This document shows, one piece after another, positions 1 through 64,000 of a stretch of 64,000 bases of DNA. Under the pieces are notes generated by a model. It was not told the origin of the DNA and ran no database searches. It saw only the letters and a program-made list of their open reading frames with translations. How positions within the stretch are numbered: position 1 is the stretch's first letter; the number at the start of each line of letters is the position of its first letter. Both the position numbers and the translations under genes were made by a program. The DNA lies in the IMG/VR virus record IMGVR_UViG_3300042934_000547, positions 167,976 through 231,975 of that record; one strand, written 5' to 3'.

Positions 1-63
1 ACTCTGGTTTAATTTCTTTTCTGGAAGTTTGTTTAGATAAACCCCTCAAACAAATACTCTCTG

Positions 64-738
64 TCATATATAACGCTCCTTACTAATCAATTTAATATAG
101 TTTTCGACGATTTCCTTTTTCATGCTGTTATGAGAATCTGTTCTATCAGAACTATACTTATTATTCATATTGTCCTCGATAAGCAGATTTCTGGTAATTT
201 TATCTATTTTATCGTTAAAATAAGAAATCTCTTTAATAAAATTAATATCTGTTATGTTTTGTTTATTTGATTTGTTGAATACATTTCTAGCATTCTCTAA
301 TGATGAATCACTCTGCTTCACATGACCTTTTTGATGGTAAAATCTTAAATCTAAACCACTATCTAGTATTAATTTCATACAGTATATAAGTTTTTCTTGA
401 TTTTTAACAATCCCATTACCACCATAGAAGTTTCCATCTTTAAATCTCCAATTATGTACCCATTCTCTCAAGCTATTTATACAAATTAATGAATCAGAAA
501 AAATATTAAATTTGGTAGTACCATACGTATTATGAAAGTTTTTTGCTATTTTGATACCCAAAATTATTCCTTCTAGTTCCCCTCTGTTATTTGTTGTGTC
601 TGAAATCACTTTGCCAAAAGCATTAGTGTATTCTTTTGATTTTATAATAGCTCCTGCACATGAATATGTAGTACCCTTATATATTCTCACTGAGGCGTCG
701 GTAAAAATATTTACCCTGTTTTCGTAATCTAATTTCAT
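64..738 (-). CDS. rnhA: Ribonuclease HI
   Basis: Motifs IFTDAS, TTNNRGELEG, IFSDS, VKNQ, HQKGH, NDKID match the RNase HI D-E-D-D catalytic pattern; AGGAGG RBS. Confidence 0.92.
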   Translation of the reverse strand: MKLDYENRVNIFTDASVRIYKGTTYSCAGAIIKSKEYTNAFGKVISDTTNNRGELEGIILGIKIAKNFHNTYGTTKFNIFSDSLICINSLREWVHNWRFKDGNFYGGNGIVKNQEKLIYCMKLILDSGLDLRFYHQKGHVKQSDSSLENARNVFNKSNKQNITDINFIKEISYFNDKIDKITRNLLIEDNMNNKYSSDRTDSHNSMKKEIVENYIKLISKERYI

Positions 739-792
739 TTTGTTGTCCTCCTAAAATATTATCGAATATATAATATATACTTCTAATATGTT

Positions 793-1419
793 TTATTCAG
801 TACATAAATTGATATTTAAACTTTGTTTCAAAAATAAAGCTTGATTAAGAATCTGGTTGAAATTAGTCATTTCATTTAGATCGTTGCATTCTTCGATCAC
901 TGATTCTTTTGGAAGTAAAACGTAAATGTTCTCAGGCTCAATATTATGATATTCTAAAAGTTGTGATACGCAATAGTCAATGTTCATATTTTGGTGCTCA
1001 TTGATATAATTGTGTAATATTTCTCCCGGTATTATATATACATATCCCGGGTCATTCCCCAAATGAGTTTCTACTATTGGAATATTCTCTTCACTGTATA
1101 TAAAAGTAGACACTTTAGATTCATCAGTGTTTAGACCATTACATATCTGAGAAGCTACTTCACTTAATGAAAGTCCAGTATTTCTAGATACCAACATCGC
1201 CGTTGTGTGATCTATATCCACGATGCTTGAAAAGTCTTCTTTTAATGAAGAAACAAAAGATATATCATTAAATACGTCTTTACCATTCCAAAACGGAATA
1301 TTATAAGATTCATCAAGATATTGTTTCTTTATCGTTTCTATAACAGATGAATTTTCTCCAATAATTCCATTTATCAAATATTCAGTTTGTTTTAAATCAT
1401 CCATATTATTTGTTGTCAT
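793..1419 (-). CDS. Hypothetical acidic protein, possibly virion-associated
   Basis: 208-aa ORF with AGGAGG RBS; several hydrophobic-x-E sites like those in the head proteins. Confidence 0.55.
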   Translation of the reverse strand: MTTNNMDDLKQTEYLINGIIGENSSVIETIKKQYLDESYNIPFWNGKDVFNDISFVSSLKEDFSSIVDIDHTTAMLVSRNTGLSLSEVASQICNGLNTDESKVSTFIYSEENIPIVETHLGNDPGYVYIIPGEILHNYINEHQNMNIDYCVSQLLEYHNIEPENIYVLLPKESVIEECNDLNEMTNFNQILNQALFLKQSLNINLCTE

Positions 1420-2179
1420 CCTCCTTTTTTATTCTTATTATAGGACATGTGTTCATTAATTGCCCATACATTGAGTTTTGCGTAATTAATTTTCGTTCCT
1501 CTAATGTTTCTAGTAGATTATCGTATGAAGAAACTTTATTCAACTCATGTTCCACATATAAATAATCCGTATCAAGGATATTATTATGCGGTGCTGAATG
1601 TGCCAAATACATAGCATCATAAGATTTTTTCATGATGTATCTTTCCATAGCACTATCAGGAACATAAGCTCCATAAATTCTTAAAAATTCTTCATAGTTT
1701 CCCCTAACACTTGACATCGGGATCTGATAAAACTGATTATGAACTAATTCATGAGGAGTTTCTGATAATGGTATCAACCCTACCAATCCAATATAATGTA
1801 AATACGTAACTTCCATAGCAATCATTTCAACTTCACAATTTTGACCTGAAGCTAAACGTTTATTATAGACTGTTTCAGATATATCATATAATGTAAATGG
1901 CTCATGATGAACGTGTATTTTAATTTTCCTGTTTTCCAGACAAGAAACATTTTGAAATATTGCACATCTATGGAACCCTTTATATTTCTTAAGAAATTCT
2001 ATTATTTGTCTATATTCAAATGAATTTCTACATACATATTCTATATCTTTAATAAATTTATCATATTGATTTGGTTCAGTTAAATCATAATCTATTTTGT
2101 CAAACTCCGGTATATTCTCGAGTTTTAAGGTACTAACTGCATGATTGGTATCAATACTTTTCTTTGCTACATATTTCAT
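1406..2179 (-). CDS. Hypothetical protein with HNH-like motif
   Basis: CAIF..IHVHHEPFTL...GLIPLSETPHELVH resembles a beta-beta-alpha-Me/HNH arrangement. Confidence 0.5.
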   Translation of the reverse strand: MKYVAKKSIDTNHAVSTLKLENIPEFDKIDYDLTEPNQYDKFIKDIEYVCRNSFEYRQIIEFLKKYKGFHRCAIFQNVSCLENRKIKIHVHHEPFTLYDISETVYNKRLASGQNCEVEMIAMEVTYLHYIGLVGLIPLSETPHELVHNQFYQIPMSSVRGNYEEFLRIYGAYVPDSAMERYIMKKSYDAMYLAHSAPHNNILDTDYLYVEHELNKVSSYDNLLETLEERKLITQNSMYGQLMNTCPIIRIKKEDDNK

Positions 2180-2180
2180 A

Positions 2181-2270
2181 TTAAATCATACCTTTCGTTT
2201 TAGCACCAACATAGATTATACCTATTGATAATAATCCTGACAATAAGCTATTAAGAATCTCTCCTAGCAT
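2181..2270 (-). CDS. 29-aa hydrophobic peptide (not in ORF track)
   Basis: AAGGAG RBS then MLGEILNSLLSGLLSIGIIYVGAKTKGMI*; AACA-N6-TA motif upstream at 2333-2344. Confidence 0.6.
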   Translation of the reverse strand: MLGEILNSLLSGLLSIGIIYVGAKTKGMI

Positions 2271-2410
2271 ACTTAACTCCTTTCTTTATATCATAATTAT
2301 TGTGCCCTGAGTTATATTTTATTTTATTGCTTTATCTGTATGTTAAAACTTACCCATGTATGCATATCTAAAGAAAAAAAATAAAGAGGGAAGTTATTCC
2401 CCCTTTTTAT

Positions 2411-3232
2411 TTAATGATTATGGTTACATCCACACGATTGTTCACCAGTATGAACATGACCGCAATTACAGTCACGAGGTTCTCTAGTCTGAATTTGTGG
2501 ATTTCTTATAATCGGACTACCTCCAATAATGTAATTAATATATGTGGTTGTAAATAACAAAGTTGGATGATCATTACCACCCACAGTCAAAGTCATTTTT
2601 GTCATAAGATCATTTTCATCAAATTCATATTGGATATGTTTAGCCCCTGTAACAGATTCTTCCAGCACTTGACCTAAATCATTATCACGATATATCATGT
2701 GCGAAAGTTCATTACCATCTTCACCGATAACTATTTCACTCTTTTTGTTTGGTGAATTTGGATAAAACTCGCCTGTTACCTTAAACCCATCAATTTCAAA
2801 TGAATATTTATCACCATCGATTTTAATATCATATAACGTTTCAATCAAAGCTTCTTTATTTTCTGAATCTTGAGAATCTACCGAATGTTTAATCATTCTT
2901 ATTGGTCTTTCTAATTCATTGAATTCAGTATCCATATAATTTAAATAAAGACTACCACTTCTAGTTGTTTCAGTAAATTTGCTTTTTGTAAGTTTGTTAT
3001 TTTCGTCATAAAAATTTTCTGTTATAGAACTCGGTTCAATTTTTCTAATTATTTTATCAGTATCTTGTAAATAACTAATTGTTTTTTGATTACCTACATA
3101 AATAGACGTTTCATCATTAATACGAACAATTCTTCCGAGTTCATCAGTAAACATCAATGCGTGAAAGCATTCTCCTTCGTTTACAACCTTTCTTGTCACT
3201 AATATCTTTTTATTTGCTAAATTTTCATTCAT
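2411..3232 (-). CDS. YD/RHS-repeat-like protein (paralog 1) with Cys/His-rich tail
   Basis: YDENNKL, DNDLGQV, YEFDENDLM repeats; N-terminus similar to 3366..4055; likely start at MNENL (3232). Confidence 0.65.
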   Translation of the reverse strand: MNENLANKKILVTRKVVNEGECFHALMFTDELGRIVRINDETSIYVGNQKTISYLQDTDKIIRKIEPSSITENFYDENNKLTKSKFTETTRSGSLYLNYMDTEFNELERPIRMIKHSVDSQDSENKEALIETLYDIKIDGDKYSFEIDGFKVTGEFYPNSPNKKSEIVIGEDGNELSHMIYRDNDLGQVLEESVTGAKHIQYEFDENDLMTKMTLTVGGNDHPTLLFTTTYINYIIGGSPIIRNPQIQTREPRDCNCGHVHTGEQSCGCNHNH

Positions 3233-3365
3233 TTTATTACCCTTTCTTTGCCTCATTTTAGGATAAGATATGAGGTCTTACACATTATTTTCTTATCCAT
3301 ATCTATAATATACATTTGAAATAAGTTATATTTACATGGGGAGTGAATATTCACTCCCATTATTT

Positions 3366-4055
3366 TTAATTAAAAATTCGGTTATAAAATGTAGTGGTGG
3401 TTTCTTCTGTATTATTATCTTTATGAGACACTTTCTTAGTTAATAATCCATTTTCGTCATATGTATATTTAGTTAACTTTCCATATTGACATGTTGAGTA
3501 CCATTGATTTAATGGATTATCAATGTAAAAATTATGTATAACAACAGTATCTGTTTTTATTACCGTTGCTTTATATTCTTTCTTACGTGAAGAATTTGGG
3601 AAATAAGTAAAGTCCAATTTTCTGCCATTTATGATAAAAGTGTATGTATCATTAACTATAGTAGCATCCATGATTGTTTTTTCCTTTTTGGGATCTATAT
3701 CACCAAAAATAGAATCAGTACTACCCTTAGTGATCTGTATTATTCTCCCTAACTCATCATATGAAAATATCCATATAAAAAGGTTTACACCATCTACGTC
3801 TTTTGTATACTCCCTACCTACTTCCAATTTACCGTTTTCATCATAGACATATTCGCCACACATTGTAGAACTTATTTTAATGATTTTGTCAGTATCATTG
3901 AAGTATTCGATATTTTCTGACGATCTCGTATACTTCTTTTCCCTCCTTACAATTCTACCGAGTCTATCGGTAAACATCAGTGAATGAAATTGTTCCTCAC
4001 CATTATTCTTTCTCTTTGTTACCAAAATTACTTTCTTTTCCAAATTTTTGTTCAT
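3366..4055 (-). CDS. YD/RHS-repeat-like protein (paralog 2)
   Basis: YVYDENGKL, FSYDELGRI, YTYDENGLL repeats. Confidence 0.72.
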   Translation of the reverse strand: MNKNLEKKVILVTKRKNNGEEQFHSLMFTDRLGRIVRREKKYTRSSENIEYFNDTDKIIKISSTMCGEYVYDENGKLEVGREYTKDVDGVNLFIWIFSYDELGRIIQITKGSTDSIFGDIDPKKEKTIMDATIVNDTYTFIINGRKLDFTYFPNSSRKKEYKATVIKTDTVVIHNFYIDNPLNQWYSTCQYGKLTKYTYDENGLLTKKVSHKDNNTEETTTTFYNRIFN

Positions 4056-4182
4056 CTTGTTTATTCTCCTTTTTAGGTTTTTAAATAAAAATCTATGTTT
4101 TTATTCATATCTATAATATATACTTGAAAAAATAACTAGAGAAAAAAGAAGGAGGATGAAATTAATCATCCTCCATTATTAT

Positions 4183-4710
4183 TTACTTTCCAGTTGAGCC
4201 AAAGCCCTTCTCACCACGAGATGATGGGGATAATTGTTTTTTAATTACCAGCTTATCAGGTTTAATTCCAGTAGATATAACTAGTTGAGCGATTCTATCA
4301 CCGATAGAAACTATATATTCACTTTCACCTAAATTGAATAATACTACCTGAATTTCTCCTCGATAAGATTCATCTATTGTTCCCGGACTATTAAGAACAA
4401 ATAAATCATGCTTACGAGCTAGTCCACTTCTACTACGAACATCGGCGTATAATTCTTCCCAAGGGTTTAATCTGATATTAATAGACGATAAATCAATCCA
4501 AGTTCCAGTTGGTATGATTCGTTTTGATTTAGGTGGAATAGTAACATTTATAGTGCTTTGTAAATCCATTCCTATAGAACCTTCATCTTCGAATTTAGGT
4601 AAGAATTTTTCATCTGTAACCTTTACATCCATTGTGATTTTTGGTATATTTGGTAGTGCTGACAGTGTACCAGTAAAACACATTTCTGAATTAACTATTA
4701 AATTATCCAT
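4183..4710 (-). CDS. dut: Trimeric dUTPase
   Basis: GMDL, RSRSGLA, NSPGTIDESYRGEI, GDRIAQL, RGEKGFGSTG (motifs 1-5). Confidence 0.97.
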   Translation of the reverse strand: MDNLIVNSEMCFTGTLSALPNIPKITMDVKVTDEKFLPKFEDEGSIGMDLQSTINVTIPPKSKRIIPTGTWIDLSSINIRLNPWEELYADVRSRSGLARKHDLFVLNSPGTIDESYRGEIQVVLFNLGESEYIVSIGDRIAQLVISTGIKPDKLVIKKQLSPSSRGEKGFGSTGK

Positions 4711-4767
4711 TATAAACTCCTATTTATTATATTTGATTTTATCTTATAGTTGATCATAAAGATTTTT

Positions 4768-5226
4768 TTAAATTTGTGGGAATAGTACGATATCTCTATA
4801 TTGGGTCAAAATCAAAAATTCCCTTATAGCCCTCACATGTCCTAGTTCCTCAATCCCATCTGTAATTAAAGTAAAATCCTTTTGTAATGTCTCTAACCTA
4901 CTTATTATTAGATCATAATCATCTGCTGTTGAGCTACGAGTATTATAAATGAATGCATCTAATATACCGAACAATTCCGTTCGTTTATTATCACAATCTT
5001 CATTTATGAGAGGTAGACTTTGTTCTGGTGTGAGGTTTAATGAAACTTTAATTAATTCTACCTCTTGTTTAATTGCTAAGTCGCATGAAGCTAATTCAGT
5101 CTCTATTGATAGCTTAAGATCAGGTGATAAAGTTGTATCACTATAATTACTAAGTATTTCTTTTAATTCATCATTCTTTTTAATCAATGATCTTAAATTA
5201 TTAAAACTAATTTTTTCATATATCAT
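4768..5226 (-). CDS. Hypothetical protein
   Basis: 152-aa ORF, GGAGGT RBS, GACA-N6-TA variant upstream. Confidence 0.6.
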   Translation of the reverse strand: MIYEKISFNNLRSLIKKNDELKEILSNYSDTTLSPDLKLSIETELASCDLAIKQEVELIKVSLNLTPEQSLPLINEDCDNKRTELFGILDAFIYNTRSSTADDYDLIISRLETLQKDFTLITDGIEELGHVRAIREFLILTQYRDIVLFPQI

Positions 5227-5299
5227 AATATATTACCTCCAATATTGGTTAATTAGAATAGTGTCATAAAAAAGAAAGAGAGGGAATCCCCTCCTTTCA

Positions 5300-6031
5300 T
5301 TAAAAATATTGATACGAATCAATATAATCAGTGGTAGATAATGAAACTAATCTTTGAACCCCATCTTCAAATTTATCACTATATATTGGAGTGAAGAGTT
5401 TAATCTTACCAAAATTATCAATGTAAGATAATAGTGAACCGAATTTGTCATAGATATATGTATCTACAGCATCTTCTTTATTTGGTTCAGATACGATTAA
5501 ATATTTCTTTGTTCTACCTGTTGATAGAGTCTCATATCTGTATAATTGAGTAATATTAGTTTTTAAATCTCTTTCTTTCGTAATTCTTCTGTTCTCGTCA
5601 TAATCATAATCTATTGAAACAAATCCTCTCTGATTTATTAATAGATCACCATCATCATATGTATATTTAGAGATCATTCTACCTAAGTCATCGCACTCCT
5701 CTATTAATAAACAAGGATCATTATTGTCATATTTATAGAAGATTTCGTGTATCTTATTTTTTATACTATTTGTTGAATGTATAAGCCTTTGTAGTTCATC
5801 ATAATAACTTTCTTTAATAACGTTTAAATTATTTTTAAAGTTAACTGCTGTGACAGATTTTGTATTATTATCAGAAAAAACTGTCATTTGTTCCCACTCT
5901 GGTTTAGCTGTAGGGTTCTTAAAACTCTGCATCCTAATTACCTCATTTTCTCCATTGTAGAATACCTTATCTACTGAATTATTTGAATACTTTCTTGTTA
6001 CGATTTTTGTAACTTGGTTTTTGTTAATCAT
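5300..6031 (-). CDS. YD/RHS-repeat-like protein (paralog 3)
   Basis: YYDELQRL, YTYDDGDL, YDYDENRRI, YIYDKFGSL. Confidence 0.7.
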   Translation of the reverse strand: MINKNQVTKIVTRKYSNNSVDKVFYNGENEVIRMQSFKNPTAKPEWEQMTVFSDNNTKSVTAVNFKNNLNVIKESYYDELQRLIHSTNSIKNKIHEIFYKYDNNDPCLLIEECDDLGRMISKYTYDDGDLLINQRGFVSIDYDYDENRRITKERDLKTNITQLYRYETLSTGRTKKYLIVSEPNKEDAVDTYIYDKFGSLLSYIDNFGKIKLFTPIYSDKFEDGVQRLVSLSTTDYIDSYQYF

Positions 6032-6087
6032 TTTGTTTGTCTCCCTTTATATTTTATTTTTAATAGAATATGATTCTATTATTACTT

Positions 6088-6921
6088 CTAAACGTATAAT
6101 ATCTGTTTTATGTAATTGCTGGATTTAATCTCAATTAATTGATTGTTTCTGGTATAATATAATTTATATGAGTCCTTAAATACCGTTTTATCGTCTTCGA
6201 TTATTTCTGTAAATATTCTATCACCTTTATCATTAAATTCAGTAAAAGTAATATCAGTTATGCGTTTATTTTGTTCATTCTTATATTGCATAAATTCTTT
6301 ATTTGTAGCTTCCTTACCATTTTCATGATATGTGTATTCAGTAACATGAATTTTATCTGCATCATTATCATATGTATGAGTTATAGATTTAATCTGGTTC
6401 TCATCATTGTAATAATAATCAGTAACAATACCATTTTTGTGATTTATGTATCGTGTCAAATCATTTCTGATATTATAATAGTATGATGATAATATTCTAC
6501 CATTCTCATCACATATCTCACTTATCATATCACTGTTTTCAAAATACTTCATTATCACAATATTATCATCTGAAACTAATTCTGATAATAATCCACTTCC
6601 ATTATATTTATATAATGTGATTTTAGGTACACCAGTTTTGATATCAAAATCAAATGTACTAATTATCTTACCAGACAAATCATATTCTGACTTAGATAAT
6701 ACAACTCCATTAGTATTATACTTAGTTTCAATAATTCTAGTATTACTATGAGTAAAAACTGTTCTAAGTTCTTTAATAAGTTTACCCTTAGTATTAACCT
6801 CTTTCTCATATAGAGATTGACCTGAGTCATTAAACATCTCAAGTCCAATTTTAGAAATCTTACCTTCTCCATCATTAAATTTAGTTGTAACTATCTTAGT
6901 TACCTTATTTGAATTCATCAT
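6088..6921 (-). CDS. YD/RHS-repeat-like protein (paralog 4)
   Basis: EYDLSGKI, YKYNGSGLL, YYYNDENQI, YTYHENGK; N-terminus similar to 5300..6031. Confidence 0.72.
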   Translation of the reverse strand: MMNSNKVTKIVTTKFNDGEGKISKIGLEMFNDSGQSLYEKEVNTKGKLIKELRTVFTHSNTRIIETKYNTNGVVLSKSEYDLSGKIISTFDFDIKTGVPKITLYKYNGSGLLSELVSDDNIVIMKYFENSDMISEICDENGRILSSYYYNIRNDLTRYINHKNGIVTDYYYNDENQIKSITHTYDNDADKIHVTEYTYHENGKEATNKEFMQYKNEQNKRITDITFTEFNDKGDRIFTEIIEDDKTVFKDSYKLYYTRNNQLIEIKSSNYIKQILYV

Positions 6922-7039
6922 TCGAATTCCCCCTGTTATTAAGATTATTAATTCTATCCTATATTAGATTAGAATCAATTTCATAAATATAATATATACT
7001 TATAAGTGTTTTTATGGAATTGAAATGATTAAGTGATTT

Positions 7040-7442
7040 AATTGGGTAGAAGAATTTTTTACCCTTCTCTTCTCCTTTCCCCCCTTAAACCCCCCTTTCC
7101 TCATCTCATCCCATTCACCCCTCTCCCTTATAATCTAGATTTAAATTATATTTATTTATTCTTTATTATTCTACCATCAATTCCATTATTCTTTATTTAT
7201 CTTTAATTTTATTTATTTTTCTTCTTTCTCTTTATTTCTTTTCTTTATTCTTCCTGAGCTTCATCCATGAACCCCAATCTCGCTTCGCTCGTTCATTGGG
7301 TTCATGTCTCTACGAGACATTTTAGAGTCCAAAGCCCCCTATAGAAAACACCCGGTAGTAAAAAACTACCGAATGCGGGGGCTTGGACATAGTTACAACG
7401 CTCGACAATATTAGTATCAACTTTTGTGATTATCCTATTGTT
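7040..7442. other. Non-coding pyrimidine-skewed tract plus hairpin cluster (candidate replication origin or ncRNA)
   Basis: C/T-rich + strand 7060-7255; inverted repeats 7266-7278/7295-7306, 7304-7310/7314-7320, 7327-7339/7377-7388, 7353-7359/7365-7371. Confidence 0.5.
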
Positions 7443-7516
7443 ATTCGTAAATATTTTTTATAAATTTTATAGTCCTTCAACAATACTATAAATAATCCTT
7501 AGGAGGATATAAATAA

Positions 7517-8131
7517 ATGAATATAAAAAATAAGATTAGGTTATTCTTTCATAAATATAATTTAGATAATATATTTCTATTCTTTAATAATGATATAGAT
7601 TTAGAAACTAAAACGACCATTCTGAGTGAGGAAGAAATATTAAGCAATCCTTTAGCTAGTTTATGTCAGCACCCATTTTATTCTATTATAGATATAAGCT
7701 TTGTTAATCAAAAAATAGTAATCAGTCTAGAGTCAATTATAACTCTAACCATATTACATGATTGTATTCAGAATATTTATAATAGAACGTCTGACTATAT
7801 ATTCACATTTGACATCACACGGTCTTATAAGATAGATAAGCTCGTAATCGATGTGGAAATACAATTCAGTACGACTCAGCAGGCTTATAAGTATTTACTC
7901 CTTTTACTGACTGACCTTAACCTAGAACTTATAGAAAGTGTAACTGTAGAACCTAAAAATATTTACGAGCATGATGATCTACTAAAATATTTCAATTCAT
8001 ATCAAGTAAATTATGAATCATATATACGATATTTGGATTCTAGTAAAACTAAACCTCAAATCAAATATATTATTGATGTACTTCATAATCATAATGATAT
8101 GATTAAAAATATTCGTGATTTAATACATTAG
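7517..8131 (+). CDS. Hypothetical protein
   Basis: 204-aa ORF, AGGAGG RBS, AACA-N6-TA at 7479-7490. Confidence 0.65.
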   Translation: MNIKNKIRLFFHKYNLDNIFLFFNNDIDLETKTTILSEEEILSNPLASLCQHPFYSIIDISFVNQKIVISLESIITLTILHDCIQNIYNRTSDYIFTFDITRSYKIDKLVIDVEIQFSTTQQAYKYLLLLLTDLNLELIESVTVEPKNIYEHDDLLKYFNSYQVNYESYIRYLDSSKTKPQIKYIIDVLHNHNDMIKNIRDLIH

Positions 8132-8143
8132 AAAAAAAAATAA

Positions 8144-8169
8144 ACCTCTAGGACTTTAATCCTAGAGGT
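8144..8169. terminator. Bidirectional intrinsic terminator
   Basis: acctctagga-ctttaa-tcctagaggt between convergent genes, flanked by A/T tracts. Confidence 0.8.
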
Positions 8170-8180
8170 ATCTTTATTTT

Positions 8181-9200
8181 CTATAAATCCGTATATATTT
8201 CTTCTAATAGATTTCCATCCATATCATAAATTTTTCTATGCTTTTGATACTTATCAAATCTTACAGCTTCCTTATTCCATTTAGAATAAATAAACTCTTT
8301 AAAATGACATTCTATATCATTATAAATGAAATCTCTTTCCATCATCAACTTAGAGAAGTTTCCATCATGGAAATATATACTTCCACCATCAGGCATGATG
8401 ATATTTTTGTATTCATAGTCGTCGATTTTTTCTGTTACCATTACTACATCATGTGGTAACGATTCTATAGTAACGGTGTGCCCCTGATTAGCAGCTACTA
8501 TTGTGTAAGAACTAGGACGTCTTTGAAGTACCTCAAAATTATCAGTTGGTTTTAATAATATCTTATCCCTAATTTTACTATAATTGATCTTACCATAAAC
8601 TGATGAAACTAAATCTCTGAATGAAGAGTAATTACCATCTGTTAAAATAGATGTACCGTTCTCAGTGATATTAGCTAATAAGCCACTCTTGCTATAGAAA
8701 TATTTAAACTCTTTCTTAGCTGGTATTATGACTATCATTCGTTCCACATCGTGACGATATGATGTGTATGAATATATCATATGAGATACAGTACGTTGGT
8801 CGTTTAAACCTAAAACGCTTTTAACTAACAACAATTTGGTATCCATATTATTATAAATGCTTATTGTTGCCTTACCAGTAACTTCATCATATATTATAAC
8901 AGTATTACCATATTGCACTCCCTTTATTTCACGTTTAGTAACTTCGCCAGTAACAAGATTTGTCGTCCTATGTATTTGGTGTGGTAAATCTTCACGCAGA
9001 CTCATGTATTCAACATTTAATTCAGTTGATGCTACAAAGTCAGTCTTTGTCTTTATTCCACCATAGTTATTATAAATCTCTTCCTTTAGAAGTTTACCCT
9101 GAGACTCTTCGGTCCCCTGTTCATAAAGATATGTATGTCGTAACTTTGATTGTCCATCTACTAATGCATATACTTTCCTTAATTCATTTTTTCCTTCCAT
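8181..9200 (-). CDS. Divergent YD-repeat-like beta-rich protein (paralog 5, weak)
   Basis: YNNYGGI, FYSKSGLL, IYDMDGNLL; likely start MEGKN at 9200 after AAGGAGG. Confidence 0.5.
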   Translation of the reverse strand: MEGKNELRKVYALVDGQSKLRHTYLYEQGTEESQGKLLKEEIYNNYGGIKTKTDFVASTELNVEYMSLREDLPHQIHRTTNLVTGEVTKREIKGVQYGNTVIIYDEVTGKATISIYNNMDTKLLLVKSVLGLNDQRTVSHMIYSYTSYRHDVERMIVIIPAKKEFKYFYSKSGLLANITENGTSILTDGNYSSFRDLVSSVYGKINYSKIRDKILLKPTDNFEVLQRRPSSYTIVAANQGHTVTIESLPHDVVMVTEKIDDYEYKNIIMPDGGSIYFHDGNFSKLMMERDFIYNDIECHFKEFIYSKWNKEAVRFDKYQKHRKIYDMDGNLLEEIYTDL

Positions 9201-9361
9201 TTGTATCCTCCTTATATAACCTTTTAACTTATCGTTTATATAATATATACCCATATCAAATTTTGAAAATAAAAGGGAGGAGTGAAATTAATCACTCCCA
9301 ACAAGATGATTTTTATTACTTTACTTATAACCGAGACTTATGATATAGTTATATATATTTA

Positions 9362-9535
9362 GAAAAAAAAATATCGGGTAGGAAATCAATCCTACCCATT
9401 AGGCATGTGTAAAAGTAATTGATTTATATGAATTAAAAAAGGAACGTTGTTGATGGAAAACAAATTTTAGGAGTTATACATAACAAATTGTCTTCACATG
9501 CCTATTTTATTTAACTGAAATTTTCTTATTCAATT
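9362..9535 (-). ncRNA. Candidate ~170-nt small RNA
   Basis: AACA-N6-TA at 9535-9546(-); closing stem 9400-9409/9495-9504; terminator hairpin 9376-9397 plus T-tract; no ORF. Confidence 0.5.
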
Positions 9536-9555
9536 ACCTTATTGTTATTACCCTA

Positions 9556-9669
9556 TTAATTATTATTACGTTGAATTGGTATAATATTATGAGTAAATTT
9601 GAATAGTAATTGTTCAGACTCTTCCACCATCAATGCCTCTAGTATGAATTTCTTTTCATTAATTGTCAT
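9556..9669 (-). CDS. 37-aa hypothetical protein (not in ORF track)
   Basis: MTINEKKFILEALMVEESEQLLFKFTHNIIPIQRNNN*, directly after the ATP-cone gene, AAGGA RBS. Confidence 0.45.
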   Translation of the reverse strand: MTINEKKFILEALMVEESEQLLFKFTHNIIPIQRNNN

Positions 9670-9672
9670 AGT

Positions 9673-10521
9673 TTATTTTTCCTTTATTATGTATTCTAAA
9701 TTATTCAGTTTAAGTTTATTAGCATAACTAAATAATTCAGTGGCAAATATATCATCACATTGTTTATGCCAATTTATTTTTTCTTCATCTGTCATTTCCA
9801 ACAGCGTACAAAATTCATCATATCTATCTATATATAGATATACCTTAGATTTATTATCCCATACATCCAATGTTTTATCTAATCTCACTTTACGAACAAT
9901 AAATCGTGCCAGTGTTTTTAATACATTGATATATAATTCTTTATTGAAACGTCCTGATTCTTCAAATAACTGAAATACATTTACAGTAAATTTATTGTAT
10001 CTAATTCTATCAAGACTAATATATCCACTGTATATATATTTAAATAAATCGTATCGCTCATTTATCTGTATTGGATAACTAAAATTATTCATATTAATAT
10101 TGTGAGTACATTTCGATACCCAATCATTAAATTTCTTTGAATTAATATTAGTATGTAATATCTCAGTTACCGTATAACTAGGTTGTATATTGATGAAATT
10201 ACTTAATGGTATTTCATCTACACAATTCACAGGAACATAGGAATTTGCTCGGTTATTATTATAACAGACGTAATACTTAAGAGCCATAGGTTCATATTTA
10301 ATGAGTAATCGTTCAATAGCCTCCTGTATCTCACAGCTTTGAACTATATCCCTAGAACCAAATTCTTTTTTGATTTTTCCAGAGATAGTATAAACTAATG
10401 AAACGTCCTCTAGATATTTTTTAGGATTGCAAGCCACCAAAACTGAATTTAAAATAATATTGAGTTTTTCTTTATTAAATGGTTCTACCGCCCCGTTCCG
10501 TTTAATAATTAAAGTAATCAT
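9673..10521 (-). CDS. ATP-cone domain protein with degenerate RNR-like C-terminus
   Basis: IIKRNGAVEPFNKEKL...EIQEAIERLL ATP-cone signature. Confidence 0.75.
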   Translation of the reverse strand: MITLIIKRNGAVEPFNKEKLNIILNSVLVACNPKKYLEDVSLVYTISGKIKKEFGSRDIVQSCEIQEAIERLLIKYEPMALKYYVCYNNNRANSYVPVNCVDEIPLSNFINIQPSYTVTEILHTNINSKKFNDWVSKCTHNINMNNFSYPIQINERYDLFKYIYSGYISLDRIRYNKFTVNVFQLFEESGRFNKELYINVLKTLARFIVRKVRLDKTLDVWDNKSKVYLYIDRYDEFCTLLEMTDEEKINWHKQCDDIFATELFSYANKLKLNNLEYIIKEK

Positions 10522-10676
10522 ATTGTAAGTCTCCCTTCTAATGCCTATTAATTAAATTATCTTTATGTTTGTTTTTTCGTTAAATATTCTACAGTTACAT
10601 AAATCAATATCTCCGTGAAATTTATTATTTTATACCATTGCAACATTATAATAGTTGTGGAAGACTAAAGGAGAAT

Positions 10677-11489
10677 ATGATGATGGAAAATAAAATAGAT
10701 GTACAAGGATATAAGTATTATTCAATAGAAGATAATATTATTAGAATCTCTAAAGATAAAAATGTTATTAATGATAAGTGGACTAAACTGAAAATGGATG
10801 CATTAATGGCTTTTCATATAATATCGAATGATGATGGAGCCAAATATATTATGGTTGCTATGTACAATAATGGTGACTATAAAAATCCTGTTCTGATATT
10901 TGTTTCAAATTTTATAAATGAATGGGACGCAAATATTGGTAATAGAATACTAGGGAAAACATTCAACAGGTATACTGGAATTGATGAAAATTTATTTAAG
11001 GTTATAAAAATAGAATATTCCGAATATGTTGCTATATATAAGGAAGATTCATTTAAAAATATTTATGACCAACTTATTAATAAAGATAAGTTTAATGAAG
11101 TCCTTAAAGCATTTAATTCTGCTTTTATAGAAATGGGTAATCTTAATATATCTCTACCTGATAATCTTTATGATTATATGAAACACGGTGCATTTGATTA
11201 TGACTACGATAATGAATTAGGCATTGAGCAACTTGAATTTGACCTTGAAATAGATAATGAGAGACTAATCAACCAATTAGACTTAGAAACATTTCTCGGT
11301 CATAAATTAATTCAACCTGTTATAGTCAAATATAATCGAATTATAGTTTTAGAAGATATCAAAAAAGACTATGGATTATTCCGTGACGCCACTGATACAT
11401 TATATCTAGTTACGTTTATTCGTGGAGATATAATAGATGATGAAAACCTAGATTTAATCGAGTGGAATAAGAGCTTTGGAGTGAGGTAA
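10677..11489 (+). CDS. Hypothetical protein
   Basis: AAGGAG RBS before MMMENK; AACA-N6-TA at 10642-10653. Confidence 0.6.
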   Translation: MMMENKIDVQGYKYYSIEDNIIRISKDKNVINDKWTKLKMDALMAFHIISNDDGAKYIMVAMYNNGDYKNPVLIFVSNFINEWDANIGNRILGKTFNRYTGIDENLFKVIKIEYSEYVAIYKEDSFKNIYDQLINKDKFNEVLKAFNSAFIEMGNLNISLPDNLYDYMKHGAFDYDYDNELGIEQLEFDLEIDNERLINQLDLETFLGHKLIQPVIVKYNRIIVLEDIKKDYGLFRDATDTLYLVTFIRGDIIDDENLDLIEWNKSFGVR

Positions 11490-11560
11490 TAAAATATATT
11501 ATAAATATATATTATAACAATGAATTAAACAAATTTAAAATTTTAGGAGGAACAACAAAG

Positions 11561-12280
11561 ATGGATATGGATAATACATTCATGAACCCAAACCAAGTGA
11601 ATCAAAAGGAAATAAAGGATTACGAAGCAGAATTCGATACTCCAATTACATTAAGTGAGCCGATGAGATTTTATATCGAGACCACTACACGTTTAGGTAT
11701 GGAGATATTAAAGAAGTATACTCCAATTTTCGGCGACTTAATCGGTACGTTTATTACGGTTAATACCAAAGGCGATCTTGAAGTATCATTACAGTTTGAG
11801 AAAAAAGGTGCTGGCAATGTTGTAGACTTATTCAACAACAGTGACTTCAACCAAAGAATTACAGCGTTCAATACGCTTAACACAACAAACAGAATCTTCG
11901 ATTTAGATGATACTGTTAAAGGAACTTTCCAAAGATTCTTAATCAAAGCTAATCCAATGCAGAAAATTGATTGGAATCAATATATCAGACAAATAACAAT
12001 CAACAACAACACTATGAGTGGAAAGCACACAATTCTTGAATTGGCTCACATTTCACTTGATAGATTGCTGCCTGAATTAATATTTGTTGGAGAAGATGCT
12101 AAGAAAAAACGCACTACTCAGATTAAGACTATTATAACTGGTTCTGTAAATCCAGCTTCACCATTATCAAAAAATTGGTTCGTGAAGATAGATATGCTGG
12201 ATCAAGCTACTGTTGATTTCGTATCTAAAGAAGCAGGAATTGTTACAAGCACTTACGGCTTGGATATGATAACACTCTAA
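11561..12280 (+). CDS. Hypothetical protein, probably abundant and early
   Basis: AGGAGG RBS, tandem TATATTATA motifs at 11494-11516, own terminator 12289-12311. Confidence 0.65.
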   Translation: MDMDNTFMNPNQVNQKEIKDYEAEFDTPITLSEPMRFYIETTTRLGMEILKKYTPIFGDLIGTFITVNTKGDLEVSLQFEKKGAGNVVDLFNNSDFNQRITAFNTLNTTNRIFDLDDTVKGTFQRFLIKANPMQKIDWNQYIRQITINNNTMSGKHTILELAHISLDRLLPELIFVGEDAKKKRTTQIKTIITGSVNPASPLSKNWFVKIDMLDQATVDFVSKEAGIVTSTYGLDMITL

Positions 12281-12338
12281 TATAGCAGAGGGTATACATT
12301 ATGTATACCCTTTAATTTTTCTCTATGGAGGTACACTA

Positions 12339-12668
12339 ATGGCTTTCGAAGACAAACTCGAATATGACATAGAACAAGAATTAGGTGTATTTGATGAAAA
12401 AGGAAATACATCACTTGAATTAAGAGTTGTAAGCTGGAATAAGAAGCCTGCTAAACTTGAATTAAGAAAATGGGTAACCAACAGCGATGGTCAAAATCCA
12501 AATAAAGGATTCTCATTCTTAACTGATGAAGGTCCGCATCGTCTTGCTGAACTTTTAGTTGAAAATAATTTTGGAGATACAAAAACTCTAAAAGCTCTTT
12601 TAATTGATAGGGATGATTACGATGAATCTGAATCAGATTATGACTATTTGGATGAAGAAGAAGAATAA
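12339..12668 (+). CDS. PC4/YdbC-family ssDNA-binding protein
   Basis: IEQELGVF..LELRVVSWNKKPAKLELRKW..KGFSF pattern plus acidic tail. Confidence 0.75.
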   Translation: MAFEDKLEYDIEQELGVFDEKGNTSLELRVVSWNKKPAKLELRKWVTNSDGQNPNKGFSFLTDEGPHRLAELLVENNFGDTKTLKALLIDRDDYDESESDYDYLDEEEE

Positions 12669-12766
12669 CAATTAATGGTGGAACCTGTAATCGGGTTCCA
12701 TCATTTTTTTTTGTATTATGACAATATTCGCATCAAGATAAGAATGTAAAAATTAACTTTTTTGAA

Positions 12767-12787
12767 TATATATTATAGATATGAATA
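12767..12787 (+). promoter_or_regulatory. Early-type promoter motif TATATATTATA(GATATGAATA), representative copy
   Basis: Also at 769-779(-), 3304-3312(-), 4112-4122(-), 6988-6998(-), 9239-9249(-), 11506-11516(+), 28967-28977(+), 53320-53330(-), 63647-63657(+), each upstream of a co-oriented gene. Confidence 0.75.
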
Positions 12788-12880
12788 GTAAATAATAAAT
12801 AGTAGTATATTCTTAGTTGAATATATAAACTCACATAACTATTCTTCTTTCATAAGAAGTGAGTAATAGAGGAGAATGAA

Positions 12881-13015
12881 ATGAAAGTAGCAATATTTAT
12901 TTTAGGAGTAATGATTTTAACAGCAATAATACCAGCACCATATAATGTAGTTGCAGCTGTTGCATTTGGATTTATATTATCTGGTATAGATTTAAAGAAG
13001 AAAAATGATAATTAA
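12881..13015 (+). CDS. 44-aa membrane protein (not in ORF track)
   Basis: GAGGAG RBS; MKVAIFILGVMILTAIIPAPYNVVAAVAFGFILSGIDLKKKNDN. Confidence 0.6.
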   Translation: MKVAIFILGVMILTAIIPAPYNVVAAVAFGFILSGIDLKKKNDN

Positions 13016-13093
13016 ATATGAATAATAGAACGATAAAATAATATAGCGGGAAATAAGAATGCTATATTATTTTTTATCTAAAAGGAGATAAAG

Positions 13094-13279
13094 ATGAATA
13101 CAAAGAAGAGTAATACAATATTTTTATTAACAGTTGTATTGAGTTTGTGTTATAGTATGCTTATATTTGGGGCAATACAACTTGCTAAAATATACGGTAA
13201 ATTACCATTATTTATAGTAGGAATGGTTATGTATTTAATTGGAAAATTTATATATTTTAAAAGGATGAAAAATGACTGA
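13094..13279 (+). CDS. Small two-TM membrane protein
   Basis: AAGGAG RBS, two hydrophobic segments. Confidence 0.6.
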   Translation: MNTKKSNTIFLLTVVLSLCYSMLIFGAIQLAKIYGKLPLFIVGMVMYLIGKFIYFKRMKND

Positions 13280-13418
13280 AATAATTTCATTGGCAATAAT
13301 AATTATCTTTATCTTAAAATGCATAACGACCGATCCACATGCTGTAATATACAGAGTTATTGGATTGGTATTCATTGTATGTTTTTTGTTATTAACTAGT
13401 ATATTTGGAGGTTATTAA
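13272..13418 (+). CDS. 48-aa two-TM membrane protein (not in ORF track)
   Basis: MTEIISLAIIIIFILKCITTDPHAVIYRVIGLVFIVCFLLLTSIFGGY*, overlaps the upstream stop and abuts the next start. Confidence 0.55.
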   Translation: MTEIISLAIIIIFILKCITTDPHAVIYRVIGLVFIVCFLLLTSIFGGY

Positions 13419-14468
13419 ATGAATAATTATCAAGTAGAAGTAAGCCAATTATTGGGAAAATTCTATGTTGCGTATAGCAAATTAGAAACTATTGTAAATG
13501 CTTTATTTGCTGCATCCACAGAAAATATTTCCCATATTAATATCTATCTAGATATTAATTCTATGACTAAGGTGCTATATGGAAATATTGACTTTAGAAT
13601 GGATGAAAGACTTCTTATATCTGCAAGTATCGTAAACTTATGTGCTCATTATAGGTCTTTCTTTAGACGCTACTATAATACAGAGACTACATTTTATATT
13701 ATAGATTCTCATAATTTACCCTTAATTAATCGACGTATAATAAAGGATTACAATATCTCTTATGCAAAGAATATTGATACTAAAAGAGATTTATTGAATA
13801 AAGTTAAGGTGAATATAGAATGTACAAAGATGCTATGCGAATATTTACCAGAAATATATGTTATCCCTACGACGTTTGAAACTGGTGTTATAGTACGTGA
13901 ATTGATGGGGAGAGAACAGAATAAACCTACGGCACACATGGTTATTACTAAGGACCCATATAATTATCAATTGATAACTGATGTAAAGAATTCATTTATA
14001 TTGAGACCAGTTGATAAGGAGAAAACTTATTTTGTTGAATCTTCAAATTTGTTTAAAGTAATTGAAATTGAACGAGGATTAAAAAGGGGACTCGAACCTC
14101 TTATTTCCTCACAACTATACTCTATATTATTATCACTTATTGGTATCAAAGAACGCAACATTAAAAGTATCTTCAGTATACACACGGCAATGAAGATGAT
14201 CCAAGAGGGTATAGAGAGTAATTGTTTGGTTAATGGATATAATCATAATCCAAATTTATTCTTTAGTAGAATAAATGGGGTAAATCCAGAGGAACTAAAA
14301 AATAGATTTGAAGTGATAGATTTAATTTATCAACATAAAATATTTGTGACTCATCCAGAATTTCAATTATTAGACACCTTTATAATAGACAAACATAATC
14401 CACAGGAAGTGAGGGAAATATGTAGTAAATATTATCTTTTAGATCCTATAGATTTAGAGAGACTGTAA
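13419..14468 (+). CDS. FEN/PIN-fold 5'-3' exonuclease-like protein (divergent)
   Basis: IYLDINS, FYIIDS, VITKDPYNYQL resemble PIN/FEN strands; several catalytic acids appear lost. Confidence 0.45.
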   Translation: MNNYQVEVSQLLGKFYVAYSKLETIVNALFAASTENISHINIYLDINSMTKVLYGNIDFRMDERLLISASIVNLCAHYRSFFRRYYNTETTFYIIDSHNLPLINRRIIKDYNISYAKNIDTKRDLLNKVKVNIECTKMLCEYLPEIYVIPTTFETGVIVRELMGREQNKPTAHMVITKDPYNYQLITDVKNSFILRPVDKEKTYFVESSNLFKVIEIERGLKRGLEPLISSQLYSILLSLIGIKERNIKSIFSIHTAMKMIQEGIESNCLVNGYNHNPNLFFSRINGVNPEELKNRFEVIDLIYQHKIFVTHPEFQLLDTFIIDKHNPQEVREICSKYYLLDPIDLERL

Positions 14469-14480
14469 AGGAGTTAGAAT

Positions 14481-15641
14481 ATGAGATATAGATATAAAGT
14501 AGGATTATCATGGACAGATCCAGTTGGAGTTGTAACAGAGTTTGATCCAGCTCTTGTGAAAAGTTTTATGATATATTCGGATTATGAGGGTAGTTTTTTA
14601 CCAATGATTGTTCTTAATATGAAGATTCGGGTTGATATATATGATAAAATAATACTTAATAAGGATAAAGGATTCTTTCTATTCACACTGAAGAAATACA
14701 AAGATTCTGATCCAAATTATGTAATGGAGGAGTCATATGTCGGTGTACAGTGTTCCTATTATACACTGGATGATATTAATTATCGTGAAAAGATAGTCGA
14801 AAACGCATCTGATAAAGAGGATTACCATAGGGTTGTAAATATCGGTTTAATCAGGGAGGATTTATTAACACAAAATAGATGCTCTGCTAATACTGTAATA
14901 AATACAAGTCTCATGGGAATAATATCATCACAAACTAAAGTTAAACGATTATTAACTGAATATATTGGAAAGAGTTATTCCGGTATTATTCCTCCTATTA
15001 GTAAGGTTTCAGAATTATTAAATTTCTTGGAGGATCAAATAGGACCATTCTATCCAACACCATATAGGTTTTTTATTGATAATGATAGAACGTATTTAAT
15101 ATCATCTAGTGGGCAACCTATATATGCTAAGGGAGACAAACAGTTCGCAGTCTCTATAGAAATATTAGATCCTACAGATGATAGAGTGCGTAATGATGGT
15201 GCAACCATGGACATATCAGGAAATATTTGTAACGTTCTTGTTAGTGCCGAAAGAACTAGATTTCAAATTGATAGTATTGAAGGTTCAAAAACTAATAAAT
15301 ACACCCATATAGGTTATGATACGAGTGTTGGTAACGTCGATGTCAATTTAATGACAAGAAAAGAATTAATTGGGCTTAACAAGTTTAGTTATAGTCCAGC
15401 TAAATTCCTGAATCACGATAAATTTACAGCTGAATTAAATAATAAGTCCCTAACAATCATGTTGGATGAATGTGACAATTCTATATTCACAATTAATCGT
15501 AAATTCATTATTAAAAATATTGAAAAATATAAACAGTATGACGGTGAATATTTATTGGTTAAGAAGATAGAAGGATTTATACAAGAAGGGGAAGTTTACA
15601 AAAGTATTGCGACAGTAGTTTTTAAAAAAATACCGAGGTAG
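14481..15641 (+). CDS. Putative tail/baseplate hub-like structural protein
   Basis: Beta-rich; SFMIYSDYEGSFLPMIVL N-terminus and YDGEYLLVKK C-terminus reminiscent of gp27-like hubs. Confidence 0.35.
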   Translation: MRYRYKVGLSWTDPVGVVTEFDPALVKSFMIYSDYEGSFLPMIVLNMKIRVDIYDKIILNKDKGFFLFTLKKYKDSDPNYVMEESYVGVQCSYYTLDDINYREKIVENASDKEDYHRVVNIGLIREDLLTQNRCSANTVINTSLMGIISSQTKVKRLLTEYIGKSYSGIIPPISKVSELLNFLEDQIGPFYPTPYRFFIDNDRTYLISSSGQPIYAKGDKQFAVSIEILDPTDDRVRNDGATMDISGNICNVLVSAERTRFQIDSIEGSKTNKYTHIGYDTSVGNVDVNLMTRKELIGLNKFSYSPAKFLNHDKFTAELNNKSLTIMLDECDNSIFTINRKFIIKNIEKYKQYDGEYLLVKKIEGFIQEGEVYKSIATVVFKKIPR

Positions 15642-15658
15642 GAAGAAATTCCTACCTC
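15635..15658. terminator. Bidirectional terminator
   Basis: gaggtaggaa-gaaa-ttcctacctc between convergent genes. Confidence 0.75.
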
Positions 15659-15672
15659 TAGTTTATTTTTTT

Positions 15673-17898
15673 TTATCGTTTCATTAGTTTTTGGAGGAAT
15701 GATTTATCCTTCTCTTGTGTAGGTTCTGGAACATTAATGTTTCCATTCTTAGCATAATATTTGGTAATAGCCTTTAGTTGATCATCTGAATACACATCTT
15801 TACTATTGATAGCTTTTCCGTTAGCGTAATGTGTGATTCGTGTTTTTACAATCTTCTTCCCATTTTCCTCAACAGTAACTTCTTGTTGAGTGATGCCATC
15901 TTTAGGCATATCAGGTTCTTGTCTCTTGCCGCCATTATTTCCAACCCCATCTTTATCAATTTTATCATTACCTATATAAGAACGAACGTGTTTTTCAAGT
16001 ATAGCTAAATACGTCTTCACACCTTCATCTAATGCTGTCATCTTAGCAGTCAATACAGCTGAACAAATTTCTTGATAACGAGTTACTAATTTAACGTCTT
16101 CAGAACTATCAACGACTTCTATTACCTTTTCTTTAGTATTGATAGATTTTATCTGGTCTACAGTATTTTTATTATCCTTAGTGTCAATTGGAACTTCTTT
16201 AGGTTGTTCATTACCCTTAGGTTCATCATTTGGTTTGTCCTGAGGATCTGCTTCTAATAATACCCTAGCTATAGATAACTCTGAATAAGATTCTTTGAAT
16301 GATTTTCTCTTAGGAGATAATTTAGTGATGATATTATCAATCATTTGTGATTCTCTCACATTTTTAGCTTTTGGTTTTAATTTATTTATAGCAGCTACAG
16401 AATTATTTATGAGTATAACGTTTACAGCTATACCAACATCTGTTACAGCTAATAATAACCCAGCTAGCAATCCGAGTATAGTTATACCTCCAATAAATGA
16501 TAAAGTAAGAGTAACTCCTAGTATAACTGTAGGGGCTCCTACTAAAACAGCTTGAGCTACTTTTCCGATAAGTTCAGCTATTTCTCCAGCAGTCTTTTCA
16601 TCTTTAACTCGTTTACTATACTGATGCTCTATAGTTCTAAGAAGTTTAGCCTCTTCTTTTGATAATTTATCAAAGTTGTTGGTAACTTCTTTCTTAGATT
16701 CACTCAGAATGTTGTTCAGAATGTAACTAGTATCAGTATCCCCGTATACCATCCTGTTATAGTCATCAGTAAGTCTATTGATTAAGTTTGAAACTATATC
16801 ATTACCAATCATGTGTCTAAATACATTTTTATGTGAAATGGATATCATGTTCTTGACATAATTATCGTTAGGATATTTACCCACTTGTTGGATTATGAAA
16901 TTTAGTATACAATAAACTGTGTTGAATGATACCATATAGAATGTTTCACGCTCGAATTCAAATGATGGAATATTATCTATAATACATGCAGCCACAATTC
17001 TTTCGTATAGATTACCAAGTTGATTAACGGCTGATTCATGATCCTGCATTAAATCAGTAACTACCATTTTAAATCTGTCAACAATATTCGCTTCAACCGT
17101 ATCTAAATAATCATAACCAAATTTTTCGTTATTGATATAGATAGTATTTTCGAACAATACGGAACCAACTTCTGTTACAGATTCACCCTGAGCTTTCTTC
17201 TCTAATTTTTCCTTATCCTTTTCATAACCAGCATTACTAGCGATTTCAGCAATCTTCTTAAGAGCTGTTTCTAATCTATCTTTCTCTTTCTTGATAGATT
17301 CTACCTGAGTGATAGCTTTCTTACAATATTGATAATATTCCCACATCGATTTATCTTTAAAATCGATACGTTCTACATCCATATTTTTTCCACCTTTGAA
17401 TAACAATGATGCCATTTGTGAATAATGACGATTTTTATCCATTAAGGCACTCCACTTAGCGTGGGTTAAGAAACTACTATCATCTTTTAATGCACCATTA
17501 TTTTTCATTTGCTCAAAATCAAATACTGGTATATCAGGGAAAGTTTCCATTTCCTTAAATCCATCTGGATAATAAGGGTACATGTCATATACTAAATCTA
17601 TTTTAACCGGTTTACGGATGGCATCTTCGTGTTTAGCTAACCAATCGATTTTCTTCATAAATACAGACTGCATTCTATCAAGGAATTTAGCCCATAACTC
17701 CTTAAGTTTATCAATTAGTTTTTTCCACTTATCTTTAACCCCGTCCGCAAAATTAGCTTCTTGGAGAATAGCTAACTCTTGTAAATTATATTTTCCAAGT
17801 AAAGCATTAGTCTCATTAACAGCCATCTTTAATAGAGCTTCTTGTTCTTCGTGTTTTACTATAACTGAATATTCCATATATTCATTTAAATAATTCAT
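15673..17898 (-). CDS. Internal head protein family member with large TM-containing insertion
   Basis: LQEA followed by the amphipathic helix shared with 19008..20150 and 20181..21257; hydrophobic hairpin at ~aa 450-498. Confidence 0.55.
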   Translation of the reverse strand: MNYLNEYMEYSVIVKHEEQEALLKMAVNETNALLGKYNLQELAILQEANFADGVKDKWKKLIDKLKELWAKFLDRMQSVFMKKIDWLAKHEDAIRKPVKIDLVYDMYPYYPDGFKEMETFPDIPVFDFEQMKNNGALKDDSSFLTHAKWSALMDKNRHYSQMASLLFKGGKNMDVERIDFKDKSMWEYYQYCKKAITQVESIKKEKDRLETALKKIAEIASNAGYEKDKEKLEKKAQGESVTEVGSVLFENTIYINNEKFGYDYLDTVEANIVDRFKMVVTDLMQDHESAVNQLGNLYERIVAACIIDNIPSFEFERETFYMVSFNTVYCILNFIIQQVGKYPNDNYVKNMISISHKNVFRHMIGNDIVSNLINRLTDDYNRMVYGDTDTSYILNNILSESKKEVTNNFDKLSKEEAKLLRTIEHQYSKRVKDEKTAGEIAELIGKVAQAVLVGAPTVILGVTLTLSFIGGITILGLLAGLLLAVTDVGIAVNVILINNSVAAINKLKPKAKNVRESQMIDNIITKLSPKRKSFKESYSELSIARVLLEADPQDKPNDEPKGNEQPKEVPIDTKDNKNTVDQIKSINTKEKVIEVVDSSEDVKLVTRYQEICSAVLTAKMTALDEGVKTYLAILEKHVRSYIGNDKIDKDGVGNNGGKRQEPDMPKDGITQQEVTVEENGKKIVKTRITHYANGKAINSKDVYSDDQLKAITKYYAKNGNINVPEPTQEKDKSFLQKLMKR

Positions 17899-17901
17899 TA
17901 A

Positions 17902-18933
17902 CTATTCACCTCCTTTATTGGTTTGAATCATTGTATAATATGCTTCATTACATATGGATACTAAATGAAGATGTTCTTCGATTAATGCTGATATACGATA
18001 AGCTAAAGCAGTAGTATATACCTGAGCAATAAACTCAAGTTCATTATATTTGACATCAAGTAATGTCTTTATAGCCTTTACATTATCTGTATATAGGGAT
18101 TCCCTATTGTAAACAGATATATCTAATCCTATTTCTGGAACTCGTATCCTACCAGTATTATTATCCATTTTATAACATTCTTCAATTGATTTTTGTATCA
18201 ATGTAATTTGCTTTGTTATTTCATTTTTAAGATTAACTAATTCGGTCATTGTTTCATTGATATTGGATAATCTGTCAAGTGAATATTCTAATTCACTCTT
18301 ATTAACCATTAATTCAACTTTATCCGAATTATTTCTAAATGATTTAAAAAGCATTGTTGTGTAATCTCTATTAGAAACACCAGAACCAATACCTAATATT
18401 TCGGCTCTTACTGCATTCTTATAATTTTCAGTTTTAACTGTATTTATATACTCTTCCAGAATTTTTTCAGCAGATATATTTGTAGATGTCAGAGTAGCAA
18501 ATTGTGTATTGAGTCTTTCATATATCTGTACCCTAGGCACATCATTTTCGAGTGTGTAGGAATACCCATTTACCTTAAATGCTAATAAATCATCAAAGTC
18601 ATGTAGTAAGTCAGCCTTACCATTTAGAATGCGTTTTACTTCTTCTTTTATGGCTGACAACTTATTTATACCAAGTTTAGTATATGCATCCATTTGAGCT
18701 TTATATTTATTAACAACATCTGCTGATTTCTTATGAAGAGAATTTATGTCTGTTGATGGATTAAATCCATTAAATGCTAATACTCGAGTCATCATTGCTT
18801 TTGCTGAATATGAATCTTCATTCATTGAATTGAGGAAGAGACAATGTTCCAATATAATATCAGTCTCTTTTTCTTTAACTGATTCGTATACAGGAGTAGT
18901 AGGATTTAAAGCTGAAGTCAATTTTAGCTTCAT
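17902..18933 (-). CDS. Internal head protein family member (divergent)
   Basis: FKVNGYSYTL core like FKFKGFKYTI of the neighbour; similar C-terminal helix. Confidence 0.5.
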   Translation of the reverse strand: MKLKLTSALNPTTPVYESVKEKETDIILEHCLFLNSMNEDSYSAKAMMTRVLAFNGFNPSTDINSLHKKSADVVNKYKAQMDAYTKLGINKLSAIKEEVKRILNGKADLLHDFDDLLAFKVNGYSYTLENDVPRVQIYERLNTQFATLTSTNISAEKILEEYINTVKTENYKNAVRAEILGIGSGVSNRDYTTMLFKSFRNNSDKVELMVNKSELEYSLDRLSNINETMTELVNLKNEITKQITLIQKSIEECYKMDNNTGRIRVPEIGLDISVYNRESLYTDNVKAIKTLLDVKYNELEFIAQVYTTALAYRISALIEEHLHLVSICNEAYYTMIQTNKGGE

Positions 18934-19007
18934 AACAATTCTCCTTTCAAAAATTTAAAATTTAGAAGCTACCCTTCAATGGGTAGCTTCATAAATATCT
19001 TTTATGA

Positions 19008-20150
19008 TTATATTAATTTAGGCATTGATAAAGTAGCCGTTACCTGAGGTTCAGCTTCTTCTTTGAATGCTTCTTTACCCTGAGTTAATACTTTAACACA
19101 GATTGCTTTTGCTTGTCTGTTTTCTGCTTTAAGAGCTGATAACATAGTAGCGTTAGCTGTTTGAGAAAGAGTTAACAGTTTCTTACCATAAGAGCAAGCT
19201 ATATGAGCAACTTTAACTTTTAATTGGTAAGTTTGACCGAAACGTTCTTCAGAACCAGCAGCAGAAGTATTTCTGTCTTTTTCAGCTGAAGCCAATGATG
19301 TTTGAAGTTTATCACACATTTTAGTGAATTCATCGCACATTTTCTTAATTGCCTTCATGTTGTTTTCAGCAGTTTTCTTCTGATCTTTGTAATTTGATAT
19401 GATAGATAATTGAGCTGCAACAGAAATATCGGAATCTTCAAGAGTCACTTTATTCTTTTCGCCGTCTCTTAATACTTCATACAAATTGTCTCTGAATTCT
19501 TTAGTAGTCATAGATGCTTCTGCTGAACCAGCAACGACTGTTTTGTATATTTTAGCTGTGAATTTCTCCATAGCTCCTTCACTGTCGTCACTATAACCAG
19601 CAACTGATTTCTTAGCTTTTTCAAGGTTAGCAGCGTCAACCTGAACTCCACTATCTGATAATGTAACACCAAGATCTGTTGATATTCCATCTTTAATAGC
19701 TGTCATAGCACTCAAATTCAAGTCAGCTTTGCTGATTGTGTATTTGAATCCTTTAAATTTAAAGCTGTCTTTAATAGTAGTCTTAGCTAATTCACCTGAA
19801 TACTTCTTAACAAATTCTTTGTCAGAAAGCATGAATGAATCCATCATAGAGATGAATTTCTTGAATAAAGCTACAGCCTTTCTATAAAGAGCAACTATCC
19901 AGTCTTTTACCTGATTGAAGAAATCACCAACGAATCCTTCAGTAAGTAAGTAATCCTGTCCATTAGCAGCTTCTTGGAGCTGTCTTTGTTCTATATATGT
20001 TTCAATAGCATTCCAATTAGCTTCATTTTCATAAAGAGCCTGCTCATTTATTTCCATGACACTCTCGCCAATTGCCGCTTCTATTGTATCGAATTCCGGT
20101 AAGATGCTCGCATCTTCTGATAGTACTTTTTTGCTATCTAAATTTATCAT
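19008..20150 (-). CDS. Abundant internal head protein family member
   Basis: Acidic propeptide, LTEGFVGDFFNQVKDWIVALYRK..FKKF..DKEFVKKY. Confidence 0.6.
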   Translation of the reverse strand: MINLDSKKVLSEDASILPEFDTIEAAIGESVMEINEQALYENEANWNAIETYIEQRQLQEAANGQDYLLTEGFVGDFFNQVKDWIVALYRKAVALFKKFISMMDSFMLSDKEFVKKYSGELAKTTIKDSFKFKGFKYTISKADLNLSAMTAIKDGISTDLGVTLSDSGVQVDAANLEKAKKSVAGYSDDSEGAMEKFTAKIYKTVVAGSAEASMTTKEFRDNLYEVLRDGEKNKVTLEDSDISVAAQLSIISNYKDQKKTAENNMKAIKKMCDEFTKMCDKLQTSLASAEKDRNTSAAGSEERFGQTYQLKVKVAHIACSYGKKLLTLSQTANATMLSALKAENRQAKAICVKVLTQGKEAFKEEAEPQVTATLSMPKLI

Positions 20151-20180
20151 AACGATCCTCCTAATATCATTTTGTGATTA

Positions 20181-21257
20181 TTAATATGCATATTCTTCGC
20201 TTAATTCTTCAGCAGCTTCACTGAATGCAACATCTTCCATAGCGTCAAGCAATGTTTCTTCATTTTTCTTACTGAAGTTAACACCTTTAACGAATATTGA
20301 ATATGATTGCTGAACTAGGAACTTATTAGCTGCAATAGCTGTTCCTGCTGCTAATGAGTAAAGATTACCGCAAATGTGAGCATGTTTAGATGCATTGCTT
20401 AAGCCTTTTGCATTTCTCATTCCATTTTCATCTTTTGCAGCTTTTAATGCTTCATCTCTTGCATCATCGATAACTTTAATGATATCTTTGATTATTTTTT
20501 CATTGTTCTTTTTATCTTTTTCCATGTTAGACACAAGTTTGTCATTCAATAATACTGACATGATTTGAGTCTTTTCAGTGCCGGAAATAACATCTGTTTC
20601 TTTTGATTTAGAATCGAAAAGGATATCAAATGCTTCTTTCTTAAAGTTGTCTTCTGGAGTGATTTTCTTGAATTCGCCAACTAAGCATAATTTGTATACG
20701 CCGTCTTTAGCTTTTTCATCATCAAATTCCTTGTCAGCCTGATAAGCATGAACATTCTCTTTGTCTCTCATTGCTCCACCAGCATTTTTTGCAAAGTGTT
20801 TGTCAATGTTTTTAACAACCTCAGCCTTGCTAACGATTGTTTCAATTTCGATACTCCAGTTAGATGGTTTTCTCCAATTAACTTTCATCTCAGCAAGATC
20901 ATTAGTGATGAATTTGTCTTTGTATTTCTTAACAAATTCTTTCTTAGATGTGAAGAATGATTGAACCTTCGCAATTACTTTTTCAAACATACCTTTGATT
21001 TTCTGTCCAAGTTTTACAAAAAACTCTTTCAATCCATCAAAGAATCCACCAACTCCAGCTTCTTGTATAGCCTGAATTTCAGCTTCTTCTGAAACAGCCA
21101 ATTCCCTTACATCGTTTTCGATTGATGCTCTAACTATAGCTGCATAATTGTAGCTATTTTCAGCTAATATTTGCATCACGTTGTTATCTGAATATCCTTC
21201 AGCCGCTTCCAATATAGCATTATTCATATCTCCCAGTAAATGAGTATTTATTGCCAT
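20181..21257 (-). CDS. Abundant internal head protein family member
   Basis: IQEAGVGGFFDGLKEFFVKLGQK..FEK..KKEFVKKY, paralogous to 19008..20150. Confidence 0.6.
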   Translation of the reverse strand: MAINTHLLGDMNNAILEAAEGYSDNNVMQILAENSYNYAAIVRASIENDVRELAVSEEAEIQAIQEAGVGGFFDGLKEFFVKLGQKIKGMFEKVIAKVQSFFTSKKEFVKKYKDKFITNDLAEMKVNWRKPSNWSIEIETIVSKAEVVKNIDKHFAKNAGGAMRDKENVHAYQADKEFDDEKAKDGVYKLCLVGEFKKITPEDNFKKEAFDILFDSKSKETDVISGTEKTQIMSVLLNDKLVSNMEKDKKNNEKIIKDIIKVIDDARDEALKAAKDENGMRNAKGLSNASKHAHICGNLYSLAAGTAIAANKFLVQQSYSIFVKGVNFSKKNEETLLDAMEDVAFSEAAEELSEEYAY

Positions 21258-21383
21258 AATATATTTCCTCCTTAAAATGTGATTAAAATAATTTTATAAA
21301 TTAATTGATGACCACATCTATTAATTCATATCATTCTAATAATATGTCATTATAGATTTGCATCAATCTGCTTTATAATGGTG

Positions 21384-22367
21384 TTAAAAGAGAGAATCAG
21401 GTTTTTTATTATTATCAATAATATCATTAGCCTGTATTTTCTCTGCCTTTTCGATTTCTTTTTTAGTTTTAGATTCCGCTGTGTTGTGCTTAACTCTTAT
21501 CTTGTCGGAAAGTTTTTCAATATTACCAATGATGGCTTTCTGTTTTTTAGAAATTTCTTTTCTATCTTTTCTATCAGATGATTCGAGTTCCAGAACATTC
21601 ATCTTTAATATTTCAGATTGAATATCAAGGTAATCTGATACACTCACCCTTGCATTATAGAAAAAATAAATAAGATTTCTCAAAATTGGTATTATTATCA
21701 TTATAATACCAATAGCGAGCATACCATTTAAAGCTACAAATCCAGCAAATCCTCTAGCTCCATTAGCCTCTCTATTTAAATCTTGTAATACTTTTTTCAT
21801 CTTACCGTTACTACAAGAATTATTGAATGATTTAAGCGTTTGGAATAGGATATTACTCTTAGTATCCCTTAAAGCAGCCTTATCTAAATTAATAGAAAAG
21901 TCTTTATTAGTGCTCACCATATAATCGGTGATAGCAGCTAATAAATGAGATACACTTGCTATAATTCCTAATACTATATTATTATATAATATTTTGATTA
22001 TATCGACACCTGTTGTGTATCCCAATGTGAATTGAGGTTTTAGAGCTACCATATTATTCATAGCATCTTTAACCACTTGTACGGATGATGTATCTTCTCT
22101 ATATTCAATTAAGACTTTTTCTATGTTGCTGATAGCTTCATTAAGTGTCTTGTAATTGGATAATTTAGTTATATCACCAGCAGAATTTGGAATTTCGCCG
22201 TAGTCGATATCATTAGCATTAGCTATTATCGAGCCATATAGATTTTTAGCTATAAGGTCGAGACTTCCATCTCTTTCGGCTTCATTCAGTTTAGTTAATA
22301 AACCAGCATTCTTTGAATGAATATCAACATGCTCGTTTACCACTTCCATAAAATCTGAATAGTTCAT
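21384..22367 (-). CDS. Putative virion protein with TM helix
   Basis: GGAGGT RBS before MNYSDF; LNEA site; hydrophobic GFAGFVALNGMLAIGIIMIIIPIL. Confidence 0.5.
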   Translation of the reverse strand: MNYSDFMEVVNEHVDIHSKNAGLLTKLNEAERDGSLDLIAKNLYGSIIANANDIDYGEIPNSAGDITKLSNYKTLNEAISNIEKVLIEYREDTSSVQVVKDAMNNMVALKPQFTLGYTTGVDIIKILYNNIVLGIIASVSHLLAAITDYMVSTNKDFSINLDKAALRDTKSNILFQTLKSFNNSCSNGKMKKVLQDLNREANGARGFAGFVALNGMLAIGIIMIIIPILRNLIYFFYNARVSVSDYLDIQSEILKMNVLELESSDRKDRKEISKKQKAIIGNIEKLSDKIRVKHNTAESKTKKEIEKAEKIQANDIIDNNKKPDSLF

Positions 22368-22383
22368 TACTTTACCTCCTCTC

Positions 22384-23679
22384 TTATTTAGCCATTTTTC
22401 CAATTATATTTAATAATTGTTTTTCTTTATTTTGTCCTTCTTTTTCTAAACCTTTATATGAAATAGTCTCATATAATGGTGAAGTTTCATCGAATAAGAA
22501 AGAGGCAGTCTGGGTAGAATCATCCATGATAACAAAACTCATTAAATTATAAGCTCTCATTATAGGAGTTATAACATTCTCATTCATTAAATTGAGTTTG
22601 AAATTAGCCATGATATAATCAGCCATTTCCTGAGAAATAACGAGTGTGGTAATAGCCATAGCAGTATTCTTAATACCCATTATACGTCTAAGTTTATTAG
22701 ATGTAGCTAGATTTTCAAGAACACGCCAAGCTCTTGATGCTGGACCCTTTCTAGAATTGGATAATGCATCCTCTTTAGCTTTATCAACAGCAAACAACAA
22801 ATCTTTTATAAATGATATTTCTCTAGTAGTAGCTTTGATAAGTTTAGTGAAATTATTCATATCCTTATTCTTAGCAACCAAATGAGTGATTATATCATCT
22901 GAATCAAGTGGATACAGTTTAGCCTTAACCCCTATGATAAATGATAATGGTATAACAACACCATCTTTGCCTTTATACATTAAATTTACTTGGAATGTAC
23001 TTGGGATTAATTCGTTAGATTTTTTAACATCATTATCCAACAGCTTGTTATCAGATGACCATTTGCTGTAATCATTGAGACCTTTTATGAGGTCATTAGC
23101 AGCTCGATTGTTGTTTACTGCTAGATTACTATCTCCGGGTGCCTCTGTTAATGATGTGCCATAAAGCTTTCCATCTAATGTGAACCTAATATTTTCTATA
23201 GATTGTTCATTACAATTATCATGAGTGTAAAAAACATTAATGTTTCCCATATCCTCATTTAATTGTTTTTGAATATCCCCTATAGGAATATTTGTATCAA
23301 TTCCAGCATCTTCACTGAAATCGTCTAGGGCATCACTTATATCTAGGATGTCATTAACTGACGGAGTAGATGAAAGCTTTAAATTGTTATGATATTGTGA
23401 TAAAATATCTTTTAGATTAGCACTTCCTTGTACCTGATTAGCTGCTAATACTAATCGTATGATTGTAGTTCCTTCACGTTCAATAGCTTTAGCTGCCATC
23501 ATAGCAGATTCTATAGGGAGTGATTTAGGCACGAATACTGGATAGACTAAAATTGACTCATTAGCCATTTGATATAAAGATCTTCTTCCTGCACCTTTTT
23601 TGATACGTTCCAAAGCCTCTATACCATCATAATCTTTTGCAGCATTAGTGAAATCTAAAATTTCTCTTAGTATAGTCAT
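22384..23679 (-). CDS. Putative virion structural protein
   Basis: 431 aa, AAGGAGG RBS, late-type promoter at 23709-23720, x-x-E sites. Confidence 0.5.
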   Translation of the reverse strand: MTILREILDFTNAAKDYDGIEALERIKKGAGRRSLYQMANESILVYPVFVPKSLPIESAMMAAKAIEREGTTIIRLVLAANQVQGSANLKDILSQYHNNLKLSSTPSVNDILDISDALDDFSEDAGIDTNIPIGDIQKQLNEDMGNINVFYTHDNCNEQSIENIRFTLDGKLYGTSLTEAPGDSNLAVNNNRAANDLIKGLNDYSKWSSDNKLLDNDVKKSNELIPSTFQVNLMYKGKDGVVIPLSFIIGVKAKLYPLDSDDIITHLVAKNKDMNNFTKLIKATTREISFIKDLLFAVDKAKEDALSNSRKGPASRAWRVLENLATSNKLRRIMGIKNTAMAITTLVISQEMADYIMANFKLNLMNENVITPIMRAYNLMSFVIMDDSTQTASFLFDETSPLYETISYKGLEKEGQNKEKQLLNIIGKMAK

Positions 23680-23765
23680 TTATGTGAATTCCTCCTTATC
23701 TTTTTAATTATTTTGATGTTTAAGCCAAAAAATAAAGCTCTATCATTAATAAATACGTATATATG

Positions 23766-24005
23766 TTAACCTATTCGAAAAATAGGAATACAATCTATAT
23801 TATTACAATATATATTAACATTAACCGTTATATTTATTGGTTGGTATTTACTAACTATCTGATCTTTTAATTGCTGCACAATACCCATATCTCGCTGTGG
23901 CTGTTCATTCCTCCTCTCTTTATTTTTATCTCCACAAAAATTAAACCCAATTAAATGTGCAACTTGTCTATAATCAAATGTAGAATTACCATCTTCGTGT
24001 CCCAT
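23766..24005 (-). CDS. Hypothetical protein
   Basis: 79 aa, AAGGAGG RBS. Confidence 0.55.
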   Translation of the reverse strand: MGHEDGNSTFDYRQVAHLIGFNFCGDKNKERRNEQPQRDMGIVQQLKDQIVSKYQPINITVNVNIYCNNIDCIPIFRIG

Positions 24006-24231
24006 ATAAAAGTCCTCCTTAAATTAGAAAGTTCCATCCTTATTAAAATGTAATATTGAATCTTTATTTAGATTGCAACGACAGTGTTGGGTCAGATGAA
24101 ATTTCCATTTAAACGGATTATTATATGATAAAGCTTTCAGATATATGATATATATCTGTAATAAATATTACTGTGGAATTATATTTCGAAACATCCTTAT
24201 AATATATAAAGTAGATAGGAGGTGGAATTCA

Positions 24232-25389
24232 GTGAATTATCGTGATATTGCTATATCTAAAGGATGGAATTGGGACGATTCAGATTTAGGTGTTAGAGAT
24301 GCTATGCGACAAGCAATAGATAGAGAGCAAGGGATTATCACAGTGCCCAAAGCTAAATCACCTAAGACTGATGTAATAACTACAGTTTCGCCAAAAATAA
24401 ACTCAGATTCATCGAGTCCTAGAAAGGCTAATACTTCTAGCAATTTGAGTGGAACAAAAGAATATCAGGAAGCTTATAAGAATATGGATAATACAGGTAT
24501 CATAATGGATAGGGATACCTTAATTAGAAATAAATTCAATAATTTTATCATAAGTCCATATTTAGATATATTTGATAAAATACGTCAAACTAGGGAAGTT
24601 GTATTTTTCACTAAACCTGATTTAAATTTAATGTCCCCTAATGGTGAATTATTACCAACCGTAGCTGGGCAACCTGAATTTATTGATGCTTTTCAAAAAA
24701 ATAGGGAGATTTTTTATTATTTAAGTCATCAACCAAGTATCACTAGTCCATTTATTCCATTATTGACAAATACATTAAAAAACACAATTGACTTACCTGA
24801 TATAACAATGGAAACTAAAGATACTGTTAAAAATGCCTTTGGTACGAATTTATTATATAGAACAAATTCAGAAAAATCTGATGAGGATCATAGGTTTACG
24901 CTAGAATTTGAGGATAGTAAATATGGTGAATTATATTCGTTCTTTGATGTATGGGATAAATATTCATCGTTGACTAGTTTGGGAATTATCGATCCAAGAG
25001 AAACCCACGTATTGAATGGTACTATAGATGATAATATCAGCATGTTTAAGATTATTCTGGATCAAGATCTCAGGACAATCATAAAGATAGTTGAATTAGT
25101 TGGATGCTTTCCAGAGAACGTACCAAGATCTAGTTATTCTGAAACAAAAATGGGAAGTATGTTATATAATATATCATGGTATTGCCATTTTATTGTAAGG
25201 TCAGAAGCTGAAGCTGTAAATGATTTTAATTCATTATATAAAAAGACAATGGGCACACTCCGTAAAAGTCCAAAAGGTGGTGTTTATGATGGAGGGCGAC
25301 TAGTTTTCGGTGGGATTCCATTTATAGTAGCAAAAACTATTTATGGTAAAAAAACCGTTTATTCATTAGAATGGGAAAATAAAATTTAA
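24232..25389 (+). CDS. Putative baseplate/tail-tube-fold structural protein
   Basis: GTG start after AGGAGGTG; FFTKPDLNL and GCFPENVP motifs typical of tube-fold jumbo phage proteins; precedes the wedge gene. Confidence 0.45.
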   Translation: MNYRDIAISKGWNWDDSDLGVRDAMRQAIDREQGIITVPKAKSPKTDVITTVSPKINSDSSSPRKANTSSNLSGTKEYQEAYKNMDNTGIIMDRDTLIRNKFNNFIISPYLDIFDKIRQTREVVFFTKPDLNLMSPNGELLPTVAGQPEFIDAFQKNREIFYYLSHQPSITSPFIPLLTNTLKNTIDLPDITMETKDTVKNAFGTNLLYRTNSEKSDEDHRFTLEFEDSKYGELYSFFDVWDKYSSLTSLGIIDPRETHVLNGTIDDNISMFKIILDQDLRTIIKIVELVGCFPENVPRSSYSETKMGSMLYNISWYCHFIVRSEAEAVNDFNSLYKKTMGTLRKSPKGGVYDGGRLVFGGIPFIVAKTIYGKKTVYSLEWENKI

Positions 25390-25403
25390 AGAGGGTGAAC
25401 CGT

Positions 25404-27989
25404 ATGAGTGAAAACACAAATCTTGTTGGTGGTGATATTTACGAGATTGAGAAATATATTGACAATATAAAGAAAAACCATATAGATGAAGATGAAAATA
25501 CATTAAAAATTGGTATATTCGGATTTATGAGTGACTTATTTACTAGAGAAATAAATCAATCAATAATGATGTCATCTGAAGGTCTCAATCAGATATTCCC
25601 AACAAGAGCAACACAAGAAAAATATATCTTAACCCATGCTACTGAAGCAAATGTCCAAGATATAGAAAGCGTACCTAGTATCATGAAAATAATGTTGGGT
25701 ATGACTAAAGAAGATATGGAACGTAATATGGTGCAGAATGTTTTATTACTTGATTGTGATATTCCTATTTACGTTGATAAATATGAATTCCATTTTGATT
25801 ACGATATAAGAATAGAGAAGACTGCTGTCAATAATAAGGATATATATACAGCTAGATATATAATCAATGAAACAAACCCTGTATCAGATATAAAAAATCC
25901 TTATATATTACCTCCAATACAGTTCACACTATCAGGAGATACATTCTTGTTTTTCGAGATTAGTGTAAGACAGATATTTAAAACAAAGGACTATAATAAG
26001 ATAATAACAAGTGATAAGATTGAAAATAAATCTTATCGATTTGAATTTACTAACCAATTATCGAAATTCCATTTAAAGATAACAAATCTTAATGGAACTC
26101 AAAAAATACTTTATCCATTGTATAGGGGAACTCCGATAATTGATAATACTAAACTGTATTGTTATTACGACTATTATGATGAAACTACAGTAAGGGTTTA
26201 CTTCATTGATGACCAGTATATTCCAGAAATTAATGATGAAATATGTACAATAATCCAGACATCTCTTGGTGCAGATGGTAACTTTGAATACAGTCAAGAT
26301 TTCCAAGTTATGGCAAAATCTCCAAATAGAGAATATAACGATTTAAGATTCCTAATACAAATCAGAGAACATGCTGTATTTGGGGCTGATAAAAAGAGTA
26401 TTGAAGAACTCAAAACTATTACTCCAAAAGAGAGACTCGGAAGAAACGTAATAACTTGTGCACAAGATTTAGAGAATTTCTTTAACGGTTTATATGATAA
26501 TACTAATAGGATAAAGTTCTATAAGAAAATTCATAATCATATAGATACTCGTTATTTCGCTTATATACTTATGAAAGATAATAGCGAAAATATAATTCCA
26601 ACTAATACAATCGATTTTGAAGTTACTGATGCTGATTTTGACCTCATTAGCGATAATTCATACATCATTAAACCCGGAAAGAAATTTAGATTAAATAAAA
26701 ATCAATCAGTGGCTAAGATGATAGATCCATTAGAACCTAATCCGGTTGACCTGTTTTTCGATTACACTAATATATTTATGATATATATGAGTAAAAGACC
26801 GACAGTGATACTATATTATCTAAACACTTTTAACTTTAATAAACTATTAAATTTCGATTTCATCAACACAGATGCAGATCTTCAATTTATTGGTAATAAA
26901 GCTAACTGGGTTAGAAATATGGGTGATGATGAATATCGTTTAAAAATCGATTTTGCTCAGAATATCAAGGAAAATATGGGAGTTGTAACGAAGGATGAAA
27001 CCGGAGCAATAACCAGTTCAACAGTTAGCATATATGCTGTTCTAAAAGATGAAACAGGTGCAGTAGTTAGATATAAGAAATTTGAAATAAATGGATTCAA
27101 TGAACAGAAGTTCGAACTTAATACTTTACTCACTCTTCAAACGTCTAATAAGATTGATGACAGTGGTAAGTTAGAAATTCTAGATATGTGTTCTATGAGG
27201 AGTATTGATGTAACCCCTATCAATATTTCACCAATTGCTGCTTCAGTGACATTCTATATCTATAGGAAGGAAGATACTAAGTATTATACAAATCCTATGG
27301 ACAGTCAATTACCATTAGACCCAACTGACGTTCTATGTAATATCTATAGTATAAGTGGAGGACTTGATTTTCTGCTTGACTATACGGGTATAATGAATTC
27401 TACTCTAAGTATTATAAGAGAGGAAGGATTACCTGATAGATATGTATTTAAATCATCTCCTATGATTAAATATAATTATGGTACAAGTAAGGAAAATATA
27501 GATTATATTATTAATCGTATCAGAGAAAAACGTATATATCTATTGTCGGCTTTAAGTCAGTTAGAACATTCCATAGGGATAGACTTTAAATTCTTTAATA
27601 CTTATGGACCAAGTAAATCATTCAATATTGGTAGAGGATATGAAAAAATCGATAGAGTTAATATTACTCTTAAATTTGCTGTCAAATGCTATGTTGGAGC
27701 TGACAATAATATCAGAGAATTGGTAATAGGTGAAATCAAGTCTTATATAGAAAATATTAATAATATTAGCGACCTATCTATATCAAGACTAACAAAGATA
27801 ATATTAGAGAAGTTTACAGATATTCAGGATTTTGAATTTAAGGGAATAAATAACTATACTACAGATTATCAAAACATCACGAATGTTGACATAAATAACT
27901 ATCGTTTAACCCATACCCCAGAATTCCTTAATATCAATAATAGCTCTGATATAGGATATTCCCCAGACATCATTGTGGATATCGTTTAA
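25404..27989 (+). CDS. Baseplate wedge protein (T4 gp6/P2 gpJ-like)
   Basis: TSLGADGN, FGADKKSIEELK, RNVITCAQDLENFF resemble gp6/gpJ motifs (G.D.E...R...R.VT..DY). Confidence 0.65.
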   Translation: MSENTNLVGGDIYEIEKYIDNIKKNHIDEDENTLKIGIFGFMSDLFTREINQSIMMSSEGLNQIFPTRATQEKYILTHATEANVQDIESVPSIMKIMLGMTKEDMERNMVQNVLLLDCDIPIYVDKYEFHFDYDIRIEKTAVNNKDIYTARYIINETNPVSDIKNPYILPPIQFTLSGDTFLFFEISVRQIFKTKDYNKIITSDKIENKSYRFEFTNQLSKFHLKITNLNGTQKILYPLYRGTPIIDNTKLYCYYDYYDETTVRVYFIDDQYIPEINDEICTIIQTSLGADGNFEYSQDFQVMAKSPNREYNDLRFLIQIREHAVFGADKKSIEELKTITPKERLGRNVITCAQDLENFFNGLYDNTNRIKFYKKIHNHIDTRYFAYILMKDNSENIIPTNTIDFEVTDADFDLISDNSYIIKPGKKFRLNKNQSVAKMIDPLEPNPVDLFFDYTNIFMIYMSKRPTVILYYLNTFNFNKLLNFDFINTDADLQFIGNKANWVRNMGDDEYRLKIDFAQNIKENMGVVTKDETGAITSSTVSIYAVLKDETGAVVRYKKFEINGFNEQKFELNTLLTLQTSNKIDDSGKLEILDMCSMRSIDVTPINISPIAASVTFYIYRKEDTKYYTNPMDSQLPLDPTDVLCNIYSISGGLDFLLDYTGIMNSTLSIIREEGLPDRYVFKSSPMIKYNYGTSKENIDYIINRIREKRIYLLSALSQLEHSIGIDFKFFNTYGPSKSFNIGRGYEKIDRVNITLKFAVKCYVGADNNIRELVIGEIKSYIENINNISDLSISRLTKIILEKFTDIQDFEFKGINNYTTDYQNITNVDINNYRLTHTPEFLNINNSSDIGYSPDIIVDIV

Positions 27990-28024
27990 ACAATTAAATA
28001 ATACAATTAATGGAGGTATATCAA

Positions 28025-28900
28025 ATGTTTGATAATGTATTAGAAAGAAGAAATCTTGATGCAAAGTTCAGATTTAATTCTACTATTAAAGAGAAAACTT
28101 TATTAGAAGCAATGAGTTATATTTGCAAGAAGATTAATTTAATAAATGAAATACAAGAAGCTACAGGAGCACAAAAGAGTCTATTATCATCTATCATCCA
28201 AGAAAATGGTGCTGATAGGATGCTAAAAGAGTTTAAATCAAAGAGTGAATTGCTACACGGTGTTGCTGAGGCTGTTGAACAATGCGTGAAAGAAAGTAAA
28301 GAAAAGACTGAAAAAGAAGTGAAAGAAAAGAAAGACAATATCAACAATGAACCAGCTGCTGATAACAAGAATTCGGATCAACATCCATTGAATGAGAAGA
28401 AATCTGTAACTCAAATAAATGAGGCTGAAGTTTATGATAACTTTAACATAAATCTCAAACCAATGTTTGCACAGATAGATTCATTAGGAATAGACCAAAT
28501 AACTGAAATTATTGCTGATAGAATTGCTGATGCCGAAGGAGATTTTCTATTTGAAGCTAAGAATAACAAACGTCTTCTTCAAAAAGCAATTGAGAAATAT
28601 GGTGAAAAGATATCAGAATCAGCTGATCCAGTTGACAGAGCTAGTTATAATAACTTTGTGCAGGATATTATAGATGATAGAAAACGTAATATTTATGGAT
28701 TCGTGTTGGAGTCTGTATGCAATGAGATTTATAAGAGCGAAGAACTCAAGTCTGCTTATCTTACAGAAGATTCTAAGATTGATATGAATGAAGCTAAGAG
28801 AGTTAGTAAAGAATTATTCACTGTTCTTGAAATGGTTCATGGTCTTAATATCATAAATTTCAATCAACAAAATCTTCCTACATTCTTGAAAAATTTATAG
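28025..28900 (+). CDS. Putative virion (head) protein
   Basis: GGAGGT RBS; late-type promoter 27989-28000; many x-x-E(S/A) sites. Confidence 0.45.
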   Translation: MFDNVLERRNLDAKFRFNSTIKEKTLLEAMSYICKKINLINEIQEATGAQKSLLSSIIQENGADRMLKEFKSKSELLHGVAEAVEQCVKESKEKTEKEVKEKKDNINNEPAADNKNSDQHPLNEKKSVTQINEAEVYDNFNINLKPMFAQIDSLGIDQITEIIADRIADAEGDFLFEAKNNKRLLQKAIEKYGEKISESADPVDRASYNNFVQDIIDDRKRNIYGFVLESVCNEIYKSEELKSAYLTEDSKIDMNEAKRVSKELFTVLEMVHGLNIINFNQQNLPTFLKNL

Positions 28901-29050
28901 GAATTATGAGCAATCCTTAAATGGATTGCTCCTTTTTATTTTTATGCAAAATTCAAATATTTTAGATATATATTATAGATATGAATAAGAAAAAAATATA
29001 TAAGACCTCTACAATCTTATTCTATATCAGAGGCAAAGAAAGGCAACAAA

Positions 29051-29329
29051 ATGAATAAAAATATAGTAGACATTCTGAAAGCAAATGTTAGTCATTGTGA
29101 TAATCCTAAGAATAGAATTATCAGAGAATGCGAAATCATTGAAAAGGAACACGAAAATGAAGTTTGGATAACATCATCTATTGACGGTGATTTTGCAGAA
29201 GAAAAAAAGATGTTATTTTCGTACTATCCAGATGAACTTGAATTCTCTGAAATTGAATTTTTAGGGAAGACAGAATATGAAGGGGTAGAGTTATTTCACA
29301 AAAAAGATGTAGAATATTTGAGAAGCTAG
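29051..29329 (+). CDS. Hypothetical early protein
   Basis: 92 aa; early motif at 28967-28977; own terminator. Confidence 0.6.
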   Translation: MNKNIVDILKANVSHCDNPKNRIIRECEIIEKEHENEVWITSSIDGDFAEEKKMLFSYYPDELEFSEIEFLGKTEYEGVELFHKKDVEYLRS

Positions 29330-29378
29330 GTAAAATACCTAGCTTCATTTTCACTATATCACATTAAGGGGAATAATA

Positions 29379-29549
29379 ATGAAAATAAATAAGGTTTTAG
29401 AATTTATGATTGCTATAGTAATCATGTTAGCAATTGTTACAGTTATAACAGTCGTGATAGAGATATTACCAGTTTCAGTCACAATAACAATAGTTTTTAT
29501 GGTTTTATTGTATTATCATTATATATTGTACATAAAATTTAAAAGATAA
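29379..29549 (+). CDS. 56-aa membrane protein (not in ORF track)
   Basis: AAGGGG RBS; MKINKVLEFMIAIVIMLAIVTVITVVIEILPVSVTITIVFMVLLYYHYILYIKFKR. Confidence 0.5.
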   Translation: MKINKVLEFMIAIVIMLAIVTVITVVIEILPVSVTITIVFMVLLYYHYILYIKFKR

Positions 29550-29566
29550 AAATTTTGGAGGATATT

Positions 29567-29848
29567 ATGGGTGTAGTAGAAGTTATAAATAATGGATTGG
29601 AATTATTATCAAACATGAAGCAAAATCAGGTATGTGTACTTCAAATTAAAACTGATGAAGATACCGAACCAAAACCAATTTTAATATTCACTCGTGAATT
29701 TGAAACACCATCAGTATGGATAGTTGATAATACTGGTGAAGTATTTACAACTAATAAAGATATGCTGAAATGTATTGCATCGGCTTTTATAGAACAATAT
29801 ATACCCGGGTGTGAATTTACATATGTTTTAACAGAACCAATTTCATAA
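29567..29848 (+). CDS. Hypothetical protein
   Basis: GGAGG RBS before MGVVEV. Confidence 0.55.
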   Translation: MGVVEVINNGLELLSNMKQNQVCVLQIKTDEDTEPKPILIFTREFETPSVWIVDNTGEVFTTNKDMLKCIASAFIEQYIPGCEFTYVLTEPIS

Positions 29849-29894
29849 AAAGAAAAGAAGATAAGGATAGGCATGAAACCTATCCTTTATTTTT

Positions 29895-30599
29895 TTATTT
29901 CCAGTAATCTACATTTCCATTTGATTCTATAAATTCTTTTCTACGAATGACCTGATTATACTGATATCTATTATAGAGCATATTCAGATAATAAATATCA
30001 ATTTCTATTCGTGGTAATATAGAACAATATTTATCAACTATGCCCCTAATAACAAATGCATCGTCTAACCATATATTCGCATTAGTCATATCGGAATATT
30101 TCTTCCCTATGTTATCCCAGTCTGGAGCTGTAATAGGTCGGTCTAATCCGATTTCAGATAAAAAGGTAGTTTCAGTGTTCCAAGAGGATGGAGTCTTCAA
30201 AAACGTATTATAGTGAACCATTATTGGAGTATTTATAAGTTGATTAAGTTGAATTATTTCGTCATCCATTAATCTTCTCATATAAAGATTATCTTCCTTA
30301 GCATTTGGGGAATATATATGTATCATACTGGGATTGGCTATAGCCATACTAGGAAAATTTGTTCTAGTAACTCTAGCTCTAGGACGTTTAGCCCCTTCAG
30401 GAACTTCATATAATACTAATTTGATATGATGAAATATAAGGTCATTTAACTTACGATTTCTAGCCTCAATAATAGCCTGAGCCTTCTTCTCGTTTAGTTT
30501 ATATTCATCATACATATATGATAACCTTTCATCAAAATCTTTTGGTATGTGACCAAACTGTTGTTCATATAGGTCCATTTTTTGTTTTCTTGTCGCCAT
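29895..30599 (-). CDS. RusA-family Holliday junction resolvase
   Basis: PDWDNIGKKYSD..IWLDDAFV matches the RusA PD.DN..K...D....DD signature. Confidence 0.8.
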   Translation of the reverse strand: MATRKQKMDLYEQQFGHIPKDFDERLSYMYDEYKLNEKKAQAIIEARNRKLNDLIFHHIKLVLYEVPEGAKRPRARVTRTNFPSMAIANPSMIHIYSPNAKEDNLYMRRLMDDEIIQLNQLINTPIMVHYNTFLKTPSSWNTETTFLSEIGLDRPITAPDWDNIGKKYSDMTNANIWLDDAFVIRGIVDKYCSILPRIEIDIYYLNMLYNRYQYNQVIRRKEFIESNGNVDYWK

Positions 30600-30614
30600 T
30601 GTTAGACTCCTTTA

Positions 30615-32258
30615 TTATCTACCTAAGTATTGTCTCATTAAGTTTGAAACTTTCTCCTCAAATAATCTACCAGTATTTCTCCATATATCTTGTGATACTA
30701 AATTATATTTATCGTCAAGCCATAATTTAAGTTTACGGTCGAGTTCTATTTTAGCAATATCTATTCCACATAAATTGGCTATGAAATCCATCATCAAAGT
30801 ATTATTCAAAAATTGAGTCATGGTGTTTGGTAAATATAATCCAGAATATAAATCTTTGATACTCAAATCCACATCAATCTGAGTAGGTAAGTGATCTATA
30901 TTCCAACTACCTTCTTGACCTTTATTAAATGATAATCCAGTGATTAATCCGACGTCTACGCTAAATACACTTCGTAAAAATCCCCTCACCAAGAAAGGTT
31001 TTCCATATGAATTAGGAGAAATTTGTTTAGGTATAGTCATCGCTAATAATTTTATTAATGGTATTAAGCAATATAAATATATTGCTAATGTGTTTCCATA
31101 TGGAGATGTAAATTTCATTTTAACAGAATAATCTTTAGAGAAAGATGAATCACCAAATATTTCTGGATAATCTAATTTTCCTCCAGAAACTATTGTTGTT
31201 GAGGCATCGCTAATTCTATCTATAAATCCTTGCGGCATGAATCCAAATGCAGCACTAGCAGCTTTTTCAATAACTTCTCTGTCACGCATAATATCAGTTT
31301 CGGGTCTGTTAGCCACATTAAGTCCGGCATTACCGAGAAAAAATTCCATTTCTTTAACTGTCTCTGACATTTGATTGATTTGACTACCGAGTGACGATTC
31401 CCTAGATTGGTTTCCTATACTATCTGAGACAGATACTTCACCTTCAACATAAAATGGTACAACTTCATTGGCTGAAAAGAATTTCTTAAATGACGTACCT
31501 TCTCCGGTATCTTTACCCCAATCATAACTTTTTAATGGAATTCCATTATATAATTTATAACCAATACCTAAGTATTCAGCTGTTGCTCTTGCCAACATAT
31601 TAACCTTCTCATAATATTGTTGGTATTGAAATTCAAAAGTATATAACCTACCTTCAACTCCATCTAGTAAATCAGTTAGTTGAGTTTTAGTTAGGCTTCC
31701 TTGATTAACCATACCCATTAAAACGTCTGTTCTATCTTTCTTTGTTTTACCTTCAAGAAACTTTGGACCACCCGGGGACAACATTAGAAGAGGCATTCTT
31801 TCCAATATACGTTTATGATACATTTTACCATATGGAGATTGTGTTGATGAACTGATTTCAGATAATCTTATATCAGCAGTATCAAGAAACTGGAATGGTA
31901 ATCCGTTTATTCCTCTCAATGGTTCTTTTATCTCCAACCACGGTGAGTTACCAGTACCTATAGTTGGTACGTTTCCGAATCCCCCACTTGGTGGTGGAGG
32001 TGCTTGTGGTGTTGGGGCTGGTGTTGGTTGTTGTTCATCTGATTTAACTGTCATATATGCATAACCAGTACCACTACTAGTCCATCCAGTAGAATCATGA
32101 TACCAGTGACGTGGACCTTCTATTACTCTTTCAGTCGATGTCCATACAGTACCTTTCTTACGAACTTTACCTGTAGCACTAGATGATAAACTGGGACCAG
32201 TTCTTATATGACAATCTCCAGTTTGTGTTATTGTATAAGTAGTTGCCATGTTATACAA
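30615..32258 (-). CDS. Tail/baseplate protein with N-terminal SH3b-like domain and Pro-rich linker
   Basis: HIRTGPSLSS...WYH..GWTS SH3b-like pattern, PTPAPTPQAPPPP linker, tube-initiator-like C-terminus. Confidence 0.55.
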   Translation of the reverse strand: MYNMATTYTITQTGDCHIRTGPSLSSSATGKVRKKGTVWTSTERVIEGPRHWYHDSTGWTSSGTGYAYMTVKSDEQQPTPAPTPQAPPPPSGGFGNVPTIGTGNSPWLEIKEPLRGINGLPFQFLDTADIRLSEISSSTQSPYGKMYHKRILERMPLLMLSPGGPKFLEGKTKKDRTDVLMGMVNQGSLTKTQLTDLLDGVEGRLYTFEFQYQQYYEKVNMLARATAEYLGIGYKLYNGIPLKSYDWGKDTGEGTSFKKFFSANEVVPFYVEGEVSVSDSIGNQSRESSLGSQINQMSETVKEMEFFLGNAGLNVANRPETDIMRDREVIEKAASAAFGFMPQGFIDRISDASTTIVSGGKLDYPEIFGDSSFSKDYSVKMKFTSPYGNTLAIYLYCLIPLIKLLAMTIPKQISPNSYGKPFLVRGFLRSVFSVDVGLITGLSFNKGQEGSWNIDHLPTQIDVDLSIKDLYSGLYLPNTMTQFLNNTLMMDFIANLCGIDIAKIELDRKLKLWLDDKYNLVSQDIWRNTGRLFEEKVSNLMRQYLGR

Positions 32259-32281
32259 CCTCCCTGTATTATTAAAAATAA

Positions 32282-32307
32282 AGGTGCTAGGTTAAATCCT
32301 AGCACCT
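32282..32307 (-). terminator. Terminator after the tape measure gene
   Basis: aggtgctagg-ttaaat-cctagcacct with T-tract on the minus strand. Confidence 0.75.
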
Positions 32308-32313
32308 AATTTG

Positions 32314-35300
32314 TTATTGTGTTAGTGGTAACATTGCAGCGATTAATGCCGTTAAACTATTGTCTCCTGTTCCACCCTTACCACCCTTTTCATTGATGAT
32401 ATTGAGTAATGCATTTGGGTTTATAGAGTTTCCAGAAGAAGACTTCTTAGTAAGTTCTTTAATATCGTTCTCAGTGATATTTATATTTAATTTTTTGGTA
32501 ATTAAATTCAATATGTCTTGGAGAAGCTCATTCGTTCTACCAATATTAGATACTGACATTACAATCCTTGTAAGAAGTTCAATTAAGTTGGCATCAATTG
32601 TACCAGCGTTGATTGTTGTGTTAATATTTTGACCACCGAAATTACTTTTCATTATATTCTCACGGTCACGCATTGACAATTCGGCAACTGATGACATATC
32701 AGCATCCATAAACTCAAAACTATTAGGATTATCCATAGCATCTAATTTACGGCTCTCATCAGCAAGTTCAAATGCACTCTTAATAACAGGAGATGTTTTA
32801 CCGAACCCACCAAATCTACCAGATTTCTTAGCGTTACCAAATCCACCTATCTGAGCGTTAGGATCAAAGTTCTTAACCCTAGATGCCATTATATCCGATA
32901 TAGTACCAGACCATTTTGGATCAGATGCGTAGTATTTATTCACACCACCCAAACTTCCATCGATATAATATTTTCCACCCGGTGTTAAATAGTTATTCTT
33001 TAACAATCTTGCTGTCTCATCGAAATTTTGAGCCGGGCTATCGAATGTTCTGGCTGATTTATATGGACTGCTATCATAAGCTGCATAACCAGAGAAATTA
33101 TTTTTATTTTTGGCTAAGGCACTTGTACCCCATCCACTTTCAAGAGCGACTAATGAAGATAAGAATAATGGATTTACACCAAATTTATTGGCTGCATTAG
33201 CTAAATCATTGGCATGTTTCTTCAATGGTTTATTTGCATAGGCACCAGTAAAGAATTTGTTTTGTAAATCTGCCCCACTTAATGAACCAAATCCACCACC
33301 ACGTCTTCTAACAAATCCCATACCAGCAGGCATTTGAGCTAGATTAGATGTATTGACAGCAGTTGAATTGATATTAGTGTAACCACCTATAGCATTAGCG
33401 AATGAAGCTGCTAAACCAGTAGGCATTTGAGTTCCACCATTCTCACGTGTCCAGTTAGCGATTTTTGATAAGATATTCTCATGGGTTTCGAATCCGTATT
33501 TAGTTCCAACAACTCCCATAATAGCATCACCGAATAAACCAATACCAGACGCCATTTTACCCATCCAATCAAATAATCCACTTTCTTTATTACCACCTTC
33601 AGCAATAGTTGGAACATTTGCGAACCCTGCACGATCGGTTAAACGTAAGTTCTTACCATTAATGTCAGTATAAGCCCACATGCTCTTAGTTGTTCCATTT
33701 TTGAATAATGCATCCTTTGAAAACTCTGTACTTTCTCCTTCACCCATAGGGTCATTTACCCATACACTATTATCACTAGCCATACCAGTTACAACTGAAT
33801 AATGACCACCCGGAGTATATGGAGTAGTACTAATATTTCCTTGACCATTTATAACAACTGGTCTACCCGCTTCAATATTTGCTTTTAATGAATCCCAAGT
33901 ATTACTAATATTCTGTCCCTTTACGTTGTAATCACTTAATTGTGGATTACTACTGCTAGAGAACATGTCATGAGCAGTTCCTGCATTATCAATCCAATAA
34001 CGTAATCCCATATCTGTTAAATCTAGCGGTGATATAGGTTTATTGTTAAATGCAGATGTAATCATTGACATTGCTGTTGGTCCACATGCAGCATCACCAT
34101 ATGTGTAATTTTGAGCATAATACAAATCTTTCCATTGAGGATCATTTTGGGACCAATATGGGAAACCATTAAGCAATCTTAATTGGTTATTAAATGATAC
34201 GTTTTCACCAACCGTAGTTGCTTTTCCATCTAGGTATTCTTCATAACCTCTCCACCTGTTGTATATTGCATCTACTCCCGTTTGTTGTTCTAATGCCTTC
34301 CTTAATTCTTCATTATGAGCATTAGTTTTTTGATAATAATCTGGTGCTAAAGATTGTTGATATTCAGTATATTTCTTCCAATAATCAGTATTCTGAGATA
34401 TTGGAGTACCCTTTGGCGTCGTTGATATCCGTCTAGAATTTGATGTCCTATTCGCTGGTTTACCTTTATTATTACCGAATCCTCCACCAGTTAAATATTG
34501 TTTCGAATTTGATGAAGTTCTCGGATTTATGAATTTAAACTTACTATTACCGAATCCTCCACCAGTTAAATATTGTTTCGATGAATTTGATTTACCACCC
34601 ATCCCAACTACTGTTGAATCACCATCTTCGATTATATAACTATCAGCGAGTTCTCTCTTGGTTTGAGATTTAGGCACTGATGGAACTTTATCTAGATACT
34701 TATTCTGTAATTGAGCCATTGTTCTGCTATCTTCAGTTATATCTAATTCGCCATTCCATGCATCATATAACCATACCGCAAGTTTTTGAAGGAAGTTATA
34801 TCCTAAGAATGATGTTGTTACTAAGTTGACAATTTCGAGAATCCATACAGCAGGAGCTTGTAATAAAAATTGCATCACTCCTGATATTGCTTGCATTTTT
34901 GCATCAACATCTTCTTTTGGTACTCCAAACCATTTAGCTGCACCTGTCTTTGATGCACCCCATGCTCCAAATCCAACCATGAATACTAGATTCACAATTC
35001 CACCGGTAGCAATACCAGCAACATCTCTACCAGATTTCTCAGCTATTTTAGCTGCAATTTTGGTATTACTGAAGTATTTATGACAGCTAGAAAATGTATT
35101 TTTGATAAATGCACTAAGTCCTTTTTGACCAAAGTTAGGCATGAATTTTTTAACCACTTTGAGGATACTTTCGATAACTGGATCTAATAATCCAACAAAC
35201 CAAGTAACTAGTTTACCTCTAGAACCTTCAACAGCAGTTCTTATACCTTTCTTGCTTATATTTTTAGCTGTGACTTCTGCACCCTCTTCTAATACTTCTT

Positions 35301-38300
35301 TAGCACCAACTTTAGCAGCACCTTTTGTTGCTTCTTGCATACTTTCATTTAAGACCTTATCTGCTGCTTTTTTGGTAACTTGTTCAGCACCTTTACCAGT
35401 TGCTTCTTCAACGCCTTCGATTATTATTTTTTCGCCGGTCTTCTTCAATGCACCCTCTGCGACTGTTTCAGTGGCTTCTTCGGCAACTTTCTTACCAAAT
35501 AATCCTTTGATGCCCTTCCATGCACCTTTGACACCGTCTTTAGCTTTTCCTACTAAAAATCCACCAGCAGCACCTGCTCCAGTTGAAATCAGACTAGTAC
35601 CATAACCAGTAGCTGCTCCGACTCCCCATTTAGCTACTTTCCAACCAGTGTATATTTTTAGGAAATCTAACAAATGTTCTTTATTTGCCACCATAATATC
35701 CCACATGTTCTGTAGTATGATAGGCATATTTTCTATTATCTTTTGACCTATTCCTAGAATACCTTCTTTAATCTTATCTAAGAATGTAGGTAATTTTTCA
35801 GTTAGAAATGGTTTAATATGACTAGTCCAGATTTCTCCGAATTTATCTCCAGCTTTACCAGCAGCTTCAGCTGGATTATTCCATATCCATTCCATATTTT
35901 TACCAAATCCAGTATTACCCAACCATTTTGACCAGATAGTTTTAGCAGCCTTCACACCTAAGGTACCGAGTAGCATTTTACCCAAGAATGGACCAACGCC
36001 TTTTAATAAATTTCCAACAAATCCTAGACCATGAGTAACCTTGTCTTTTATATTTGTTGTAGCTTTACCAAAAGCACTTTCACTAATACCAGTTATCATG
36101 GATTTTAATTTACCCCATTGCTTGAAGTTCTTATCCTGAATTGGTCTCCATTCACCACTTGAATCCTTATCGTATTTAATAGGAATTCCTTCATCTGTGA
36201 ATATTGTTATAGTTTTACTTTCAGCATCATAAGAACCCTTAGAGTATTTTGTTAATTCCTCTTCAGTCATCTTATTAGGGTCATAGTAACTACCACCATT
36301 TAATATTTCTTGATGGCGTTTAGTCTGTAAGTCTAAAGTTTCTTGACCTATTGTTGTTCCAGTATCAGGTACACCATTTTTGGATTGAAGATTAACAACA
36401 TTTGATTTAGCTGTCTTCTCCTCTAATGCCTTAAATTTAGCTCCATCTTTTCCATGTACCATGAAATCACGTTGAGCTTCGAGTGACTCTAATATCTGGT
36501 TTTGAATGCTAGTTTGTTCTTTAGCTATCTCATTACCTTCTTCAGCAACAAGTGTAGCTCCATCCTTCGGTAATTTCTTTGCATCCATTTCTTTTTTATA
36601 CTCAGCATAAGTCTTAAATCCTCTTTGTTTAGCAAAGGTATTACTTTCGGATAATAGATACTCCATACCTTTTAAAGCCTGAGAATTACCGAATGAATTT
36701 TTAATACCCTTTGTGTATCTTAATTCAGATTCACGGAACTTTTCTTCTTCTGTGTCGAGTACGTTAAATTGTTTTCTATATCTCTTAATAAAATTAGCTT
36801 CGCCTTTTTCAATGGCTTTATCCATCTTATTTTTAGTCTTTAGATATAATTTTTCAACTTGGTCAAACGTGTTAAACCATTCAGCTCTGTCCATAGGACT
36901 CTTTAAATCAACTAAACCACGTTCATACTCGTTTTTCATTGCGTGATAACGTGCTTCGATTTCATCAAATCCACGTTTATCTCTATTTTGCCAGAACTTA
37001 GTCAGAGAGTTTTGTTTCAGTTTTTCTCTTTCTGTTTCCATCTCTTTAGTTATTCTAGTTCGTTTATCTTCTACATTAACTTTGAATTGGTCTCGTATTC
37101 CTTGTCTGGTTCTCTGAGCTTTACCCGCAATACTACGTTGAGCATCAGATTGCATAAAGTTTGGACCTAAAAGTTTACGTAGCCATGGGTATTTATTAGC
37201 AGAGTATCTTGGGTCAATACCTTGAGCAGCTTCAGCCTTAGCTTGTTCTATCTCACTTTGTAATTCATAGTATTCATCCTCAGACATCTTCTCAGTAAAC
37301 TCCATCATGTTTTTATCATAACGATGGAATTTATCTCTACCATGTAATACACCTTGGGTACTACCCATCACACCTAATCCTAGTCCTAAAGCTGGATTTA
37401 TAGCTCCACCGCCAATAACCCCAAATAGAGTTTTTAATATTCCACCCTTAGAAGTTAATCCCGGTCTGAAATATTTATTATTTCGTACTCTAAATGTCTC
37501 ACGTTCTTCTGCTGTCATGTAATCAGCATCACCTTGACGTATATGCTTAGCCCTAAGTGATTTGCTACTTAATCCTAATGCACCTAAAACTCCATTTGTA
37601 ACAGCACCGAATAGATTAATTGGAGTACTCACAACACCCTTAATTAAAGCTCCAAGTGGTTTGAATAGGAATTTAGTCATAAATCTTTTAATTGGTCCAC
37701 CAATGGTTTCATCAAATAAACCTTTGACATAATTACCTAATTTCTTTCCAACTAATTTCAGTTCTTTTCCAAATGGCTGTAAAGCATACAAGAATGGATT
37801 CTTTATTTTCTTATCGAAGAATTCTTTAAATCCATCTTTCATACCAGATATCATTTTCTTAAATGGACTAGTTATAGCTTCTCCGACAATAGGTATTAAA
37901 CCATTTTCACGTTTCTTAGTAACTGGGTCCCATTTACCAAATATCATTTCTCGTACTGTATCATTTGTTGAGAGTGCTCCAAGAGTTCCTCCGAGTAAAG
38001 TACCACCAACTAAACCAAATGGTCCAATAAAGCTTCCGATAGCTCCTATAGCCGCACCACCCAATGTCTTTGGTAATGCCTTTTTAAAGGTTTCCTGACT
38101 TTTCTTACTAAATAAACCGTTATCATCAATACCATCACCGAATAAGAACTTTTGAGCTCCTTCATTATTCTTGGCAAATGCAATAGCAGAACCAGCTAAT
38201 AAACCAGTGATAGGTCCACCCGGTACAAATGGTAATATGGACATTAAAGCTCCACCAACACCAAGTTTGAGTGTATCTGGTGCATATTTGTTAAAGGTTC

Positions 38301-41300
38301 TAACAAGTTCAGCCGGAATCATACCATCATCAGCTCTATTACCCTTAGCATCTTTAGTACCGAATAATTTATTTTGTAAAGTTTCACTATTTTTAATGAT
38401 ATTAACACTAGCACCCACAGCAGCACCAAGTAACGGTCCACCAATGACACCCGGAATCAATCCAATAGCTCCACCGATTAAAGCTCCTGAAACTCCTTCA
38501 GGTAAATGATCTAAAACTTCATCATAAACCTTTCTAGAATTAAGCTTAAGGTTTTTCTTAAACTCTTCTTCCTTACCTTGTTCAATACCAGTAAAAGCTG
38601 ATACAGCTGTAGATATTTCATCAGCCATTTCTCTTTTTATAGCTCCGAATAAACCTCTTTCGCCATAATTTTCTTTATCCCATTCATGGGCTTTATCGAG
38701 ACCTTTACCGAATTTATTACTAGCTTTATTTTTAAGATCATCAAGGTTATCAAAATCCATAGTCTTATAAAATGCATCAAATACCTTGGTCTTGATATTA
38801 TATAAATTCTTATTATCACTTTCGTAAGCATAAGGTTCTTGAATAACACCCATTTGCTCCCTAAGTGTTTTTCTAATAATATTATTATCAAAACTAAAGT
38901 TTTTAAGATTAGGATCTTTTGCAGTAGGAATTGCCTTTTTAGCTTTTCTTCTAGCTGTATCGATATCTTTGATAGCTTTATTAAACTGCTCTCTAGTGAG
39001 TTGTCCTCGTTTATACATCTCACCAAAAGCCATAGATAGAGTATCATACATACGATTTGTGCCTTCGATGTATCTTAAACGCTTAAGTGATAGAACTACT
39101 TCCGTTCCGTCTTCACCAAGTGTTGCCACTGTTGGTTCACTAACAACGCCTTGAGCAGCAAAAGCAGGAATCTTCTCTGCACCCAATAATTGATTAGTTA
39201 TCCTGTCCTGTGCATCCTTACTATGATTATTGATGTACGGTACATTTTTTGTAATCCTCTTAGCTTGTTCTTTATCAAGCAGATTCATTGGTAAAAAGTC
39301 ATAATCATCATCTGTTAACTTACCAAAAACTCCACCACTAAAAGCATTTGCTTGTATAGGACCCTGTTTATTCTTAATTTTACCATCATGAATTAATTTT
39401 CTGATAGCTGGAATATTACGAGGATCTTGATAATTATCTTGTGTTATTATACTATCAAGGTTTGGAGCTGATATACCTCGTTTTTGTAAAATTGTTCTCC
39501 ACTTATCCCTAGTGTATTGAAGTGGATTAATTGAACCTAAATTGCTTTTAGCAATTCCAAGGGCATTTAACTTTTCAGCTTCTCTATCATCTGCATCATC
39601 GAATAACTTCATTAATGACTGATAATCGCCATAATTTGTTCTTTCCCTTAGATTACCACTTCTATCCTTAGCCCAAGTATTAAAGTTTGTTGCATTAGAT
39701 AGAACTTTTTGTGTATTTAAACCACCCTCTGATGATAAATCTAATCTATCAGGAGATGTTGGTGTAAACTTAGATACGAATTTTGCCATAGCTGGGTGAT
39801 GAGATAATCTCGTATCAATTATCTGTAATAAATTCACCATATCGGATACTTTAGCCATCATGCCTTTCATGAATATAGCTGGATTAGCCTGCATATTTCC
39901 GAATACAGATTGGTTATTTTCATTATCTTTAAACTTAGAACGAATATCGTTTTGTTCTTGTACGTAGTGAAGTTGTTGTAATAACGCCGAGCTGGATTGT
40001 TTATCAAGTTCATCGAACGAGGTCATAGCACCAGATGTACCAAACAGATCATTGTACATTTTTTCTTTTTCTTTTCTTATACTAAATGTACCACTTGTAC
40101 GTCTATATGAACCTATTTGTTTACGACGTTGCTCTATAGCTAATAATCTATCTTTAAGTCTAGTAATTTCTATGTCGATAGCTTTATTACGGTTCTTATA
40201 ATAATCAACTCGTTTCTTATATCCAGATGATGCTTGAGCAGTTTTTCTTTTATCACCTGATTGTTTAGATTTATTAACTTCACTTAACCAAGCACTTAGT
40301 GATTTATTATTGGACTCTTTTTCAGACTCCAACTTTTTAATCCTTTGGGAGATTTCTCTTGATTCCTTAGTCAATGTATCAAGTTCTTTGAGATAATCAT
40401 CATAATTCTGGCTATTATCAACAAATTTACTCTTTAATTCTTGAGTTCTACTAGGAGTTAATCCAAATCCAGCTGTTTCTAATCCCTGATTTACAATATC
40501 AGAATAATCAATTTCTTTCTCTTTCTTATCTCCAACGAACCAGCTAAACATTCCTCGTGTATCTTCACCGATTTGTTTAGTAAAGTCACCCATAACCCCG
40601 CCGTGTCTCCATCCTTTAGCATCTTTCTCGCCAAATAGATGTGTCATAAACTCGTCGGCTTTATCTTTAGCTTTACCTTTCCATTCGTCAACCTTTTCAA
40701 AAACACCCCAATCTTCTAATCTTTCACGGAGAGGAGTTAGAAAATAATCATTAATTTTATCATTAAGTTTTTCGAATGTGTTACGAATACTAACAACCAT
40801 CATATCCATATATCCACGGACTTTTTCGCCTTGATAGTTAACTTCTTCACCACCATAGAAGAATTCATAAATTCTTTTATCAACCTTACTAAGCATTTTA
40901 GTGATGGTTTCGGTAGGTTTACTAAGAACTTCGGACATTTTATCTGATGTGTATGTAAATTTATCAACAATGCCATCGGCAGCAATAAGACCATCTAAGA
41001 AACCAATCTTTTTACCAGCTTCATCATTAGATAAATCATATTGACCATCTTCTTTTTTCTTCATCCATGGATAAATTTTTCGGTCTTTCTCCCTAGCATT
41101 TTCTAGAGCTTTTTGTTCGATTTCAGCAACCTTTCTTTTACGTTCTAATTTACTTTCTGTATTATCACTAAAGGTTCCATCTTCATTTTCATCATCAAGT
41201 AAGCCAGAAAATAATGGTCTACCGTGTTCATCGTCCCATTCTCTATCTTCTTGAAGTTTTCGTTTAGCATTGATATTTAGATTTTGATAATAAGTAGCTT

Positions 41301-43509
41301 TATAGAAGTTCTCTGAATTATCAGATACAACTCCACCATAATCAACTAAATCCATATCTTGCCAATTTTTACTATTTCTTTCTTTAGCACGTTTCTTAGC
41401 TCTCTCATATTGATCAATTCTACGCTTATTTTCCTTATCAACAGAGCTACGTTGTTTACTGATATCCTTTCTACGCTGGTCGTCAAATGATAACACTTTC
41501 CTAGTTTCGGATAACATAGATCTTCTATCCAAACCACCAATGTTAAGAACTGAACCACCACCACGGATTGGAGACATTCCCATATCACCCATAGGCATAC
41601 CAAATGCTGGATAAGTAACTATACCTTCTAACATAACATTTCTTATATCTCTTAGATAATCGAAAATCGTTTTGTTATAAGCATCTTTAGTTTCACCTAA
41701 ACTCATTTTATTCATAACGCCAGTGATAACGTCATCCCCAAAGCCATCTTTTTGAATTTTTAAATGCTCATTTAATTTAGTATTATTAAGCAAAGCATCA
41801 TAGATATCTTCCTGTCTAGCTTTGTCTTTAGCGTATTGACCCTTATTACTGAACATTTCTTGATTAGCTTTCATCAATTTATGTGGATCAACATATTTAA
41901 TCATTGATGTGATAAGATCATAATTATCATCGCTTATTTCAAGATCTGGTAATCTGTTTTTCTTAAACTTTCTAGGACTGATAAGTTCACCTCTATCAAA
42001 GAAATAAGAGAAATAATTCTTCATATCTTCTCTAAATGATTGCTGTTCATCGAAATTCATAACAATCAATTGGTCAACTCTATCTTTAATTTCTGACTGT
42101 ATATCACTAAAGGTCCTATTAATAACATTTTCCTTCATACTAGATAATTCTTTGGATAAATTAACAGTGTTAATCCACTGACCTCTATCAAAATCAAATC
42201 TCATCTCAGCTGAACCAGTCATTGCTGATAACTGTTTAGCTAGTAATGTAGGTATAACTTCAGTTAATGCTTTTTGTGCTTTACCATTCCAAGCCATATC
42301 ACCTTTATGATAATCTGCAACACTCTTTTCTTTAGCTTTATTTATTCTTGGTACTAATAATCCAGCCAATGTTTTTACAAGAGGATTATTTTCCTCGTCA
42401 TTAGCAATGGAATTTAGCATAGCCATAGATGTAGCAAATGAACCACCCACTGAAGTATCAAGTTTCCCCATTGCCTTTCTTAAATCTTTCCCAATCATTT
42501 TATTAGCAACTGCCCTAGGAATAAATTTAAGCGGTGAAGAAACCATGTGTAAATATGGGTTAGCATTTGGATCATCATTATCGCTGAACATTGTAGCCAA
42601 TTGAGTAACATCTTCAAGTTTGGCATTTATGTTGTCACCAATTGATTTTACATATTTCTTTAAATCAGTAACTCCGGATGCCTGTATTACATCATCATAG
42701 TATGTTCTACGGTCTTCTTTATCTTTCTTTTGTTCAGGTTGTCTAGCTTTATACATATCACGCTGCATTTCAACAACTTCTTTCATGTAACCCAGCATAT
42801 CAGTTTGAAATGCAACGGTTTTTTCATAAAAAGATTTGCTATTCTGGGCATGAGTTTGCATTATATCAATGCTGTTTTTAGCAACGAAATCTAATTGTTT
42901 ATTTATATTTCCGAGAGCACCCTGAAGCATGAAATTGGCTTTTTGATTTCTGATTATTTGGTCTCTGTATTGAACTTTTGAATTCTCGACAGCATATTCT
43001 GATGTAGCTACTAATGTCTTAGCAATAGAATTGGCATTAGTGATACTACTATGAATAATACTATCAGATACCATATGATCACCTTGAGTCGGTCGTCTAT
43101 CTACCTTTGGTTCATCGATATCATCATCAAAATTACCATCAAGATCAAATTCTTTATCAAAATCAAAGTCATCATCACTATTATACCCTCCGTCATTTTC
43201 CATGCCGAATGATCTATTAGCGAACAATTCATCACGCTGTCTATTATAAAACTTACCAGATTTGATATCTTCAAATATAGCTTTTTTACCCTCTGCGGCA
43301 GTTTTATAAATATTATGTGATTTCATACGTTCATTAACACGATTGAATAATTGACGATGATCTTTAATATCATAAATAATATCCCTAAAAACTTCGCTAT
43401 TTTTAGCGACAGCATCGAACATCGCTGGTGCGTCATCTCTTATTATATCAGATGTCGAAAAAGCAACAGACGAAGCAATGTTTTTAGTATATTCAAGGAT
43501 TTTTTTCAT
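32314..43509 (-). CDS. Tape measure protein (~3730 aa) with C39-like peptidase and GH73 glucosaminidase domains
   Basis: Coiled-coil and Gly-zipper stretches; PAFAAQGVVSEPTVATLGEDGTEVV TMP motif; YWSQNDPQW..ACGPTAMSM..GHY..VNDP; LESGWGTS..KNNFSGY..YYASDPKW; start MKKILEY after AAGGAG. Confidence 0.85.
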   Translation of the reverse strand: MKKILEYTKNIASSVAFSTSDIIRDDAPAMFDAVAKNSEVFRDIIYDIKDHRQLFNRVNERMKSHNIYKTAAEGKKAIFEDIKSGKFYNRQRDELFANRSFGMENDGGYNSDDDFDFDKEFDLDGNFDDDIDEPKVDRRPTQGDHMVSDSIIHSSITNANSIAKTLVATSEYAVENSKVQYRDQIIRNQKANFMLQGALGNINKQLDFVAKNSIDIMQTHAQNSKSFYEKTVAFQTDMLGYMKEVVEMQRDMYKARQPEQKKDKEDRRTYYDDVIQASGVTDLKKYVKSIGDNINAKLEDVTQLATMFSDNDDPNANPYLHMVSSPLKFIPRAVANKMIGKDLRKAMGKLDTSVGGSFATSMAMLNSIANDEENNPLVKTLAGLLVPRINKAKEKSVADYHKGDMAWNGKAQKALTEVIPTLLAKQLSAMTGSAEMRFDFDRGQWINTVNLSKELSSMKENVINRTFSDIQSEIKDRVDQLIVMNFDEQQSFREDMKNYFSYFFDRGELISPRKFKKNRLPDLEISDDNYDLITSMIKYVDPHKLMKANQEMFSNKGQYAKDKARQEDIYDALLNNTKLNEHLKIQKDGFGDDVITGVMNKMSLGETKDAYNKTIFDYLRDIRNVMLEGIVTYPAFGMPMGDMGMSPIRGGGSVLNIGGLDRRSMLSETRKVLSFDDQRRKDISKQRSSVDKENKRRIDQYERAKKRAKERNSKNWQDMDLVDYGGVVSDNSENFYKATYYQNLNINAKRKLQEDREWDDEHGRPLFSGLLDDENEDGTFSDNTESKLERKRKVAEIEQKALENAREKDRKIYPWMKKKEDGQYDLSNDEAGKKIGFLDGLIAADGIVDKFTYTSDKMSEVLSKPTETITKMLSKVDKRIYEFFYGGEEVNYQGEKVRGYMDMMVVSIRNTFEKLNDKINDYFLTPLRERLEDWGVFEKVDEWKGKAKDKADEFMTHLFGEKDAKGWRHGGVMGDFTKQIGEDTRGMFSWFVGDKKEKEIDYSDIVNQGLETAGFGLTPSRTQELKSKFVDNSQNYDDYLKELDTLTKESREISQRIKKLESEKESNNKSLSAWLSEVNKSKQSGDKRKTAQASSGYKKRVDYYKNRNKAIDIEITRLKDRLLAIEQRRKQIGSYRRTSGTFSIRKEKEKMYNDLFGTSGAMTSFDELDKQSSSALLQQLHYVQEQNDIRSKFKDNENNQSVFGNMQANPAIFMKGMMAKVSDMVNLLQIIDTRLSHHPAMAKFVSKFTPTSPDRLDLSSEGGLNTQKVLSNATNFNTWAKDRSGNLRERTNYGDYQSLMKLFDDADDREAEKLNALGIAKSNLGSINPLQYTRDKWRTILQKRGISAPNLDSIITQDNYQDPRNIPAIRKLIHDGKIKNKQGPIQANAFSGGVFGKLTDDDYDFLPMNLLDKEQAKRITKNVPYINNHSKDAQDRITNQLLGAEKIPAFAAQGVVSEPTVATLGEDGTEVVLSLKRLRYIEGTNRMYDTLSMAFGEMYKRGQLTREQFNKAIKDIDTARRKAKKAIPTAKDPNLKNFSFDNNIIRKTLREQMGVIQEPYAYESDNKNLYNIKTKVFDAFYKTMDFDNLDDLKNKASNKFGKGLDKAHEWDKENYGERGLFGAIKREMADEISTAVSAFTGIEQGKEEEFKKNLKLNSRKVYDEVLDHLPEGVSGALIGGAIGLIPGVIGGPLLGAAVGASVNIIKNSETLQNKLFGTKDAKGNRADDGMIPAELVRTFNKYAPDTLKLGVGGALMSILPFVPGGPITGLLAGSAIAFAKNNEGAQKFLFGDGIDDNGLFSKKSQETFKKALPKTLGGAAIGAIGSFIGPFGLVGGTLLGGTLGALSTNDTVREMIFGKWDPVTKKRENGLIPIVGEAITSPFKKMISGMKDGFKEFFDKKIKNPFLYALQPFGKELKLVGKKLGNYVKGLFDETIGGPIKRFMTKFLFKPLGALIKGVVSTPINLFGAVTNGVLGALGLSSKSLRAKHIRQGDADYMTAEERETFRVRNNKYFRPGLTSKGGILKTLFGVIGGGAINPALGLGLGVMGSTQGVLHGRDKFHRYDKNMMEFTEKMSEDEYYELQSEIEQAKAEAAQGIDPRYSANKYPWLRKLLGPNFMQSDAQRSIAGKAQRTRQGIRDQFKVNVEDKRTRITKEMETEREKLKQNSLTKFWQNRDKRGFDEIEARYHAMKNEYERGLVDLKSPMDRAEWFNTFDQVEKLYLKTKNKMDKAIEKGEANFIKRYRKQFNVLDTEEEKFRESELRYTKGIKNSFGNSQALKGMEYLLSESNTFAKQRGFKTYAEYKKEMDAKKLPKDGATLVAEEGNEIAKEQTSIQNQILESLEAQRDFMVHGKDGAKFKALEEKTAKSNVVNLQSKNGVPDTGTTIGQETLDLQTKRHQEILNGGSYYDPNKMTEEELTKYSKGSYDAESKTITIFTDEGIPIKYDKDSSGEWRPIQDKNFKQWGKLKSMITGISESAFGKATTNIKDKVTHGLGFVGNLLKGVGPFLGKMLLGTLGVKAAKTIWSKWLGNTGFGKNMEWIWNNPAEAAGKAGDKFGEIWTSHIKPFLTEKLPTFLDKIKEGILGIGQKIIENMPIILQNMWDIMVANKEHLLDFLKIYTGWKVAKWGVGAATGYGTSLISTGAGAAGGFLVGKAKDGVKGAWKGIKGLFGKKVAEEATETVAEGALKKTGEKIIIEGVEEATGKGAEQVTKKAADKVLNESMQEATKGAAKVGAKEVLEEGAEVTAKNISKKGIRTAVEGSRGKLVTWFVGLLDPVIESILKVVKKFMPNFGQKGLSAFIKNTFSSCHKYFSNTKIAAKIAEKSGRDVAGIATGGIVNLVFMVGFGAWGASKTGAAKWFGVPKEDVDAKMQAISGVMQFLLQAPAVWILEIVNLVTTSFLGYNFLQKLAVWLYDAWNGELDITEDSRTMAQLQNKYLDKVPSVPKSQTKRELADSYIIEDGDSTVVGMGGKSNSSKQYLTGGGFGNSKFKFINPRTSSNSKQYLTGGGFGNNKGKPANRTSNSRRISTTPKGTPISQNTDYWKKYTEYQQSLAPDYYQKTNAHNEELRKALEQQTGVDAIYNRWRGYEEYLDGKATTVGENVSFNNQLRLLNGFPYWSQNDPQWKDLYYAQNYTYGDAACGPTAMSMITSAFNNKPISPLDLTDMGLRYWIDNAGTAHDMFSSSSNPQLSDYNVKGQNISNTWDSLKANIEAGRPVVINGQGNISTTPYTPGGHYSVVTGMASDNSVWVNDPMGEGESTEFSKDALFKNGTTKSMWAYTDINGKNLRLTDRAGFANVPTIAEGGNKESGLFDWMGKMASGIGLFGDAIMGVVGTKYGFETHENILSKIANWTRENGGTQMPTGLAASFANAIGGYTNINSTAVNTSNLAQMPAGMGFVRRRGGGFGSLSGADLQNKFFTGAYANKPLKKHANDLANAANKFGVNPLFLSSLVALESGWGTSALAKNKNNFSGYAAYDSSPYKSARTFDSPAQNFDETARLLKNNYLTPGGKYYIDGSLGGVNKYYASDPKWSGTISDIMASRVKNFDPNAQIGGFGNAKKSGRFGGFGKTSPVIKSAFELADESRKLDAMDNPNSFEFMDADMSSVAELSMRDRENIMKSNFGGQNINTTINAGTIDANLIELLTRIVMSVSNIGRTNELLQDILNLITKKLNINITENDIKELTKKSSSGNSINPNALLNIINEKGGKGGTGDNSLTALIAAMLPLTQ
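34470..34581. repeat. Perfect 37-bp direct repeat, 75-bp period
   Basis: tattaccgaatcctccaccagttaaatattgtttcga at 34470-34506 and 34545-34581 (encodes SKQYLTGGGFGN twice). Confidence 0.95.
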
Positions 43510-43612
43510 AACTCGATTTCTCCTTTCTATATTACTGTATTGCCTTATGAGTATGTTGAAAAGAAACAAAAAGTGGGAGTACAACTTAATGTACTCCCAA
43601 TTGATCTAATTA

Positions 43613-44128
43613 TTATTTATTCCAACTTGGGTTTTTACCATACACTCTAAGAGTTCTATGTGCAGGGCATTTAACCATTTGATTGTTGCTAGGGCTGCGA
43701 TTTTCTTTTTCTTTAACATTTTTGAATGCTATTGAGATATTATAATCATCTCCTGCACCTATCTGCAACTTTCTTCCTGTTTCCAAATAGCCGAGTGTGA
43801 AGTCTTTTGTAATATTAAGTAATTTATCAGCATTAGCGTTACTAAACTCATGATTTTCAACAAGTTTATTAGCTTCTTCTAAGCTGATTTTAGCAGCTTT
43901 AGAAATTATATCAGCAGATAAATCTCTCATATCCTGTGCTGGTGTTGCACAATAAGCAACTCCCTTAGAATCTCTTCTCTCTGGTAAATATTCAGAGTCA
44001 TTTATCATACTTCTCATAAACGCTCTTTCATTTTTACCTGATATTGAAGTAACCTTTTCACCATTTGCTTTAACTGGTAAGCTATCATTGATTTCTTTTA
44101 CCAGTGCTTTAGTATCATATTTGTTCAT
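43613..44128 (-). CDS. HU/IHF-like DNA-binding protein with N-terminal extension
   Basis: LETGRKLQI..KNVKEKENRSPSNNQMVKCPAHRTL parallels the HU arm (R.GRNP.TGE.I.IPA). Confidence 0.6.
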   Translation of the reverse strand: MNKYDTKALVKEINDSLPVKANGEKVTSISGKNERAFMRSMINDSEYLPERRDSKGVAYCATPAQDMRDLSADIISKAAKISLEEANKLVENHEFSNANADKLLNITKDFTLGYLETGRKLQIGAGDDYNISIAFKNVKEKENRSPSNNQMVKCPAHRTLRVYGKNPSWNK

Positions 44129-44478
44129 ATCTGATTCTCCTTATTCTTTCTTATTATTTTTTGTATTATTGTATCTAAATTGTCAAAGTCTTCTTTTGAC
44201 AAGAAATACCAATCGGTTAATTTTTTTGGAAGTACTATAGCTTGCAATTTAAGATTTTTTAATGTCCTTAAAAAATTCGTTATTGTACTACCTCTATTTA
44301 AACTAACATATGCATCTCTATCAATTTCTACCAATACATATTCATTGACTTTTTGCATCTTGAGTAAGTCAGCTGGTATTGATGAAGCTGATATCAATGT
44401 CTCAATAAATGAATCTAACTCCTCTGAATCATTAAATGTGCGTTCTATTTCACCTGATTTAAACGTGTATGGAAACAT
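44125..44478 (-). CDS. Hypothetical protein
   Basis: 117 aa in operon. Confidence 0.55.
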   Translation of the reverse strand: MFPYTFKSGEIERTFNDSEELDSFIETLISASSIPADLLKMQKVNEYVLVEIDRDAYVSLNRGSTITNFLRTLKNLKLQAIVLPKKLTDWYFLSKEDFDNLDTIIQKIIRKNKENQI

Positions 44479-44488
44479 AGTTATTCAC

Positions 44489-45169
44489 CTATCCCCTTTC
44501 ACATCCAATATGGTAACCAATTTTCATTATATTAAATATATCCAGTAGTGTTTGGAATACCATTCGTTCTATCTCTGACAATTCATCAACAGGTACTGGA
44601 AGTGATATTAATACATTCTTATCGCCGATGATGGTTACTGTTAAATTAATATGATAGATTTTTTGACATCTATACATAAACGCCATTAATTGAGTTAATT
44701 TAATCGGGTCAGTACCTTGAGGTAATAATTCTTTTGGTACTTCTATTTTGATTGATTTGTCATCATCATTGTTTGAAAGTGATATCTCTTCATATGATAT
44801 ATCTTTCGAACTTACATTGAATGATGGGATTTTTTTGTGTAATACTTGTTGAATTTCATCCACATCAGTAGATTCAACCATCATTCCACAGATAGATCTC
44901 ATTTCTGGACCCAATTTCATACCATTACCAATTTTTGGGGTAAACAGGATATAACTTGTAATATTAAATGGAAAATCTGGGGCATTATGATGGCATATTT
45001 CATACACAGCTGAATCTGCACTATCAATTTGTGATGGACGCACTAATATTTCACCAGAAAAATTTCCATTGATTTCCTTTGCCAATTCTAGATTAGTTCC
45101 AATGATGTCATCCAACTTTGTTAATTTACCTTCTTGAGTTTTTGTTAAACCTACGATTTTTCCATTCAT
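44489..45169 (-). CDS. Hypothetical protein
   Basis: 226 aa, AAGGAG RBS. Confidence 0.6.
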   Translation of the reverse strand: MNGKIVGLTKTQEGKLTKLDDIIGTNLELAKEINGNFSGEILVRPSQIDSADSAVYEICHHNAPDFPFNITSYILFTPKIGNGMKLGPEMRSICGMMVESTDVDEIQQVLHKKIPSFNVSSKDISYEEISLSNNDDDKSIKIEVPKELLPQGTDPIKLTQLMAFMYRCQKIYHINLTVTIIGDKNVLISLPVPVDELSEIERMVFQTLLDIFNIMKIGYHIGCERG

Positions 45170-45399
45170 TCTTGTTTCTCCTTATTTTTTATTATGAAAT
45201 CATATGAATTACAACAAAGACGAAAATTACGTTTTTCAATATCACTCATTTTGTTATATGGTTTTTGTGATACTTTATCTTTATCTGGAATATTGATGCT
45301 TCTAAGTGAAAATGCCGGTTTACAATCAGGCTCTTTTATAGCTTCAACTAGTAATTCAGGATTTAATATCGTTTTATTATCCATAAATATATTCTCCAA
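45166..45399 (-). CDS. Hypothetical protein
   Basis: About 72-77 aa in operon. Confidence 0.5.
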   Translation of the reverse strand: MENIFMDNKTILNPELLVEAIKEPDCKPAFSLRSINIPDKDKVSQKPYNKMSDIEKRNFRLCCNSYDFIIKNKEKQE

Positions 45400-45570
45400 T
45401 TATGATTCTTTTACATTAGTGTTGCTATGGATTAAAATATTATTTTCCCTACGATCCATTCTATGGATAGGACAAGCCATTTTAGGTCCTTTTCCATTTG
45501 ATAAAATATAATTAGTTATATCTTCGTGTTTCCATTTACTCATTTCTATTATAAATTCCATTTTTGCCAT
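45400..45570 (-). CDS. 56-aa hypothetical protein (not in ORF track)
   Basis: GGAGG RBS, MAKMEFIIEMSKWKHEDITNY...; promoter motif 45594-45605(-). Confidence 0.55.
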   Translation of the reverse strand: MAKMEFIIEMSKWKHEDITNYILSNGKGPKMACPIHRMDRRENNILIHSNTNVKES

Positions 45571-45664
45571 ATAATCATCCTCCCAAAATCATATAATACT
45601 ATGTTTGAGAACGTGTATATTTATAATAGGGAACAATATAATAATAAAAATTAGGAGGAATAAT

Positions 45665-48600
45665 ATGTATTTTACTAATGAAATGAAACCAATGGTTTTG
45701 TATAAAAATAAAGTAAGATTACCTCGTGGGGAAAAAAGACTAGATAAGGGTAGTATTGTATTCTTATTAACACCGAATCTGGATAGTGTAATAAGAACTA
45801 TAAATAATCCCTTGTTTGATACCCGTTATTATGAGCATTTATTTATAGAAAGAGATGTGAGCTATTTCATTGGTAATAGAGAAGTTGTCAATGAAGACGG
45901 TGATATAACTGAGATATCTATGAGTGATAAATTCTTGTTAGAAGATCATGCTATACTTGAAACTGATAATCAAATCTTTTTAAGTCCATTAACTGAAGTT
46001 GATGGAGAGTACATGACTGTTCTTAAGAGAATGCTTTATAACGATAGGATGAAAACCCCAAAGACAATAGTAGCTAAGTATAATGAATACAATGAAAAAG
46101 CTGAAAAGAAGTTAAAGTGGAATCTCACACTTAACTTGTATCGTAAAGCTAACCTATTTTATGATATAAGCTACTATACCGAAACATTCTTTAAGAACCT
46201 TAAATTCGAAAAGGATAAAGCACTTGGTATCTATTTAGAATTTCTACAGAATTATTTAAATAGCTTTGATATGAAAAAATATGGCTATACAAAAAAGACC
46301 CTGATAATCCCATTAGAGGATTGGTATAATGTGGATAAGACATTCAATTATATAAATGCTATCAATCCAATTACATTATTCTTTAGGTACTTTAGGAAAG
46401 ACTTGGCTCTATTACAAAAAGTATTCACCGGATTTGATATGATATTTACTATTGGGGATAAATATTCGTTTAGAATCAATATTGACGAGTTCGATTATAA
46501 TAAAAATTATCCTACATTCGTTAGATATCTAAATGTGACAGCAAAGCAGGATGAAGTGAATAATTCTGAATTTGACATCGATGAAAATAATAAAGATTCT
46601 AGGGAAATCGTTAAAACCGATGTAAAAGAAGAAATAAGTAAAAATACAAAAATTAAAATGAAATCAGTCACTGGCGATGATGCTACTCCAAGTGCAGAAG
46701 AACTTGATAATGTTATAGATATCATCGTTGACGAAAAGATGAAAGAAACAGAAGAAGAGAATAATACTGAAGAAGTCTACGAAGAAATTGATAAAAATCC
46801 TGAAATAGCAAAACTGATTGCATATTCTAAAGACGAAGAGAAATTGTCTAAGTCGACAGCTAAACGAGAAATCAGAATAAATAAACTTAGGGATAGCTAT
46901 CAAGACGTCAGTATTAATAATAAAAAGATATCCAATCTTAAACCGTCAGTAGAAGCAGCGATACTAAAACCAGCTAAAGAAGTTAAGGTTGATGCTCTTG
47001 ACGATACATGGGATAATCTTACATATATGAACTTCGAAAAGACCTATAATAAGGAATTGAAGGATTATCATTTTGGTAAAATTTTGGAACATTTTGGAAC
47101 CAATGTAAAATATCCTATAATGGTAACTGATATTAAGGTAGAAAATAAGTCTACAACTGAGGATAAATATGATGAATATTCGATTGAAACAGAAGATAGT
47201 TTTGGTAAACGTGCTACATTAAAGATACACTTACCTAGATTTATTAATGATAGATCAATATTCATAAAAGGTAATGAAAAGAAATTACAAAAACAATTAG
47301 TATTATTCCCAGTAGCTAAAACAGAGACTAACTGTGTACAGATAGTATCTAACTACAACAAATTATTTATCGAGTTATTTGGAAGTACATCGAATGTAAT
47401 TGAAGATAGAATATTAAAGACTTTAACTAAACTTCAGGAAAAAGGCTCAAAAACTGTCAAAATTACAACTGGTAATGCTACAGAACTCAATAAATATTAT
47501 GTACTACCAAATGATTACGTAGAAATGAGTGGTAAGATATATCGTATAGAAGCAGATGACGTTACTTACTATTTTGACCAGTCTGAAATACGTGATATCA
47601 TTCTAAAGAAAAAACCTAATGAGAAGTTTGATACAGGAATACCTTTTGCTATCAATAATAAGACTAATATGGTATATGTATATGATGGAAATATTCCAGA
47701 TATTACATTTTCATATATGCTTAATGAGCACTTAAAACAAAATAAGGAATATAGTGAGGCATACGATGGTACTTCTATAGCTAAACGTTATTCATATAGT
47801 AGGGTTAGAATACTTAGTGCCAGAATTCCACTAATTGTCTTTTTAGCATTTAATGAGGGATTATTAACAGTATTGGATAAATCAAATGTCCAATATGAAA
47901 TACTCGACAAAAATGATAGAGATGACAGGGATTTATTTGACTACATTAAATTTAGCGATCGAGTTATAAAGTATAAAATAACTAATAACTCTAGCATTTT
48001 GATGAATGGATTAAAAGTTTGTAATACTCAAGAATATACATTAGCTGAAATGAATCAGAGCCAAAGTTATATAGATATCATTGGACAGTTTGGTTCTAAG
48101 ACATTAGCTGACCCTATTGAATCATTCCATGAGTTAGAGTTAGACCCAATGACTCTCGATGTTATTCATGATCTCAAACTACCTGATAAATTTACTGAGT
48201 TATTATTATATGCTAATGATATGCTATCAGATAATAGCTATGAAGATCATAATATCATATATAATAACAGATTAAGAAGCAATGAGATTATCAACGGTTT
48301 ACTATATAAATCTCTGTGTGAATCATACCAAGAATACAAGATGGGCATAAGAAATGGAAGAAGGGATAATAAAATATCCATAAAACCAACATGTGTTATT
48401 GATAAATTACTAACTCAAAATACTATGCTTGATGCATCAAAATCTACGGCATTATTGGAGATGGAAGAATCTGAAACTGCTAGTAAAAAGGGTTTTGGCG
48501 GAATGAACTTAGAAAAAGGATATAAGCTTAACAAAAGACAATATGATGAATCAATGTTAAACGTTCTATCTATATCATCCGTAGCAGGACCTACTATCGG

Positions 48601-49951
48601 GATTAACCGTAGTTTAACCATGAATGCTCAGATAACTGATGCTCATGGATATATCAGACCAACTGGTGTTAATGAAATGACTGCTGCTAATACATTTTGT
48701 ATAACAGAAGCATTAAATCCATTTGTTGCGACATCAGATGCTGGTGAAAGAATTGCTATGACGTATTCTCAAGGTAAGCATACCGTTAGAACACAGCGTT
48801 CATCACCATTGCTTGTTACATATGGAGCCGATGAAGCTATGCCATATATGATATCAGATACATTTGCATATAAGGCACCTTTCGATGGTAAGATAAAGGA
48901 AATAACTGATGATTACATTGCATTAGAATCCAATGATAATGAAACTCACTATGTTGCTACAGAAACAATAAGTAAAAACGTCAATACCGGTACATTCAAT
49001 GCAATTAAGTTAAAGAGTGATTTAAAAGTAGGACAGAAATTTAAAGAGGGTTCTATAATTGCACACGACCCATTATCATTTAGTGGAGAAGTCGGTCAAA
49101 CAGATAACTTAGCATATAATGTCGGATGTATGGCTAAAGTAGGTGTAGTTGCATATCCTTTTGGATTCGAAGACTCATGTAAAATTACTAAGCAATTAGC
49201 TAGAAATATGATGTCTCAAGTTACTACTAAAAAAGAAATTAATCTGGGTAAAAATGCTAACGTGTTCAATTTGATTAACAAGGGTGATGATGTTCAACAA
49301 GGTCAATCTTTAATGGTAATACAAAACTCATTCGATGATGAGGATTTAAATATTGTCTTAAAGAATATGATTACAGATGAAGACGGAGACTCAGAAGTTA
49401 TTGATGATTTAGGAAGAATTCCAGTTAAATCTAAATATACAGGTCGTATCGAAGATATTAAAATCTTTAGAACTGTTGAATTGAGCGAATTATCTCCCAC
49501 ACTAAGAAAGTTATGCGAGAAATATGAAGCTCCTACGAAAAAATTAAGGAATCAAATGAAAAAAGAAAAGAATAATCAGGTTTATTCAGATGTGGTTGAA
49601 CAACCTGACTATAAACTTGAACCAACTGGACAGTTAAAAGGTATCCCAAATGGTGAAGGTGTTCAGATAAGAATATCTATAACCTATAACGATATCATGG
49701 CATGGGGTGACAAATTAACATTTACTGTTGCTCTTAAAGGTACAGTAGGCGATACTTATGATGAAGACAAAGTTCCGTATTCATCATATAGGAAGGATGA
49801 GCACATAGATACCCTGCTTAACTCAACTTCTGTAAATAAACGTATGACTCCATCAGTATTTAAAATCGGTGGTAGTAATAAATTTGCCATCGAATTAGGT
49901 AGACAAGTTAAAGACATGCTTGGAATACCATACGATGTAAATTTCAGATAA
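45665..49951 (+). CDS. Phage multisubunit RNA polymerase beta-like subunit (probably virion RNAP)
   Basis: FIKGNEKKLQKQL, KKGFGGMN, AGPTIGINRSL, NPFVATSDAGERIAM, GFEDS, GDKL...KG, LLNSTSVNKRM are collinear with RpoB motifs; late-type promoter; start after AGGAGG. Confidence 0.88.
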   Translation: MYFTNEMKPMVLYKNKVRLPRGEKRLDKGSIVFLLTPNLDSVIRTINNPLFDTRYYEHLFIERDVSYFIGNREVVNEDGDITEISMSDKFLLEDHAILETDNQIFLSPLTEVDGEYMTVLKRMLYNDRMKTPKTIVAKYNEYNEKAEKKLKWNLTLNLYRKANLFYDISYYTETFFKNLKFEKDKALGIYLEFLQNYLNSFDMKKYGYTKKTLIIPLEDWYNVDKTFNYINAINPITLFFRYFRKDLALLQKVFTGFDMIFTIGDKYSFRINIDEFDYNKNYPTFVRYLNVTAKQDEVNNSEFDIDENNKDSREIVKTDVKEEISKNTKIKMKSVTGDDATPSAEELDNVIDIIVDEKMKETEEENNTEEVYEEIDKNPEIAKLIAYSKDEEKLSKSTAKREIRINKLRDSYQDVSINNKKISNLKPSVEAAILKPAKEVKVDALDDTWDNLTYMNFEKTYNKELKDYHFGKILEHFGTNVKYPIMVTDIKVENKSTTEDKYDEYSIETEDSFGKRATLKIHLPRFINDRSIFIKGNEKKLQKQLVLFPVAKTETNCVQIVSNYNKLFIELFGSTSNVIEDRILKTLTKLQEKGSKTVKITTGNATELNKYYVLPNDYVEMSGKIYRIEADDVTYYFDQSEIRDIILKKKPNEKFDTGIPFAINNKTNMVYVYDGNIPDITFSYMLNEHLKQNKEYSEAYDGTSIAKRYSYSRVRILSARIPLIVFLAFNEGLLTVLDKSNVQYEILDKNDRDDRDLFDYIKFSDRVIKYKITNNSSILMNGLKVCNTQEYTLAEMNQSQSYIDIIGQFGSKTLADPIESFHELELDPMTLDVIHDLKLPDKFTELLLYANDMLSDNSYEDHNIIYNNRLRSNEIINGLLYKSLCESYQEYKMGIRNGRRDNKISIKPTCVIDKLLTQNTMLDASKSTALLEMEESETASKKGFGGMNLEKGYKLNKRQYDESMLNVLSISSVAGPTIGINRSLTMNAQITDAHGYIRPTGVNEMTAANTFCITEALNPFVATSDAGERIAMTYSQGKHTVRTQRSSPLLVTYGADEAMPYMISDTFAYKAPFDGKIKEITDDYIALESNDNETHYVATETISKNVNTGTFNAIKLKSDLKVGQKFKEGSIIAHDPLSFSGEVGQTDNLAYNVGCMAKVGVVAYPFGFEDSCKITKQLARNMMSQVTTKKEINLGKNANVFNLINKGDDVQQGQSLMVIQNSFDDEDLNIVLKNMITDEDGDSEVIDDLGRIPVKSKYTGRIEDIKIFRTVELSELSPTLRKLCEKYEAPTKKLRNQMKKEKNNQVYSDVVEQPDYKLEPTGQLKGIPNGEGVQIRISITYNDIMAWGDKLTFTVALKGTVGDTYDEDKVPYSSYRKDEHIDTLLNSTSVNKRMTPSVFKIGGSNKFAIELGRQVKDMLGIPYDVNFR

Positions 49952-49969
49952 ATTAAACAAAGCTTATAT

Positions 49970-49993
49970 AGAGTAGGATTCAAATCCTACTCT
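49970..49993 (+). terminator. Intrinsic terminator after RNAP gene
   Basis: agagtaggat-tcaa-atcctactct plus T-rich tract. Confidence 0.8.
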
Positions 49994-50026
49994 AATTTTT
50001 ATTTAAATTTCCTATAACAATATAAT

Positions 50027-50525
50027 AGATATTGTTTGATTATAAATGCTTAAACCGGTTAGCTTTTAATCGATAAGACAGTATCCATATAGTATTTAGA
50101 TATGCCGGCAGCCCCTTATAATGGACCATTAGTAAACTAAAATGATCATTGATGGTATTGTGGGCTTATGCTGGCAAAATCTTACTTCCAATTATGCACT
50201 TCGAGTTAAAGTAGCATGGTAATATAGTGTCCCCCGGGTAAGTCGTCCCCTACCCTTCTTGATACCGTGCTACTAAGTGTATAATGTAACATTTGGATAA
50301 TATTTAGGATTTGGTTACCGTTTAACCCATTCTAAATTTTATTATATATTTTTTCTTCTTTTACTACACCTCATTTTGTTAGGTGCATTGGTTTTCTCCT
50401 TTCTCTATTTGTATGACAAGCACTTAAAATAGCGTAATAAGAATAGCTACTTATTACGCTATATTGGGTGTGAGTATTAATAATTTGAAAAAAAAATAAT
50501 GAGGTAGGATTAATTTCCTACCTCT
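50027..50525 (+). ncRNA. Candidate large structured ncRNA (~450-500 nt)
   Basis: ORF-free, locally GC-enriched; AACA-N6-TA at 50016-50027; multiple stems with recurrent G-U pairs on the + strand; hairpin 50501-50524 plus T-rich tract. Confidence 0.65.
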
Positions 50526-50530
50526 TCTTT

Positions 50531-50908
50531 TTATTCTTTAATTTCGTACGTCACCATAATCTGCGTAAACGTTAATTTTCCTGATGATGGTATAAGTCTA
50601 TTTGAATCAGATTTAATCCCAATCATTTCATCTATATCACGTAAAAATTCAAATATATTTTGAATGTCTTTAATAATATCAATGTAAATGATTACTGATT
50701 TACCACGAATTACAGCCATAGATATTCTATAAGACGGTAATATAAATGGTTTAATGCGTATATCTTCATTGTCGAATTTGAATACTATATCATCTCGATG
50801 TGGAAATACTTCTCCATATGAAATAATCTTTTTAACATCTTTTGTCTCAACTAAATGGAGTTGTTTAAATTTTTCTAGATAGTAGTTCTTATTCATTGTC
50901 ATCTTCAT
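50531..50908 (-). CDS. Hypothetical protein
   Basis: N-terminus MNKNYYLEK and layout resemble the adjacent 50889..51623 protein. Confidence 0.55.
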   Translation of the reverse strand: MKMTMNKNYYLEKFKQLHLVETKDVKKIISYGEVFPHRDDIVFKFDNEDIRIKPFILPSYRISMAVIRGKSVIIYIDIIKDIQNIFEFLRDIDEMIGIKSDSNRLIPSSGKLTFTQIMVTYEIKE

Positions 50909-51623
50909 CCCATTTTAATTGATATTTGATGGTTATGTACATTCCATCATCCTTACCACCCATTTCAATATCAGGTTCACTTAATGGTAACACACCACGT
51001 ATCAAATTTATCATTCCATTAATACTATCCATTGGGCACATGAAATCACCCCATACTCTAAGTGATATATTTAAGGACTCTTCTTGAGTACAATCTACAT
51101 GTATATCAACTGAATTTTGTTCATTAAGCATTTTTTCGATTTCGAGAAATGCTTCGAATTCATTTATTTGATGGAATTTATATTTCATTTTATGGTGTGT
51201 AAATATAGTTTCTATTTTTGGAATTACATTCTTTCTAATAACACTGATTTTTGTATCCAAATCATAGTAATATTTGAATATAATCTTGATTGCTGCAAAC
51301 GCATATTCATCTTCATCCTTTGGATACACAGAGATTTCACCACATGGTGGTAAACCTAACTTTTTCCTGATTTGCTCATTAAATAATGCAAAATTGTCAA
51401 ATCCATCTACGGTATCAATGATGATGTGAAGTATATTATTATCAAATATCATCACCTGAAGATTTTTCAGGTCAGGTTCATGAATCCTGTCAACCAAGTT
51501 ATCGGTACGATAATATTCATAATCACTTTTAATTTCACCTATAAATCTTTGAGTACTTTCTTTTATTAAATCAAACTTACCTAACTTGGTTTGTAATATT
51601 TTTAAATATTCGTCTTTATTCAT
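50889..51623 (-). CDS. Hypothetical protein
   Basis: 244 aa, AAGGAG RBS. Confidence 0.6.
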   Translation of the reverse strand: MNKDEYLKILQTKLGKFDLIKESTQRFIGEIKSDYEYYRTDNLVDRIHEPDLKNLQVMIFDNNILHIIIDTVDGFDNFALFNEQIRKKLGLPPCGEISVYPKDEDEYAFAAIKIIFKYYYDLDTKISVIRKNVIPKIETIFTHHKMKYKFHQINEFEAFLEIEKMLNEQNSVDIHVDCTQEESLNISLRVWGDFMCPMDSINGMINLIRGVLPLSEPDIEMGGKDDGMYITIKYQLKWDEDDNE

Positions 51624-52143
51624 TTTCGTTCTCCTTCAATTCATCATATATTTGTTGAGAAGCTATAGTTCCTCGTGATTGTTGTTTATTTATTGGTAAT
51701 GATTTAGCCCACTCTAATAACTCGATGTGAAGTTTAAATAAAATATCAGAATCAATTGGAATCCTGTTACGTGTCTTACTATCTTTGACACGTAATACTT
51801 TTTGAATTTTATTTGTATCTTCTATTACTCGACCTTTATGAATGGTTGTATAATATTTATCCTCCACCTCGAAATTATCTGGAATGTGTGGTAATACAAT
51901 ACCTACATCAAACAGAATATACATACGATTGGCTTCATCACGAGTCCCATAGTGACCAGCACAACAGAATACTGTGCGATAGTTCTTTTTATTTAATTCA
52001 ATGATTGTTGGTATAATCATCTCATCAATCTCTCCAAAGTATGTACCACTATGGCATTCAGTTCTAGGACAACTTCTAACCCCTTCTCTTAAAGTAGAAC
52101 CATCGTAAATATTGAAACATCTTAGACATACATATTTACTCAT
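51616..52143 (-). CDS. Zn-ribbon protein with phage T..CC.GH domain
   Basis: CLRC...CPRTEC and LNKKNYRTVFCCAGH. Confidence 0.55.
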   Translation of the reverse strand: MSKYVCLRCFNIYDGSTLREGVRSCPRTECHSGTYFGEIDEMIIPTIIELNKKNYRTVFCCAGHYGTRDEANRMYILFDVGIVLPHIPDNFEVEDKYYTTIHKGRVIEDTNKIQKVLRVKDSKTRNRIPIDSDILFKLHIELLEWAKSLPINKQQSRGTIASQQIYDELKENENE

Positions 52144-53221
52144 TTTTATTTACCTCTTTTATATAATTTGACAACGATTTAACAAATTCAATTTCCATAT
52201 TTGAACTCGTAAATCCAGCGGCATTTTTATGCCCTCCACCACCATGCTTCATACATATTTCAACTACACTAACTTCCTTAGAATATAGTGTATATTTATA
52301 TTTCTCGCCATTAAACGTAAAAAGTATACAAAAATCGAATTTATCGATAAGTTCTTCGAAAGCAAATGAATTACCTAATCCTTCATTTAGACATAAGCAA
52401 GTGTGTCCATCTAATTTACCGATGAATCCGTATTCATTTAATTTTGATATATATTCTTTCTCTTTTGGAAGTGAATCTATTCTACCGTCATCAATTACAT
52501 CATTAATATCTATACAGGTATGCTCTGGATTTAATATATTTAAATTCAATGCATTAGATAAAATATCATCATTTAACCATTCATTCCATAATTTATATCC
52601 ACTCTCTTCAGTTAATAATTCTCTATTTAAACCAAAAGTCCCTCTATTAAAATATCTAGCCACTTTATTAGGAAGTAGATGTTTCCATGTGTCGTAATCA
52701 TCGACTAACTTTAAAATGTATGGTATATGATAATCATCATATTGCTCGATGATATTAGTCGTTCCATCAACCTGCAATTTAGATTGTACTTTGTTACAAG
52801 GACTTATGAATAATCCTATATATGCTAAATAAGCACCACATGCAGATTTATTTATCATACCAAATAATCGATTTTCATTTTCATCAATAAATGTTGGATT
52901 TCCTTTTATAAAATCGAATGATGAGTCATGATGGTCAAACCATATTACTTCAACTGAATGGTCAAATAAGAATTTAAATATCCCTAATGCTTCCTCTAAA
53001 TTGAAAGAATAATCCACGATGTAAATTCTATCATATTTACAATTTCGTGTACATACAACTCTTTTTATTTCCTCTAAATCATTCTTTACGTGATTTAGTG
53101 TGATTGTATCAATCTCAGCTGGTTTATTAAGATTAGCATGTAAATCACATAAAGCACCTCCTAACATTCCGTCATTATCATGATGCCTTATTACTAAAAA
53201 TTTCTTAGTTTCCATAATCAT
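52136..53221 (-). CDS. DHH/DHHA1-family phosphoesterase
   Basis: HHDNDG, IVDYS, WFDHH, DDYD.W, GGGGHKNAAGF. Confidence 0.92.
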   Translation of the reverse strand: MIMETKKFLVIRHHDNDGMLGGALCDLHANLNKPAEIDTITLNHVKNDLEEIKRVVCTRNCKYDRIYIVDYSFNLEEALGIFKFLFDHSVEVIWFDHHDSSFDFIKGNPTFIDENENRLFGMINKSACGAYLAYIGLFISPCNKVQSKLQVDGTTNIIEQYDDYHIPYILKLVDDYDTWKHLLPNKVARYFNRGTFGLNRELLTEESGYKLWNEWLNDDILSNALNLNILNPEHTCIDINDVIDDGRIDSLPKEKEYISKLNEYGFIGKLDGHTCLCLNEGLGNSFAFEELIDKFDFCILFTFNGEKYKYTLYSKEVSVVEICMKHGGGGHKNAAGFTSSNMEIEFVKSLSNYIKEVNKNE

Positions 53222-53372
53222 TTCCTTTCTTCTCCACGACTATAATAAGTCAATAAGTATTTTGTGGTTATCATTTCTTAATTGAAATAATTATTTAGAT
53301 TTATTTTACCTATCAAATATATAATATATATCTGAAATTATTAACAATTACATCTAATTAAGGAGGTGATTC

Positions 53373-54161
53373 GTGATGATTGAAATAACTAGCTTGAATG
53401 AGGCTAAAAGAAAGAAACCAGAAGAAGACGATGATGATTCTCGTTATGAATTAGAAGATGAACCTAACGAAGAAGAAACAGATGAAGATGACGTGGGCGA
53501 ACCTGATGACGAAGAAGATGTTGACTATAATATCGGTGATGATGAAGGTGAACCTGATGAAGAAGAACCTGATGAAGAAGAACTTGATGATGATGGTAAT
53601 ATTGAGGATACCCAATACGAATTAGGTGACGAGGATGAACCTGATGCGGAAAATGTTGATGACGAAGATACGGGTGAAGAATCAGATTTAGAAAACGATG
53701 ATGGTGGTAATTACGATATGGATGATGAAGATCCTGAAGGAGAAGGCGATGAAGGAACACCAGATGGAGAAACTGATGATATTGATGATTCTGCTAGCCA
53801 ACATCCTGATTATATAGATATAAATAACATCGAATCCGAAGTAGCCAGCCAAATATTAAACAATCAGGAACTTCTAGTTAGGAAGAATAACCTGAAGAAG
53901 TTATTTAAAAATCTTTATGACAGTATTGAGCAATATATTAATAAATTATCCAATATGTCAATTGCTGATTCTGAAGAAGAAAAACAGGTAAATGAGATAA
54001 TTAATCAGTTAAAGGAAGCCAAAGTATTATTGATTGATTATGTTTCTGATGTGTATGATATTAAGTCGTATACAGAGAATTTAACCCAATACTACCAGTA
54101 TATTGCACTTCTGGAAAATATATTTGCAGTAATAAAGATGCTAAATGATAAACACAAGTAA
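53373..54161 (+). CDS. Highly acidic protein upstream of the capsid gene (scaffold-like?)
   Basis: About 125 aa of D/E-rich low complexity plus helical C-terminus; SLNEA site. Confidence 0.55.
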   Translation: MMIEITSLNEAKRKKPEEDDDDSRYELEDEPNEEETDEDDVGEPDDEEDVDYNIGDDEGEPDEEEPDEEELDDDGNIEDTQYELGDEDEPDAENVDDEDTGEESDLENDDGGNYDMDDEDPEGEGDEGTPDGETDDIDDSASQHPDYIDINNIESEVASQILNNQELLVRKNNLKKLFKNLYDSIEQYINKLSNMSIADSEEEKQVNEIINQLKEAKVLLIDYVSDVYDIKSYTENLTQYYQYIALLENIFAVIKMLNDKHK

Positions 54162-54201
54162 ATACTGCTATTTTATAGCACTATAGGTATTATTTTTACA
54201 T

Positions 54202-54213
54202 AACAATATAATA
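54202..54213 (+). promoter_or_regulatory. Late-type promoter motif AACA-N6-TA, representative copy
   Basis: Also at 2333(-), 7431(-), 7479(+), 9535(-), 10558(-), 10642(+), 23709(-), 24190(+), 27989(+), 43546(-), 45594(-), 45632(+), 50016(+), 57315(+). Confidence 0.75.
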
Positions 54214-54246
54214 ATTAAATTGAAATTATGAAGGAGGTACAATATT

Positions 54247-56007
54247 ATGCAATATGGTACTAGACAAAGAGTGAATAATGATATAGCTGGTATGAGCTAT
54301 AAAAAAGATAAGCTTTATAAATATGCTGAGCAAACTAATGAGTTGAGAACAGCAATTAAGGAAGAAACTGGGTTAGATATATTTACTACTCCGGGAGGTA
54401 TATCAAATGATAGATATGCCGTTGCGAGAAACCAGTTAAAGGATTTCTTCGTACAAGAATCATACGATCCTGATTTGGTAACTACATTGGACGAACAATC
54501 AGCAGTTATGGATGACATGGGTGCTTTGTTCGAAAACATGATGGATGCTATGGAAACAACTGTAGGTTCTCCTATTCAGACTAACCTTAACGAGTCTGTT
54601 GCGTTGAACACTTTGAATCCAATCATCGCTATGTCTCCAATGATATACAAAGATATATTGATTAACAATATATTCCAAAGTGCTATCGATACTGCTGTTG
54701 CTGTAAGTCCTATCGTACCAATAAGACATGAGCACAGATATTTAGTTTCGGTTGACGGAACTAAGAAGATTGATATTTCTAAGCAGCAACACATGATAAA
54801 ATCATTTATGGATGAAACTGCTCCATTTAAAGAAATAGTAATCACTCTTCCAGAAAACGGTTCAGTTGACATAATTGCTGCATTAAACGGCAATAATTCT
54901 GATTCATTATCAACAGCTTCTTATATTTCTAAGATTGTTATTGATAAAACTGCTGCACCTGTTGAACCTGCAACTGAAATTGAAACAGTAGAAAGACTCT
55001 GTGATTTCAGATTATTACCACAAGGTTTCAATACTACATCTGCTCAAAGATATTTGATCCAAGATGTATTGTTACCTTACTTAGATGCTCAAGGTAATCC
55101 AGTGGCAGACACAATGACTGTTACTATGAACAATAACAAATTAACAGCTATGTCTTCAATGGGTAAAATAAGATCTATAACTTTCAAAGCAAGACTTGAT
55201 ACTTCAACAGCAATGTTAAAGACTTGTACAACTGCTTGGGAGCATGAAAATACACAAATCGGAATCGATGATGGTATGCCTCTTGCTACTACTGTTAACC
55301 CAAGTGAATTGAAAGATATTGCAGCTTTATTCAATATTGATCAGTTGACTAAAGTTATGAGTATATTCAGAGACACAATGGCTAACTACAAAGACAGCCA
55401 CATTTATGAATACCTAGTTGATTCTTATAATAGAATGCCTGATGATTTCGGTGGAAAATTCTCTGGTAAATTCGACTTTGCTGATATAGCAGGATATCAT
55501 GTACAGAATCCAGAATCTTGGAGACATGAAGCATTTATGCCTATATTGGACTCTTATATTTCAGATGCTTTACAACATTTAAGAGACCCTAATATATCAG
55601 TAACAATATTAGGTAGACCTGACCTTATCAGAAAGATCGAGCCTTCTAAATACGAATATCAGTCTCCAAAGAATATCGGTGCTATTCCTCTTGAATTCAA
55701 CAGAACTGTTACTACTAACCACGGCAGACAGTACAACTTCAACAGCTCAATGAAGATTAACTATGATACAGCAAACAGAAACAAATTCAGAGTTGTATTT
55801 AATCCTACATCATCTGAACGTTTCATCTACAGACTGTACAACTACCAGTTAGTAATTTCTAATGAAATCAAAGCTCAGGAGAACTTAGCATTGCCATCAG
55901 TATATGCATTCGAAAGATTCAAAGTTACTGAATGGCAACCAGTTCAAGGTGAAATTCTTGCAGTTAATCCTTCAGGATTCACTAAACCTGAATACGCTAA
56001 CCTGTAA
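54247..56007 (+). CDS. Probable major capsid protein precursor
   Basis: 586 aa; perfect RBS; late-type promoter 54202-54213; high-expression codon bias (ttc/aac/tac); propeptide ending ~NLNES; own terminator. Confidence 0.65.
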   Translation: MQYGTRQRVNNDIAGMSYKKDKLYKYAEQTNELRTAIKEETGLDIFTTPGGISNDRYAVARNQLKDFFVQESYDPDLVTTLDEQSAVMDDMGALFENMMDAMETTVGSPIQTNLNESVALNTLNPIIAMSPMIYKDILINNIFQSAIDTAVAVSPIVPIRHEHRYLVSVDGTKKIDISKQQHMIKSFMDETAPFKEIVITLPENGSVDIIAALNGNNSDSLSTASYISKIVIDKTAAPVEPATEIETVERLCDFRLLPQGFNTTSAQRYLIQDVLLPYLDAQGNPVADTMTVTMNNNKLTAMSSMGKIRSITFKARLDTSTAMLKTCTTAWEHENTQIGIDDGMPLATTVNPSELKDIAALFNIDQLTKVMSIFRDTMANYKDSHIYEYLVDSYNRMPDDFGGKFSGKFDFADIAGYHVQNPESWRHEAFMPILDSYISDALQHLRDPNISVTILGRPDLIRKIEPSKYEYQSPKNIGAIPLEFNRTVTTNHGRQYNFNSSMKINYDTANRNKFRVVFNPTSSERFIYRLYNYQLVISNEIKAQENLALPSVYAFERFKVTEWQPVQGEILAVNPSGFTKPEYANL

Positions 56008-56038
56008 TCCTTATTCCTTTCATATAATATATATTAAA

Positions 56039-56070
56039 AGAGCCTACGGCATGTCCCGTAGGCTTCTTTT
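56039..56070 (+). terminator. Terminator after the capsid gene
   Basis: agcctacgg-catgtc-ccgtaggct followed by a T-tract. Confidence 0.8.
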
Positions 56071-56102
56071 TATTTAAAGAAAAATTTAAACAGGAGGTAT
56101 TT

Positions 56103-57269
56103 ATGAGTAATAAAACTGATTATAACTTTGGTCCTTTAGTTACATATTGTGATAACTTACTCAGAGATTATTCTAACACACCGAGAAGAAATTCGGCACT
56201 GAAAGATATCAAAGACGAATTGAATAAATTCTTCAAGGATAATAAATGCGTGGATATCATCTATACAGAAAACGATAGAATATTCTTTGGTATGTACATG
56301 TTCCCCATAAATGAACGTAATAAAACATACATGATCGAAATCGATTCAAAGTTATTAAATCCTATGATGCAATTGAATGGCAGGGAATTAGCTGCTGTAT
56401 TTTTACATGAAGTTGGTCATTGTGTGGCAAATGAAGTTGCTTACACTAAACTCGATTCAGCAGCTAATGTGTATATTGCTAAAGAAGGTATTATAATCGA
56501 TAAAGACATAGAAGAAAATTCTAAAAAAGTTAAATATATCACTATGGTTAAATCAATCAGAAATATTGCCTCCATATTTGTTCGTAATGATATGGAAGAA
56601 ATGTTTGCTGATGATTTTGTTAGAAGTACTGGATTTGGTTTAGACCTAGAGAGGGCATTTACTAAATTTAAACGCTATTGTTATGAAATACCTGAGAAAA
56701 GAAGATTATCTACCACCTTCTGGTATCTAAAGATGGTTGGAAGTTTTAATAATCGTTCAGGTTACGCTAAATCACAACTTAAAGATGGTAAAGCTGTTGA
56801 GCCATCCAAATATCTAAGAGATATATATGGAGAGGCTATAAAAGAAATAGTATCAATGGAATTGAAGAAGGGTAAATTATCTAGATACAACGAAGCTGTG
56901 GCTTATAAATTCGATAAGAGCATTGAAGCCTTAGAGGAAGGTACAAGAGACGTTGTTAAATCTATCAGATATAATATGACCAGAGATATACAAGATAAGA
57001 TTTATGAGCTGGAGATTCGTTCTAAGCATTTAGATAATGAATATGAAGCTATCAATCTTATCAAAGAACTCAATGTCTATATAGATGCTATGGAACTCAC
57101 GATGTTAAAAAATAAGGCAGATAAAAGAGAAAATGAAATGCTTTCCATGAATCTCAAGAAAGCCATGGCTTTACGTGATAAGGTAGCTAATATGCCTACA
57201 TTTAAACGTAAGGTTTATGGATTGTATATCCAATATCCAGAAGATGAATCCTTTGACGTTGCCTATTAA
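56103..57269 (+). CDS. HEXXH zinc-metallopeptidase-like protein
   Basis: ELAAVFLHEVGH ... EEMFADDF (zincin/M48-like). Confidence 0.7.
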   Translation: MSNKTDYNFGPLVTYCDNLLRDYSNTPRRNSALKDIKDELNKFFKDNKCVDIIYTENDRIFFGMYMFPINERNKTYMIEIDSKLLNPMMQLNGRELAAVFLHEVGHCVANEVAYTKLDSAANVYIAKEGIIIDKDIEENSKKVKYITMVKSIRNIASIFVRNDMEEMFADDFVRSTGFGLDLERAFTKFKRYCYEIPEKRRLSTTFWYLKMVGSFNNRSGYAKSQLKDGKAVEPSKYLRDIYGEAIKEIVSMELKKGKLSRYNEAVAYKFDKSIEALEEGTRDVVKSIRYNMTRDIQDKIYELEIRSKHLDNEYEAINLIKELNVYIDAMELTMLKNKADKRENEMLSMNLKKAMALRDKVANMPTFKRKVYGLYIQYPEDESFDVAY

Positions 57270-57350
57270 TTTCTAGTATAGGGGTTTACCCCTATACTAT
57301 TTTATTTTGTCTAAAACACTTCATTAGTGATTAATTGGAGGTATTAGAAT

Positions 57351-57962
57351 ATGCAAGAATTTAAACCGTTATTTATCGTTTTTGATGGAATTGATGGATG
57401 TGGTAAGACCACACAATTAAAATTGTTTAGCAATTTTTTATCAGAATTAGGAGCTGACAATACTATTGTGCGATTTCCGGGTGGAACAGGATTTGGAAAT
57501 ACTATCCGTGATATGTTATTGAGGAAAGTATTTAATCAAGCTGGTGAAGCATTAGCATTTGCACTCGATAGACATCATACTCTCAATAAAATTGTCAGAC
57601 CTGCATTATTAGAGAATAAATTTGTATTAGCAGATAGGTATGACAGTTCATCTTTAGCATATCAAGGGGTTGATATAACTAATGACCTAAATAAAGCTGG
57701 GGAGATATCAGAAGCTGATTTATACATAATATTTAGAATGGACCCAAAACTCGCATTAGATAGAGCACAACAACGAGAAGCATTGAATGAACTTGAGAAG
57801 GATGTATTCACCAATCGTGTTGAAAAGATTTCTAAGGTTTATAATAATCTACCAAGAAAAAATGTCATTTATATTGACGTAGATGAATTTAAAACTGCTG
57901 AAGATATTCAGTTTGAAGTAGCTATTAAATTTACCGATTTTTACTCTAAAATAAATAAATAA
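57351..57962 (+). CDS. tmk: Thymidylate kinase
   Basis: FIVFDGIDGCGKTT P-loop, RFPGGT, LADRYDSSSLAYQG. Confidence 0.95.
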   Translation: MQEFKPLFIVFDGIDGCGKTTQLKLFSNFLSELGADNTIVRFPGGTGFGNTIRDMLLRKVFNQAGEALAFALDRHHTLNKIVRPALLENKFVLADRYDSSSLAYQGVDITNDLNKAGEISEADLYIIFRMDPKLALDRAQQREALNELEKDVFTNRVEKISKVYNNLPRKNVIYIDVDEFKTAEDIQFEVAIKFTDFYSKINK

Positions 57963-58028
57963 TTCTCCTGTAACTATTATATAGTGAGTAAATAGAATAA
58001 AAAGGTAGAAAATAAATGGGAGGAATAG

Positions 58029-58400
58029 GTGAAGTATATGAAGTTTGAATTTAACGTCAAAAATATAGGACAGATATCTGATGGTTCTCATACGTTTGAC
58101 GAATTGTATTACCACCGAATGATGTTATTTGCTGTAATTTGTAATACTTATAAAGATGCTGCGTGGAAATCATGGAAACATGAGGATGGAACGATGTATG
58201 ATGACTATTTCATAGTAGGAATAACTACCCCTGATGGAGATTATTCGTATCATTATCATAAAGACCACTGGGACATGTTTAATGTACGAGAATTAGCTAA
58301 AGCTCCAAAATATGATGGTCATCAGCCTAAGGATGTAGATAGGTTATTAAGTCTAGTACCCGGAAGTGCAATGAAAATAAAGAAACCTAAGATGAAATAA
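58029..58400 (+). CDS. WDGH-type small phage protein
   Basis: SDGSHTFDELYYHR...WKSWKHEDG...SYHY....W..F...APKYDGH pattern. Confidence 0.6.
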   Translation: MKYMKFEFNVKNIGQISDGSHTFDELYYHRMMLFAVICNTYKDAAWKSWKHEDGTMYDDYFIVGITTPDGDYSYHYHKDHWDMFNVRELAKAPKYDGHQPKDVDRLLSLVPGSAMKIKKPKMK

Positions 58401-58411
58401 AGGAGAAACAA

Positions 58412-58777
58412 ATGAAATCTGTAAAACATGATTTATTAACAAGTAAATATACAGTTGTACAGCACGAAAATGATGAAGATATGAAATTCGGAGTTCCGTG
58501 TAATTTTACTGTAGTTCAGTCTATTCTTGTTGAACCAAAAACTTTAGCTGAAATACATTTTCAAGAAGGTCCAATAAAAGAATGCGGAATAAATGGGGTA
58601 AATAACGAAGATTTAATAGCAATGGTTATTTGTAGACTCGGACATTTTCAAAATTCTAATTTTTCTTGTCGTGAGAATGCAATGGCTATCACTAAACTTG
58701 AAGAAGCTTTATTATGGCTTAGAAAGAGAACCATGGGAAGGGAACAAAGGGGTGTTGAAGGAACACATGAATTATAA
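58412..58777 (+). CDS. tad1: Tad1-family anti-defence nucleotide sponge
   Basis: IHFQEGP..GVNNEDL..RLGHFQ..FSCRENAMAITKLEEALLWL..R...R..RGVEGT matches the Tad1 pattern as I recall it. Confidence 0.8.
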   Translation: MKSVKHDLLTSKYTVVQHENDEDMKFGVPCNFTVVQSILVEPKTLAEIHFQEGPIKECGINGVNNEDLIAMVICRLGHFQNSNFSCRENAMAITKLEEALLWLRKRTMGREQRGVEGTHEL

Positions 58778-58797
58778 TATATAAATAGGAGAAATAA

Positions 58798-58965
58798 ATG
58801 GCTTCAGGACATGTTTGGAATTACGTGATGATGCGATTACCAAATCAAGAGGTTGTTGAAGGACATATAAGTGGTTACAGACTTTTGAATAACATTATTG
58901 ATGTCAAAGTTAATGGTATTTGGTATAGCACACATATGAGTAATGTGGTTTTGATGGTTAAATAA
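58798..58965 (+). CDS. 55-aa hypothetical protein (not in ORF track)
   Basis: AGGAG RBS; MASGHVWNYVMMRLPNQEVVEG...YSTHMSNVVLMVK. Confidence 0.6.
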   Translation: MASGHVWNYVMMRLPNQEVVEGHISGYRLLNNIIDVKVNGIWYSTHMSNVVLMVK

Positions 58966-58967
58966 TA

Positions 58968-59402
58968 ATGAGAGAGGAATTTAAAATGAGAAAATTTAAT
59001 GCATGGGTTTTACTGGATTGTATATTCGTCCTATGTCTGTTATCAGCTGTTGTAACTGGGTGTACCCAAAGACAATCAGATAAGGTATCTTATAATCTAT
59101 CTCTTGAAGCAGATAATTTTAACGTAATACGACAATTGACATTTATCAATATCCGTACAGATGATATATTATTCCAAATGACTGGAAATTTATCTATTAA
59201 AACCGATAATGGTGATGGTCAATTAGAAATTGTTGTCAAAGATGGTGAAACGTATCGTAAACATTTCATTCGATTAAATGAATGGGTTACATATGTTGTA
59301 GAGGATGTTACCGTGTATGGAACAGATGTTAATAATTATAAATACACTCTAAACTATAATCCGAAGATGTGGGTTCCATTGGAATTAAAAACAATTGAAT
59401 AA
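58968..59402 (+). CDS. Putative lipoprotein
   Basis: Signal peptide with lipobox VTGC; SYNLSLEADNFNVIRQLTFIN domain typical of Firmicute phages. Confidence 0.7.
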   Translation: MREEFKMRKFNAWVLLDCIFVLCLLSAVVTGCTQRQSDKVSYNLSLEADNFNVIRQLTFINIRTDDILFQMTGNLSIKTDNGDGQLEIVVKDGETYRKHFIRLNEWVTYVVEDVTVYGTDVNNYKYTLNYNPKMWVPLELKTIE

Positions 59403-59434
59403 ACTAAAAAATATAAAATAAAAGGAGAAAACAA

Positions 59435-60154
59435 ATGGCTTTAGGACAAAATACAAACAATAATAAGGATAAGGATATTGTAAATATCTGGTCAAGAATT
59501 TCGTTTATCAATCAGGAAGACACATATGATCCATCTAGATTGAGTTATTCATTCTGGGGTGGTAATATGAAATTGACTATTGCACCGAAAAAAGATGGCG
59601 ATGCTATGGGTTATGATAATGATACTGCACTTAGCATATTCATATCACCAAGAATGGCTAAAAATTTAGCAGAGGAAATTCAATTATTCATAAAAGACCC
59701 AATGAAGTATAACAATGTCGGTATTGCAACTAAGAAAGGTATAATCCTTGTTTCTAACGGAATGGTTGAAACTGGTAAATTTACACCAATGGTAAAAATC
59801 TCAACACTGAATGATAAATTGATACCAGAGGTTACTTTTGCACATGCATTCCAAAGCACATTCAGTATCAGAAATTATGATGCTAAAACAGGTGATTTTG
59901 AAAAAATAGATAAAGATTTATTATCACTCGGTATGTTGTATGATGCATTAACTGAATTTACTAATGCTTCTTCTGCGGCATATGCATATGTGAACTTAGA
60001 TAAGTTTATCAATGGTGGCTATGCTAATAAACTTGGTAAAGATTCATCTTCTTCATACGGTAGTGATAAGAATGTGTATTCACAGTTTGACAACAAACAA
60101 CCGTCAGGTAATTCAACCACCTATACTTCTGGTGATTTAGAGAACTTATTATAG
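59435..60154 (+). CDS. Hypothetical protein, possible ssDNA-binding protein
   Basis: Two beta-strand plus helix units and a disordered S/D-rich tail. Confidence 0.4.
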   Translation: MALGQNTNNNKDKDIVNIWSRISFINQEDTYDPSRLSYSFWGGNMKLTIAPKKDGDAMGYDNDTALSIFISPRMAKNLAEEIQLFIKDPMKYNNVGIATKKGIILVSNGMVETGKFTPMVKISTLNDKLIPEVTFAHAFQSTFSIRNYDAKTGDFEKIDKDLLSLGMLYDALTEFTNASSAAYAYVNLDKFINGGYANKLGKDSSSSYGSDKNVYSQFDNKQPSGNSTTYTSGDLENLL

Positions 60155-60204
60155 GATGTAGCAATACATCCTTTTTGTTTTTCTTATAGAGAGGAAGTGA
60201 AATA

Positions 60205-60864
60205 ATGATTACTGATAAAAACAATCCTTCTAATATGCATAATCGAGTTGAGAGATTATTAATCCCATTTGATTTAATTTGTGACATAGATTTAGGATGT
60301 ATCAGGTATTTAAAGACTGACGCATTTGTACATGCTTCAATTCAGAAAGATAAAGATGAAGATTTATATTACACTGAAGATAATATAAATCCAATTAAAT
60401 TTATGATACCTGAATTTGACATAAAAGATGCAGTAGCTATGTTTAGCGAAATGTGTAACACTCGTAATGATTTAATTGCCATGATGACTTTTGGCGGTCC
60501 AATGCAATTATCTAAATTACTGCAAAGATATATATCAATGGACGATGTTAAGGTACAAGTTGATATTTTAGTTGATAATGTTATTGAAGAAGAATATATT
60601 GAAAAGAATTATAACTCACCAAAAATTCAATCTGTATATTTTGGAGAGATGGTTGTTTCTGATTATGATAATATCTTCATAAAATATCATGAGGAATTAA
60701 CGACATTCTACGATGTTGATGATTTACGGGGAAAGAATATCACATTTCTAGGTTCAGCACATAATCTTACTATAGATGAATTAATTCATACTATATTTGA
60801 AAACAATTTGATTACATCAAGAATGATGGCATATGAAAAAATGGAGGCTCCAATAAATGAATGA
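60205..60864 (+). CDS. Hypothetical protein
   Basis: 219 aa in operon with the chaperonin. Confidence 0.55.
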   Translation: MITDKNNPSNMHNRVERLLIPFDLICDIDLGCIRYLKTDAFVHASIQKDKDEDLYYTEDNINPIKFMIPEFDIKDAVAMFSEMCNTRNDLIAMMTFGGPMQLSKLLQRYISMDDVKVQVDILVDNVIEEEYIEKNYNSPKIQSVYFGEMVVSDYDNIFIKYHEELTTFYDVDDLRGKNITFLGSAHNLTIDELIHTIFENNLITSRMMAYEKMEAPINE

Positions 60865-62818
60865 ATTTCAAACACAGATGTCTAATATAGTTGGAAGTGG
60901 TGCTTTAAGAAAAATTCAACACCACACACTTAAACAATGCAGCGATGCAATTGAAAAAAGCTATGGTCCTAAAGGCTCAAATAGTACAATAATAACTGAG
61001 GTTGGTAAAACATCAAATGGATTACCAATGGCTGTTACAAAATACACAAAAGATGGTCATACAATCCTTGAACACCTTAACTTTATAGGGGTTATGGAGA
61101 GATGTATAAAAGAGTCATTGTATGATATGACTCATTCAATAGCTCACAGTGTTGGAGACGGTACATCAACGACTGTTATAATGGCTTACATAGTATTTGA
61201 AGCTCTTACAAAATACATGGATGAACATCCGGAAATTAACCCTTCAGATTTATCTGAGCACTTCGATGATGCTGTTCAGGAGATATGTGAAGAAATTCTT
61301 AAACATAAGAAAGAATTCACATTAGAAGATGTAAGAGATATTTGCACAATCTCTTCCAACAACAATAAGAAAATTGTTGAGGAGATTTATAATATATATG
61401 AGAAGTATGGACTTGATACGAAAATATCATTAAATACTTCTCCTTCTCAAGAATCTTTTGTTAAAGGTAACAGAGGTATCACATTGCGATCTTCTTATGC
61501 AGATTCATCGTTTGTTAATACTCATGATGGTAAATGTGAAATTCAGAATCCGAGAATCTACGTATTCAAAGATCCTATCTATAATGATAGACTTGCTGAT
61601 ATATTCAGTGCAATTATTGAAACAAACGTAATACAATGGGTTGAAAAAGCTCAGGCTGAACGTAATCAGAAGTATTTTGCAAATATCATCCCTACTGTAA
61701 TATTAACACCAGAAATCAGTGTTGATTTAAGTGGATATATGCAGAAGATTTGTACATTACAAGGTTCATTACCATTGGATGGTAAATTCCCTATATCTAT
61801 TGTTTCTAACATTAGTAGAGATGACATTCTTGATGATGTATGTAAACTTACTGGAGCTAAAGGTATAAAAAGATATATATCTGAAGAAATGATGGAACTT
61901 GAATCAAAAGCTGGTGTTGCTGTTACTATGGAAAATCTTGGTGATGCTCATGGTACTGCAAGAATGGTTGTTTCAGATGCACTTAATACCGTTATTGTTG
62001 AACCAAGCAATCTATACGTTAACTATCACGCAGAAATAGATAAGCATATAGAAGAGTTAGGACGTATTAGTAAGTTTGGCGATTCTCTGGATATCAATAA
62101 TTCAGAAGAACTTAAGGAATTCATGATTACACAACTCGGTATAGATCCAGAAACTGTAAAGAGTGTGAGTGATGACGTTATGAATCTGATTGGCATATAT
62201 AAAGAGGTAAAAGCGATTGAAGCTAAGATTAAATCCGGCGAAAAAGAATTCTCTATGGAAGCTAAGGCACTGATTGCATTCTTAGAAAATAAGATGGAAG
62301 CTTATCGTAGAGAAAATCAAATTACTTCTTATCATAGGATTAAAGACAGACTCCATGGTATTCTTGGTAATTTAGTTGAATATTATGTTGGTGGTATGTC
62401 TATATCAGATAGGGAGCAGACTAAGTATACTGTAGAAGACTGTATCTTGTCATGTCGTTCAGCATTCGAAAACGGTGTAGGTAGAGCATCAAACGTTGAA
62501 GGGATGATGGCAGCATATAAATTGCAAGCTAAATCTGATATGCATAAGATTATACTTGAAGCATATAAGACATGTACGCTGAAACTTTATCAAACTGCGG
62601 TACCTGAAAAAACAGCTGAACTATGGTTAATTTCAGTTCTAGCAAGCGGATTTCCTGTTGATATAAGAACTGGTAAACCATCTGACAAGGTTAAGAGTAG
62701 CATTATGTCTGATGTAAGTATTCTAAATACTTTATCTAAGATATTGACTCTTATGGTTACCACAAATCAGCTTATAGTCCCTGATCCTATCATGAACCAA
62801 TATAAAAATATTCAATAG
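60857..62818 (+). CDS. Phage GroEL-like chaperonin
   Basis: SYGPKG, TKDGHTI, VGDGTSTT, YYVGG, VEDCILSCRSAFENGV. Confidence 0.92.
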   Translation: MNEFQTQMSNIVGSGALRKIQHHTLKQCSDAIEKSYGPKGSNSTIITEVGKTSNGLPMAVTKYTKDGHTILEHLNFIGVMERCIKESLYDMTHSIAHSVGDGTSTTVIMAYIVFEALTKYMDEHPEINPSDLSEHFDDAVQEICEEILKHKKEFTLEDVRDICTISSNNNKKIVEEIYNIYEKYGLDTKISLNTSPSQESFVKGNRGITLRSSYADSSFVNTHDGKCEIQNPRIYVFKDPIYNDRLADIFSAIIETNVIQWVEKAQAERNQKYFANIIPTVILTPEISVDLSGYMQKICTLQGSLPLDGKFPISIVSNISRDDILDDVCKLTGAKGIKRYISEEMMELESKAGVAVTMENLGDAHGTARMVVSDALNTVIVEPSNLYVNYHAEIDKHIEELGRISKFGDSLDINNSEELKEFMITQLGIDPETVKSVSDDVMNLIGIYKEVKAIEAKIKSGEKEFSMEAKALIAFLENKMEAYRRENQITSYHRIKDRLHGILGNLVEYYVGGMSISDREQTKYTVEDCILSCRSAFENGVGRASNVEGMMAAYKLQAKSDMHKIILEAYKTCTLKLYQTAVPEKTAELWLISVLASGFPVDIRTGKPSDKVKSSIMSDVSILNTLSKILTLMVTTNQLIVPDPIMNQYKNIQ

Positions 62819-62892
62819 TTAACTATATAATATGTGGGTAGGTTGTTAAATCCTACCCACAAATACTATTTATCGATGTAGGGGATAGATAT

Positions 62893-63642
62893 ATGAAATT
62901 AAAAGATTACATAGAAAACCCACTCGGGGGAAGAATTACCACACATAGGGATTTTTACGATAACTTATATCGTGGAAAATTCAAAAATTTACTCGTTAGG
63001 GTAAATAACAAAATCGATTACAAATTGTATTTCACTAATAAAACATATATTATACACATAAAAATGCCAAGTGAAAATGTCGACGGAATATTATACGATA
63101 TTGTAATTGAATTATACCCTACTGAAAATCATGTGAGTATAACCGATGCTCTAGAAAACTATGATTTTAGATTTTTTTCAAATGACCCTTGGTTTAATTA
63201 TGTATACGCACATGTCTTTAAAGAGAAAAATATGCTTGTAAAAGATTTGGAATCAAAATTTAGTAAAGAAGTATTCAGACAAGCTCCCGACACCACTAAT
63301 CCAAATCATCAAACCGGTTACATAAAATACTTATATTTTGCTTATCTATTAATACAGCAAAAACATATTCTGTCAAAGCAAACTTTCACACTCTACGGAA
63401 AAGCTTATCTAAAAACGTTATTAATCAATGACGTAATACCTGTTGACGAAATGATTGACAAACGTAGAACTATGGGGGAAAAACAGAGACGAAACAATAA
63501 GAAACAAGAAATGAATGCCATAAATCCTCAGAATAAAAACTTTATGACTAAAACTATAGATAGCGTTAAATCTATAAATACCGTTAAATCAAATCATACA
63601 ATTGGTAAAACAGGTGCAATTAAAAAATCAAAAAGAATATAA
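62893..63642 (+). CDS. Hypothetical protein with basic tail
   Basis: 249 aa ORF. Confidence 0.6.
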   Translation: MKLKDYIENPLGGRITTHRDFYDNLYRGKFKNLLVRVNNKIDYKLYFTNKTYIIHIKMPSENVDGILYDIVIELYPTENHVSITDALENYDFRFFSNDPWFNYVYAHVFKEKNMLVKDLESKFSKEVFRQAPDTTNPNHQTGYIKYLYFAYLLIQQKHILSKQTFTLYGKAYLKTLLINDVIPVDEMIDKRRTMGEKQRRNNKKQEMNAINPQNKNFMTKTIDSVKSINTVKSNHTIGKTGAIKKSKRI

Positions 63643-63709
63643 TAAATATATATTATATTCATGATATAATGAGAAAGAGTGCAATAAAAGAGGGAGGATA
63701 AACAACAAC

Positions 63710-64000
63710 ATGGAACAACCGATAAGAAGATTTATTCCATTAATAACTGAACAGTGGGAAGAACCGGGAGACAGAATAGTAAGTTACAATGACAACGCAG
63801 TAATAATGCCGTTCACGACATTATTCCCAGATTTAACCGATGATACATTAAATAAATTTATCACAAAACCAAAACGACTATATCACACTAATAAAGAAGT
63901 TCGTGAGCATATGTGTGGGTGTATTAACTATTTCGAAAAGTATTTTGATAAAGATAAAGAATTAATAATGGTTTATTTCAATATCAAATTACTTATTGAT
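63710..64000 (+). CDS. 5' part of an ORF running off the window (early-type promoter)
   Basis: GGGAGG RBS, MEQPIRRFIP...INYFEKYFDKDKEL...; open to the window end. Confidence 0.7.
   Translation, partial: MEQPIRRFIPLITEQWEEPGDRIVSYNDNAVIMPFTTLFPDLTDDTLNKFITKPKRLYHTNKEVREHMCGCINYFEKYFDKDKELIMVYFNIKLLID

What the first reader, a model, noticed from the sequence alone, without database searches (positions are those of the whole stretch)
2333..57326. AR9-type AACA-N6-TA late promoters in a phage that encodes dUTPase and dTMP kinase
Seen: about 15 correctly oriented intergenic AACA-N6-TA sites before structural genes, RNAP and the ncRNA candidates, plus GACA and AACT variants (21337-21348, ~5254-5265, 57972-57983). 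Established: the AR9 non-virion RNAP recognises this consensus and needs deoxyuridine in the template strand of its uracil-DNA genome. An intact dUTPase and a tmk gene argue for thymine DNA here. Inference: the same promoter code is read in a U-independent way, a natural comparison for the evolution of U-dependence.
Basis: partly seen in the sequence, partly recalled or inferred. Interest (0 to 1): 0.6.

Follow-up and report, generated by a model that had tools for sequence, protein, structure and literature searches.

The report
AR9-type late promoters, thymine-DNA jumbo phage
A soil jumbo phage carries the late-promoter code of the uracil-DNA phage AR9 and a diverged copy of its promoter-reading subunit, yet its genes point to ordinary thymine DNA, so it is a natural test case for how uracil dependence arose.

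Summary
The bare AACA-N6-TA word is not enriched in the window (49 found, 79.8 expected). It is in fact depleted inside genes. In the correct orientation before genes it is strongly over-represented and depends on the spacing: 26 sense against 6 antisense, 8.8 expected, and no excess with N5 or N7. It lies a median 29 nt before start codons. It precedes the major capsid, portal, sheath, virion-protein and virion-RNAP genes here, in three uncultivated relatives and in AR9.

The window is the last 64 kb of a 232-kb phage. This phage belongs to an uncultivated sister clade of the dU phages AR9/PBS1, S6, LPJP1 and phiR1-37. It shares AR9's early promoter and has a split non-virion RNAP plus a remote gp226 homologue.

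The genome encodes an intact dUTPase, a ThyX and a dTMP kinase, and it has no dCMP deaminase. The four dU relatives show the opposite pattern. The gp226 residues that exclude thymine in AR9 (V206, I207, Y210) are replaced.

The consensus here is (A/g)AC(A/T)-N6-TAA. The change from AR9 is not a simple V206G-like substitution. DNA chemistry and transcription start sites remain untested.

The parts
54202..54213 (+). Late promoter AACAATATAATA; predicted +1 at 54213, 34 nt before the major head gene
   Evidence: PWM 14.4 bits. The downstream gene matches phrog_20655, major head protein. Orthologous MCP genes of G002, G005 and G009 carry AAC[AT]-N6-TA upstream.
45632..45643 (+). Late promoter AACAATATAATA before the virion-RNAP beta gene
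   Evidence: 14.7 bits. It is followed by AGGAGG at 45654 and ATG at 45666, so the listed TTG start at 45605 is too early. The same motif stands before the orthologues in G002, G005, G009 and AR9.
23709..23720 (-). Late promoter AACATCAAAATA; +1 at 23709, 30 nt before the virion structural gene 22384-23679
   Evidence: Best site in the window, 17.4 bits. The gene matches phrog_23804 and AR9 g214. The motif is kept in all four compared genomes.
7479..7490 (+). Late promoter AACAATACTATA before gene 7517-8131
   Evidence: 11.9 bits, 27 nt from the start codon.
10558..10569 (-). Late promoter AACATAAAGATA before gene 9673-10521
   Evidence: 10.4 bits, 37 nt from the start codon.
27989..28000 (+). 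Late promoter AACAATTAAATA before gene 28010/28036-28900
   Evidence: 10.0 bits. GGAGG and then ATG follow about 36 nt downstream, so the true start is probably near 28036.
50016..50027 (+). Late promoter AACAATATAATA in front of about 0.5 kb without an ORF (ncRNA candidate)
   Evidence: 10.0 bits. It lies between the terminator of the vRNAP beta gene and a terminator near 50500-50535. No Rfam or tRNA match.
9535..9546 (-). Late promoter AACAATAAGGTA in front of about 170 nt without an ORF, ending at a terminator (ncRNA candidate); a second site lies at 9561-9572
   Evidence: 12.9 and 11.0 bits. A hairpin plus T-run lies near 9395-9362.
24041..24052 (-). Late-type site TACATTTTAATA before gene 23766-24005
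   Evidence: 11.5 bits, 36 nt from the start codon. It departs from the consensus at -11.
13029..13040 (+). Late-type site AACGATAAAATA before gene 13094-13279
   Evidence: 10.8 bits, 54 nt from the start codon.
4740..4751 (-). Late-type site AACTATAAGATA before the dUTPase gene
   Evidence: 9.0 bits, 30 nt from the start codon.
57972..57983 (+).
   Evidence: 8.8 bits; EM posterior 0.81.
57315..57326 (+). Marginal site AACACTTCATTA before tmk
   Evidence: 6.8 bits; EM posterior 0.45; 25 nt from the start codon.
5254..5265 (-).
   Evidence: -1.1 bits. The position (28 nt from the start codon, after a T-run) is right, but the sequence support is poor.
21337..21348 (-).
   Evidence: 0.3 bits and 80 nt from the start codon.
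4183..4710 (-). Trimeric dUTPase gene
   Evidence: TIGR00576 at 132.6 bits against a cut-off of 102.55. All five Dut motifs are intact in the alignment to solved dUTPases. No Dut in PBS1, S6, phiR1-37 or LPJP1.
57351..57962 (+). dTMP kinase gene
   Evidence: TIGR00041 at 115.1 bits against a cut-off of 83.25. P-loop GIDGCGKT and DRH/DRY are present. Absent from the four dU phages.
54247..56007 (+). Major head protein gene (late)
   Evidence: phrog_20655, E 3.9e-12.
45666..49951 (+). Virion RNAP beta-like subunit gene (late)
   Evidence: tblastn to the vRNAP beta genes of LPJP1, phiR1-37, S6 and PBS1 at about 30% identity and to AR9 g189.
4113..4125 (-). Early-type promoter core (AAGTATATATTATA-N4-TGA). 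Other copies: 770-782 (-), 3305-3317 (-), 6989-7001 (-), 11503-11515 (+), 12766-12777 (+), 28964-28976 (+), 53321-53333 (-), 63644-63656 (+)
   Evidence: 33 genome-wide sites by EM. Nearly identical to the 33 early promoters annotated in AR9.

Best explanation
The sites are late promoters of the phage's own non-virion RNA polymerase. This polymerase has two beta pieces and two beta' pieces plus a sigma-like fifth subunit that is a remote homologue of AR9 gp226.

The working consensus on the non-template strand is 5'-(A/g)AC(A/T)-N6-TAA-3'. By analogy with AR9, transcription should start at the A after the T, about 29 nt before the start codon. These promoters drive structural and virion genes (capsid, portal, sheath, virion proteins, virion RNAP) and a few ORF-free transcripts.

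A second, very strong motif (AAgTATATATTATA-N4-TGA) marks early genes read by the injected virion RNAP, as in AR9.

The phage belongs to an uncultivated sister clade of the dU-DNA phages. That clade makes dTMP (ThyX or ThyA), and this genome also removes dUTP (Dut) and phosphorylates dTMP (Tmk). Its DNA most likely contains thymine.

The helix of gp226 that forms the U-only pocket in AR9 is rebuilt here, so the same promoter word would be read without deoxyuridine.

What is shown: the motif statistics, its position and orientation, its conservation before orthologous genes, the gene content, the homology of the subunit and the residue replacements.

What is inferred: the transcription start sites, thymine in the DNA, which strand is read, and U-independence.
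For: Motif statistics:
- The motif is specific for orientation and spacing.
- The PWM scan puts 16 of the 20 best sites sense-upstream, at a median of 29 nt from the start codon.
- There is no -35-like conservation.
- The motif is depleted inside genes on both strands.

Comparison with AR9 and relatives:
- AR9, run as a positive control through the same pipeline, gives 56 sense and 10 antisense sites. Relatives G002, G009 and G005 give 48/8, 49/8 and 41/7.
- The motif is kept before the orthologous MCP, portal, sheath, g214-like and vRNAP-beta genes while the flanks are not conserved.
- The early motif equals the early promoters annotated in AR9.
- Early-type promoters precede the orthologues of nvRNAP beta'C, beta C and beta'N, DNA polymerase and ligase. 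Late-type promoters precede protease, terminase, sheath, portal and virion proteins.

The sigma-like subunit:
- The gp226 homologue lies at genome 38-1351. hmmsearch gives E 8.8e-18 and hhalign gives 99.8%, E 7.5e-28.
- The best PDB fold hits are 7S01_A and 7UM0_A, the AR9 holoenzyme.
- It is syntenic with the primase gene, as in AR9.
- V206, I207 and Y210 become D, N and T here, and are variable in the clade.

Nucleotide metabolism and phylogeny:
- Dut, ThyX and Tmk are present and the deaminase is absent here. The reverse holds in four dU phages.
- Every near-complete clade member has ThyA or ThyX.
- In the nvRNAP beta-C tree the dU clade and this clade are each monophyletic (100/99) and are sisters against phiKZ-like phages (100/100).
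- The AR9 biochemistry comes from PMC9209446 and PMC7598289.
Against: - No RNA data exist for this genome, so no transcription start site is mapped.
- DNA chemistry cannot be read from sequence.
- The ThyX is diverged: RHR reads RKR and Y91 is N.
- The position equivalent to V206 is not a small residue. It is D here and L, T, P or V in relatives, so there is no simple steric explanation as there is for the V206G mutant.
- The model of the subunit is poor over residues 164-258, so the pocket geometry could not be examined.
- The beta-N alignment around R363/K375 has low confidence.
- The 3' half of the motif (TATAAT-like in some sites) resembles a host -10 element.
- The PWM was trained on upstream regions, so the PWM counts are partly circular. 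The regex, dyad and shuffle tests are not.
Confidence: 0.68

Rival explanations
1. The promoters are AR9-type, but the DNA nevertheless contains dU or another thymine replacement. Dut, ThyX and Tmk would then serve something else, such as timed pool control, host takeover or a modified-base pathway.
For: The ThyX is atypical, with RKR in place of RHR and Y91N. All characterised phages with a close gp226 are dU phages. Clade member G008 carries a deaminase and only a partial ThyA-like gene.
Against: An active dUTPase destroys the precursor that a dU phage needs, and all five Dut motifs are intact. Four of four dU relatives lack Dut, Tmk and any thymidylate synthase, and all four have a dCMP deaminase, which this genome lacks. 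There are no homologues of AR9 Ugi, the deoxyribonucleotidase or the deaminase. There is no ThyA-family hydroxymethylase that could make hmU. The U-pocket residues are not conserved.
Confidence: 0.12
2. The same polymerase and the same word are used, but recognition has moved to the non-template strand. A(-11)A(-10)C(-9) would be read as bases, in the manner of a sigma70 -10 element. The methyl groups of template T would then not matter.
For: AR9 gp226 already has a non-template groove for AACA. The residues that hold the template bases in AR9 (V206, I207, Y210) are all replaced, yet C(-9) stays the most conserved base. There is no V-to-small change.
Against: There is no direct evidence. The non-template-groove residues S245/Y246 are also changed in this genome, to H and L. 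This rival is a sub-variant of the main explanation, not an alternative to it.
Confidence: 0.15
3. The motif is read by the host RNA polymerase. The TA(A)T part would be a -10 hexamer, perhaps with a phage-encoded factor.
For: Several sites contain TATAAT, for example AACAATATAATA at 45632, 50016 and 54202.
Against: The invariant A(-10) and C(-9) at fixed N6 spacing are not part of any sigma-A element. There is no -35 or TG conservation, with at most 0.3 bits from -46 to -12. The word and spacing are identical to those of the experimentally defined AR9 nvRNAP promoter and occur before the same orthologous genes. A complete phage nvRNAP is encoded.
Confidence: 0.04
4. The pattern is a chance product of AT-rich intergenic DNA.
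For: The bare word is not enriched in the window. Mononucleotide shuffles of intergenic DNA give only z about 2.3.
Against: The strand, spacing and position specificity, the shuffle tests and the conservation before orthologous genes all argue against chance.
Confidence: 0.01

Closest known systems
AR9/PBS1 late promoters read by the non-virion RNAP with gp226 (template 3'-UUGU-N6-AU-5')
   Same: The same word and N6 spacing. The same position before the orthologous late genes. The same early-promoter consensus. The same split beta/beta' polymerase plus a gp226-family subunit next to the primase gene.
   Different: Gene content points to thymine DNA. -11 is relaxed (A 0.78, with G tolerated), -8 is A or T, and +2 is A. 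The gp226 motif D-x-V-I-W-x-[YF]-L reads N-P-D-N-W-K-T-Q here. Only 45 of 238 proteins have AR9 homologues, at 24-43% identity.
AR9 gp226 V206G mutant, engineered to accept T at -10
   Same: It relaxes the U requirement through the same helix (2.1bis) that is altered here.
   Different: The natural clade does not carry a small residue at that position. It has D, L, T, P or V, and the neighbouring I207 and Y210 are changed too, so the solution must be different.
phiKZ non-virion RNAP with gp68 (thymine DNA, late promoter TATG at the start site)
   Same: Thymine DNA. A five-subunit nvRNAP with a gp68/gp226-family subunit, which is the third-best fold hit (8QUE_B). A tubulin-family gene is present.
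   Different: phiKZ late promoters have no -10-like AACA element. The beta-C tree puts phiKZ-like phages outside the AR9 plus this-clade group. No chimallin was detected by single-sequence search, which is uninformative.
Bacterial sigma70 -10 element
   Same: A short AT-rich element about 10 nt upstream of the start site, read through a sigma-like subunit.
   Different: There is an invariant C at -9 and no -35. In AR9 the template strand is the one read.

Membership tests
AR9-type nvRNAP late promoter | Non-template 5'-AACA-N6-TA-3' with fixed spacing | tested here: met
   26 sense and 6 antisense, with no excess at N5 or N7. The PWM gives A.78 A.98 C.97 [A.64/T.28]-N6-T.94 A.93 A.85.
AR9-type nvRNAP late promoter | Stands before late or structural genes | tested here: met
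   It precedes the MCP, portal, sheath, terminase, protease, virion-protein and vRNAP beta genes.
AR9-type nvRNAP late promoter | Transcription starts at the A of TA | not testable with these tools
   No RNA run holds this genome. Only the distance to start codons, median 29 nt, is consistent.
AR9-type nvRNAP late promoter | The cognate polymerase is encoded: split beta/beta' plus a gp226-family subunit | tested here: met
   Orthologues of g105, g089, g270 and g154 are present. The gp226 homologue is supported by profile, profile-profile and fold searches.
AR9-type nvRNAP late promoter | The U-excluding pocket residues of gp226 are conserved (V206 invariant in dU phages) | tested here: not met
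   V206, I207 and Y210 are D, N and T here. The V206 position is L, T, P, V or D across the clade.
AR9-type nvRNAP late promoter | [quoted passage not shown] | not testable with these tools
   This needs biochemistry. Gene content argues that no dU is available.
dU-genome jumbo phages (PBS1/AR9, S6, phiR1-37, LPJP1) | dCMP deaminase present; no thymidylate synthase, Dut or Tmk | tested here: not met
   This genome has Dut, ThyX and Tmk and no PF00383 deaminase. The four dU phages show the reverse.
dU-genome jumbo phages (PBS1/AR9, S6, phiR1-37, LPJP1) | Falls inside the dU clade in an RNAP phylogeny | tested here: not met
   It falls in a sister clade, with each clade supported at 100/99.
dU-genome jumbo phages (PBS1/AR9, S6, phiR1-37, LPJP1) | Uracil-DNA glycosylase inhibitor and dTMP-removing nucleotidase | tested here: inconclusive
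   tblastn finds no homologue of AR9 g104 or g151. These small proteins evolve fast, so absence is weak evidence.
Trimeric dUTPase | Five conserved motifs, including the catalytic Asp and the C-terminal arm | tested here: met
   The alignment to solved dUTPases shows GMDL, RSRSG, GTIDxxYRGE, GDRIAQ and RGxxGFGSTG. TIGR00576 scores above its cut-off.
Flavin-dependent thymidylate synthase ThyX | RHRxxSxxxxS motif and dUMP-binding arginines | tested here: inconclusive
   PF02511 scores 97.8 bits. The equivalents of R78, R80, S83, S88, R147, R174 and H53 are kept, but H79 is K and Y91 is N.
Chimalliviridae (phiKZ-like nucleus-forming phages) | Chimallin shell protein; PhuZ tubulin | tested here: inconclusive
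   A tubulin-family gene is present. A single-sequence search with the presumed chimallin homologue of phage KTN4 (a phiKZvirus), picked by its position next to the gp055-like nvRNAP gene, found nothing, which is uninformative. The tree places the phage outside phiKZ-like phages.

The most novel reading that the evidence does not exclude
The AAC(A)-N6-TA late-promoter code and the early-promoter code predate the switch from thymine to uracil. On this reading the common ancestor of this clade and the AR9-like phages read the code on thymine DNA, as the phiKZ-like outgroup does with its own promoters. The strict dU requirement of AR9 (the V-I-W-x-[YF]-L pocket) would be a later lock, added when that lineage adopted dU-DNA and lost its tubulin gene. 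The thymine clade would solve the discrimination between self and host DNA in another way, perhaps by compartmentalisation with its PhuZ-like tubulin.
Probability: 0.35. Interest if true: 0.8.

Novelty: new variant of a known kind. Interest (0 to 1): 0.62.

Why it matters
The dU requirement of AR9 nvRNAP has been explained by one pocket in gp226, and it has been proposed to be the way the phage avoids transcribing host DNA. So far the only thymine-tolerant form is an engineered mutant.

This finding offers a natural clade that appears to use the same promoter word on thymine DNA with a rebuilt pocket. The clade comprises at least eight uncultivated genomes of 220-250 kb, and no isolate was found in the phage collection searched.

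Three questions become directly testable. Which residues create U-dependence? Was the promoter code or the base change first? How does a polymerase with a seven-base consensus avoid host DNA when it cannot use uracil as a mark? The late promoters of this clade can also be predicted from sequence alone, which a 2020 review says fails for jumbo phages that encode their own RNAPs.

Tried and rejected
- Unseeded and loosely seeded EM on upstream regions drifted to the ribosome-binding site, to reverse-complemented ribosome-binding sites, to terminator hairpins, or to the early promoter (and 76 for this genome). I therefore relied on regex, dyad and shuffle tests, plus a seeded EM on sequences with the early motif masked.
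- Single-sequence searches for the gp226 homologue failed. These were AR9 gp226 against this genome, this protein against phage records and against PDB sequences. Only profiles and fold comparison found it.
- I rejected the idea that thymine tolerance comes from a small residue at V206. The position holds D, L, T, P or V.
- The structure model is too poor over residues 164-258 to inspect the pocket.
- The beta-N R363/K375 comparison has low confidence.
- Transcription-start mapping was not possible. Only DNA runs kept as contigs hold the stretch.
- No UDG gene was found in any compared genome, which is uninformative.
- The chimallin search found nothing, which is uninformative.
- Rfam and tRNA scans of the window and of the ORF-free stretch found nothing. 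nhmmer found no homologue of the two ncRNA candidates in relatives.
- A megablast of the vRNAP gene against phage records found nothing.

Full report
WHAT THE WINDOW IS

The window is the last 64 kb of a single 231,975-bp virus contig with direct terminal repeats. The contig has 30.8% G+C and its best holder is a soil metagenome.

The 1,448-aa ORF at 45605-49951 is a virion-RNAP beta-like protein. It is about 30% identical to those of Listeria phage LPJP1, Yersinia phage phiR1-37, Staphylococcus phage S6 and Bacillus phage PBS1. Only 45 of 238 predicted proteins have tblastn matches in AR9, at 24-43% identity. The phage is therefore a distant relative of the AR9 group.

THE OBSERVATION

The bare word AACA-N6-TA occurs 49 times in the window, against 79.8 +/- 9.9 in dinucleotide shuffles. 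It is not enriched overall.

The deficit comes from the genes. Against codon-shuffled genes, the word is depleted on the sense strand (95 against 142 +/- 11) and more so on the antisense strand (52 against 106 +/- 9). AR9 and three relatives show the same pattern. This is what selection against spurious internal promoters would produce.

In front of genes the picture reverses:
- In co-directional intergenic regions there are 19 sense and 4 antisense sites. N5 spacing gives 4/4 and N7 gives 3/2.
- In the -75..-6 windows there are 26 sense and 6 antisense sites, against 8.8 +/- 2.7 in shuffles. AAC[AT]-N6-TAA gives 32 against 6.9 +/- 2.6.
- A blind scan of all 3mer-Nk-2mer dyads ranks AAC-N7-TA and ACA-N6-TA at the top, together with dyads from the ribosome-binding site.
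- A PWM from a seeded EM on upstream regions with the early motif masked reads A.78 A.98 C.97 [A.64/T.28]-N6-T.94 A.93 A.85.
- At >= 13 bits, 16 sites are sense-upstream and 4 are coding, although only 6.5% of the genome is intergenic. Nothing is conserved between -46 and -12.
- The predicted +1 A lies a median 29 nt before the start codon.

Twelve window sites reach >= 9 bits. The AACT variant at 57972-57983 is credible. The GACA sites at 5254-5265 and 21337-21348 are weak, although GAC is enriched genome-wide.

WHAT THE SITES ARE

According to the literature, the AR9 non-virion RNAP recognises template 3'-U(-11)UGU-N6-AU(+1)-5', that is non-template AACA-N6-TA. It needs dU at -11 and -10. 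V206 of gp226 clashes with the thymine methyl group, and the V206G mutant accepts T. That valine is invariant in the gp226 homologues of dU phages (PMC9209446; PMC7598289).

My pipeline recovers this promoter in AR9 (56 sense, 10 antisense) and in three uncultivated relatives of the present phage (48/8, 49/8, 41/7).

The motif stands before the major capsid gene (54202-54213; the gene matches phrog_20655). It also stands before the virion structural gene 22384-23679, and before the virion-RNAP beta gene, whose true start is ATG 45666. Outside the window it precedes the portal, sheath, terminase and prohead protease genes.

Before the orthologous capsid, portal, sheath, g214-like and vRNAP-beta genes of the relatives the same word recurs, and it recurs in AR9 for the four of these genes that have an AR9 orthologue (no AR9 match was found for the capsid gene). 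The flanks share nothing.

A second, very strong motif (AAgTATATATTATA-N4-TGA) has 33 copies. It is nearly identical to the 33 early promoters annotated in AR9. It precedes the orthologues of the non-virion RNAP subunits, DNA polymerase and ligase. Some genes carry both motifs, for example 11503-11527. [quoted passage not shown]

THE POLYMERASE

Orthologues of AR9 g105, g089, g270 and g154 are present.

AR9 gp226 itself finds nothing in this genome. A profile of four gp226 homologues hits the first gene of the genome (38-1351, 437 aa) at E 8.8e-18. That gene lies next to the primase orthologue, as g226 lies next to g225 in AR9.

IMG/VR holds 14 relatives of this protein at 32-42% identity. The profile of this family aligns to the dU-phage family with 99.8% probability, E 7.5e-28. 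A structure model (pLDDT 63.6, poor over residues 164-258) has as its best PDB matches the AR9 holoenzyme chains 7S01_A and 7UM0_A, followed by phiKZ gp68.

In the 2.1bis helix the dU phages read D-x-V-I-W-x-[YF]-L. This genome reads N-P-D-N-W-K-T-Q, and its clade reads x-[LTPVD]-[LIN]-W-x-x-Q. The tryptophan is kept. The residues that hold -10U (V206, I207) and stack on -9G (Y210) are not.

In beta-N, R363 is K or R and K375 is D or S, but that alignment is weak.

THYMINE OR URACIL

The dUTPase (4183-4710) passes the equivalog cut-offs and has all five motifs. The dTMP kinase (57351-57962) likewise passes. Outside the window, at genome 26115-26963, lies a diverged ThyX (PF02511, 97.8 bits). 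Its substrate-binding arginines are kept, but RHR reads RKR. There is no ThyA and no dCMP deaminase.

PBS1, S6, phiR1-37 and LPJP1 have no Dut, Tmk, ThyA or ThyX, and all four have a deaminase. LPJP1's dU status rests on polymerase-sensitivity tests (PMC8460666).

AR9's Ugi, deoxyribonucleotidase and deaminase have no homologues here.

All near-complete members of the new clade carry ThyA or ThyX. G008 is an exception of sorts, with a partial ThyA-like gene plus a deaminase.

This is the strongest evidence that sequence alone can give for thymine DNA. It is still an inference.

PHYLOGENY

In a tree of the non-virion RNAP beta-C subunit, the four dU phages form one clade (100/99). The four thymidylate-synthase phages form another (100/99). 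The two are sisters against Moabite, RP31 and a phiKZvirus (100/100).

With thymine-DNA outgroups, the simplest reading is that the shared promoter codes are older than the switch to uracil. This rests on one protein and on outgroup rooting.

MECHANISM, AND WHAT REMAINS OPEN

Most likely, the five-subunit polymerase initiates at the A of TA(A) after recognising (A/g)AC(A/T) ten bases upstream, on thymine DNA.

How the methyl groups at -11 and -10 are accommodated is unknown. There is no V-to-small change. Either the pocket is rebuilt, or recognition has shifted to the non-template strand.

The relaxed -11, the A-or-T at -8 and the strong A at +2 show that the reading differs in detail from AR9.

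Without uracil as a mark for its own DNA, the phage needs another way to ignore host copies of a seven-base word. The clade, unlike the dU phages, encodes a tubulin-family protein, which hints at compartmentalisation. No chimallin was detected, but that search is uninformative.

NOVELTY

I found no paper describing thymine-type relatives of AR9 that use this promoter. No isolate in the phage collection falls in the clade. It is a new variant of a known kind of system.

Noticed in passing
window 50016-50540 (+): A late-type promoter (predicted +1 at 50027) is followed by about 0.5 kb with no ORF. The stretch is richer in G+C, folds strongly (MFE -144 kcal/mol) and ends at a terminator. It is an ncRNA candidate with no Rfam match and no homologue in relatives.
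   Followed up: partly
window 9362-9572 (-): Two late-type promoters (predicted +1 at 9561 and 9535) precede about 170 nt with no ORF, containing a long stem and an intrinsic terminator. This is a second ncRNA candidate. A 38-codon ORF lies just upstream.
   Followed up: partly
window 56023-56034 (-): An early-type promoter core (TAATATATATTATA) just downstream of the capsid gene points antisense into it. It could give an early antisense transcript of the major head gene.
   Followed up: no
genome 118321-119430 (-), outside the window: A tubulin/FtsZ-family (PhuZ-like) gene lies behind an early promoter. The family is present in G002, G005, G009 and G012 but absent from PBS1, S6, phiR1-37 and LPJP1. 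It therefore tracks the thymidylate-synthase clade.
   Followed up: partly
whole genome; also AR9, G002, G005, G009: The late-promoter word is depleted inside coding regions on both strands relative to codon-shuffled genes, and most strongly antisense. This fits selection against internal promoters.
   Followed up: yes
window 45605-45666: The listed TTG start of the virion-RNAP beta ORF is probably wrong. A promoter, AGGAGG and ATG at 45666 define the real start. Likewise gene 28010-28900 probably starts near 28036.
   Followed up: yes
window 32314-43584 (-): A giant 3,756-aa ORF whose only AR9 match is a glucosaminidase-like segment (g025). It is probably a tape-measure or virion-associated lysin fusion.
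   Followed up: no
window 58029-59402 and 60857-62818 (+): A run of small genes after tmk. It comprises a WDGH-domain protein, a weak Acb2/Tad1-hairpin match (a possible anti-CBASS/Thoeris sponge, below cut-off) and a Phage_VG64 family protein. A GroEL-like chaperonin, as in AR9 g228, follows at 60857-62818.
   Followed up: no
L015 (LPJP1 record, 216553-217827): The gp226 homologue of LPJP1 is interrupted by an in-frame TAA in the deposited sequence. This could be a split gene or a sequencing error after amplification.
   Followed up: no
G008 (IMGVR_UViG_3300033463_000006): This is the odd member of the clade. It has a dCMP-deaminase family gene, only a partial ThyA-like match (61.9 bits), a weak Tmk and no tubulin. 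It may use a different base chemistry.
   Followed up: no

Follow-up and report, generated by a model that had tools for sequence, protein, structure and literature searches.

Putative early YD/RHS-repeat proteins encoded in a variable block of a phiKZ/AR9-related jumbo phage

Large viruses carry expansions of ankyrin, MORN, and FNIP repeat proteins, among them the host-range ankyrin proteins of poxviruses. These are multi-copy, fast-evolving, non-enzymatic scaffolds encoded in variable regions, and in these respects the phage proteins described here may be comparable. The analogy is functional, as the fold is another one and the phage proteins have no adaptor such as an F-box.

The repeat type of the phage proteins is that of the cocoons formed by Rhs proteins, Tc-B-C, and teneurins (Tse15, PDB 8UXT; Tse5, 8CP6; teneurin-2, 6CMX). 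However, the phage proteins (188-340 aa) have at most one quarter of the length that closes such a shell, and they are devoid of the N-terminal plug, the PAAR/VgrG link, the DPxG core, and the toxin. Their genes are located behind early-type promoters and outside of a secretion system context. The premise that YD repeats are essentially confined to toxins of >1000 aa is outdated and wrong. Bacteria commonly encode short stand-alone RHS-repeat proteins: the ESM Atlas contains many clusters of such proteins of 230-350 aa, and secreted ones are found in Treponema MAGs. Bacterial short RHS-repeat proteins of this size (230-350 aa; Bacteroidota, Bacillota, Fusobacteriota) match the phage proteins in size class and in predicted fold (TM 0.6-0.76 for the ESM models of proteins B and D, see below). 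PDB entry 4QXZ (166 aa, uncharacterised) and a set of Treponema lipoproteins also belong to the short stand-alone class, and the Treponema-type proteins have a 21-residue repeat which is identical in kind to that of phage protein F (see below). Most of the F-type homologues examined in Treponema MAGs start with a signal or lipoprotein leader, which hints at a different native role of the fold; the phage copies have no such leader.

For transcription, the closest described system is that of the early promoters and early ORFan genes of phiKZ-related phages, above all Bacillus phage AR9. The AR9 early consensus AAATATATATTAT-N6-G(+1) is the promoter of the virion RNA polymerase, and experiments have established that it acts early and without the need for protein synthesis (PMC5312081).

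Gene order, promoters, and terminators

The window is a stretch of 64,000 nucleotides from the genome of a soil jumbo phage (231,975 bp, with direct terminal repeats). The genome codes for split RNA polymerase beta/beta' subunits, tubulin, a divergent PolB, and DNA ligase, and the phage is a phiKZ/AR9-related jumbo phage with split multisubunit RNA polymerases. Its major capsid protein has no BLAST match among 50,697 records of isolated phages, and the lineage is thus a distant one. The genome is AT-rich, and Tyr, Asn, and Asp are abundant.

Five ORFs had been predicted as a family of short YD/RHS-repeat proteins. All five are present in the ORF list at the predicted positions, on the minus strand. 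They are listed here together with their control signals:

2411..3232, minus strand: gene A, 273 aa, degenerate YD repeats, Cys/His-rich C-terminal tail, paralogue of B
3366..4055, minus strand: gene B, 229 aa, with the strongest support as a YD-repeat protein among the five
5300..6031, minus strand: gene C, 243 aa, paralogue of D, without a promoter motif of its own
6088..6921, minus strand: gene D, 277 aa, about 11-12 degenerate YD hairpins
8181..9203, minus strand: gene E, 340 aa, beta-rich ORFan
3298..3316, minus strand: early-type promoter of A, AATGTATATTAT-N6-G, predicted +1 G at 3298, one mismatch to the AR9 consensus
4106..4124, minus strand: early-type promoter of B, AGTATATATTAT-N6-G
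6982..7000, minus strand: early-type promoter of D, AGTATATATTAT-N6-G, conserved in variant L038
9233..9251, minus strand: early-type promoter of E, GGTATATATTAT-N6-G
2383..2406, minus strand: terminator-like hairpin with T-run after A
3339..3358, unstranded: palindromic G+C hairpin after B, without a T-run on the minus strand
5275..5296, minus strand: terminator-like hairpin with T-run after C
8144..8169, unstranded: terminator-like hairpin after E, bidirectional, also located after the plus-strand ORF 7517-8131

For gene A, a 281-aa form starting at 3256 is less likely than the 273-aa form; an RBS-like AAAGGG precedes the second ATG, which aligns with the start of B. A 357-aa ORF form of E would begin with an ATG at 9254, upstream of the predicted transcription start at 9233. 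Next to these genes are those for RNase H, dUTPase, and an ATP-cone protein, together with ORFans, and the structural genes start about 10 kb further along the window.

A sixth member, gene F, is located outside the window (genome positions 13954-14520). It codes for a protein of 188 aa with seven 21-residue repeats. It had been missed in the initial reading and has the same promoter motif upstream.

The motif TATATTATA occurs 20 times in the window (7.3 expected). Four of the five genes (A, B, D, and E) have it directly upstream, as originally described, and so has the RNase H gene. It is absent before C. Because C lacks a motif of its own and follows 57 nt behind D, the two genes probably form one transcription unit with D first. 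A conserved, AT-rich sequence of the AR9 early promoter type was found upstream of A (with one mismatch), B, D, E, and F. The genome-wide consensus, AA(A/G)TATATATTATA-N4-TGAA, was derived from 45 TATATATTAT sites (with the G in 35 of the 45) and matches the AR9 early consensus; split multisubunit RNA polymerases are a further feature in common. Exact TATATATTATA sites are intergenic in 34 of 41 cases, even though 93% of the genome is coding, and 28 of the 41 precede a start on the same strand by no more than 150 nt. The same promoter class is found before the polymerase, ligase, RNA polymerase, and tubulin genes. The timing is known in AR9, whereas for the present phage it is read from the promoter sequence. 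Since the upstream motif matches the AR9 early promoter, early expression of the YD genes is supported by analogy.

Terminator-like sites are enriched in the region (20 vs. 2.9 expected). Most of the genes were said to have a terminator of their own, and a hairpin with T-run indeed follows A, C, and E; the hairpin after B has no T-run. The organisation of the YD genes as independent cassettes with promoter and terminator is thus supported.

Repeat identity and relationships among the proteins

The curated cut-offs are 22 bits for Pfam RHS_repeat (PF05593) and 15.8 bits for NCBIfam TIGR01643. Protein B exceeds both (30.3 and 21.1 bits, respectively). C and D exceed the cut-off of TIGR01643 (20.4 and 18.5 bits) and stay below that of RHS_repeat (18.4 and 18.7 bits). 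For all three proteins, RHS/YD is the top match in both curated libraries; C has in addition a weak match to DUF3836. D contains seven strict YD motifs (0.33 expected). Protein A reaches 14 bits for RHS_repeat by itself and is counted as a YD protein because it is 39% identical to B; with an HMM of the F-type repeat, it outscores 500 of 500 shuffles. F is a canonical member (RHS_repeat 40.1 bits, TIGR01643 39.4 bits) and matches the Tse15 Rhs core (E 1.6e-13) as well as NCBIfam RHS_core over about 140 residues.

The prediction of five YD/RHS-repeat ORFs is thus supported for four of them: B, C, and D directly, by curated cut-off, and A via B. It is unproven for E, which has a marginal excess of YD motifs (2 vs. 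0.24 expected, P ~0.025). Protein E has no match in Pfam, NCBIfam (RHS/YD at E<=1), PHROGs, or the PDB (E<=10), and the F-type repeat HMM scores it no better than shuffles. ESM features (0.84, low 'recognition') give a lead only, which is within the chance range.

No sequence homologue of A-E was detected in any search made, and B is an ORFan in protein sets of 5.8 and 1.84 billion. Tandem arrays of short YD-repeat proteins do not correspond to any PHROG family, and no literature was found on them.

The YD hairpin fold of B and D is predicted from ESM models. The ESM Atlas model of B (pTM 0.64) has short RHS-repeat proteins as its nearest clusters (TM 0.5-0.69). The model of D (pTM 0.66, pLDDT 0.79; ESMFold2 pLDDT 77-78) has TM values of 0.56-0.76 to short RHS-repeat proteins. 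The AF2 model of C is of low confidence (pLDDT 46, not usable), the rows matched being mostly RHS (TM 0.34-0.45), and that of E is likewise not usable (pLDDT 34).

Two paralogue pairs had been recognised, and both are clear from sequence comparison: A/B (39% identity, E 2e-31) and C/D (26% identity, E 3e-8). The wider claim of one family of five found no support in the sequence comparisons. Comparison of A/B, C/D, and E by hhalign gave probabilities <3% throughout, jackhmmer started from each protein recovers itself or its pair partner and nothing else, and phmmer scores against the YD set are equalled or beaten by 22-45 of 200 shuffles for A and by 27-28 of 200 for E. As judged by sequence, A/B, C/D, and F are not tied to one another, and they could therefore stem from several independent acquisitions.

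The features of exported toxins are missing, as had been noted. Neither a signal peptide nor a membrane helix is present by hydropathy (maximum over 19 residues <=1.09), and the N-termini of A-F (first ~36 residues; maximum over 12 residues <=0.85) show no signal or lipoprotein leader. DPxG is absent from the translations, and neither a toxin nor an RHS-associated core domain was found with Pfam and NCBIfam. TEN_YD-shell (PF25023) has no match in the whole genome, and NF041261 (RHS_core) is matched by F alone, at positions 561-697 of 1261 and far below the cut-off. Delivery genes (PAAR, VgrG, T6SS, TcA partner) are absent among the neighbours.

Variation between strains and related phages

In a strain with ~93% identity, the dUTPase gene and C, D, and E have been retained. 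A and B, in contrast, have been replaced: their interiors cannot be aligned at 80%, and a contig joins position 3066 to 3929. In a wastewater variant (L038), D is intact, with 92% protein identity and a dN/dS of 0.185. This value comes from a single sequence pair, within which omega is 0.04 for codons 1-115, 0.55 for codons 116-205 (also <1), and 0.04 for codons 206-277. D is thus under purifying selection, its changes being confined to a variable patch in the middle of the protein, with both ends strongly conserved. The replacement of A and B and the variable patch of D bear out the description of the set as diversified. E is a genuine gene under purifying selection: in the related strain, 28 of the 37 listed substitutions are at third codon positions, with 25 synonymous vs. 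10 non-synonymous codons.

A distant relative (G001; UViG_3300012274_000057) has 93 ORFs in common with the phage. Window positions 2411-10521 have no counterpart there. Instead, G001 has five short YD genes of its own, three of which are interleaved with homologues of window genes 10638-12280. The YD region of the window is thus a variable locus.

Many other uncultured large phages also carry such genes in tandem, with 2-8 or more short YD ORFs per array at 23 IMG/VR loci. One IMG/VR contig of 277 kb has about 20 short YD ORFs and no conserved partner gene. These arrays (e.g., G001 and UViG_3300048598_000287) resemble the set described here in being phage-encoded (90-390 aa), multi-copy, located in non-structural regions, and without a partner gene. 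G001 is truly related to the present phage, and its YD genes are found at the equivalent locus. They differ in having near-perfect 21-residue WKEYDDKGNLIH repeats like those of F, while A-E are far more degenerate, and jackhmmer does not link A-E to the near-perfect array copies. In isolated jumbo phages, YD-repeat genes were neither reported nor found.

Possible roles of the proteins

We consider the proteins to be early, cytoplasmic, non-enzymatic YD/RHS-repeat binding scaffolds, encoded in a variable block of a phiKZ/AR9-like jumbo phage (probability about 0.5). The block comprises the two paralogue pairs A/B and D/C (229-277 aa) and the beta-rich ORFan E, the kinship of which is uncertain. 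In each protein, the YD beta-hairpins would line up as a short open strip whose length is by far insufficient for a closed Rhs cocoon. The strip would most likely serve as an evolvable binding surface which is produced at the start of infection. Its partner may be a host macromolecule, with a phage macromolecule being less likely, and its purpose may be host take-over or counter-defence. Duplication, replacement, and local surface change would allow the set to keep pace with a changing target.

It is possible, though doubtful, that A/B and C/D are two unrelated pairs of degenerate beta-hairpin proteins which were separately acquired or invented, with E an unrelated beta-rich ORFan that is YD-like only by eye, in an AT-rich genome with abundant Tyr, Asn, and Asp. 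This would agree with the failure of hhalign, jackhmmer, and phmmer to connect the pairs, with shuffles matching A and E in the latter, and with the lack of a family match and the chance-level ESM result for E. However, two independent curated libraries each give RHS/YD as the top match of B, C, and D, above the TIGR01643 cut-off, and feature and structure comparisons lead B and D independently to the same clusters of short RHS-repeat proteins. In addition, four of the five genes have the promoter class and the neighbourhood in common, and the YD genes found at the equivalent locus of G001 are unmistakable. That the proteins are instead virion-associated or surface-binding (adhesins, decoration proteins, or ejected proteins) and grip carbohydrate or cell wall is unlikely. 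The leaders of most Treponema F-type homologues and the structural genes ~10 kb away in the window point in this direction, but the promoter class is of the AR9 early type and common to the polymerase, ligase, RNA polymerase, and tubulin genes, the neighbours code for RNase H, dUTPase, and the ATP-cone protein, and the phage copies have no export signals.

We regard it as very unlikely that the proteins join by their edges, with themselves or with each other, to build a closed YD shell around something, as a split Rhs cocoon. Cocoons made of closed YD sheets are indeed known from Rhs, Tc, and teneurin proteins (PDB relatives of F), and several paralogues are co-located, but a plug, an RHS-associated core or protease, and a cargo domain are all missing. 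Copy number and length vary freely among related phages, unlike in a stoichiometric assembly, and the genes have separate promoters and terminators. Shell oligomerisation, which had been proposed originally, found no support in the tests made, a single homodimer test giving 'no answer'. It is highly improbable that the genes are what is left of a large Rhs toxin gene in decay, or functionless selfish repeat DNA. The repeats of A-E are indeed very degenerate when compared to those of F and the G001 copies. Decay is nevertheless largely refuted for D and E by the intact D gene of the wastewater sample, with its low dN/dS and conserved ends, and by the strong third-position bias in E; in addition, the genes are equipped with promoters, ribosome-binding sites, and terminators.

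If the proteins are early binding scaffolds, a more general, rather speculative extrapolation is that cytoplasmic YD proteins are a widespread, unrecognised class of early, fast-diversifying, host-targeting binders in large phages. They would then be the phage counterpart of the ankyrin and MORN expansions of giant viruses. A-E would represent the fast-evolving end of a series, with the near-perfect repeats of F and G001 at its slow end. The curved YD sheet is otherwise known only to serve as a container for toxins; here, it would have been reused as an evolvable recognition surface, which may, for example, neutralise host defence or take-over targets.

ORFs A to E and the evidence for YD repeats

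The five ORFs that had been proposed as short YD/RHS-repeat proteins are all present on the minus strand between window positions 2411 and 9254. The proposed genome-wide count of paralogues added a textbook sixth member, F, which lies outside the window.

A: start at window position 3232, minus strand, 273 aa; paired with B
B: window, minus strand, 229 aa; paired with A
C: window, minus strand, 243 aa; paired with D
D: window, minus strand, 277 aa; first gene of the D-C unit
E: start at window position 9203, minus strand, 340 aa
F: genome 13954-14520, 188 aa

For A, the second ATG (3232) is the most likely start because a purine-rich ribosome-binding site precedes it and because it aligns to the first residue of B; for E, position 9203 was chosen because the promoter motif falls within the longer 357-aa frame. 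Both pairs described in the original prediction were recovered, A/B clearly (39% identity, E 2e-31) and C/D more weakly but as a real relationship (26% identity, E 3e-8). The motif TATATTATA, which has 20 sites in the window compared to 7.3 expected, immediately precedes four of the genes (A, B, D, and E), the number given in the original prediction. Gene C lacks the motif and follows D by 57 nt, so that D and C are probably a single transcription unit. There is a strong enrichment of terminator-like hairpins (20 vs. 2.9 expected); those following A, C, and E agree with the claim that most of the genes have their own terminators. The hairpin of B has no T-run on its own strand. No signal peptide, membrane helix, DPxG motif, or toxin/protease domain is found in A to E. 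A PADLOC search for defense systems returned only sub-threshold noise.

The C-terminus of A (window 2411-2470) is a Cys/His-rich tail (CNCGHVHTGEQSCGCNHNH) which is absent from B. Protein A has five cysteines, the other proteins have one or two, and the tail resembles an appendage for metal binding.

F is made up of seven exact 21-residue repeats, scores 40 bits against RHS_repeat, and matches the Rhs core of Tse15 (E 1.6e-13). For the window proteins, the evidence is graded. B is above both cut-offs (Pfam 30.3 bits, cut-off 22; TIGR01643 21.1 bits, cut-off 15.8). TIGR01643 is also passed by C (20.4) and D (18.5), for which the top Pfam match is RHS_repeat, slightly under its cut-off. D has seven strict YD motifs (0.33 expected), and D, B, and C come second, third, and fifth among 166 genome ORFs in YD motif density. 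A reaches only 14 bits on RHS_repeat and owes its YD label to its paralogue B; it outscores 500 of 500 shuffles when scored on a repeat model that was derived from the canonical repeats of phages. The scores of C, D, and E against an F-type repeat HMM did not exceed those of shuffled sequences. When phmmer scores against the YD set were compared with shuffles, B to D were marginal and A and E gave no signal. A genome scan for DUF2963 and TEN_YD-shell found neither, and one for DUF3836 gave a single weak match, in C.

The ESM Atlas has models for both B (pTM 0.64) and D (pTM 0.66, pLDDT 0.79), which group by language-model features and structure with clusters of RHS-repeat proteins that are stand-alone and short (230-350 aa; TM 0.5-0.76). 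AlphaFold2, run without a useful alignment, gave unusable models for E (pLDDT 34) and C (pLDDT 46); an ESM Atlas fold search with the unusable C model retrieved mostly RHS entries, at TM values of only 0.34-0.45, and the search with the E model was meaningless (TM < 0.3). E has no family or PDB match, its excess of YD motifs is marginal, and its language-model feature score (0.84) is inside the chance range.

Profile methods linked neither A/B to C/D, nor the pairs to E, nor any of A to E to the canonical repeats of phages. Nothing meaningful was retrieved from the PDB by sequence with the A/B profile, the C/D profile, or E. Searches with B, E, and the two pair profiles against 5.8 billion proteins (word index) and 1.84 billion proteins (exhaustive) retrieved only the queries themselves; two cadherin-repeat proteins, the sole extra matches, were spurious.

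We therefore accept four YD-repeat proteins, in two pairs. Of the five originally proposed, B, C, and D are thus supported by curated models and A via B, with F as an additional member elsewhere, but E is without such support and is treated as a neighboring ORFan of unassigned fold.

Genome setting and early-type promoters

The IMG/VR virus record (231,975 bp, direct terminal repeats, 30.8% G+C) originates from a soil metagenome, and the window covers bases 167,976-231,975. Among 50,697 isolated phage records, neither the region (megablast) nor the capsid protein (tblastn) had a match, and scans of IMG/VR with B, D, and the capsid protein as queries revealed no relatives. The genome codes for several split RNA polymerase beta/beta' pieces, a tubulin/FtsZ-family protein, a "divergent family B" DNA polymerase, and a NAD-type ligase, and the window adds a GroEL-like gene, virion proteins, and a 3,756-aa ORF. 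These genes identify the virus as a distant phiKZ/AR9-like jumbo phage, possibly a nucleus-forming one. Examples of the polymerase and tubulin/FtsZ-like genes, in our local sequence numbering, are L052:3139-5283, L053:5635-7830, L053:10322-11431, and L055:109-1608.

Genes A to E are surrounded by genes for nucleotide metabolism and replication (RNase H, dUTPase, an ATP-cone protein), and F adjoins the ribonucleotide reductase gene and has the same promoter motif as A, B, D, and E. The ATP-cone gene (window 9673-10521) is separate from the ribonucleotide reductase gene, about 68 kb off across the genome ends; its 282-aa product has the ATP-cone domain at the N-terminus (38 bits) and a C-terminal part without assignment. 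F is followed by two small ORFs, 102 and 111 aa long, which contain YD-like motifs and may be additional degenerate members (F and both ORFs: L001:4280-5521, genome 13279-14520). A 24-residue hhalign match of the first of them, L001:4628-4936, to the N-terminal motif of A/B (E 0.005, probability 7%) was not accepted.

Between the D promoter and a plus-strand ORF (7517-8131) there is an ORF-free gap of about 520 bp (6997-7516). Its G+C-rich core of about 170 nt (7255-7425) has three hairpins, is followed by a purine-rich tract, and folds far better than shuffled sequences (minus strand −62 kcal/mol, z −4.8; plus strand z −4.6). This stretch may be a non-coding RNA of the phage; Rfam and tRNA scans had no match in the core or in the region as a whole.

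Genome-wide, 45 TATATATTAT sites yielded the consensus AA(A/G)TATATATTATA-N4-TGAA (G in 35 of 45). Exact TATATATTATA sites are intergenic in 34 of 41 cases, in a genome that is 93% coding, and 28 of the 41 precede a gene start on the same strand by no more than 150 nt. The motif also precedes the genes for DNA polymerase, ligase, RNA polymerase subunits, and tubulin. The early promoters of Bacillus jumbo phage AR9 were mapped by dRNA-seq and primer extension as AAATATATATTAT-N6-G(+1); in AR9 they proved to be early and not to depend on protein synthesis, and hence are read by the injected virion polymerase (PMC5312081). The consensus in our phage is essentially that of AR9, so that the proposed early expression is supported by a specific analogy: the promoter class is of the AR9 early type, and, with the timing taken from AR9, the YD proteins are probably made at the very start of infection. 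Among the listed RNA runs, none is shown to contain this phage.

Variation among relatives

A distant but true relative (G001, UViG_3300012274_000057; 230 kb, 26.6% G+C) also bears a YD gene array and has 93 ORFs in common with our phage (21-58% identity) in long collinear blocks. The homologue of the 3,756-aa ORF (window 32314-43584, minus strand) has 3,193 aa in this relative, with 27% identity over 962 residues. Window positions 2411-10521 (A to E, the dUTPase gene, and others) have no counterpart there. The relative has its own set of five near-perfect WKEYDDKGNLIH-repeat proteins, and three of their five genes are interleaved with homologues of the window genes at 10638-11489 and 11561-12280. 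In both phages, the YD genes therefore fill a variable locus that is flanked by conserved blocks.

A close strain (~93% identical) is present in two other public runs, one from wastewater and one at depth >2000. It keeps the dUTPase gene along with C, D, and E. In A and B, the interior segments (2698-3095 and 3494-3900, respectively) are not alignable even at 80%, and one contig of this strain links position 3066 to 3929 with 30 unrelated bases between (region 2698-3929), suggesting a single A/B-type gene that was recombined or replaced. We thus regard the A/B pair as undergoing replacement or recombination.

Between D and its full-length wastewater allele (L038; 92% protein identity), the dN/dS of this single allele pair is 0.185, and the changes are concentrated in codons 116-205 (omega 0.55, compared to 0.04 in each of codons 1-115 and 206-277). 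D is a constrained gene with a localized variable patch. In E, the third codon position accounts for 28 of the 37 listed substitutions, with 25 synonymous versus 10 non-synonymous codon changes. Both D and E are thus functional and constrained, and these selection data refute, for both, the view that they are decaying toxin genes. Both related-strain runs have a 2-base insertion just inside the second codon of E (9199-9212), and one has a further 1-base insertion at 9212, so that E of the relatives probably has a different N-terminus or start codon.

Short YD proteins in other phages and their possible role

The original prediction started from the premise that YD repeats usually belong to giant toxins or teneurins, and that being short is therefore unusual. 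This is outdated: the ESM Atlas holds dozens of short RHS-repeat clusters, from Bacteroidota, Bacillota, and Fusobacteriota, and the solved structure 4QXZ (166 aa) is an uncharacterized relative. F-type proteins of 243-452 aa occur in Treponema, Flavobacterium, and Cloacimonadota MAGs, most with signal or lipoprotein leaders. A 350-aa protein from a Flavobacterium MAG (L044:4728-5780) has F-type YD repeats fused to a distinct Cys-containing N-terminal domain and is without a signal peptide, an architecture unlike that of the Treponema lipoproteins.

F has matches in only 7 of the 50,697 isolated phage records. In the uncultured 65-kb podovirus MW202615.1 from a freshwater spring, a 147-aa protein (L002:3947-4390) has about five to six F-like 21-residue YD repeats; it is only partly annotated, as a hypothetical protein, and is encoded amid RNA ligase, methyltransferase, and thymidylate synthase genes. 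A profile built from F and this homologue found 23 loci in IMG/VR, with YD ORFs of 76-390 aa (few exceptions), typically in tandem arrays of 2-8; one 277-kb contig carries about twenty. No conserved partner gene accompanies the arrays across the 23 viral loci, and no PHROG family corresponds to their proteins. The multisubunit polymerase marker is absent from four other large array-bearing contigs, and the trait is therefore not limited to one phage lineage. Our literature searches found no work on RHS repeats in jumbo phages and, for YD repeats in phages, Rhs-toxin and APSE papers only; none of the papers found describes phage genes of this kind. We conclude that this is a recurrent, undescribed expansion of YD genes in large uncultured phages; what is new is the setting, a phiKZ/AR9-like phage in which YD proteins stand alone, lack a signal, and are encoded behind early-type promoters.

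Proteins of the A to D type are small, soluble, non-enzymatic beta-hairpin repeat proteins which are quickly multiplied and exchanged and recur in many large phages. The original prediction of an early, cytoplasmic, diversified family is a reasonable reading. Its further suggestion, that the proteins oligomerize into a shell, has nothing in its favor: plug, core, and cargo parts are absent, copy number varies freely, and the single prediction of a D homodimer (score 0.00, without controls) speaks neither for nor against it. The promoter class, together with the absence of export signals, disfavors a role as virion protein or adhesin. Close to the variable binding surface also suggested originally, we infer that the YD proteins would be made early in infection and serve as binding scaffolds, the surface of which evolves along with its target. 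Most plausibly, this target would be a host factor, bound for take-over or counter-defense.

To our knowledge, work on YD/RHS repeats has dealt almost exclusively with their role as shells, in secreted toxins and in teneurins. Here, a phiKZ/AR9-like jumbo phage has small YD proteins without signal or toxin, and the same kind of gene is tandemly multiplied in many unrelated uncultured large phages. By-products of the analysis, usable whatever the function, are a model of the early promoters in an uncultured lineage of jumbo phages, a distant relative to compare with, and a close strain, for which the very deep run may point to a culturable system. If the YD proteins are evolvable binders of host factors, they would be a new source of phage-host interaction modules, possibly of counter-defense proteins, and a compact natural scaffold with which to study ligand recognition by a YD sheet.

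What the first reader, a model, noticed from the sequence alone, without database searches (positions are those of the whole stretch)
9362..9546. Late-promoter small RNA candidate exposing anti-Shine-Dalgarno loops
Seen: on the minus strand, AACA-ATAAGG-TA (9546-9535) is followed by ~170 nt with no ORF and then a terminator (9397-9376 plus T-tract). A perfect 10-bp stem (taggcatgtg 9400-9409 / cacatgccta 9495-9504) extends imperfectly, with a G-U pair favouring the minus strand. It closes a pyrimidine-rich loop reading ...AACUCCUAAAAUUUG...GUUCCUUUUUU.... The 12-mer CUCCUAAAAUUU is exactly complementary to aaattttaggag, the RBS of the early gene at 11561, and 10 nt match the RNase H RBS (attttaggag). 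Inference: with the 50-kb RNA, this suggests a system of late sRNAs that pair with RBSs to shut off early or host translation.
Basis: partly seen in the sequence, partly recalled or inferred. Interest (0 to 1): 0.75.

Follow-up and report, generated by a model that had tools for sequence, protein, structure and literature searches.

The report
Orphan late-promoter small RNA candidate
A 170-base stretch of a giant soil phage looks like its own late-expressed non-coding RNA (promoter, stem, terminator, no gene), but its supposed "ribosome-site-masking" pairing is no better than chance, so it is a modest, untested small-RNA candidate.

Summary
The genome is a 232-kb AR9/PBS1-like jumbo phage. It uses AR9's two published promoter types: early AAATATATATTAT-N6-G and late AACA-N6-TA/G.

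For a separate ~170-nt late RNA (TSS A9535, 3' end about 9365, minus strand):
- The late-promoter match at 9546 ranks about 46th of 464,000 positions, and a second match sits at 9572. About 0.014 such sites are expected per 200 nt of non-coding sequence.
- The terminator lies 157 nt past the nearest stop codon. In 62 of 72 genes that distance is 32 nt or less.
- No ORF with a ribosome-binding site lies between promoter and terminator.
- The fold is moderately better than shuffles on the minus strand (z -2.2 for the body).
- A close relative seen in sequencing runs differs by only 3.1% here, against 5.3% in neighbouring genes.

The headline claim fails its own test. The 12-nt anti-SD complementarity is real and matches three early-gene RBSs. 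However, 16-22% of CTCCT-containing controls do as well, and duplex energies give P about 0.2. No transcript evidence and no informative homologues could be obtained.

Verdict: a plausible orphan late ncRNA that overlaps the 3' UTR of the upstream operon. Its function is unknown, and the "RBS shut-off system" is speculative.

The parts
9535..9546 (-). Late-promoter core AACA-ATAAGG-TA. By the AR9 rule, the predicted TSS is A9535.
   Evidence: Read. The PWM score is 11.5, rank about 46 of 464,000 positions. 0.014 such sites are expected per 200 nt. The consensus and TSS rule come from PMC5312081.
9561..9572 (-). Second late-promoter-like site, AACG-TAATAA-TA, inside the last codons of the 37-aa ORF. 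It is a possible tandem or alternative start at A9561.
   Evidence: PWM score 12.9, rank 30. It has AACG rather than AACA; G is rare at that position (3 of 60 model sites).
9513..9535 (-). Weak 5' AU-rich hairpin: 7 bp with a 9-nt loop.
   Evidence: MFE and centroid structures.
9491..9504 (-). 5' arm of the long-range stem, UAGGCAUGUGAAGA.
   Evidence: I9. Predicted unpaired probability 0.01.
9400..9414 (-). 3' arm of the long-range stem, UUUU-A-CACAUGCCUA. It forms 10 perfect pairs plus 4 more, including one G-U.
9415..9490 (-). Large U/C-rich, weakly structured loop enclosed by the stem. It holds CUCCUAAAAUUU (9473-9462) and GUUCCUUUUUU (9445-9435).
   Evidence: Mean unpaired probability is 0.74 for both motifs. 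Complementarity to RBSs is shown, with controls.
9363..9398 (-). Intrinsic terminator: a 9-bp stem with 5 GC pairs and loop UUGAUU, followed by AUA and U9.
   Evidence: It has the same shape as the terminators that follow genes elsewhere in this genome.
9278..9299 (-). Second terminator-like hairpin, GGGAGUGA-UUAAUU-UCACUCC, followed by UCCCUUUUAUUUU. It lies between terminator 1 and the early promoter and is probably a backup insulator.
   Evidence: No promoter-like site lies between the two hairpins.
9233..9256 (-). AR9-type early promoter GGGTATATATTAT-N6-G (TSS G9233) of the downstream early gene. That gene's true start is ATG 9200, after AAGGAGG.
   Evidence: Early PWM score 19.7. Sequence. 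Logan gene call of 339 aa.
9556..10521 (-). Upstream late operon: an ATP-cone protein (10521-9673) plus a 37-aa ORF (9669-9556). Its late promoter AACATAAAGATA is at 10569. No terminator lies between this operon and 9398.
   Evidence: Pfam ATP-cone 2.1e-9. PWM score 10.6. Terminator scan. Gene calls.

Best explanation
The stretch is most likely a small non-coding transcription unit of an AR9-like jumbo phage. The phage's non-virion RNA polymerase would start at A9535, or possibly at A9561 from a tandem site. It would stop at the hairpin and U-tract at 9398-9363, giving an RNA of about 170 nt.

The same sequence is also carried as the long 3' UTR of the late ATP-cone operon, because no terminator separates the two.

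The predicted RNA has four parts: a weak 5' hairpin, a stable 14-bp long-range stem, a floppy U/C-rich loop of about 76 nt held open by that stem, and the terminator hairpin.

If it acts in trans, the single-stranded CUCCU and UUCCUUU motifs are the likeliest contact surface for purine-rich ribosome-binding sites, as in the C-rich-loop sRNAs of Firmicutes.

Shown here: the sequence anatomy, the genome-wide use of the promoter motif, the abnormal spacing, and the absence of an ORF.
Inferred: that transcription starts there, that the RNA accumulates, and what it does.
For: - The genome encodes two beta-like and at least one beta'-like RNAP genes. Its nearest relatives are the deoxyuridine-DNA jumbo phages LPJP1, phiR1-37, S6 and PBS1.
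- Both published AR9 promoter consensus sequences recur here in the right places.
- Site 9546 scores 11.5 and site 9572 scores 12.9, against 0.014 and 0.005 expected per 200 nt.
- These two sites form the only short 'late promoter then terminator, with no gene start' unit in 232 kb at PWM scores of 9.6 or above; the next best candidate, AACA at 43687 on the minus strand, scores 9.5.
- The stop-to-terminator distance is 32 nt or less in 62 of 72 genes. Here it is 157 nt from the 37-aa ORF and 274 nt from the ATP-cone gene.
- No ORF with an SD lies in the unit.
- Fold z is -3.6 for the whole unit and -2.2 for the body on the minus strand, against -1.0 on the plus strand.
- Where a gene has both promoter types, the late one lies close to the gene. 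Here the late site lies far upstream, behind two hairpins, so it is unlikely to serve gene 9200-8181.
- A 93-97% identical relative in run X2 has 12 substitutions in 384 nt over 9153-9536 (3.1%). The adjacent coding pieces have 224 in 4232 nt (5.3%).
- Intergenic sRNAs are documented in another jumbo phage, 201phi2-1, which has 11 sRNAs, three of them intergenic (PMC11512511).
Against: - There is no direct transcript evidence. The metatranscriptome run that holds this phage has no contig over 9257-9443. Contigs cannot show absence, however.
- The promoter PWM was trained on predicted sites, not mapped ones, and 14 of the 50 sites scoring 11.4 or more lie in coding DNA.
- The candidate lacks the preferred T at -3 and has G at two spacer positions where G is uncommon.
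- The positions of the 12 substitutions in the relative are not known, because the table was truncated and the tool is capped. The RNA body itself may therefore not be conserved.
- In the only more distant relatives found (L004 and L005, 28% protein identity, same gene order), the equivalent spacer is only 52 nt and has no site with a PWM score of 9 or more. That fits a 3'-UTR element better than a separate gene.
- There is no Rfam match even at E up to 5, and no paralogue in the genome.
Confidence: 0.45

Rival explanations
1. It is only the 3' UTR of the late ATP-cone / 37-aa-ORF operon. The AACA-N6-TA matches are chance or inactive. The long stem, the loop and the terminator simply form an unusually long structured 3' end, which may stabilise the mRNA or, together with hairpin 9299-9278, insulate the downstream early gene from late read-through.
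For: - No terminator lies between stop codon 9556 and 9398, so operon transcripts must cover the region.
- L004 and L005 have, at the syntenic place, a short 3' spacer with a hairpin (loop CCUUUCC) and a terminator, but no good late promoter.
- 28% of high-scoring PWM sites lie in coding DNA.
- Tandem hairpins sit ahead of an early promoter.
Against: - Two high-scoring late sites lie within 40 nt exactly where the ORF ends (P about 0.01-0.02).
- 157-274 nt is far outside the usual 32 nt or less from stop to terminator, and nothing requires such a spacer.
Confidence: 0.33
2. The unit is a late trans-acting sRNA whose exposed CUCCUAAAAUUU and UUCCUUUUUU loops pair with Shine-Dalgarno regions. 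The best fit is the conserved early module AAAAUUUUAGGAGG. Pairing would shut off early (or host) translation late in infection. The RNA would be one member of a set of late anti-SD RNAs.
For: - The 12-nt perfect complement matches three early-gene RBSs. Their proteins are not paralogues of one another.
- TTTTAGGAG is enriched at early genes: 5 of 37 against 4 of 204, P 0.005.
- Early TIRs pair slightly better than the others: -14.6 against -13.2 kcal/mol, P 0.02.
- Both motifs are predicted 74% unpaired.
- Three RBSs matched at 12 nt or more is seen in only 3.5% of shuffles and in 4 of 194 other natural CTCCT sites.
- Two other orphan late non-coding units hold longer matches to the canonical Firmicute 16S 3' tail. 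The tail sequence is recalled from general knowledge and the host's own 16S is unknown. The matches are CUCCUUUCU and CACCUCC.
Against: - The best match length and the duplex energies are ordinary for this AT-rich genome.
- The anti-SD core is only 5 nt. Unlike the two larger RNAs, this unit has no 7-mer match to the 16S tail.
- The statistics in favour were chosen after seeing the data, and they rest on one repeated RBS module.
- Only 5 of 37 early genes carry that module.
- The plus strand of the same stretch resembles an SD-plus-spacer module, so the motif could be a mirror image, though that similarity is itself not significant (P 0.46).
- Stoichiometric masking of many RBSs would need a very abundant RNA.
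Confidence: 0.12
3. It is non-functional leftover DNA: a decayed small gene cassette or inverted scrap of an early promoter and UTR module that kept a promoter-like and a terminator-like end.
For: - The plus strand reads AAATTTTAGGAG...ATAACAAATTG, much like the early TIR AAATTTTAGGAGGAAATAACAAAATG.
- The function is unknown and there are no homologues.
Against: - Similarity to early modules is no better than shuffles (P 0.46).
- The region diverges less, not more, than the neighbouring genes in the close relative.
- The stem is intact and strand-biased.
Confidence: 0.1

Closest known systems
AR9 late (nvRNAP) promoters, AACA-(6N)-TA/G (Lavysh et al. 2017, PMC5312081)
   Same: The core motif and spacing are identical. 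In both phages the motif sits a few tens of nt upstream of start codons, and both have a companion early motif AAATATATATTAT-N6-G. AR9 also has late promoters that do not precede genes: 13 are internal and 7 are antisense.
   Different: The RNAP beta-like protein of this phage is only about 30% identical to those of the AR9/PBS1 group. The site is not in front of an ORF. TSS use and deoxyuridine DNA are unverified.
Intergenic sRNAs of jumbo phages found by ONT-cappable-seq (201phi2-1: 11 sRNAs, 3 intergenic; PMC11512511)
   Same: Each is a short promoter-to-terminator unit under 250 nt without a CDS, in a giant phage that has its own multisubunit RNAPs. Function is unknown.
   Different: Those are experimentally mapped transcripts in Pseudomonas phages. 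There is no sequence or structural similarity, and this one is only predicted.
C-rich-loop sRNAs of Firmicutes that mask Shine-Dalgarno sequences (RsaE/RoxS type). This comparison is from general knowledge and was not tested here.
   Same: An unpaired pyrimidine motif is complementary to AGGAG-type RBSs, and the RNA ends in an intrinsic terminator.
   Different: Those have several UCCC/CCCC motifs in small hairpin loops and are conserved across genera. Here there is one CUCCU and one UUCCU in a single large floppy loop. No Rfam family matches even at E up to 5.
3'-UTR-derived sRNAs with an internal promoter (DapZ / MicL type in enterobacteria). This comparison is from general knowledge.
   Same: The promoter sits at the end of the upstream coding region, and the sRNA shares the mRNA's terminator.
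   Different: Those depend on Hfq and have proven targets. Nothing of that kind is testable here.

Membership tests
AR9-type late promoter | AACA, a 6-nt spacer, then T followed by A or G | tested here: met
   AACA-ATAAGG-TA lies at 9546-9535. The consensus is quoted from PMC5312081.
AR9-type late promoter | The same motif is used genome-wide in front of genes of this phage | tested here: met
   T, A and A occur at +10 to +12 after AACA in 56-59 of 95 upstream AACA/GACA sites. Of 39 PWM sites scoring 12 or more, 30 are non-coding and 20-75 nt upstream of a start.
AR9-type late promoter | The phage encodes a non-virion multisubunit RNAP | tested here: inconclusive
   Two beta-like genes and one beta'-like gene were detected. 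Which set is the non-virion enzyme, and whether a gp226-like promoter-specificity subunit is present, was not examined.
AR9-type late promoter | Transcription starts at the last A/G late in infection | not testable with these tools
   No usable RNA reads were available. The read-laying run gave only contigs, with none over the unit in the RNA run.
Trans-acting base-pairing sRNA (anti-SD type) | A discrete, abundant short transcript | not testable with these tools
   Searches found no informative RNA run.
Trans-acting base-pairing sRNA (anti-SD type) | Own promoter and Rho-independent terminator, and no ORF | tested here: met
   This is prediction only.
Trans-acting base-pairing sRNA (anti-SD type) | A single-stranded seed | tested here: met
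   The mean unpaired probability is 0.74 for both pyrimidine motifs.
Trans-acting base-pairing sRNA (anti-SD type) | Target complementarity beyond what composition gives | tested here: not met
   A match of 12 nt or more through AGGAG occurs in 22% of flank shuffles and 16% of natural CTCCT sites. A 12-mer or longer occurs anywhere in 38% of shuffles. Duplex energy gives P 0.2.
Trans-acting base-pairing sRNA (anti-SD type) | Seed and structure conserved in relatives | tested here: inconclusive
   The close relative shows 3.1% divergence over 9153-9536, but the positions of the changes are unknown. The distant relatives L004 and L005 have a different, shorter element with a CCUUUCC loop.
Any Rfam family | Covariance-model score at or near the gathering threshold | tested here: not met
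   There were no hits at the gathering threshold. The best at E up to 5 were 21.6 bits against a threshold of 52, and 18.7 against 41.
Retron msr-msd / MITE-like inverted-repeat element (considered) | An adjacent reverse transcriptase, or multiple genomic copies with terminal repeats | tested here: not met
   The neighbouring proteins have no Pfam RT domain. There is no second copy in the genome. The eight metagenome hits to the arm pattern are unrelated palindromes.

The most novel reading that the evidence does not exclude
AR9-like deoxyuridine-DNA jumbo phages make a set of late, nvRNAP-driven non-coding RNAs. The set would include this 170-nt RNA, the ~490-nt RNA at window 50016-50524, and a ~400-nt RNA at genome 12.2-12.7 kb. 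Each displays single-stranded mimics of the 16S anti-Shine-Dalgarno tail. Together they would titrate or mask the conserved early translation-initiation module (AAAAUUUUAGGAGG...ACAACAAAAUG), giving an RNA-based early-to-late translational switch.
Probability: 0.08. Interest if true: 0.75.

Novelty: new member of a known kind. Interest (0 to 1): 0.3.

Why it matters
If the transcript is real, it would be one of the first non-coding RNAs assigned to an AR9-type late promoter. It would also be a handle on post-transcriptional control in the deoxyuridine-DNA jumbo phages, where no sRNA has a known function.

The firmer gain from this work is contextual. AR9's early and late promoter grammar holds in a phage whose RNAP is only about 30% identical. 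That allows temporal classes, and three orphan late non-coding units, to be predicted from sequence alone.

The specific "anti-SD shut-off" idea would be notable, but it currently rests on complementarity that controls reproduce.

Tried and rejected
- Relatives for covariation. Nothing turned up by megablast, blastn or tblastn against phages. Nothing turned up by protein-pattern scans of viral, metagenome and genome contigs. Homology searches of both flanking proteins returned only the window's own proteins, plus one distant lineage, L004/L005.
- An exact look-up of the 37-aa ORF returned only an identical contig from the same sample.
- An arm-pattern scan found nothing in viral contigs. In metagenomes it found eight unrelated palindromes.
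- Rfam at the gathering threshold and at E up to 5 gave nothing. ARAGORN found no tRNA or tmRNA.
- No early promoter drives the unit, and no promoter lies between the two hairpins.
- A small-protein gene was rejected.
- A dual early-plus-late promoter for gene 9200-8181 was rejected on promoter order, distance and the two intervening hairpins.
- An inverted duplicate of an early promoter/UTR module is not significant (P 0.46).
- A conserved orphan late promoter in L004/L005 was rejected. The AACA is lost in L005, and no site reaches a PWM score of 9.
- The first two duplex-energy scripts hit the time limit. One also used DNA letters, so its energies were discarded.

Full report
WHAT THE GENOME IS

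The window is bases 167,976-231,975 of a 231,975-bp IMG/VR virus record with direct terminal repeats. The record is about 30% GC, and AGGAGG-type ribosome-binding sites precede most ORFs. It encodes a 1448-aa RNAP beta-like protein (PHROG 3148, 3e-132), a second beta-like gene and a beta'-like gene.

The best tblastn matches of the beta-like protein, at about 30% identity, are Listeria phage LPJP1, Yersinia phiR1-37, the Staphylococcus S6/MarsHill group and Bacillus PBS1. These belong to the AR9-like jumbo phages with two multisubunit RNAPs.

No near relative is visible in the phage, viral-contig, metagenome or genome collections.

PROMOTER GRAMMAR

K-mer enrichment in upstream regions gave about 30 copies of AAGTATATATTATAgaTATGAAT. 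This is the published AR9 early consensus AAATATATATTAT-(6N)-G+1 (PMC5312081).

A second signal, AACA-N6-TAA, lies 25-60 nt upstream of start codons. T, A and A occur at positions +10 to +12 in 56-59 of 95 AACA/GACA sites. It equals the AR9 late consensus AACA-(6N)-TA/G, whose last base is the TSS.

A PWM refined on upstream sites gave these counts:
- 39 genome positions score 12 or more. Of these, 30 are non-coding and 20-75 nt upstream of a same-strand start, although only 6.9% of the genome is non-coding.
- 50 positions score 11.4 or more: 33 are in such places, and 14 are in coding DNA.

The PWM is trained on predicted sites, not mapped ones.

THE OBSERVATION

Everything listed is present on the minus strand:
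- AACAATAAGGTA at 9546-9535.
- Perfect 10-bp arms at 9504-9495 and 9409-9400. They extend by four pairs, one of them G-U, after a 1-nt bulge.
- A terminator at 9398-9375, followed by AUA and U9 at 9371-9363.
- No ORF with an SD and an ATG on either strand.
- CUCCUAAAAUUU at 9473-9462 and GUUCCUUUUUU at 9445-9435, both predicted 74% unpaired.

The 12-mer is the exact complement of AAATTTTAGGAG in front of ATG 11561. ATTTTAGGAG precedes gene 64-738, which is an RNase H (Pfam 5.5e-14).

EVIDENCE THAT THIS IS A SEPARATE TRANSCRIPTION UNIT

1. Site 9546 scores 11.5, about 46th of 464,000 positions. A second site at 9572 (AACG-N6-TA) scores 12.9. In Markov sequence with non-coding composition, 0.014 and 0.005 such sites are expected per 200 nt.

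2. Terminators in this genome hug stop codons. The stop-to-stem distance is 32 nt or less in 62 of 72 genes, with a median of about 6 nt. Here it is 157 nt from the 37-aa ORF and 274 nt from the ATP-cone gene.

3. A scan for [quoted passage not shown] finds nothing else above a PWM score of 9.5 within 400 nt. Two longer orphan units exist and are described under "in passing".

4. Where a gene has both promoter types, the late one lies close to the gene. Here the late sites sit 346-372 nt upstream of ATG 9200, behind two hairpins and an early promoter (score 19.7, TSS G9233). They are therefore unlikely to serve that gene.

5. Fold z is -3.6 for 9362-9546. For the body without the terminator it is -2.2 on the minus strand and -1.0 on the plus strand.

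6. Run X2 holds a relative at about 2500x depth. Its contig over 9153-9536 has 12 substitutions in 384 nt (3.1%). The seven adjacent, mostly coding pieces have 224 in 4232 nt (5.3%). The 31-mer word shares agree: 0.35 for 9196-9700 against 0.23 for 8000-12000.

EVIDENCE THAT WEAKENS THE CASE

- No terminator separates the late ATP-cone operon (promoter at 10569, score 10.6) from 9398. The stretch is therefore at least that operon's 3' UTR.
- The only RNA run that holds the phage has one near-identical contig (10272-10529) and nothing over 9257-9443. This is uninformative either way.
- The one distant lineage found consists of Logan contigs L004 and L005. They are 19% GC and carry a 28%-identical homologue of gene 8181-9200.
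- That lineage keeps the same order: late gene, terminator, early promoter, gene. The upstream protein is weakly similar to the ATP-cone protein's C-terminal part (E 1e-4).
- Its spacer is only 52 nt. It folds into a 9-bp AU hairpin with loop CCUUUCC plus the terminator, and it has no late site with a PWM score of 9 or more.
- The AACA seen in L004 is GATA in L005.
- Taken together, this looks like a pyrimidine-loop 3'-UTR element rather than an independent gene. It gives only faint support for a conserved C/U-rich feature at this position.

THE ANTI-SD CLAIM

The 12-mer complement occurs at three early genes: window -59272, window -34985 and 11561. Their proteins are unrelated, but their initiation regions share the module AAAATTTTAGGAGGAAACAACAAAATG.

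TTTTAGGAG is enriched at genes with early promoters: 5 of 37 against 4 of 204, P 0.005.

The controls undercut the claim:
- 38% of mononucleotide shuffles of the 85-nt loop have a complement of 12 nt or more somewhere in the 241 initiation regions.
- With CTCCT fixed, and counting only matches through AGGAG, 22% of flank shuffles and 16% of 195 natural CTCCT sites outside initiation regions reach 12 nt or more.
- The best and top-five duplex energies are not better than controls. P is 0.20 and 0.16 with CUCCU kept, and 0.125 and 0.05 with plain shuffles.
- Only the number of RBSs matched at 12 nt or more (three) is unusual: P 0.035 in shuffles, and 4 of 194 other natural sites. This reflects one repeated module and was chosen after the fact.
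- The anti-SD core is just CUCCU. This unit has no match of 7 nt or more to the canonical 16S 3' tail. That tail sequence is taken from general knowledge of Firmicutes, and the host is unknown.

OTHER READINGS CONSIDERED

- No Rfam family matches.
- No tRNA or tmRNA is present.
- The genome has no paralogue; only the terminator resembles other terminators.
- The neighbouring genes have no RT or other tell-tale domain.
- The plus strand resembles an early SD-plus-spacer module, but no more than shuffles do (P 0.46).
- The arm pattern finds only unrelated palindromes in metagenomes.

CONCLUSION

- About 0.45: a real orphan late ncRNA of about 170 nt that overlaps the operon's 3' UTR, with unknown function.
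- About 0.33: a long structured 3' UTR or insulator only.
- About 0.10: inert leftover DNA.

Orphan promoter-to-terminator sRNAs are already documented in jumbo phages (PMC11512511). This is therefore a new candidate member of a known kind and is of modest interest until a transcript is shown.

IN PASSING

Two larger orphan late non-coding units look more striking than this one.
- Window 50016-50524(+): about 490 nt, fold z -7.6, no Rfam match.
- Genome 12203-12661(+): about 400 nt, fold z -5.8.

Both carry longer 16S-tail-like strings, CUCCUUUCU and CACCUCC respectively.

Noticed in passing
window 49952-50530 (+), unit 50016-50524: A late-promoter-like TATAACAATATAATAG (PWM score 10.0) lies directly after the terminator of the 1448-aa RNAP beta-like gene. 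About 490 nt of GC-richer sequence without an ORF follows, then a bidirectional terminator at 50501-50524. Fold z is -7.6, with 0 of 100 shuffles as good. There is no Rfam hit. It holds an unpaired CUCCUUUCU, which equals 9 nt of the canonical 16S 3' tail. It looks like a large structured late ncRNA of an unknown class.
   Followed up: partly
L006 (G000:C1:12100-12760), i.e. window -155772..-155314, + strand: AACC-N6-TAA (PWM score 9.0) lies 18 nt after a stop codon. About 400 nt without an ORF follows, then a terminator. Fold z is -5.8. The sequence contains GACACCUCCGUUUCU and GACUCCUUUUGG. This is a third orphan late non-coding unit.
   Followed up: partly
window 11522-11563, 738-770(-), and genome sites at window -59272 and -34985: Several unrelated early genes share an almost identical 5' UTR and initiation module, AAAATTTTAGGAGGAAACAACAAAATG. 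TTTTAGGAG occurs at 5 of 37 early genes against 4 of 204 others. Contigs from other runs cross-map to just this module. It may be a conserved translational enhancer for early genes.
   Followed up: partly
whole genome (G000): Both AR9 promoter consensus sequences hold in a phage whose RNAP beta-like protein is only about 30% identical to those of AR9/PBS1, phiR1-37, S6 and LPJP1. They are early AAATATATATTAT-N6-G and late AACA-N6-TA/G. There are about 30-37 early and about 40-60 late sites, which allows temporal classes to be predicted from sequence.
   Followed up: yes
window 9278-9299 (-): A second terminator-like hairpin (8 bp, with tail UCCCUUUUAUUUU) lies 75 nt after terminator 1 and 20 nt before the early promoter of gene 9200-8181. 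No promoter lies between the two hairpins. Its position matches the single terminator of L004/L005, so the 9546-9300 segment could be an inserted cassette.
   Followed up: partly
window 8181-9254 (-): The longest-ORF start at 9254 lies inside the early promoter. The real start is ATG 9200, 6 nt after AAGGAGG, giving 339 aa. The protein has no Pfam or PHROG family. Its only homologues among 1.8 billion representatives are two 325-aa proteins from 19%-GC contigs and repeats in two giant proteins.
   Followed up: yes
L004 2082-2172 and L005 4964-5054 (+): In the distant relatives, the 3' spacer of the syntenic late gene forms a 9-bp AU hairpin with a conserved loop CCUUUCC before the terminator. 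That is four Cs in a 19%-GC genome. It may be an analogous pyrimidine-loop element.
   Followed up: partly
L004 3201-3493 (+): A 290-nt T-rich non-coding stretch (including TTCCTTCCGCTTCC) lies between the terminator of the 325-aa gene and the early promoter of a dUTPase gene.
   Followed up: no
window 12669-13093 (+): A 425-nt gap holds a terminator, then a strong early promoter at 12768 (score 29), and then about 300 nt without an annotated ORF before the gene at 13094. This is either a long early leader or an unannotated small gene or RNA.
   Followed up: no
whole genome (G000): ARAGORN finds no tRNA or tmRNA gene in this 232-kb jumbo phage. Window 32314-43584(-) encodes a single 3756-aa ORF.
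   Followed up: no
window 9673-10521 (-): This late gene encodes a 282-aa protein with an N-terminal ATP-cone domain (Pfam 2.1e-9) and an unknown C-terminal part. A 37-aa ORF follows 3 nt after its stop. The protein has no close homologue in 5.8 billion proteins.
   Followed up: partly

What the first reader, a model, noticed from the sequence alone, without database searches (positions are those of the whole stretch)
9673..10521. ATP-cone fused to a degenerate ribonucleotide-reductase fragment (pseudo-RNR)
Seen: a clear ATP-cone. The C-terminus (FTVNVFQLFEESGRFNKELYINVLKTLARFI...SKVYLYIDRYDEFCTLLEMTDEE) parallels the class I/II RNR segment (CNLGSINL...FD...L...V....RFL...R.IGLG..G.AD....L....EE) but lacks the catalytic Cys and Gly residues, and the protein is only 282 aa. 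Inference: a catalytically dead RNR mimic that could sequester dATP/ATP or disturb inhibitory RNR or NrdR oligomers to deregulate dNTP supply.
Basis: inference. Interest (0 to 1): 0.6.

Follow-up and report, generated by a model that had tools for sequence, protein, structure and literature searches.

The report
Dead ribonucleotide-reductase remnant with ATP-cone
A giant phage that already has a working ribonucleotide reductase also carries a small orphan gene. This gene joins the reductase's ATP/dATP-sensing "ATP-cone" to a shrunken, catalytically dead piece of the reductase barrel, so it is most likely a nucleotide-sensing regulator rather than an enzyme.

Summary
The ORF at window 9673-10521 (minus strand, 282 aa) is real. 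It has a strong ribosome-binding site, the phage's codon usage, an AR9-type late-promoter motif 48 nt upstream and a downstream terminator. About 95%-identical copies in two other public runs show no indels in it.

Residues 5-92 are a bona fide ATP-cone (Pfam E 2e-9). Residues 166-273 align with the segment of monomeric class II reductase (NrdJ) that starts just after the catalytic finger loop (hhalign P 0.0014; 0 of 400 shuffles reach the score). The radical cysteine, the glutamate and the strand-F cysteine are replaced by Ser165, Tyr167 and Tyr175. About 380 reductase residues between cone and fragment are absent, and so is everything after about residue 590.

Full-length AlphaFold2 and ESM models hit reductases and glycyl-radical enzymes first (best Z 10.6). 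A model of the C-terminus alone does not, so the structural support is fragile.

The protein has no detectable homologue among 1.84 billion representative proteins. The phage has a complete, host-like NrdJ elsewhere.

The "pseudo-RNR" identity is reasonably supported. The proposed action (dATP/ATP sensing, interference with cone-mediated oligomers) remains untested inference.

The parts
9673..10521 (-). Coding sequence of the 282-aa orphan protein (P0001), stop codon included
   Evidence: ORF list and translation. Codon-usage log-likelihood is best in frame 0. No indels in the listed contig pieces of about 95%-identical relatives in runs X2 and X3, while indels occur in the flanking intergenic DNA.
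10246..10509 (-). ATP-cone domain, residues 5-92
   Evidence: Pfam PF03477 E 2.1e-9, 38.2 bits, above the gathering score. hhalign E 1.1e-7 to NrdD cones. Lys7, Arg8, Tyr87 and Arg91 occupy the positions of Prevotella copri NrdD Lys7, Arg8, Tyr83 and Arg87, which contact dATP (alignment; residues from PMC11226230). This is the most conserved part among strains: 3 differences in 321 nt in X3 and 1 in 258 nt in X4.
10027..10245 (-). Residues 93-165: unassigned linker region, low model confidence
   Evidence: No family match. pLDDT is below 50. Residues 139-164 weakly resemble NrdJ strand A and helix A (195-220), score 17.7, about the 90th percentile of shuffles, so not significant.
9703..10026 (-). 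Residues 166-273: degenerate reductase-barrel fragment, equivalent to NrdJ 474-586 (finger-loop tip remnant, strand F onward)
   Evidence: hhalign P 0.0014, 0 of 400 shuffles reach the score. Extension to residue 166 with a permissive setting. pLDDT 70-86 for residues 190-282 of the full-length model. VIA-align top nine hits are reductases or a glycyl-radical enzyme, best Z 10.6, rmsd 3.0 over 120 residues.
10531..10538 (-). Shine-Dalgarno sequence GAAGGGAG, 9 nt before the ATG
   Evidence: Read directly from the sequence. AGGAG-type words are the most enriched words upstream of this phage's genes.
10558..10569 (-). AR9-type late-promoter motif AACA-N6-TA; predicted transcript start at 10558
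   Evidence: The motif AACA-N6-TAA occurs 20 times in sense orientation in 11.5 kb of upstream intergenic DNA. Shuffles give 3.5 +/- 1.9 and the genome average is 0.12 per kb. 19 of the 20 lie 22-52 nt before start codons, one at 70 nt. The AR9 late-promoter consensus AACA-(6N)-TA/G is experimentally defined (PMC5312081). For this gene it is a motif match only.
9365..9398 (-). Intrinsic terminator (9-bp stem, 5 G-C pairs, T-run), about 275 nt after the stop codon
   Evidence: Terminator scan: 3 found against 0.5 expected. Sequence.
9556..9669 (-). 37-codon ORF starting 3 nt after the stop codon, inside the same predicted transcript; coding status unknown
   Evidence: Translation. No test of coding was possible.

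Best explanation
The gene encodes an exapted remnant of a ribonucleotide reductase catalytic subunit. It consists of a still-functional-looking ATP-cone, a linker of about 70 residues, and roughly 100 residues descended from the second half of a monomeric class II (NrdJ-type) barrel. The barrel fragment has lost every catalytic residue, and the cobalamin-binding part and the first half-barrel are absent. It therefore cannot reduce nucleotides. What is shown: the domain content, the loss of catalytic residues, the signs of a maintained and expressed gene, and the presence of a complete cone-bearing NrdJ in the same phage. What is inferred: the protein reads the ATP/dATP ratio through its cone. 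Because cones act by nucleotide-dependent cone-cone or cone-core contacts, it would dock on another cone-bearing protein and alter that protein's dATP feedback during late infection. The likeliest partner is the phage's host-like NrdJ; less likely partners are the host's NrdJ, NrdD or NrdR.
For: ATP-cone above the Pfam threshold, with key nucleotide-contacting positions kept. Significant, shuffle-controlled profile similarity of residues 176-273 to NrdJ 485-586, which grows with profile diversity. Catalytic Cys, Glu and Cys replaced. The full-length AF2 model and the ESM Atlas model both retrieve reductases first. All 30 language-model neighbours are cone-plus-NrdD clusters, with 192-196 of 256 features shared. 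A 282-codon frame stays open in 28% GC DNA despite about 17% identity to NrdJ, with phage-typical codon usage, a strong ribosome-binding site and a terminator. No indels in relatives, and lower divergence than neighbouring genes. The phage's own NrdJ (784 aa, cone plus complete barrel) is 65-70% identical to Sedimentibacter/Tissierellia enzymes, so it probably still carries host-type allostery. It also has an AACA-N6-TA late motif 45 nt upstream, the same promoter class as the orphan. Nucleotide-driven cone-cone oligomerisation is the established mode of cone action (PMC11226230, PMC5794259).
Against: No binding evidence exists: the complex prediction with NrdJ 1-718 gave no verdict. The RNR-like fold is not reproduced when residues 96-282 are folded alone (best Z 6.7 to unrelated chains; NrdD only at rank 17, Z 5.0). 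Both models have low overall confidence (pLDDT about 48). NrdD and dimeric NrdJ profiles do not match the C-terminus (P 0.81 and 0.16). Some cone positions differ from well-studied cones: Arg11 to Ala, Arg91 to Tyr, and NrdJ Arg88 to Asn. No relatives exist beyond about 95%-identical strains, so long-term selection cannot be measured. Five other large NrdJ-carrying phages lack any such gene, so the function is not general.
Confidence: 0.35

Rival explanations
1. The identity is the same (cone plus dead reductase remnant), but the protein has been re-used for a target outside nucleotide reduction, as betaherpesviruses re-used their inactive R1 subunits. The cone would gate, by ATP/dATP level, an interaction of the C-terminal domain with some host or phage protein, for instance a defence or replication factor.
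For: Viral dead R1 homologues with new partners are well documented (UL45: PMC5469499; HHV-6B: PMC11772975). BORF2, the EBV R1 bound to APOBEC3B, is among the top structural hits. The gene lies about 160 kb from the nrdJ/thyX nucleotide module, among orphan genes. Its divergent neighbour also carries a late-promoter motif.
Against: No partner or motif is identifiable. There is no PADLOC match. Nothing distinguishes this reading from the main explanation except gene location.
Confidence: 0.25
2. The C-terminal 190 residues are not derived from a reductase. The protein is an ATP-cone fused to an unrelated small alpha/beta domain of unknown function, and the reductase resemblance arises because predictors associate cones with reductases, plus a borderline alignment.
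For: The C-terminus-only model loses the reductase signal. Pfam, NCBIfam and PHROGs find nothing beyond the cone region. Only one of three reductase profile families matches. The part-only language-model hit shares just 143 of 256 features, in the range of chance hits or distant relatives. Cones do occur on non-reductase proteins, for example the cone-cone-uridine-kinase protein P0003.
Against: The hhalign test used the C-terminus alone, with no cone context, and beat all 400 shuffles. The aligned register is structurally sensible: strand, helix, strand, helix as in the model. The register improves with a more diverse profile. Part-only language-model neighbours are 28 of 30 NrdD clusters.
Confidence: 0.2
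3. It is a decaying leftover of an older reductase gene, made redundant when the phage acquired a host-like nrdJ. It is translated or not, but has no function.
For: It is an orphan with no relatives beyond near-identical strains. In AR9, the reductase genes sit immediately upstream of the homologue of window gene 13419-14468, so this neighbourhood may be the ancestral reductase locus. The phage nrdJ looks recently acquired.
Against: Divergence to about 17% identity while keeping 282 codons open in AT-rich DNA, together with ribosome-binding site, promoter motif and terminator, argues for selection on the protein. Indels occur in flanking intergenic DNA of the relatives but not in the gene, and the cone region is the least diverged stretch. 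The only in-gene variant listed is synonymous, Leu204 CTG to TTG.
Confidence: 0.15

Closest known systems
Monomeric class II ribonucleotide reductase (adenosylcobalamin-dependent NrdJ / RTPR), including the phage's own 784-aa copy
   Same: An N-terminal ATP-cone. Residues 166-273 align with NrdJ 474-586, the segment following the finger loop.
   Different: About 380 residues between the cone and that segment, and about 200 residues after it, are absent. The radical Cys, the Glu and the strand-F Cys are substituted. Identity is about 17% over the aligned 98 residues. There is no Pfam barrel match.
NrdR, the bacterial repressor of nrd genes (zinc ribbon plus ATP-cone)
   Same: A small non-catalytic protein whose only recognisable module is an ATP-cone. 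NrdR acts through nucleotide-dependent oligomerisation.
   Different: There is no zinc ribbon: the cone starts at residue 5 and the 7 cysteines form no CxxC pair. The cone scores with reductase cones, not with the NrdR cones of candidate hosts. A regular-expression scan found no tandem NrdR boxes in the phage genome.
Catalytically inactive R1 homologues of betaherpesviruses (HCMV UL45, MCMV M45, HHV-6B R1)
   Same: A virus keeps a reductase large-subunit relative that has lost its catalytic residues and presumably serves another role (PMC5469499, PMC11772975).
   Different: Those are full-length barrels without an ATP-cone in eukaryotic viruses. This one is a fragment of about 100 residues with a cone, in a phage.
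Split reductases (Pseudomonas aeruginosa NrdJa/NrdJb; genes in pieces in some phages)
   Same: A reductase-derived polypeptide much shorter than a full catalytic subunit.
   Different: Split enzymes keep all catalytic residues and have the complementary piece encoded nearby. Here the residues are lost, and no other reductase fragment exists in the 232-kb genome: there is no NrdD match, and the only barrel match is the intact nrdJ.
ATP-cones transplanted to other subunits (NrdB of Leeuwenhoekiella blandensis)
   Same: It shows that a cone can act away from the catalytic barrel, through dATP-driven cone-cone pairing (PMC5794259).
   Different: There the cone is fused to a working radical-generating subunit.

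Membership tests
ATP-cone domain family (Pfam PF03477) | Profile match above the curated gathering score | tested here: met
   38.2 bits against a 25.8 cut-off, E 2.1e-9, covering profile positions 3-87 of 88. The genome scan gave 40.7 bits.
ATP-cone domain family (Pfam PF03477) | Basic and aromatic residues that contact the nucleotide(s): the Lys-Arg pair in the first hairpin, and the aromatic and Arg residues in the last helix | tested here: inconclusive
   Lys7, Arg8, Tyr87 and Arg91 are present. The equivalents of P. copri NrdD Arg11 and Arg91 are Ala11 and Tyr95, and NrdJ-invariant Arg88 is Asn88. Binding itself was not measured.
Ribonucleotide reductase catalytic subunit (class I/II barrel, Pfam PF02867) | Complete 10-stranded alpha/beta barrel recognised by the family profile | tested here: not met
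   There is no PF02867 match even at E 10 for residues 95-282. Only about 100 residues are alignable, and the protein is 282 aa against 784 aa for NrdJ.
Ribonucleotide reductase catalytic subunit (class I/II barrel, Pfam PF02867) | Finger-loop Asn-x-Cys-x-Glu motif with the thiyl-radical cysteine | tested here: not met
   NrdJ Cys473, Gly474, Glu475 align with Ser165, Gly166, Tyr167. The Asn471 arm falls in a deletion.
Ribonucleotide reductase catalytic subunit (class I/II barrel, Pfam PF02867) | Redox-active cysteine pair on strands A and F | tested here: not met
   The strand-F Cys484 aligns with Tyr175. The only, non-significant, strand-A candidate has Tyr149 at the Cys205 position. Feature definition from PMC9669993.
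Class III reductase NrdD (Pfam PF13597 plus glycyl-radical domain) | NrdD core profile match and C-terminal glycyl-radical motif | tested here: not met
   No PF13597 match anywhere in the genome. A profile of 30 Clostridia NrdD sequences matches only the cone; the C-terminus gives P 0.81. Language-model neighbours labelled NrdD are leads only.
NrdR repressor | N-terminal four-cysteine zinc ribbon preceding the cone | tested here: not met
   The cone begins at residue 5 and the sequence has no CxxC pair.
Viral pseudo-reductases (inactive R1 homologues) | Reductase-derived sequence with loss of catalytic residues, retained as an intact gene | tested here: met
   (derivation and residue loss). 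(intact, maintained gene). This is a functional grouping, not a sequence family.

The most novel reading that the evidence does not exclude
A phage-encoded anti-feedback factor: a free-standing ATP-cone on a dead reductase stub. In its dATP- or ATP-loaded state it would pair with the cone of the phage's recently acquired, host-type NrdJ (or of host reductases or NrdR). That pairing would block the inhibitory state, uncoupling dNTP synthesis from dATP feedback during late infection. This would be the first trans-acting protein regulator of reductase allostery built from the reductase itself.
Probability: 0.2. Interest if true: 0.8.

Novelty: new variant of a known kind. Interest (0 to 1): 0.5.

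Why it matters
ATP-cones are the master switch of dNTP supply. Apart from NrdR, they are known almost only as parts of working reductase subunits. A phage protein that keeps the switch but discards the enzyme would be a natural tool for probing how cones signal. This applies especially to class II enzymes, whose cones are conserved but have no assigned function ("cryptic function", PMC9669993). It would also show a new way for viruses to tune nucleotide pools, and a bacterial-virus parallel to the dead R1 proteins of herpesviruses. If it is only a relic, it still documents how a displaced metabolic gene shrinks in a jumbo phage.

Tried and rejected
- **Close or distant homologues: none found.** The word-index search returned only the query itself. 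The full phmmer scan of 1.84 billion representatives returned the query plus one cone-only hit, a cone-cone-uridine-kinase protein. IMG/VR and JGI metagenome scans were empty. tblastn and megablast against 50,697 phage records were empty. There are no paralogues in the genome except the NrdJ cone.
- **Split-gene idea rejected.** There is no NrdD match and no second barrel fragment in the genome. The downstream 357-aa ORF has no family match.
- **Synteny in relatives.** AR9 and Listeria phage LPJP1 have no ATP-cone at all. Five large NrdJ-carrying IMG/VR phages have one cone gene each and no P0001-like sequence.
- **Complex prediction** of P0001 with NrdJ 1-718 gave no verdict (score 0.00, controls not run). 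This is not evidence either way.
- **Folding residues 96-282 alone** gave pLDDT 47.9 and no reductase signal.
- **Foldseek** of the full model placed T. maritima NrdD on top, but at E about 0.5.
- **NrdD and dimeric NrdJ profiles** against the C-terminus were not significant.
- **Strand-A remnant** at residues 139-164: p about 0.1, so not claimed.
- **Weak NCBIfam hit to AbiGI** (E 0.0016, 17.9 bits against a cut-off of 300). It was not reproduced in PADLOC and was dismissed.
- **Weak PHROG hits** (reductase large subunit E 0.0055; DprA-like E 0.051). These add nothing beyond the cone.
- **Anti-NrdR idea.** A regular-expression scan found no tandem NrdR boxes in the phage, and the cone is not NrdR-like.
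- **Uracil-DNA idea** (from the AR9 kinship) is weakened, because the phage encodes ThyX.
- **Reads.** Read laying was given 4,301 letters.

Full report
**Setting.** The window is the last 64 kb of a 231,975-bp IMG/VR virus record with direct terminal repeats, judged complete, at about 29% GC. A handful of its proteins (a virion-protein pair, a GroEL-like protein, a primase and the product of window 13419-14468) are 23-30% identical to those of Bacillus phages AR9/PBS1, Listeria phage LPJP1 and Staphylococcus jumbo phages. The genome carries 45 copies of TATATATTAT with the extended form seen in AR9 early promoters (AR9 consensus in PMC5312081). It also carries an AACA-N6-TA(A) motif enriched about 14-fold upstream of genes, nearly always 22-52 nt before start codons, matching the AR9 late-promoter consensus. 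The phage is therefore a distant AR9-like jumbo phage.

Its complete class II reductase is 784 aa: ATP-cone, RNR_Alpha, class II insertion domain and barrel (genome 14657-17011). It is 65-70% identical to enzymes of Sedimentibacter and other Tissierellia/Clostridia. This suggests such a host and a fairly recent acquisition. The phage also encodes ThyX.

**The observation.** The ORF is at 9673..10521 on the minus strand, 282 codons.
- It is preceded by GAAGGGAG nine bases before the ATG.
- A late-type motif AACATAAAGATA lies 48 nt upstream.
- No early-promoter copy lies upstream of it.
- A strong hairpin-plus-T-run terminator follows about 275 nt downstream.
- Its codon usage fits the phage in frame 0 and in no other frame.

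Contigs from two other studies cover the whole 8100-12400 stretch at roughly 92-97% identity: X2 ("organism A", very deep) and X3 (wastewater). The listed pieces over the gene have no gaps, whereas indels occur in the flanking intergenic DNA. The 5' (cone) part is the least diverged: 3 differences in 321 nt, against 5-8% in neighbouring genes. The only in-gene variant the tool listed is synonymous. A 258-nt contig of a wastewater metatranscriptome lies on the 5' part of the gene, but DNA carry-over cannot be excluded. I conclude it is a real, maintained protein-coding gene.

**The N-terminal domain.** Pfam ATP-cone matches residues 5-92 at E 2.1e-9, above the gathering score. Profiles built here confirm it: E 1.1e-7 against cones of 30 Clostridia NrdD proteins and 4.7e-5 against NrdJ cones. 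The best PDB sequence match is the cone of Prevotella copri NrdD. Using that alignment and the published contacts (PMC11226230), Lys7, Arg8, the aromatic Tyr87 (Tyr83 in PcNrdD) and Arg91 (Arg87) are retained. Arg11 and Arg91 of PcNrdD correspond to Ala11 and Tyr95. Nucleotide binding is thus plausible, but the stoichiometry (one or two nucleotides) is open. The cone scores with reductase cones (13-24 bits against NrdD and NrdJ). No NrdR cone of five candidate-host genomes appears among its best 40 matches.

**The C-terminal part, sequence evidence.** Family libraries see nothing there.
- **120 close NrdJ homologues.** hhalign of residues 95-282 alone gives one local alignment, P0001 176-273 to NrdJ 485-586 (score 27.7-28.0, P 0.006). 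In 300 shuffles of the query the maximum was 28.4, reached once.
- **156 sequences, including 41-63% identical viral NrdJ.** The same alignment rises to score 32.1, P 0.0014. None of 400 shuffles reaches it (mean 15.8, sd 2.7, max 28.6). A score that rises with profile diversity in an unchanged register is what homology predicts.
- **Permissive alignment.** The match extends back to residue 166, pairing Ser-Gly-Tyr-Ile-Ser-Leu-Asp with the finger-loop tip Cys-Gly-Glu-Ile-Leu-Leu-Asp.

In this register the thiyl-radical Cys473 is Ser165, Glu475 is Tyr167, the strand-F redox Cys484 is Tyr175, and Asn485 is kept as Asn176. The Gly-Cys-Ser-Leu-Thr-Gly strand is Tyr-Leu-Tyr-Ile-Asp-Arg.

Two other reductase profiles did not match the C-terminus: NrdD at P 0.81 and dimeric class II at P 0.16, in a different register. 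After allowing for three families tried, the NrdJ result remains significant but not overwhelming. A possible strand-A/helix-A remnant at residues 139-164 is only at about the 90th percentile of shuffles, and I do not claim it.

**The C-terminal part, structural evidence.** The single-sequence AlphaFold2 model of the whole protein is poor overall (pLDDT 48.8) but reaches 70-86 over residues 190-282. Its strand-helix-strand-helix-helix-strand order fits the alignment.
- An exhaustive VIA-align search put reductases of all three classes and a glycyl-radical enzyme in the first nine places. The best was P. copri NrdD (Z 10.6, rmsd 3.0 over 120 residues, 17% identity). About 23 of the top 40 hits belong to that superfamily.
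- Foldseek also ranked T. maritima NrdD first, but at E about 0.5.
- The ESM Atlas's own model matches class II and III reductases at a query-normalised TM-score of about 0.6.
- All 30 language-model neighbours of the full protein are cone-plus-NrdD clusters, with 192-196 of 256 features shared.
- For residues 95-282 alone, 28 of 30 neighbours are NrdD clusters, but with only 143 shared features.

As a control I folded residues 96-282 without the cone. That model is no better (pLDDT 47.9) and no longer finds reductases: the best Z is 6.7 to unrelated chains, and NrdD appears at rank 17 with Z 5.0. The structural signal may therefore be partly induced by the cone context. I treat it as supporting, not decisive. 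I put the probability that the C-terminus descends from a reductase barrel at about 0.75, resting mainly on the context-free profile test.

**What it cannot be.** It is not an enzyme:
- At most about a fifth of the barrel is present.
- Every catalytic residue in the aligned part is replaced.
- The first half-barrel, the class II insertion domain, the cobalamin-binding region and the C-terminal cysteine pair are missing.

It is not half of a split reductase. The genome has no NrdD match and no barrel match other than the intact nrdJ. It is not NrdR, because it has no zinc ribbon.

**How it probably works.** Cones act by binding ATP or dATP and changing cone-cone or cone-core contacts (PMC11226230, PMC5794259, PMC12662201). 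The phage has one obvious cone-bearing partner, its own host-like NrdJ. That gene also carries a late-type promoter motif directly upstream. Candidate hosts have NrdR and NrdJ, and some have a third long cone protein. My best guess, at about 0.35, is that the orphan is a nucleotide-sensing modulator that docks on such a partner and changes dATP feedback late in infection.

This is inference. The only test I could run, a complex prediction with NrdJ 1-718, returned no verdict. Rivals:
- The same pseudo-reductase re-used for an unrelated target, as in betaherpesviruses (0.25).
- A cone fused to a non-reductase domain (0.2).
- A functionless relic of an ancestral reductase gene (0.15).

The relic idea gains some colour from AR9, where nrdI-nrdE-nrdF and dCMP deaminase lie immediately upstream of the homologue of window gene 13419-14468. 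It is opposed by the long open frame at 17% identity, the intact expression signals and the indel-free, cone-conserving variation among strains.

**Novelty.** Dead viral R1 homologues (PMC5469499, PMC11772975), free cone regulators (NrdR) and split reductases (reference in PMC9669993) are known. In four literature searches I found no description of a phage protein that keeps the cone on a truncated dead barrel stub. No homologue exists in the protein collections searched. I therefore rate it a new variant of a known kind. Interest is moderate (0.5): it is a single lineage-restricted orphan with an untested mechanism, but it is directly testable with ordinary biochemistry.

Noticed in passing
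whole genome; in the window e.g. 779(-), 4122(-), 6998(-), 11506(+), 12767(+), 28967(+), 53330(-), 63647(+): 45 copies of TATATATTAT, with an extended consensus close to TTTYAARTATATATTATAGATATGAATA. This matches the experimentally defined AR9 early (virion RNA polymerase) promoter AAATATATATTAT-(6N)-G. The phage appears to use AR9-type transcription although its proteins are only about 25% identical to AR9's.
   Followed up: partly
upstream intergenic regions genome-wide; window 10558-10569(-), about 10642-10653(+), and before genes 7517(+), 22384-23679(-), 54247(+): The AACA-N6-TA(A) motif is enriched about 14-fold before start codons (20 sense hits against 3.5 in shuffles). It equals the AR9 late-promoter consensus. 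The target gene, its divergent neighbour and nrdJ all carry one.
   Followed up: partly
window 10638-11489 (+): The listed TTG start is probably wrong. An AAAGGAGAA ribosome-binding site followed by ATG-ATG-ATG lies near 10677, and the late-promoter motif lies inside the nominal 5' end of the ORF. The product has no family match.
   Followed up: no
window 9556-9669 (-): A 37-codon ORF starts 3 nt after the target's stop codon and lies before the terminator, so it would be on the same predicted transcript. This 3' stretch is the most diverged part among strains (6-7%).
   Followed up: no
G000:C1:14657-17011 (-), outside the window: A complete monomeric class II reductase with ATP-cone, 65-70% identical to Sedimentibacter/Tissierellia enzymes. 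It points to the host clade and to recent gene capture. Upstream it has an early promoter, a small ORF, a terminator-like hairpin and then a late motif, an arrangement like the continuously expressed reductase genes of AR9.
   Followed up: partly
G000:C1:26115-26963 (-), outside the window: A ThyX (flavin-dependent thymidylate synthase) gene, E 7e-29. This argues against uracil-DNA despite the AR9-like promoters, whose late class in AR9 is read through template-strand deoxyuridine.
   Followed up: no
G000:C1:13954-14520 (-), outside the window: A 188-aa ORF with an RHS-repeat match (E 4.5e-10), directly downstream of nrdJ.
   Followed up: no
window 8100-12400, in public runs: A relative about 92-97% identical is present at very high depth (about 2,500) in run X2, labelled with a single organism, and at low depth in a wastewater run. 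The high depth suggests a cultured or enriched phage-host system may exist.
   Followed up: no
window 32314-43584 (-) and 45605-49951 (+): Very long ORFs of 3,756 and 1,448 codons. They were not examined.
   Followed up: no
L008 (AR9) 2698-6875 versus window 10-13.4 kb: In AR9, the homologue of window gene 13419-14468 is preceded by nrdI, nrdE, nrdF and dCMP deaminase. In this phage the corresponding slot holds orphan genes, including the pseudo-reductase on the opposite strand.
   Followed up: partly
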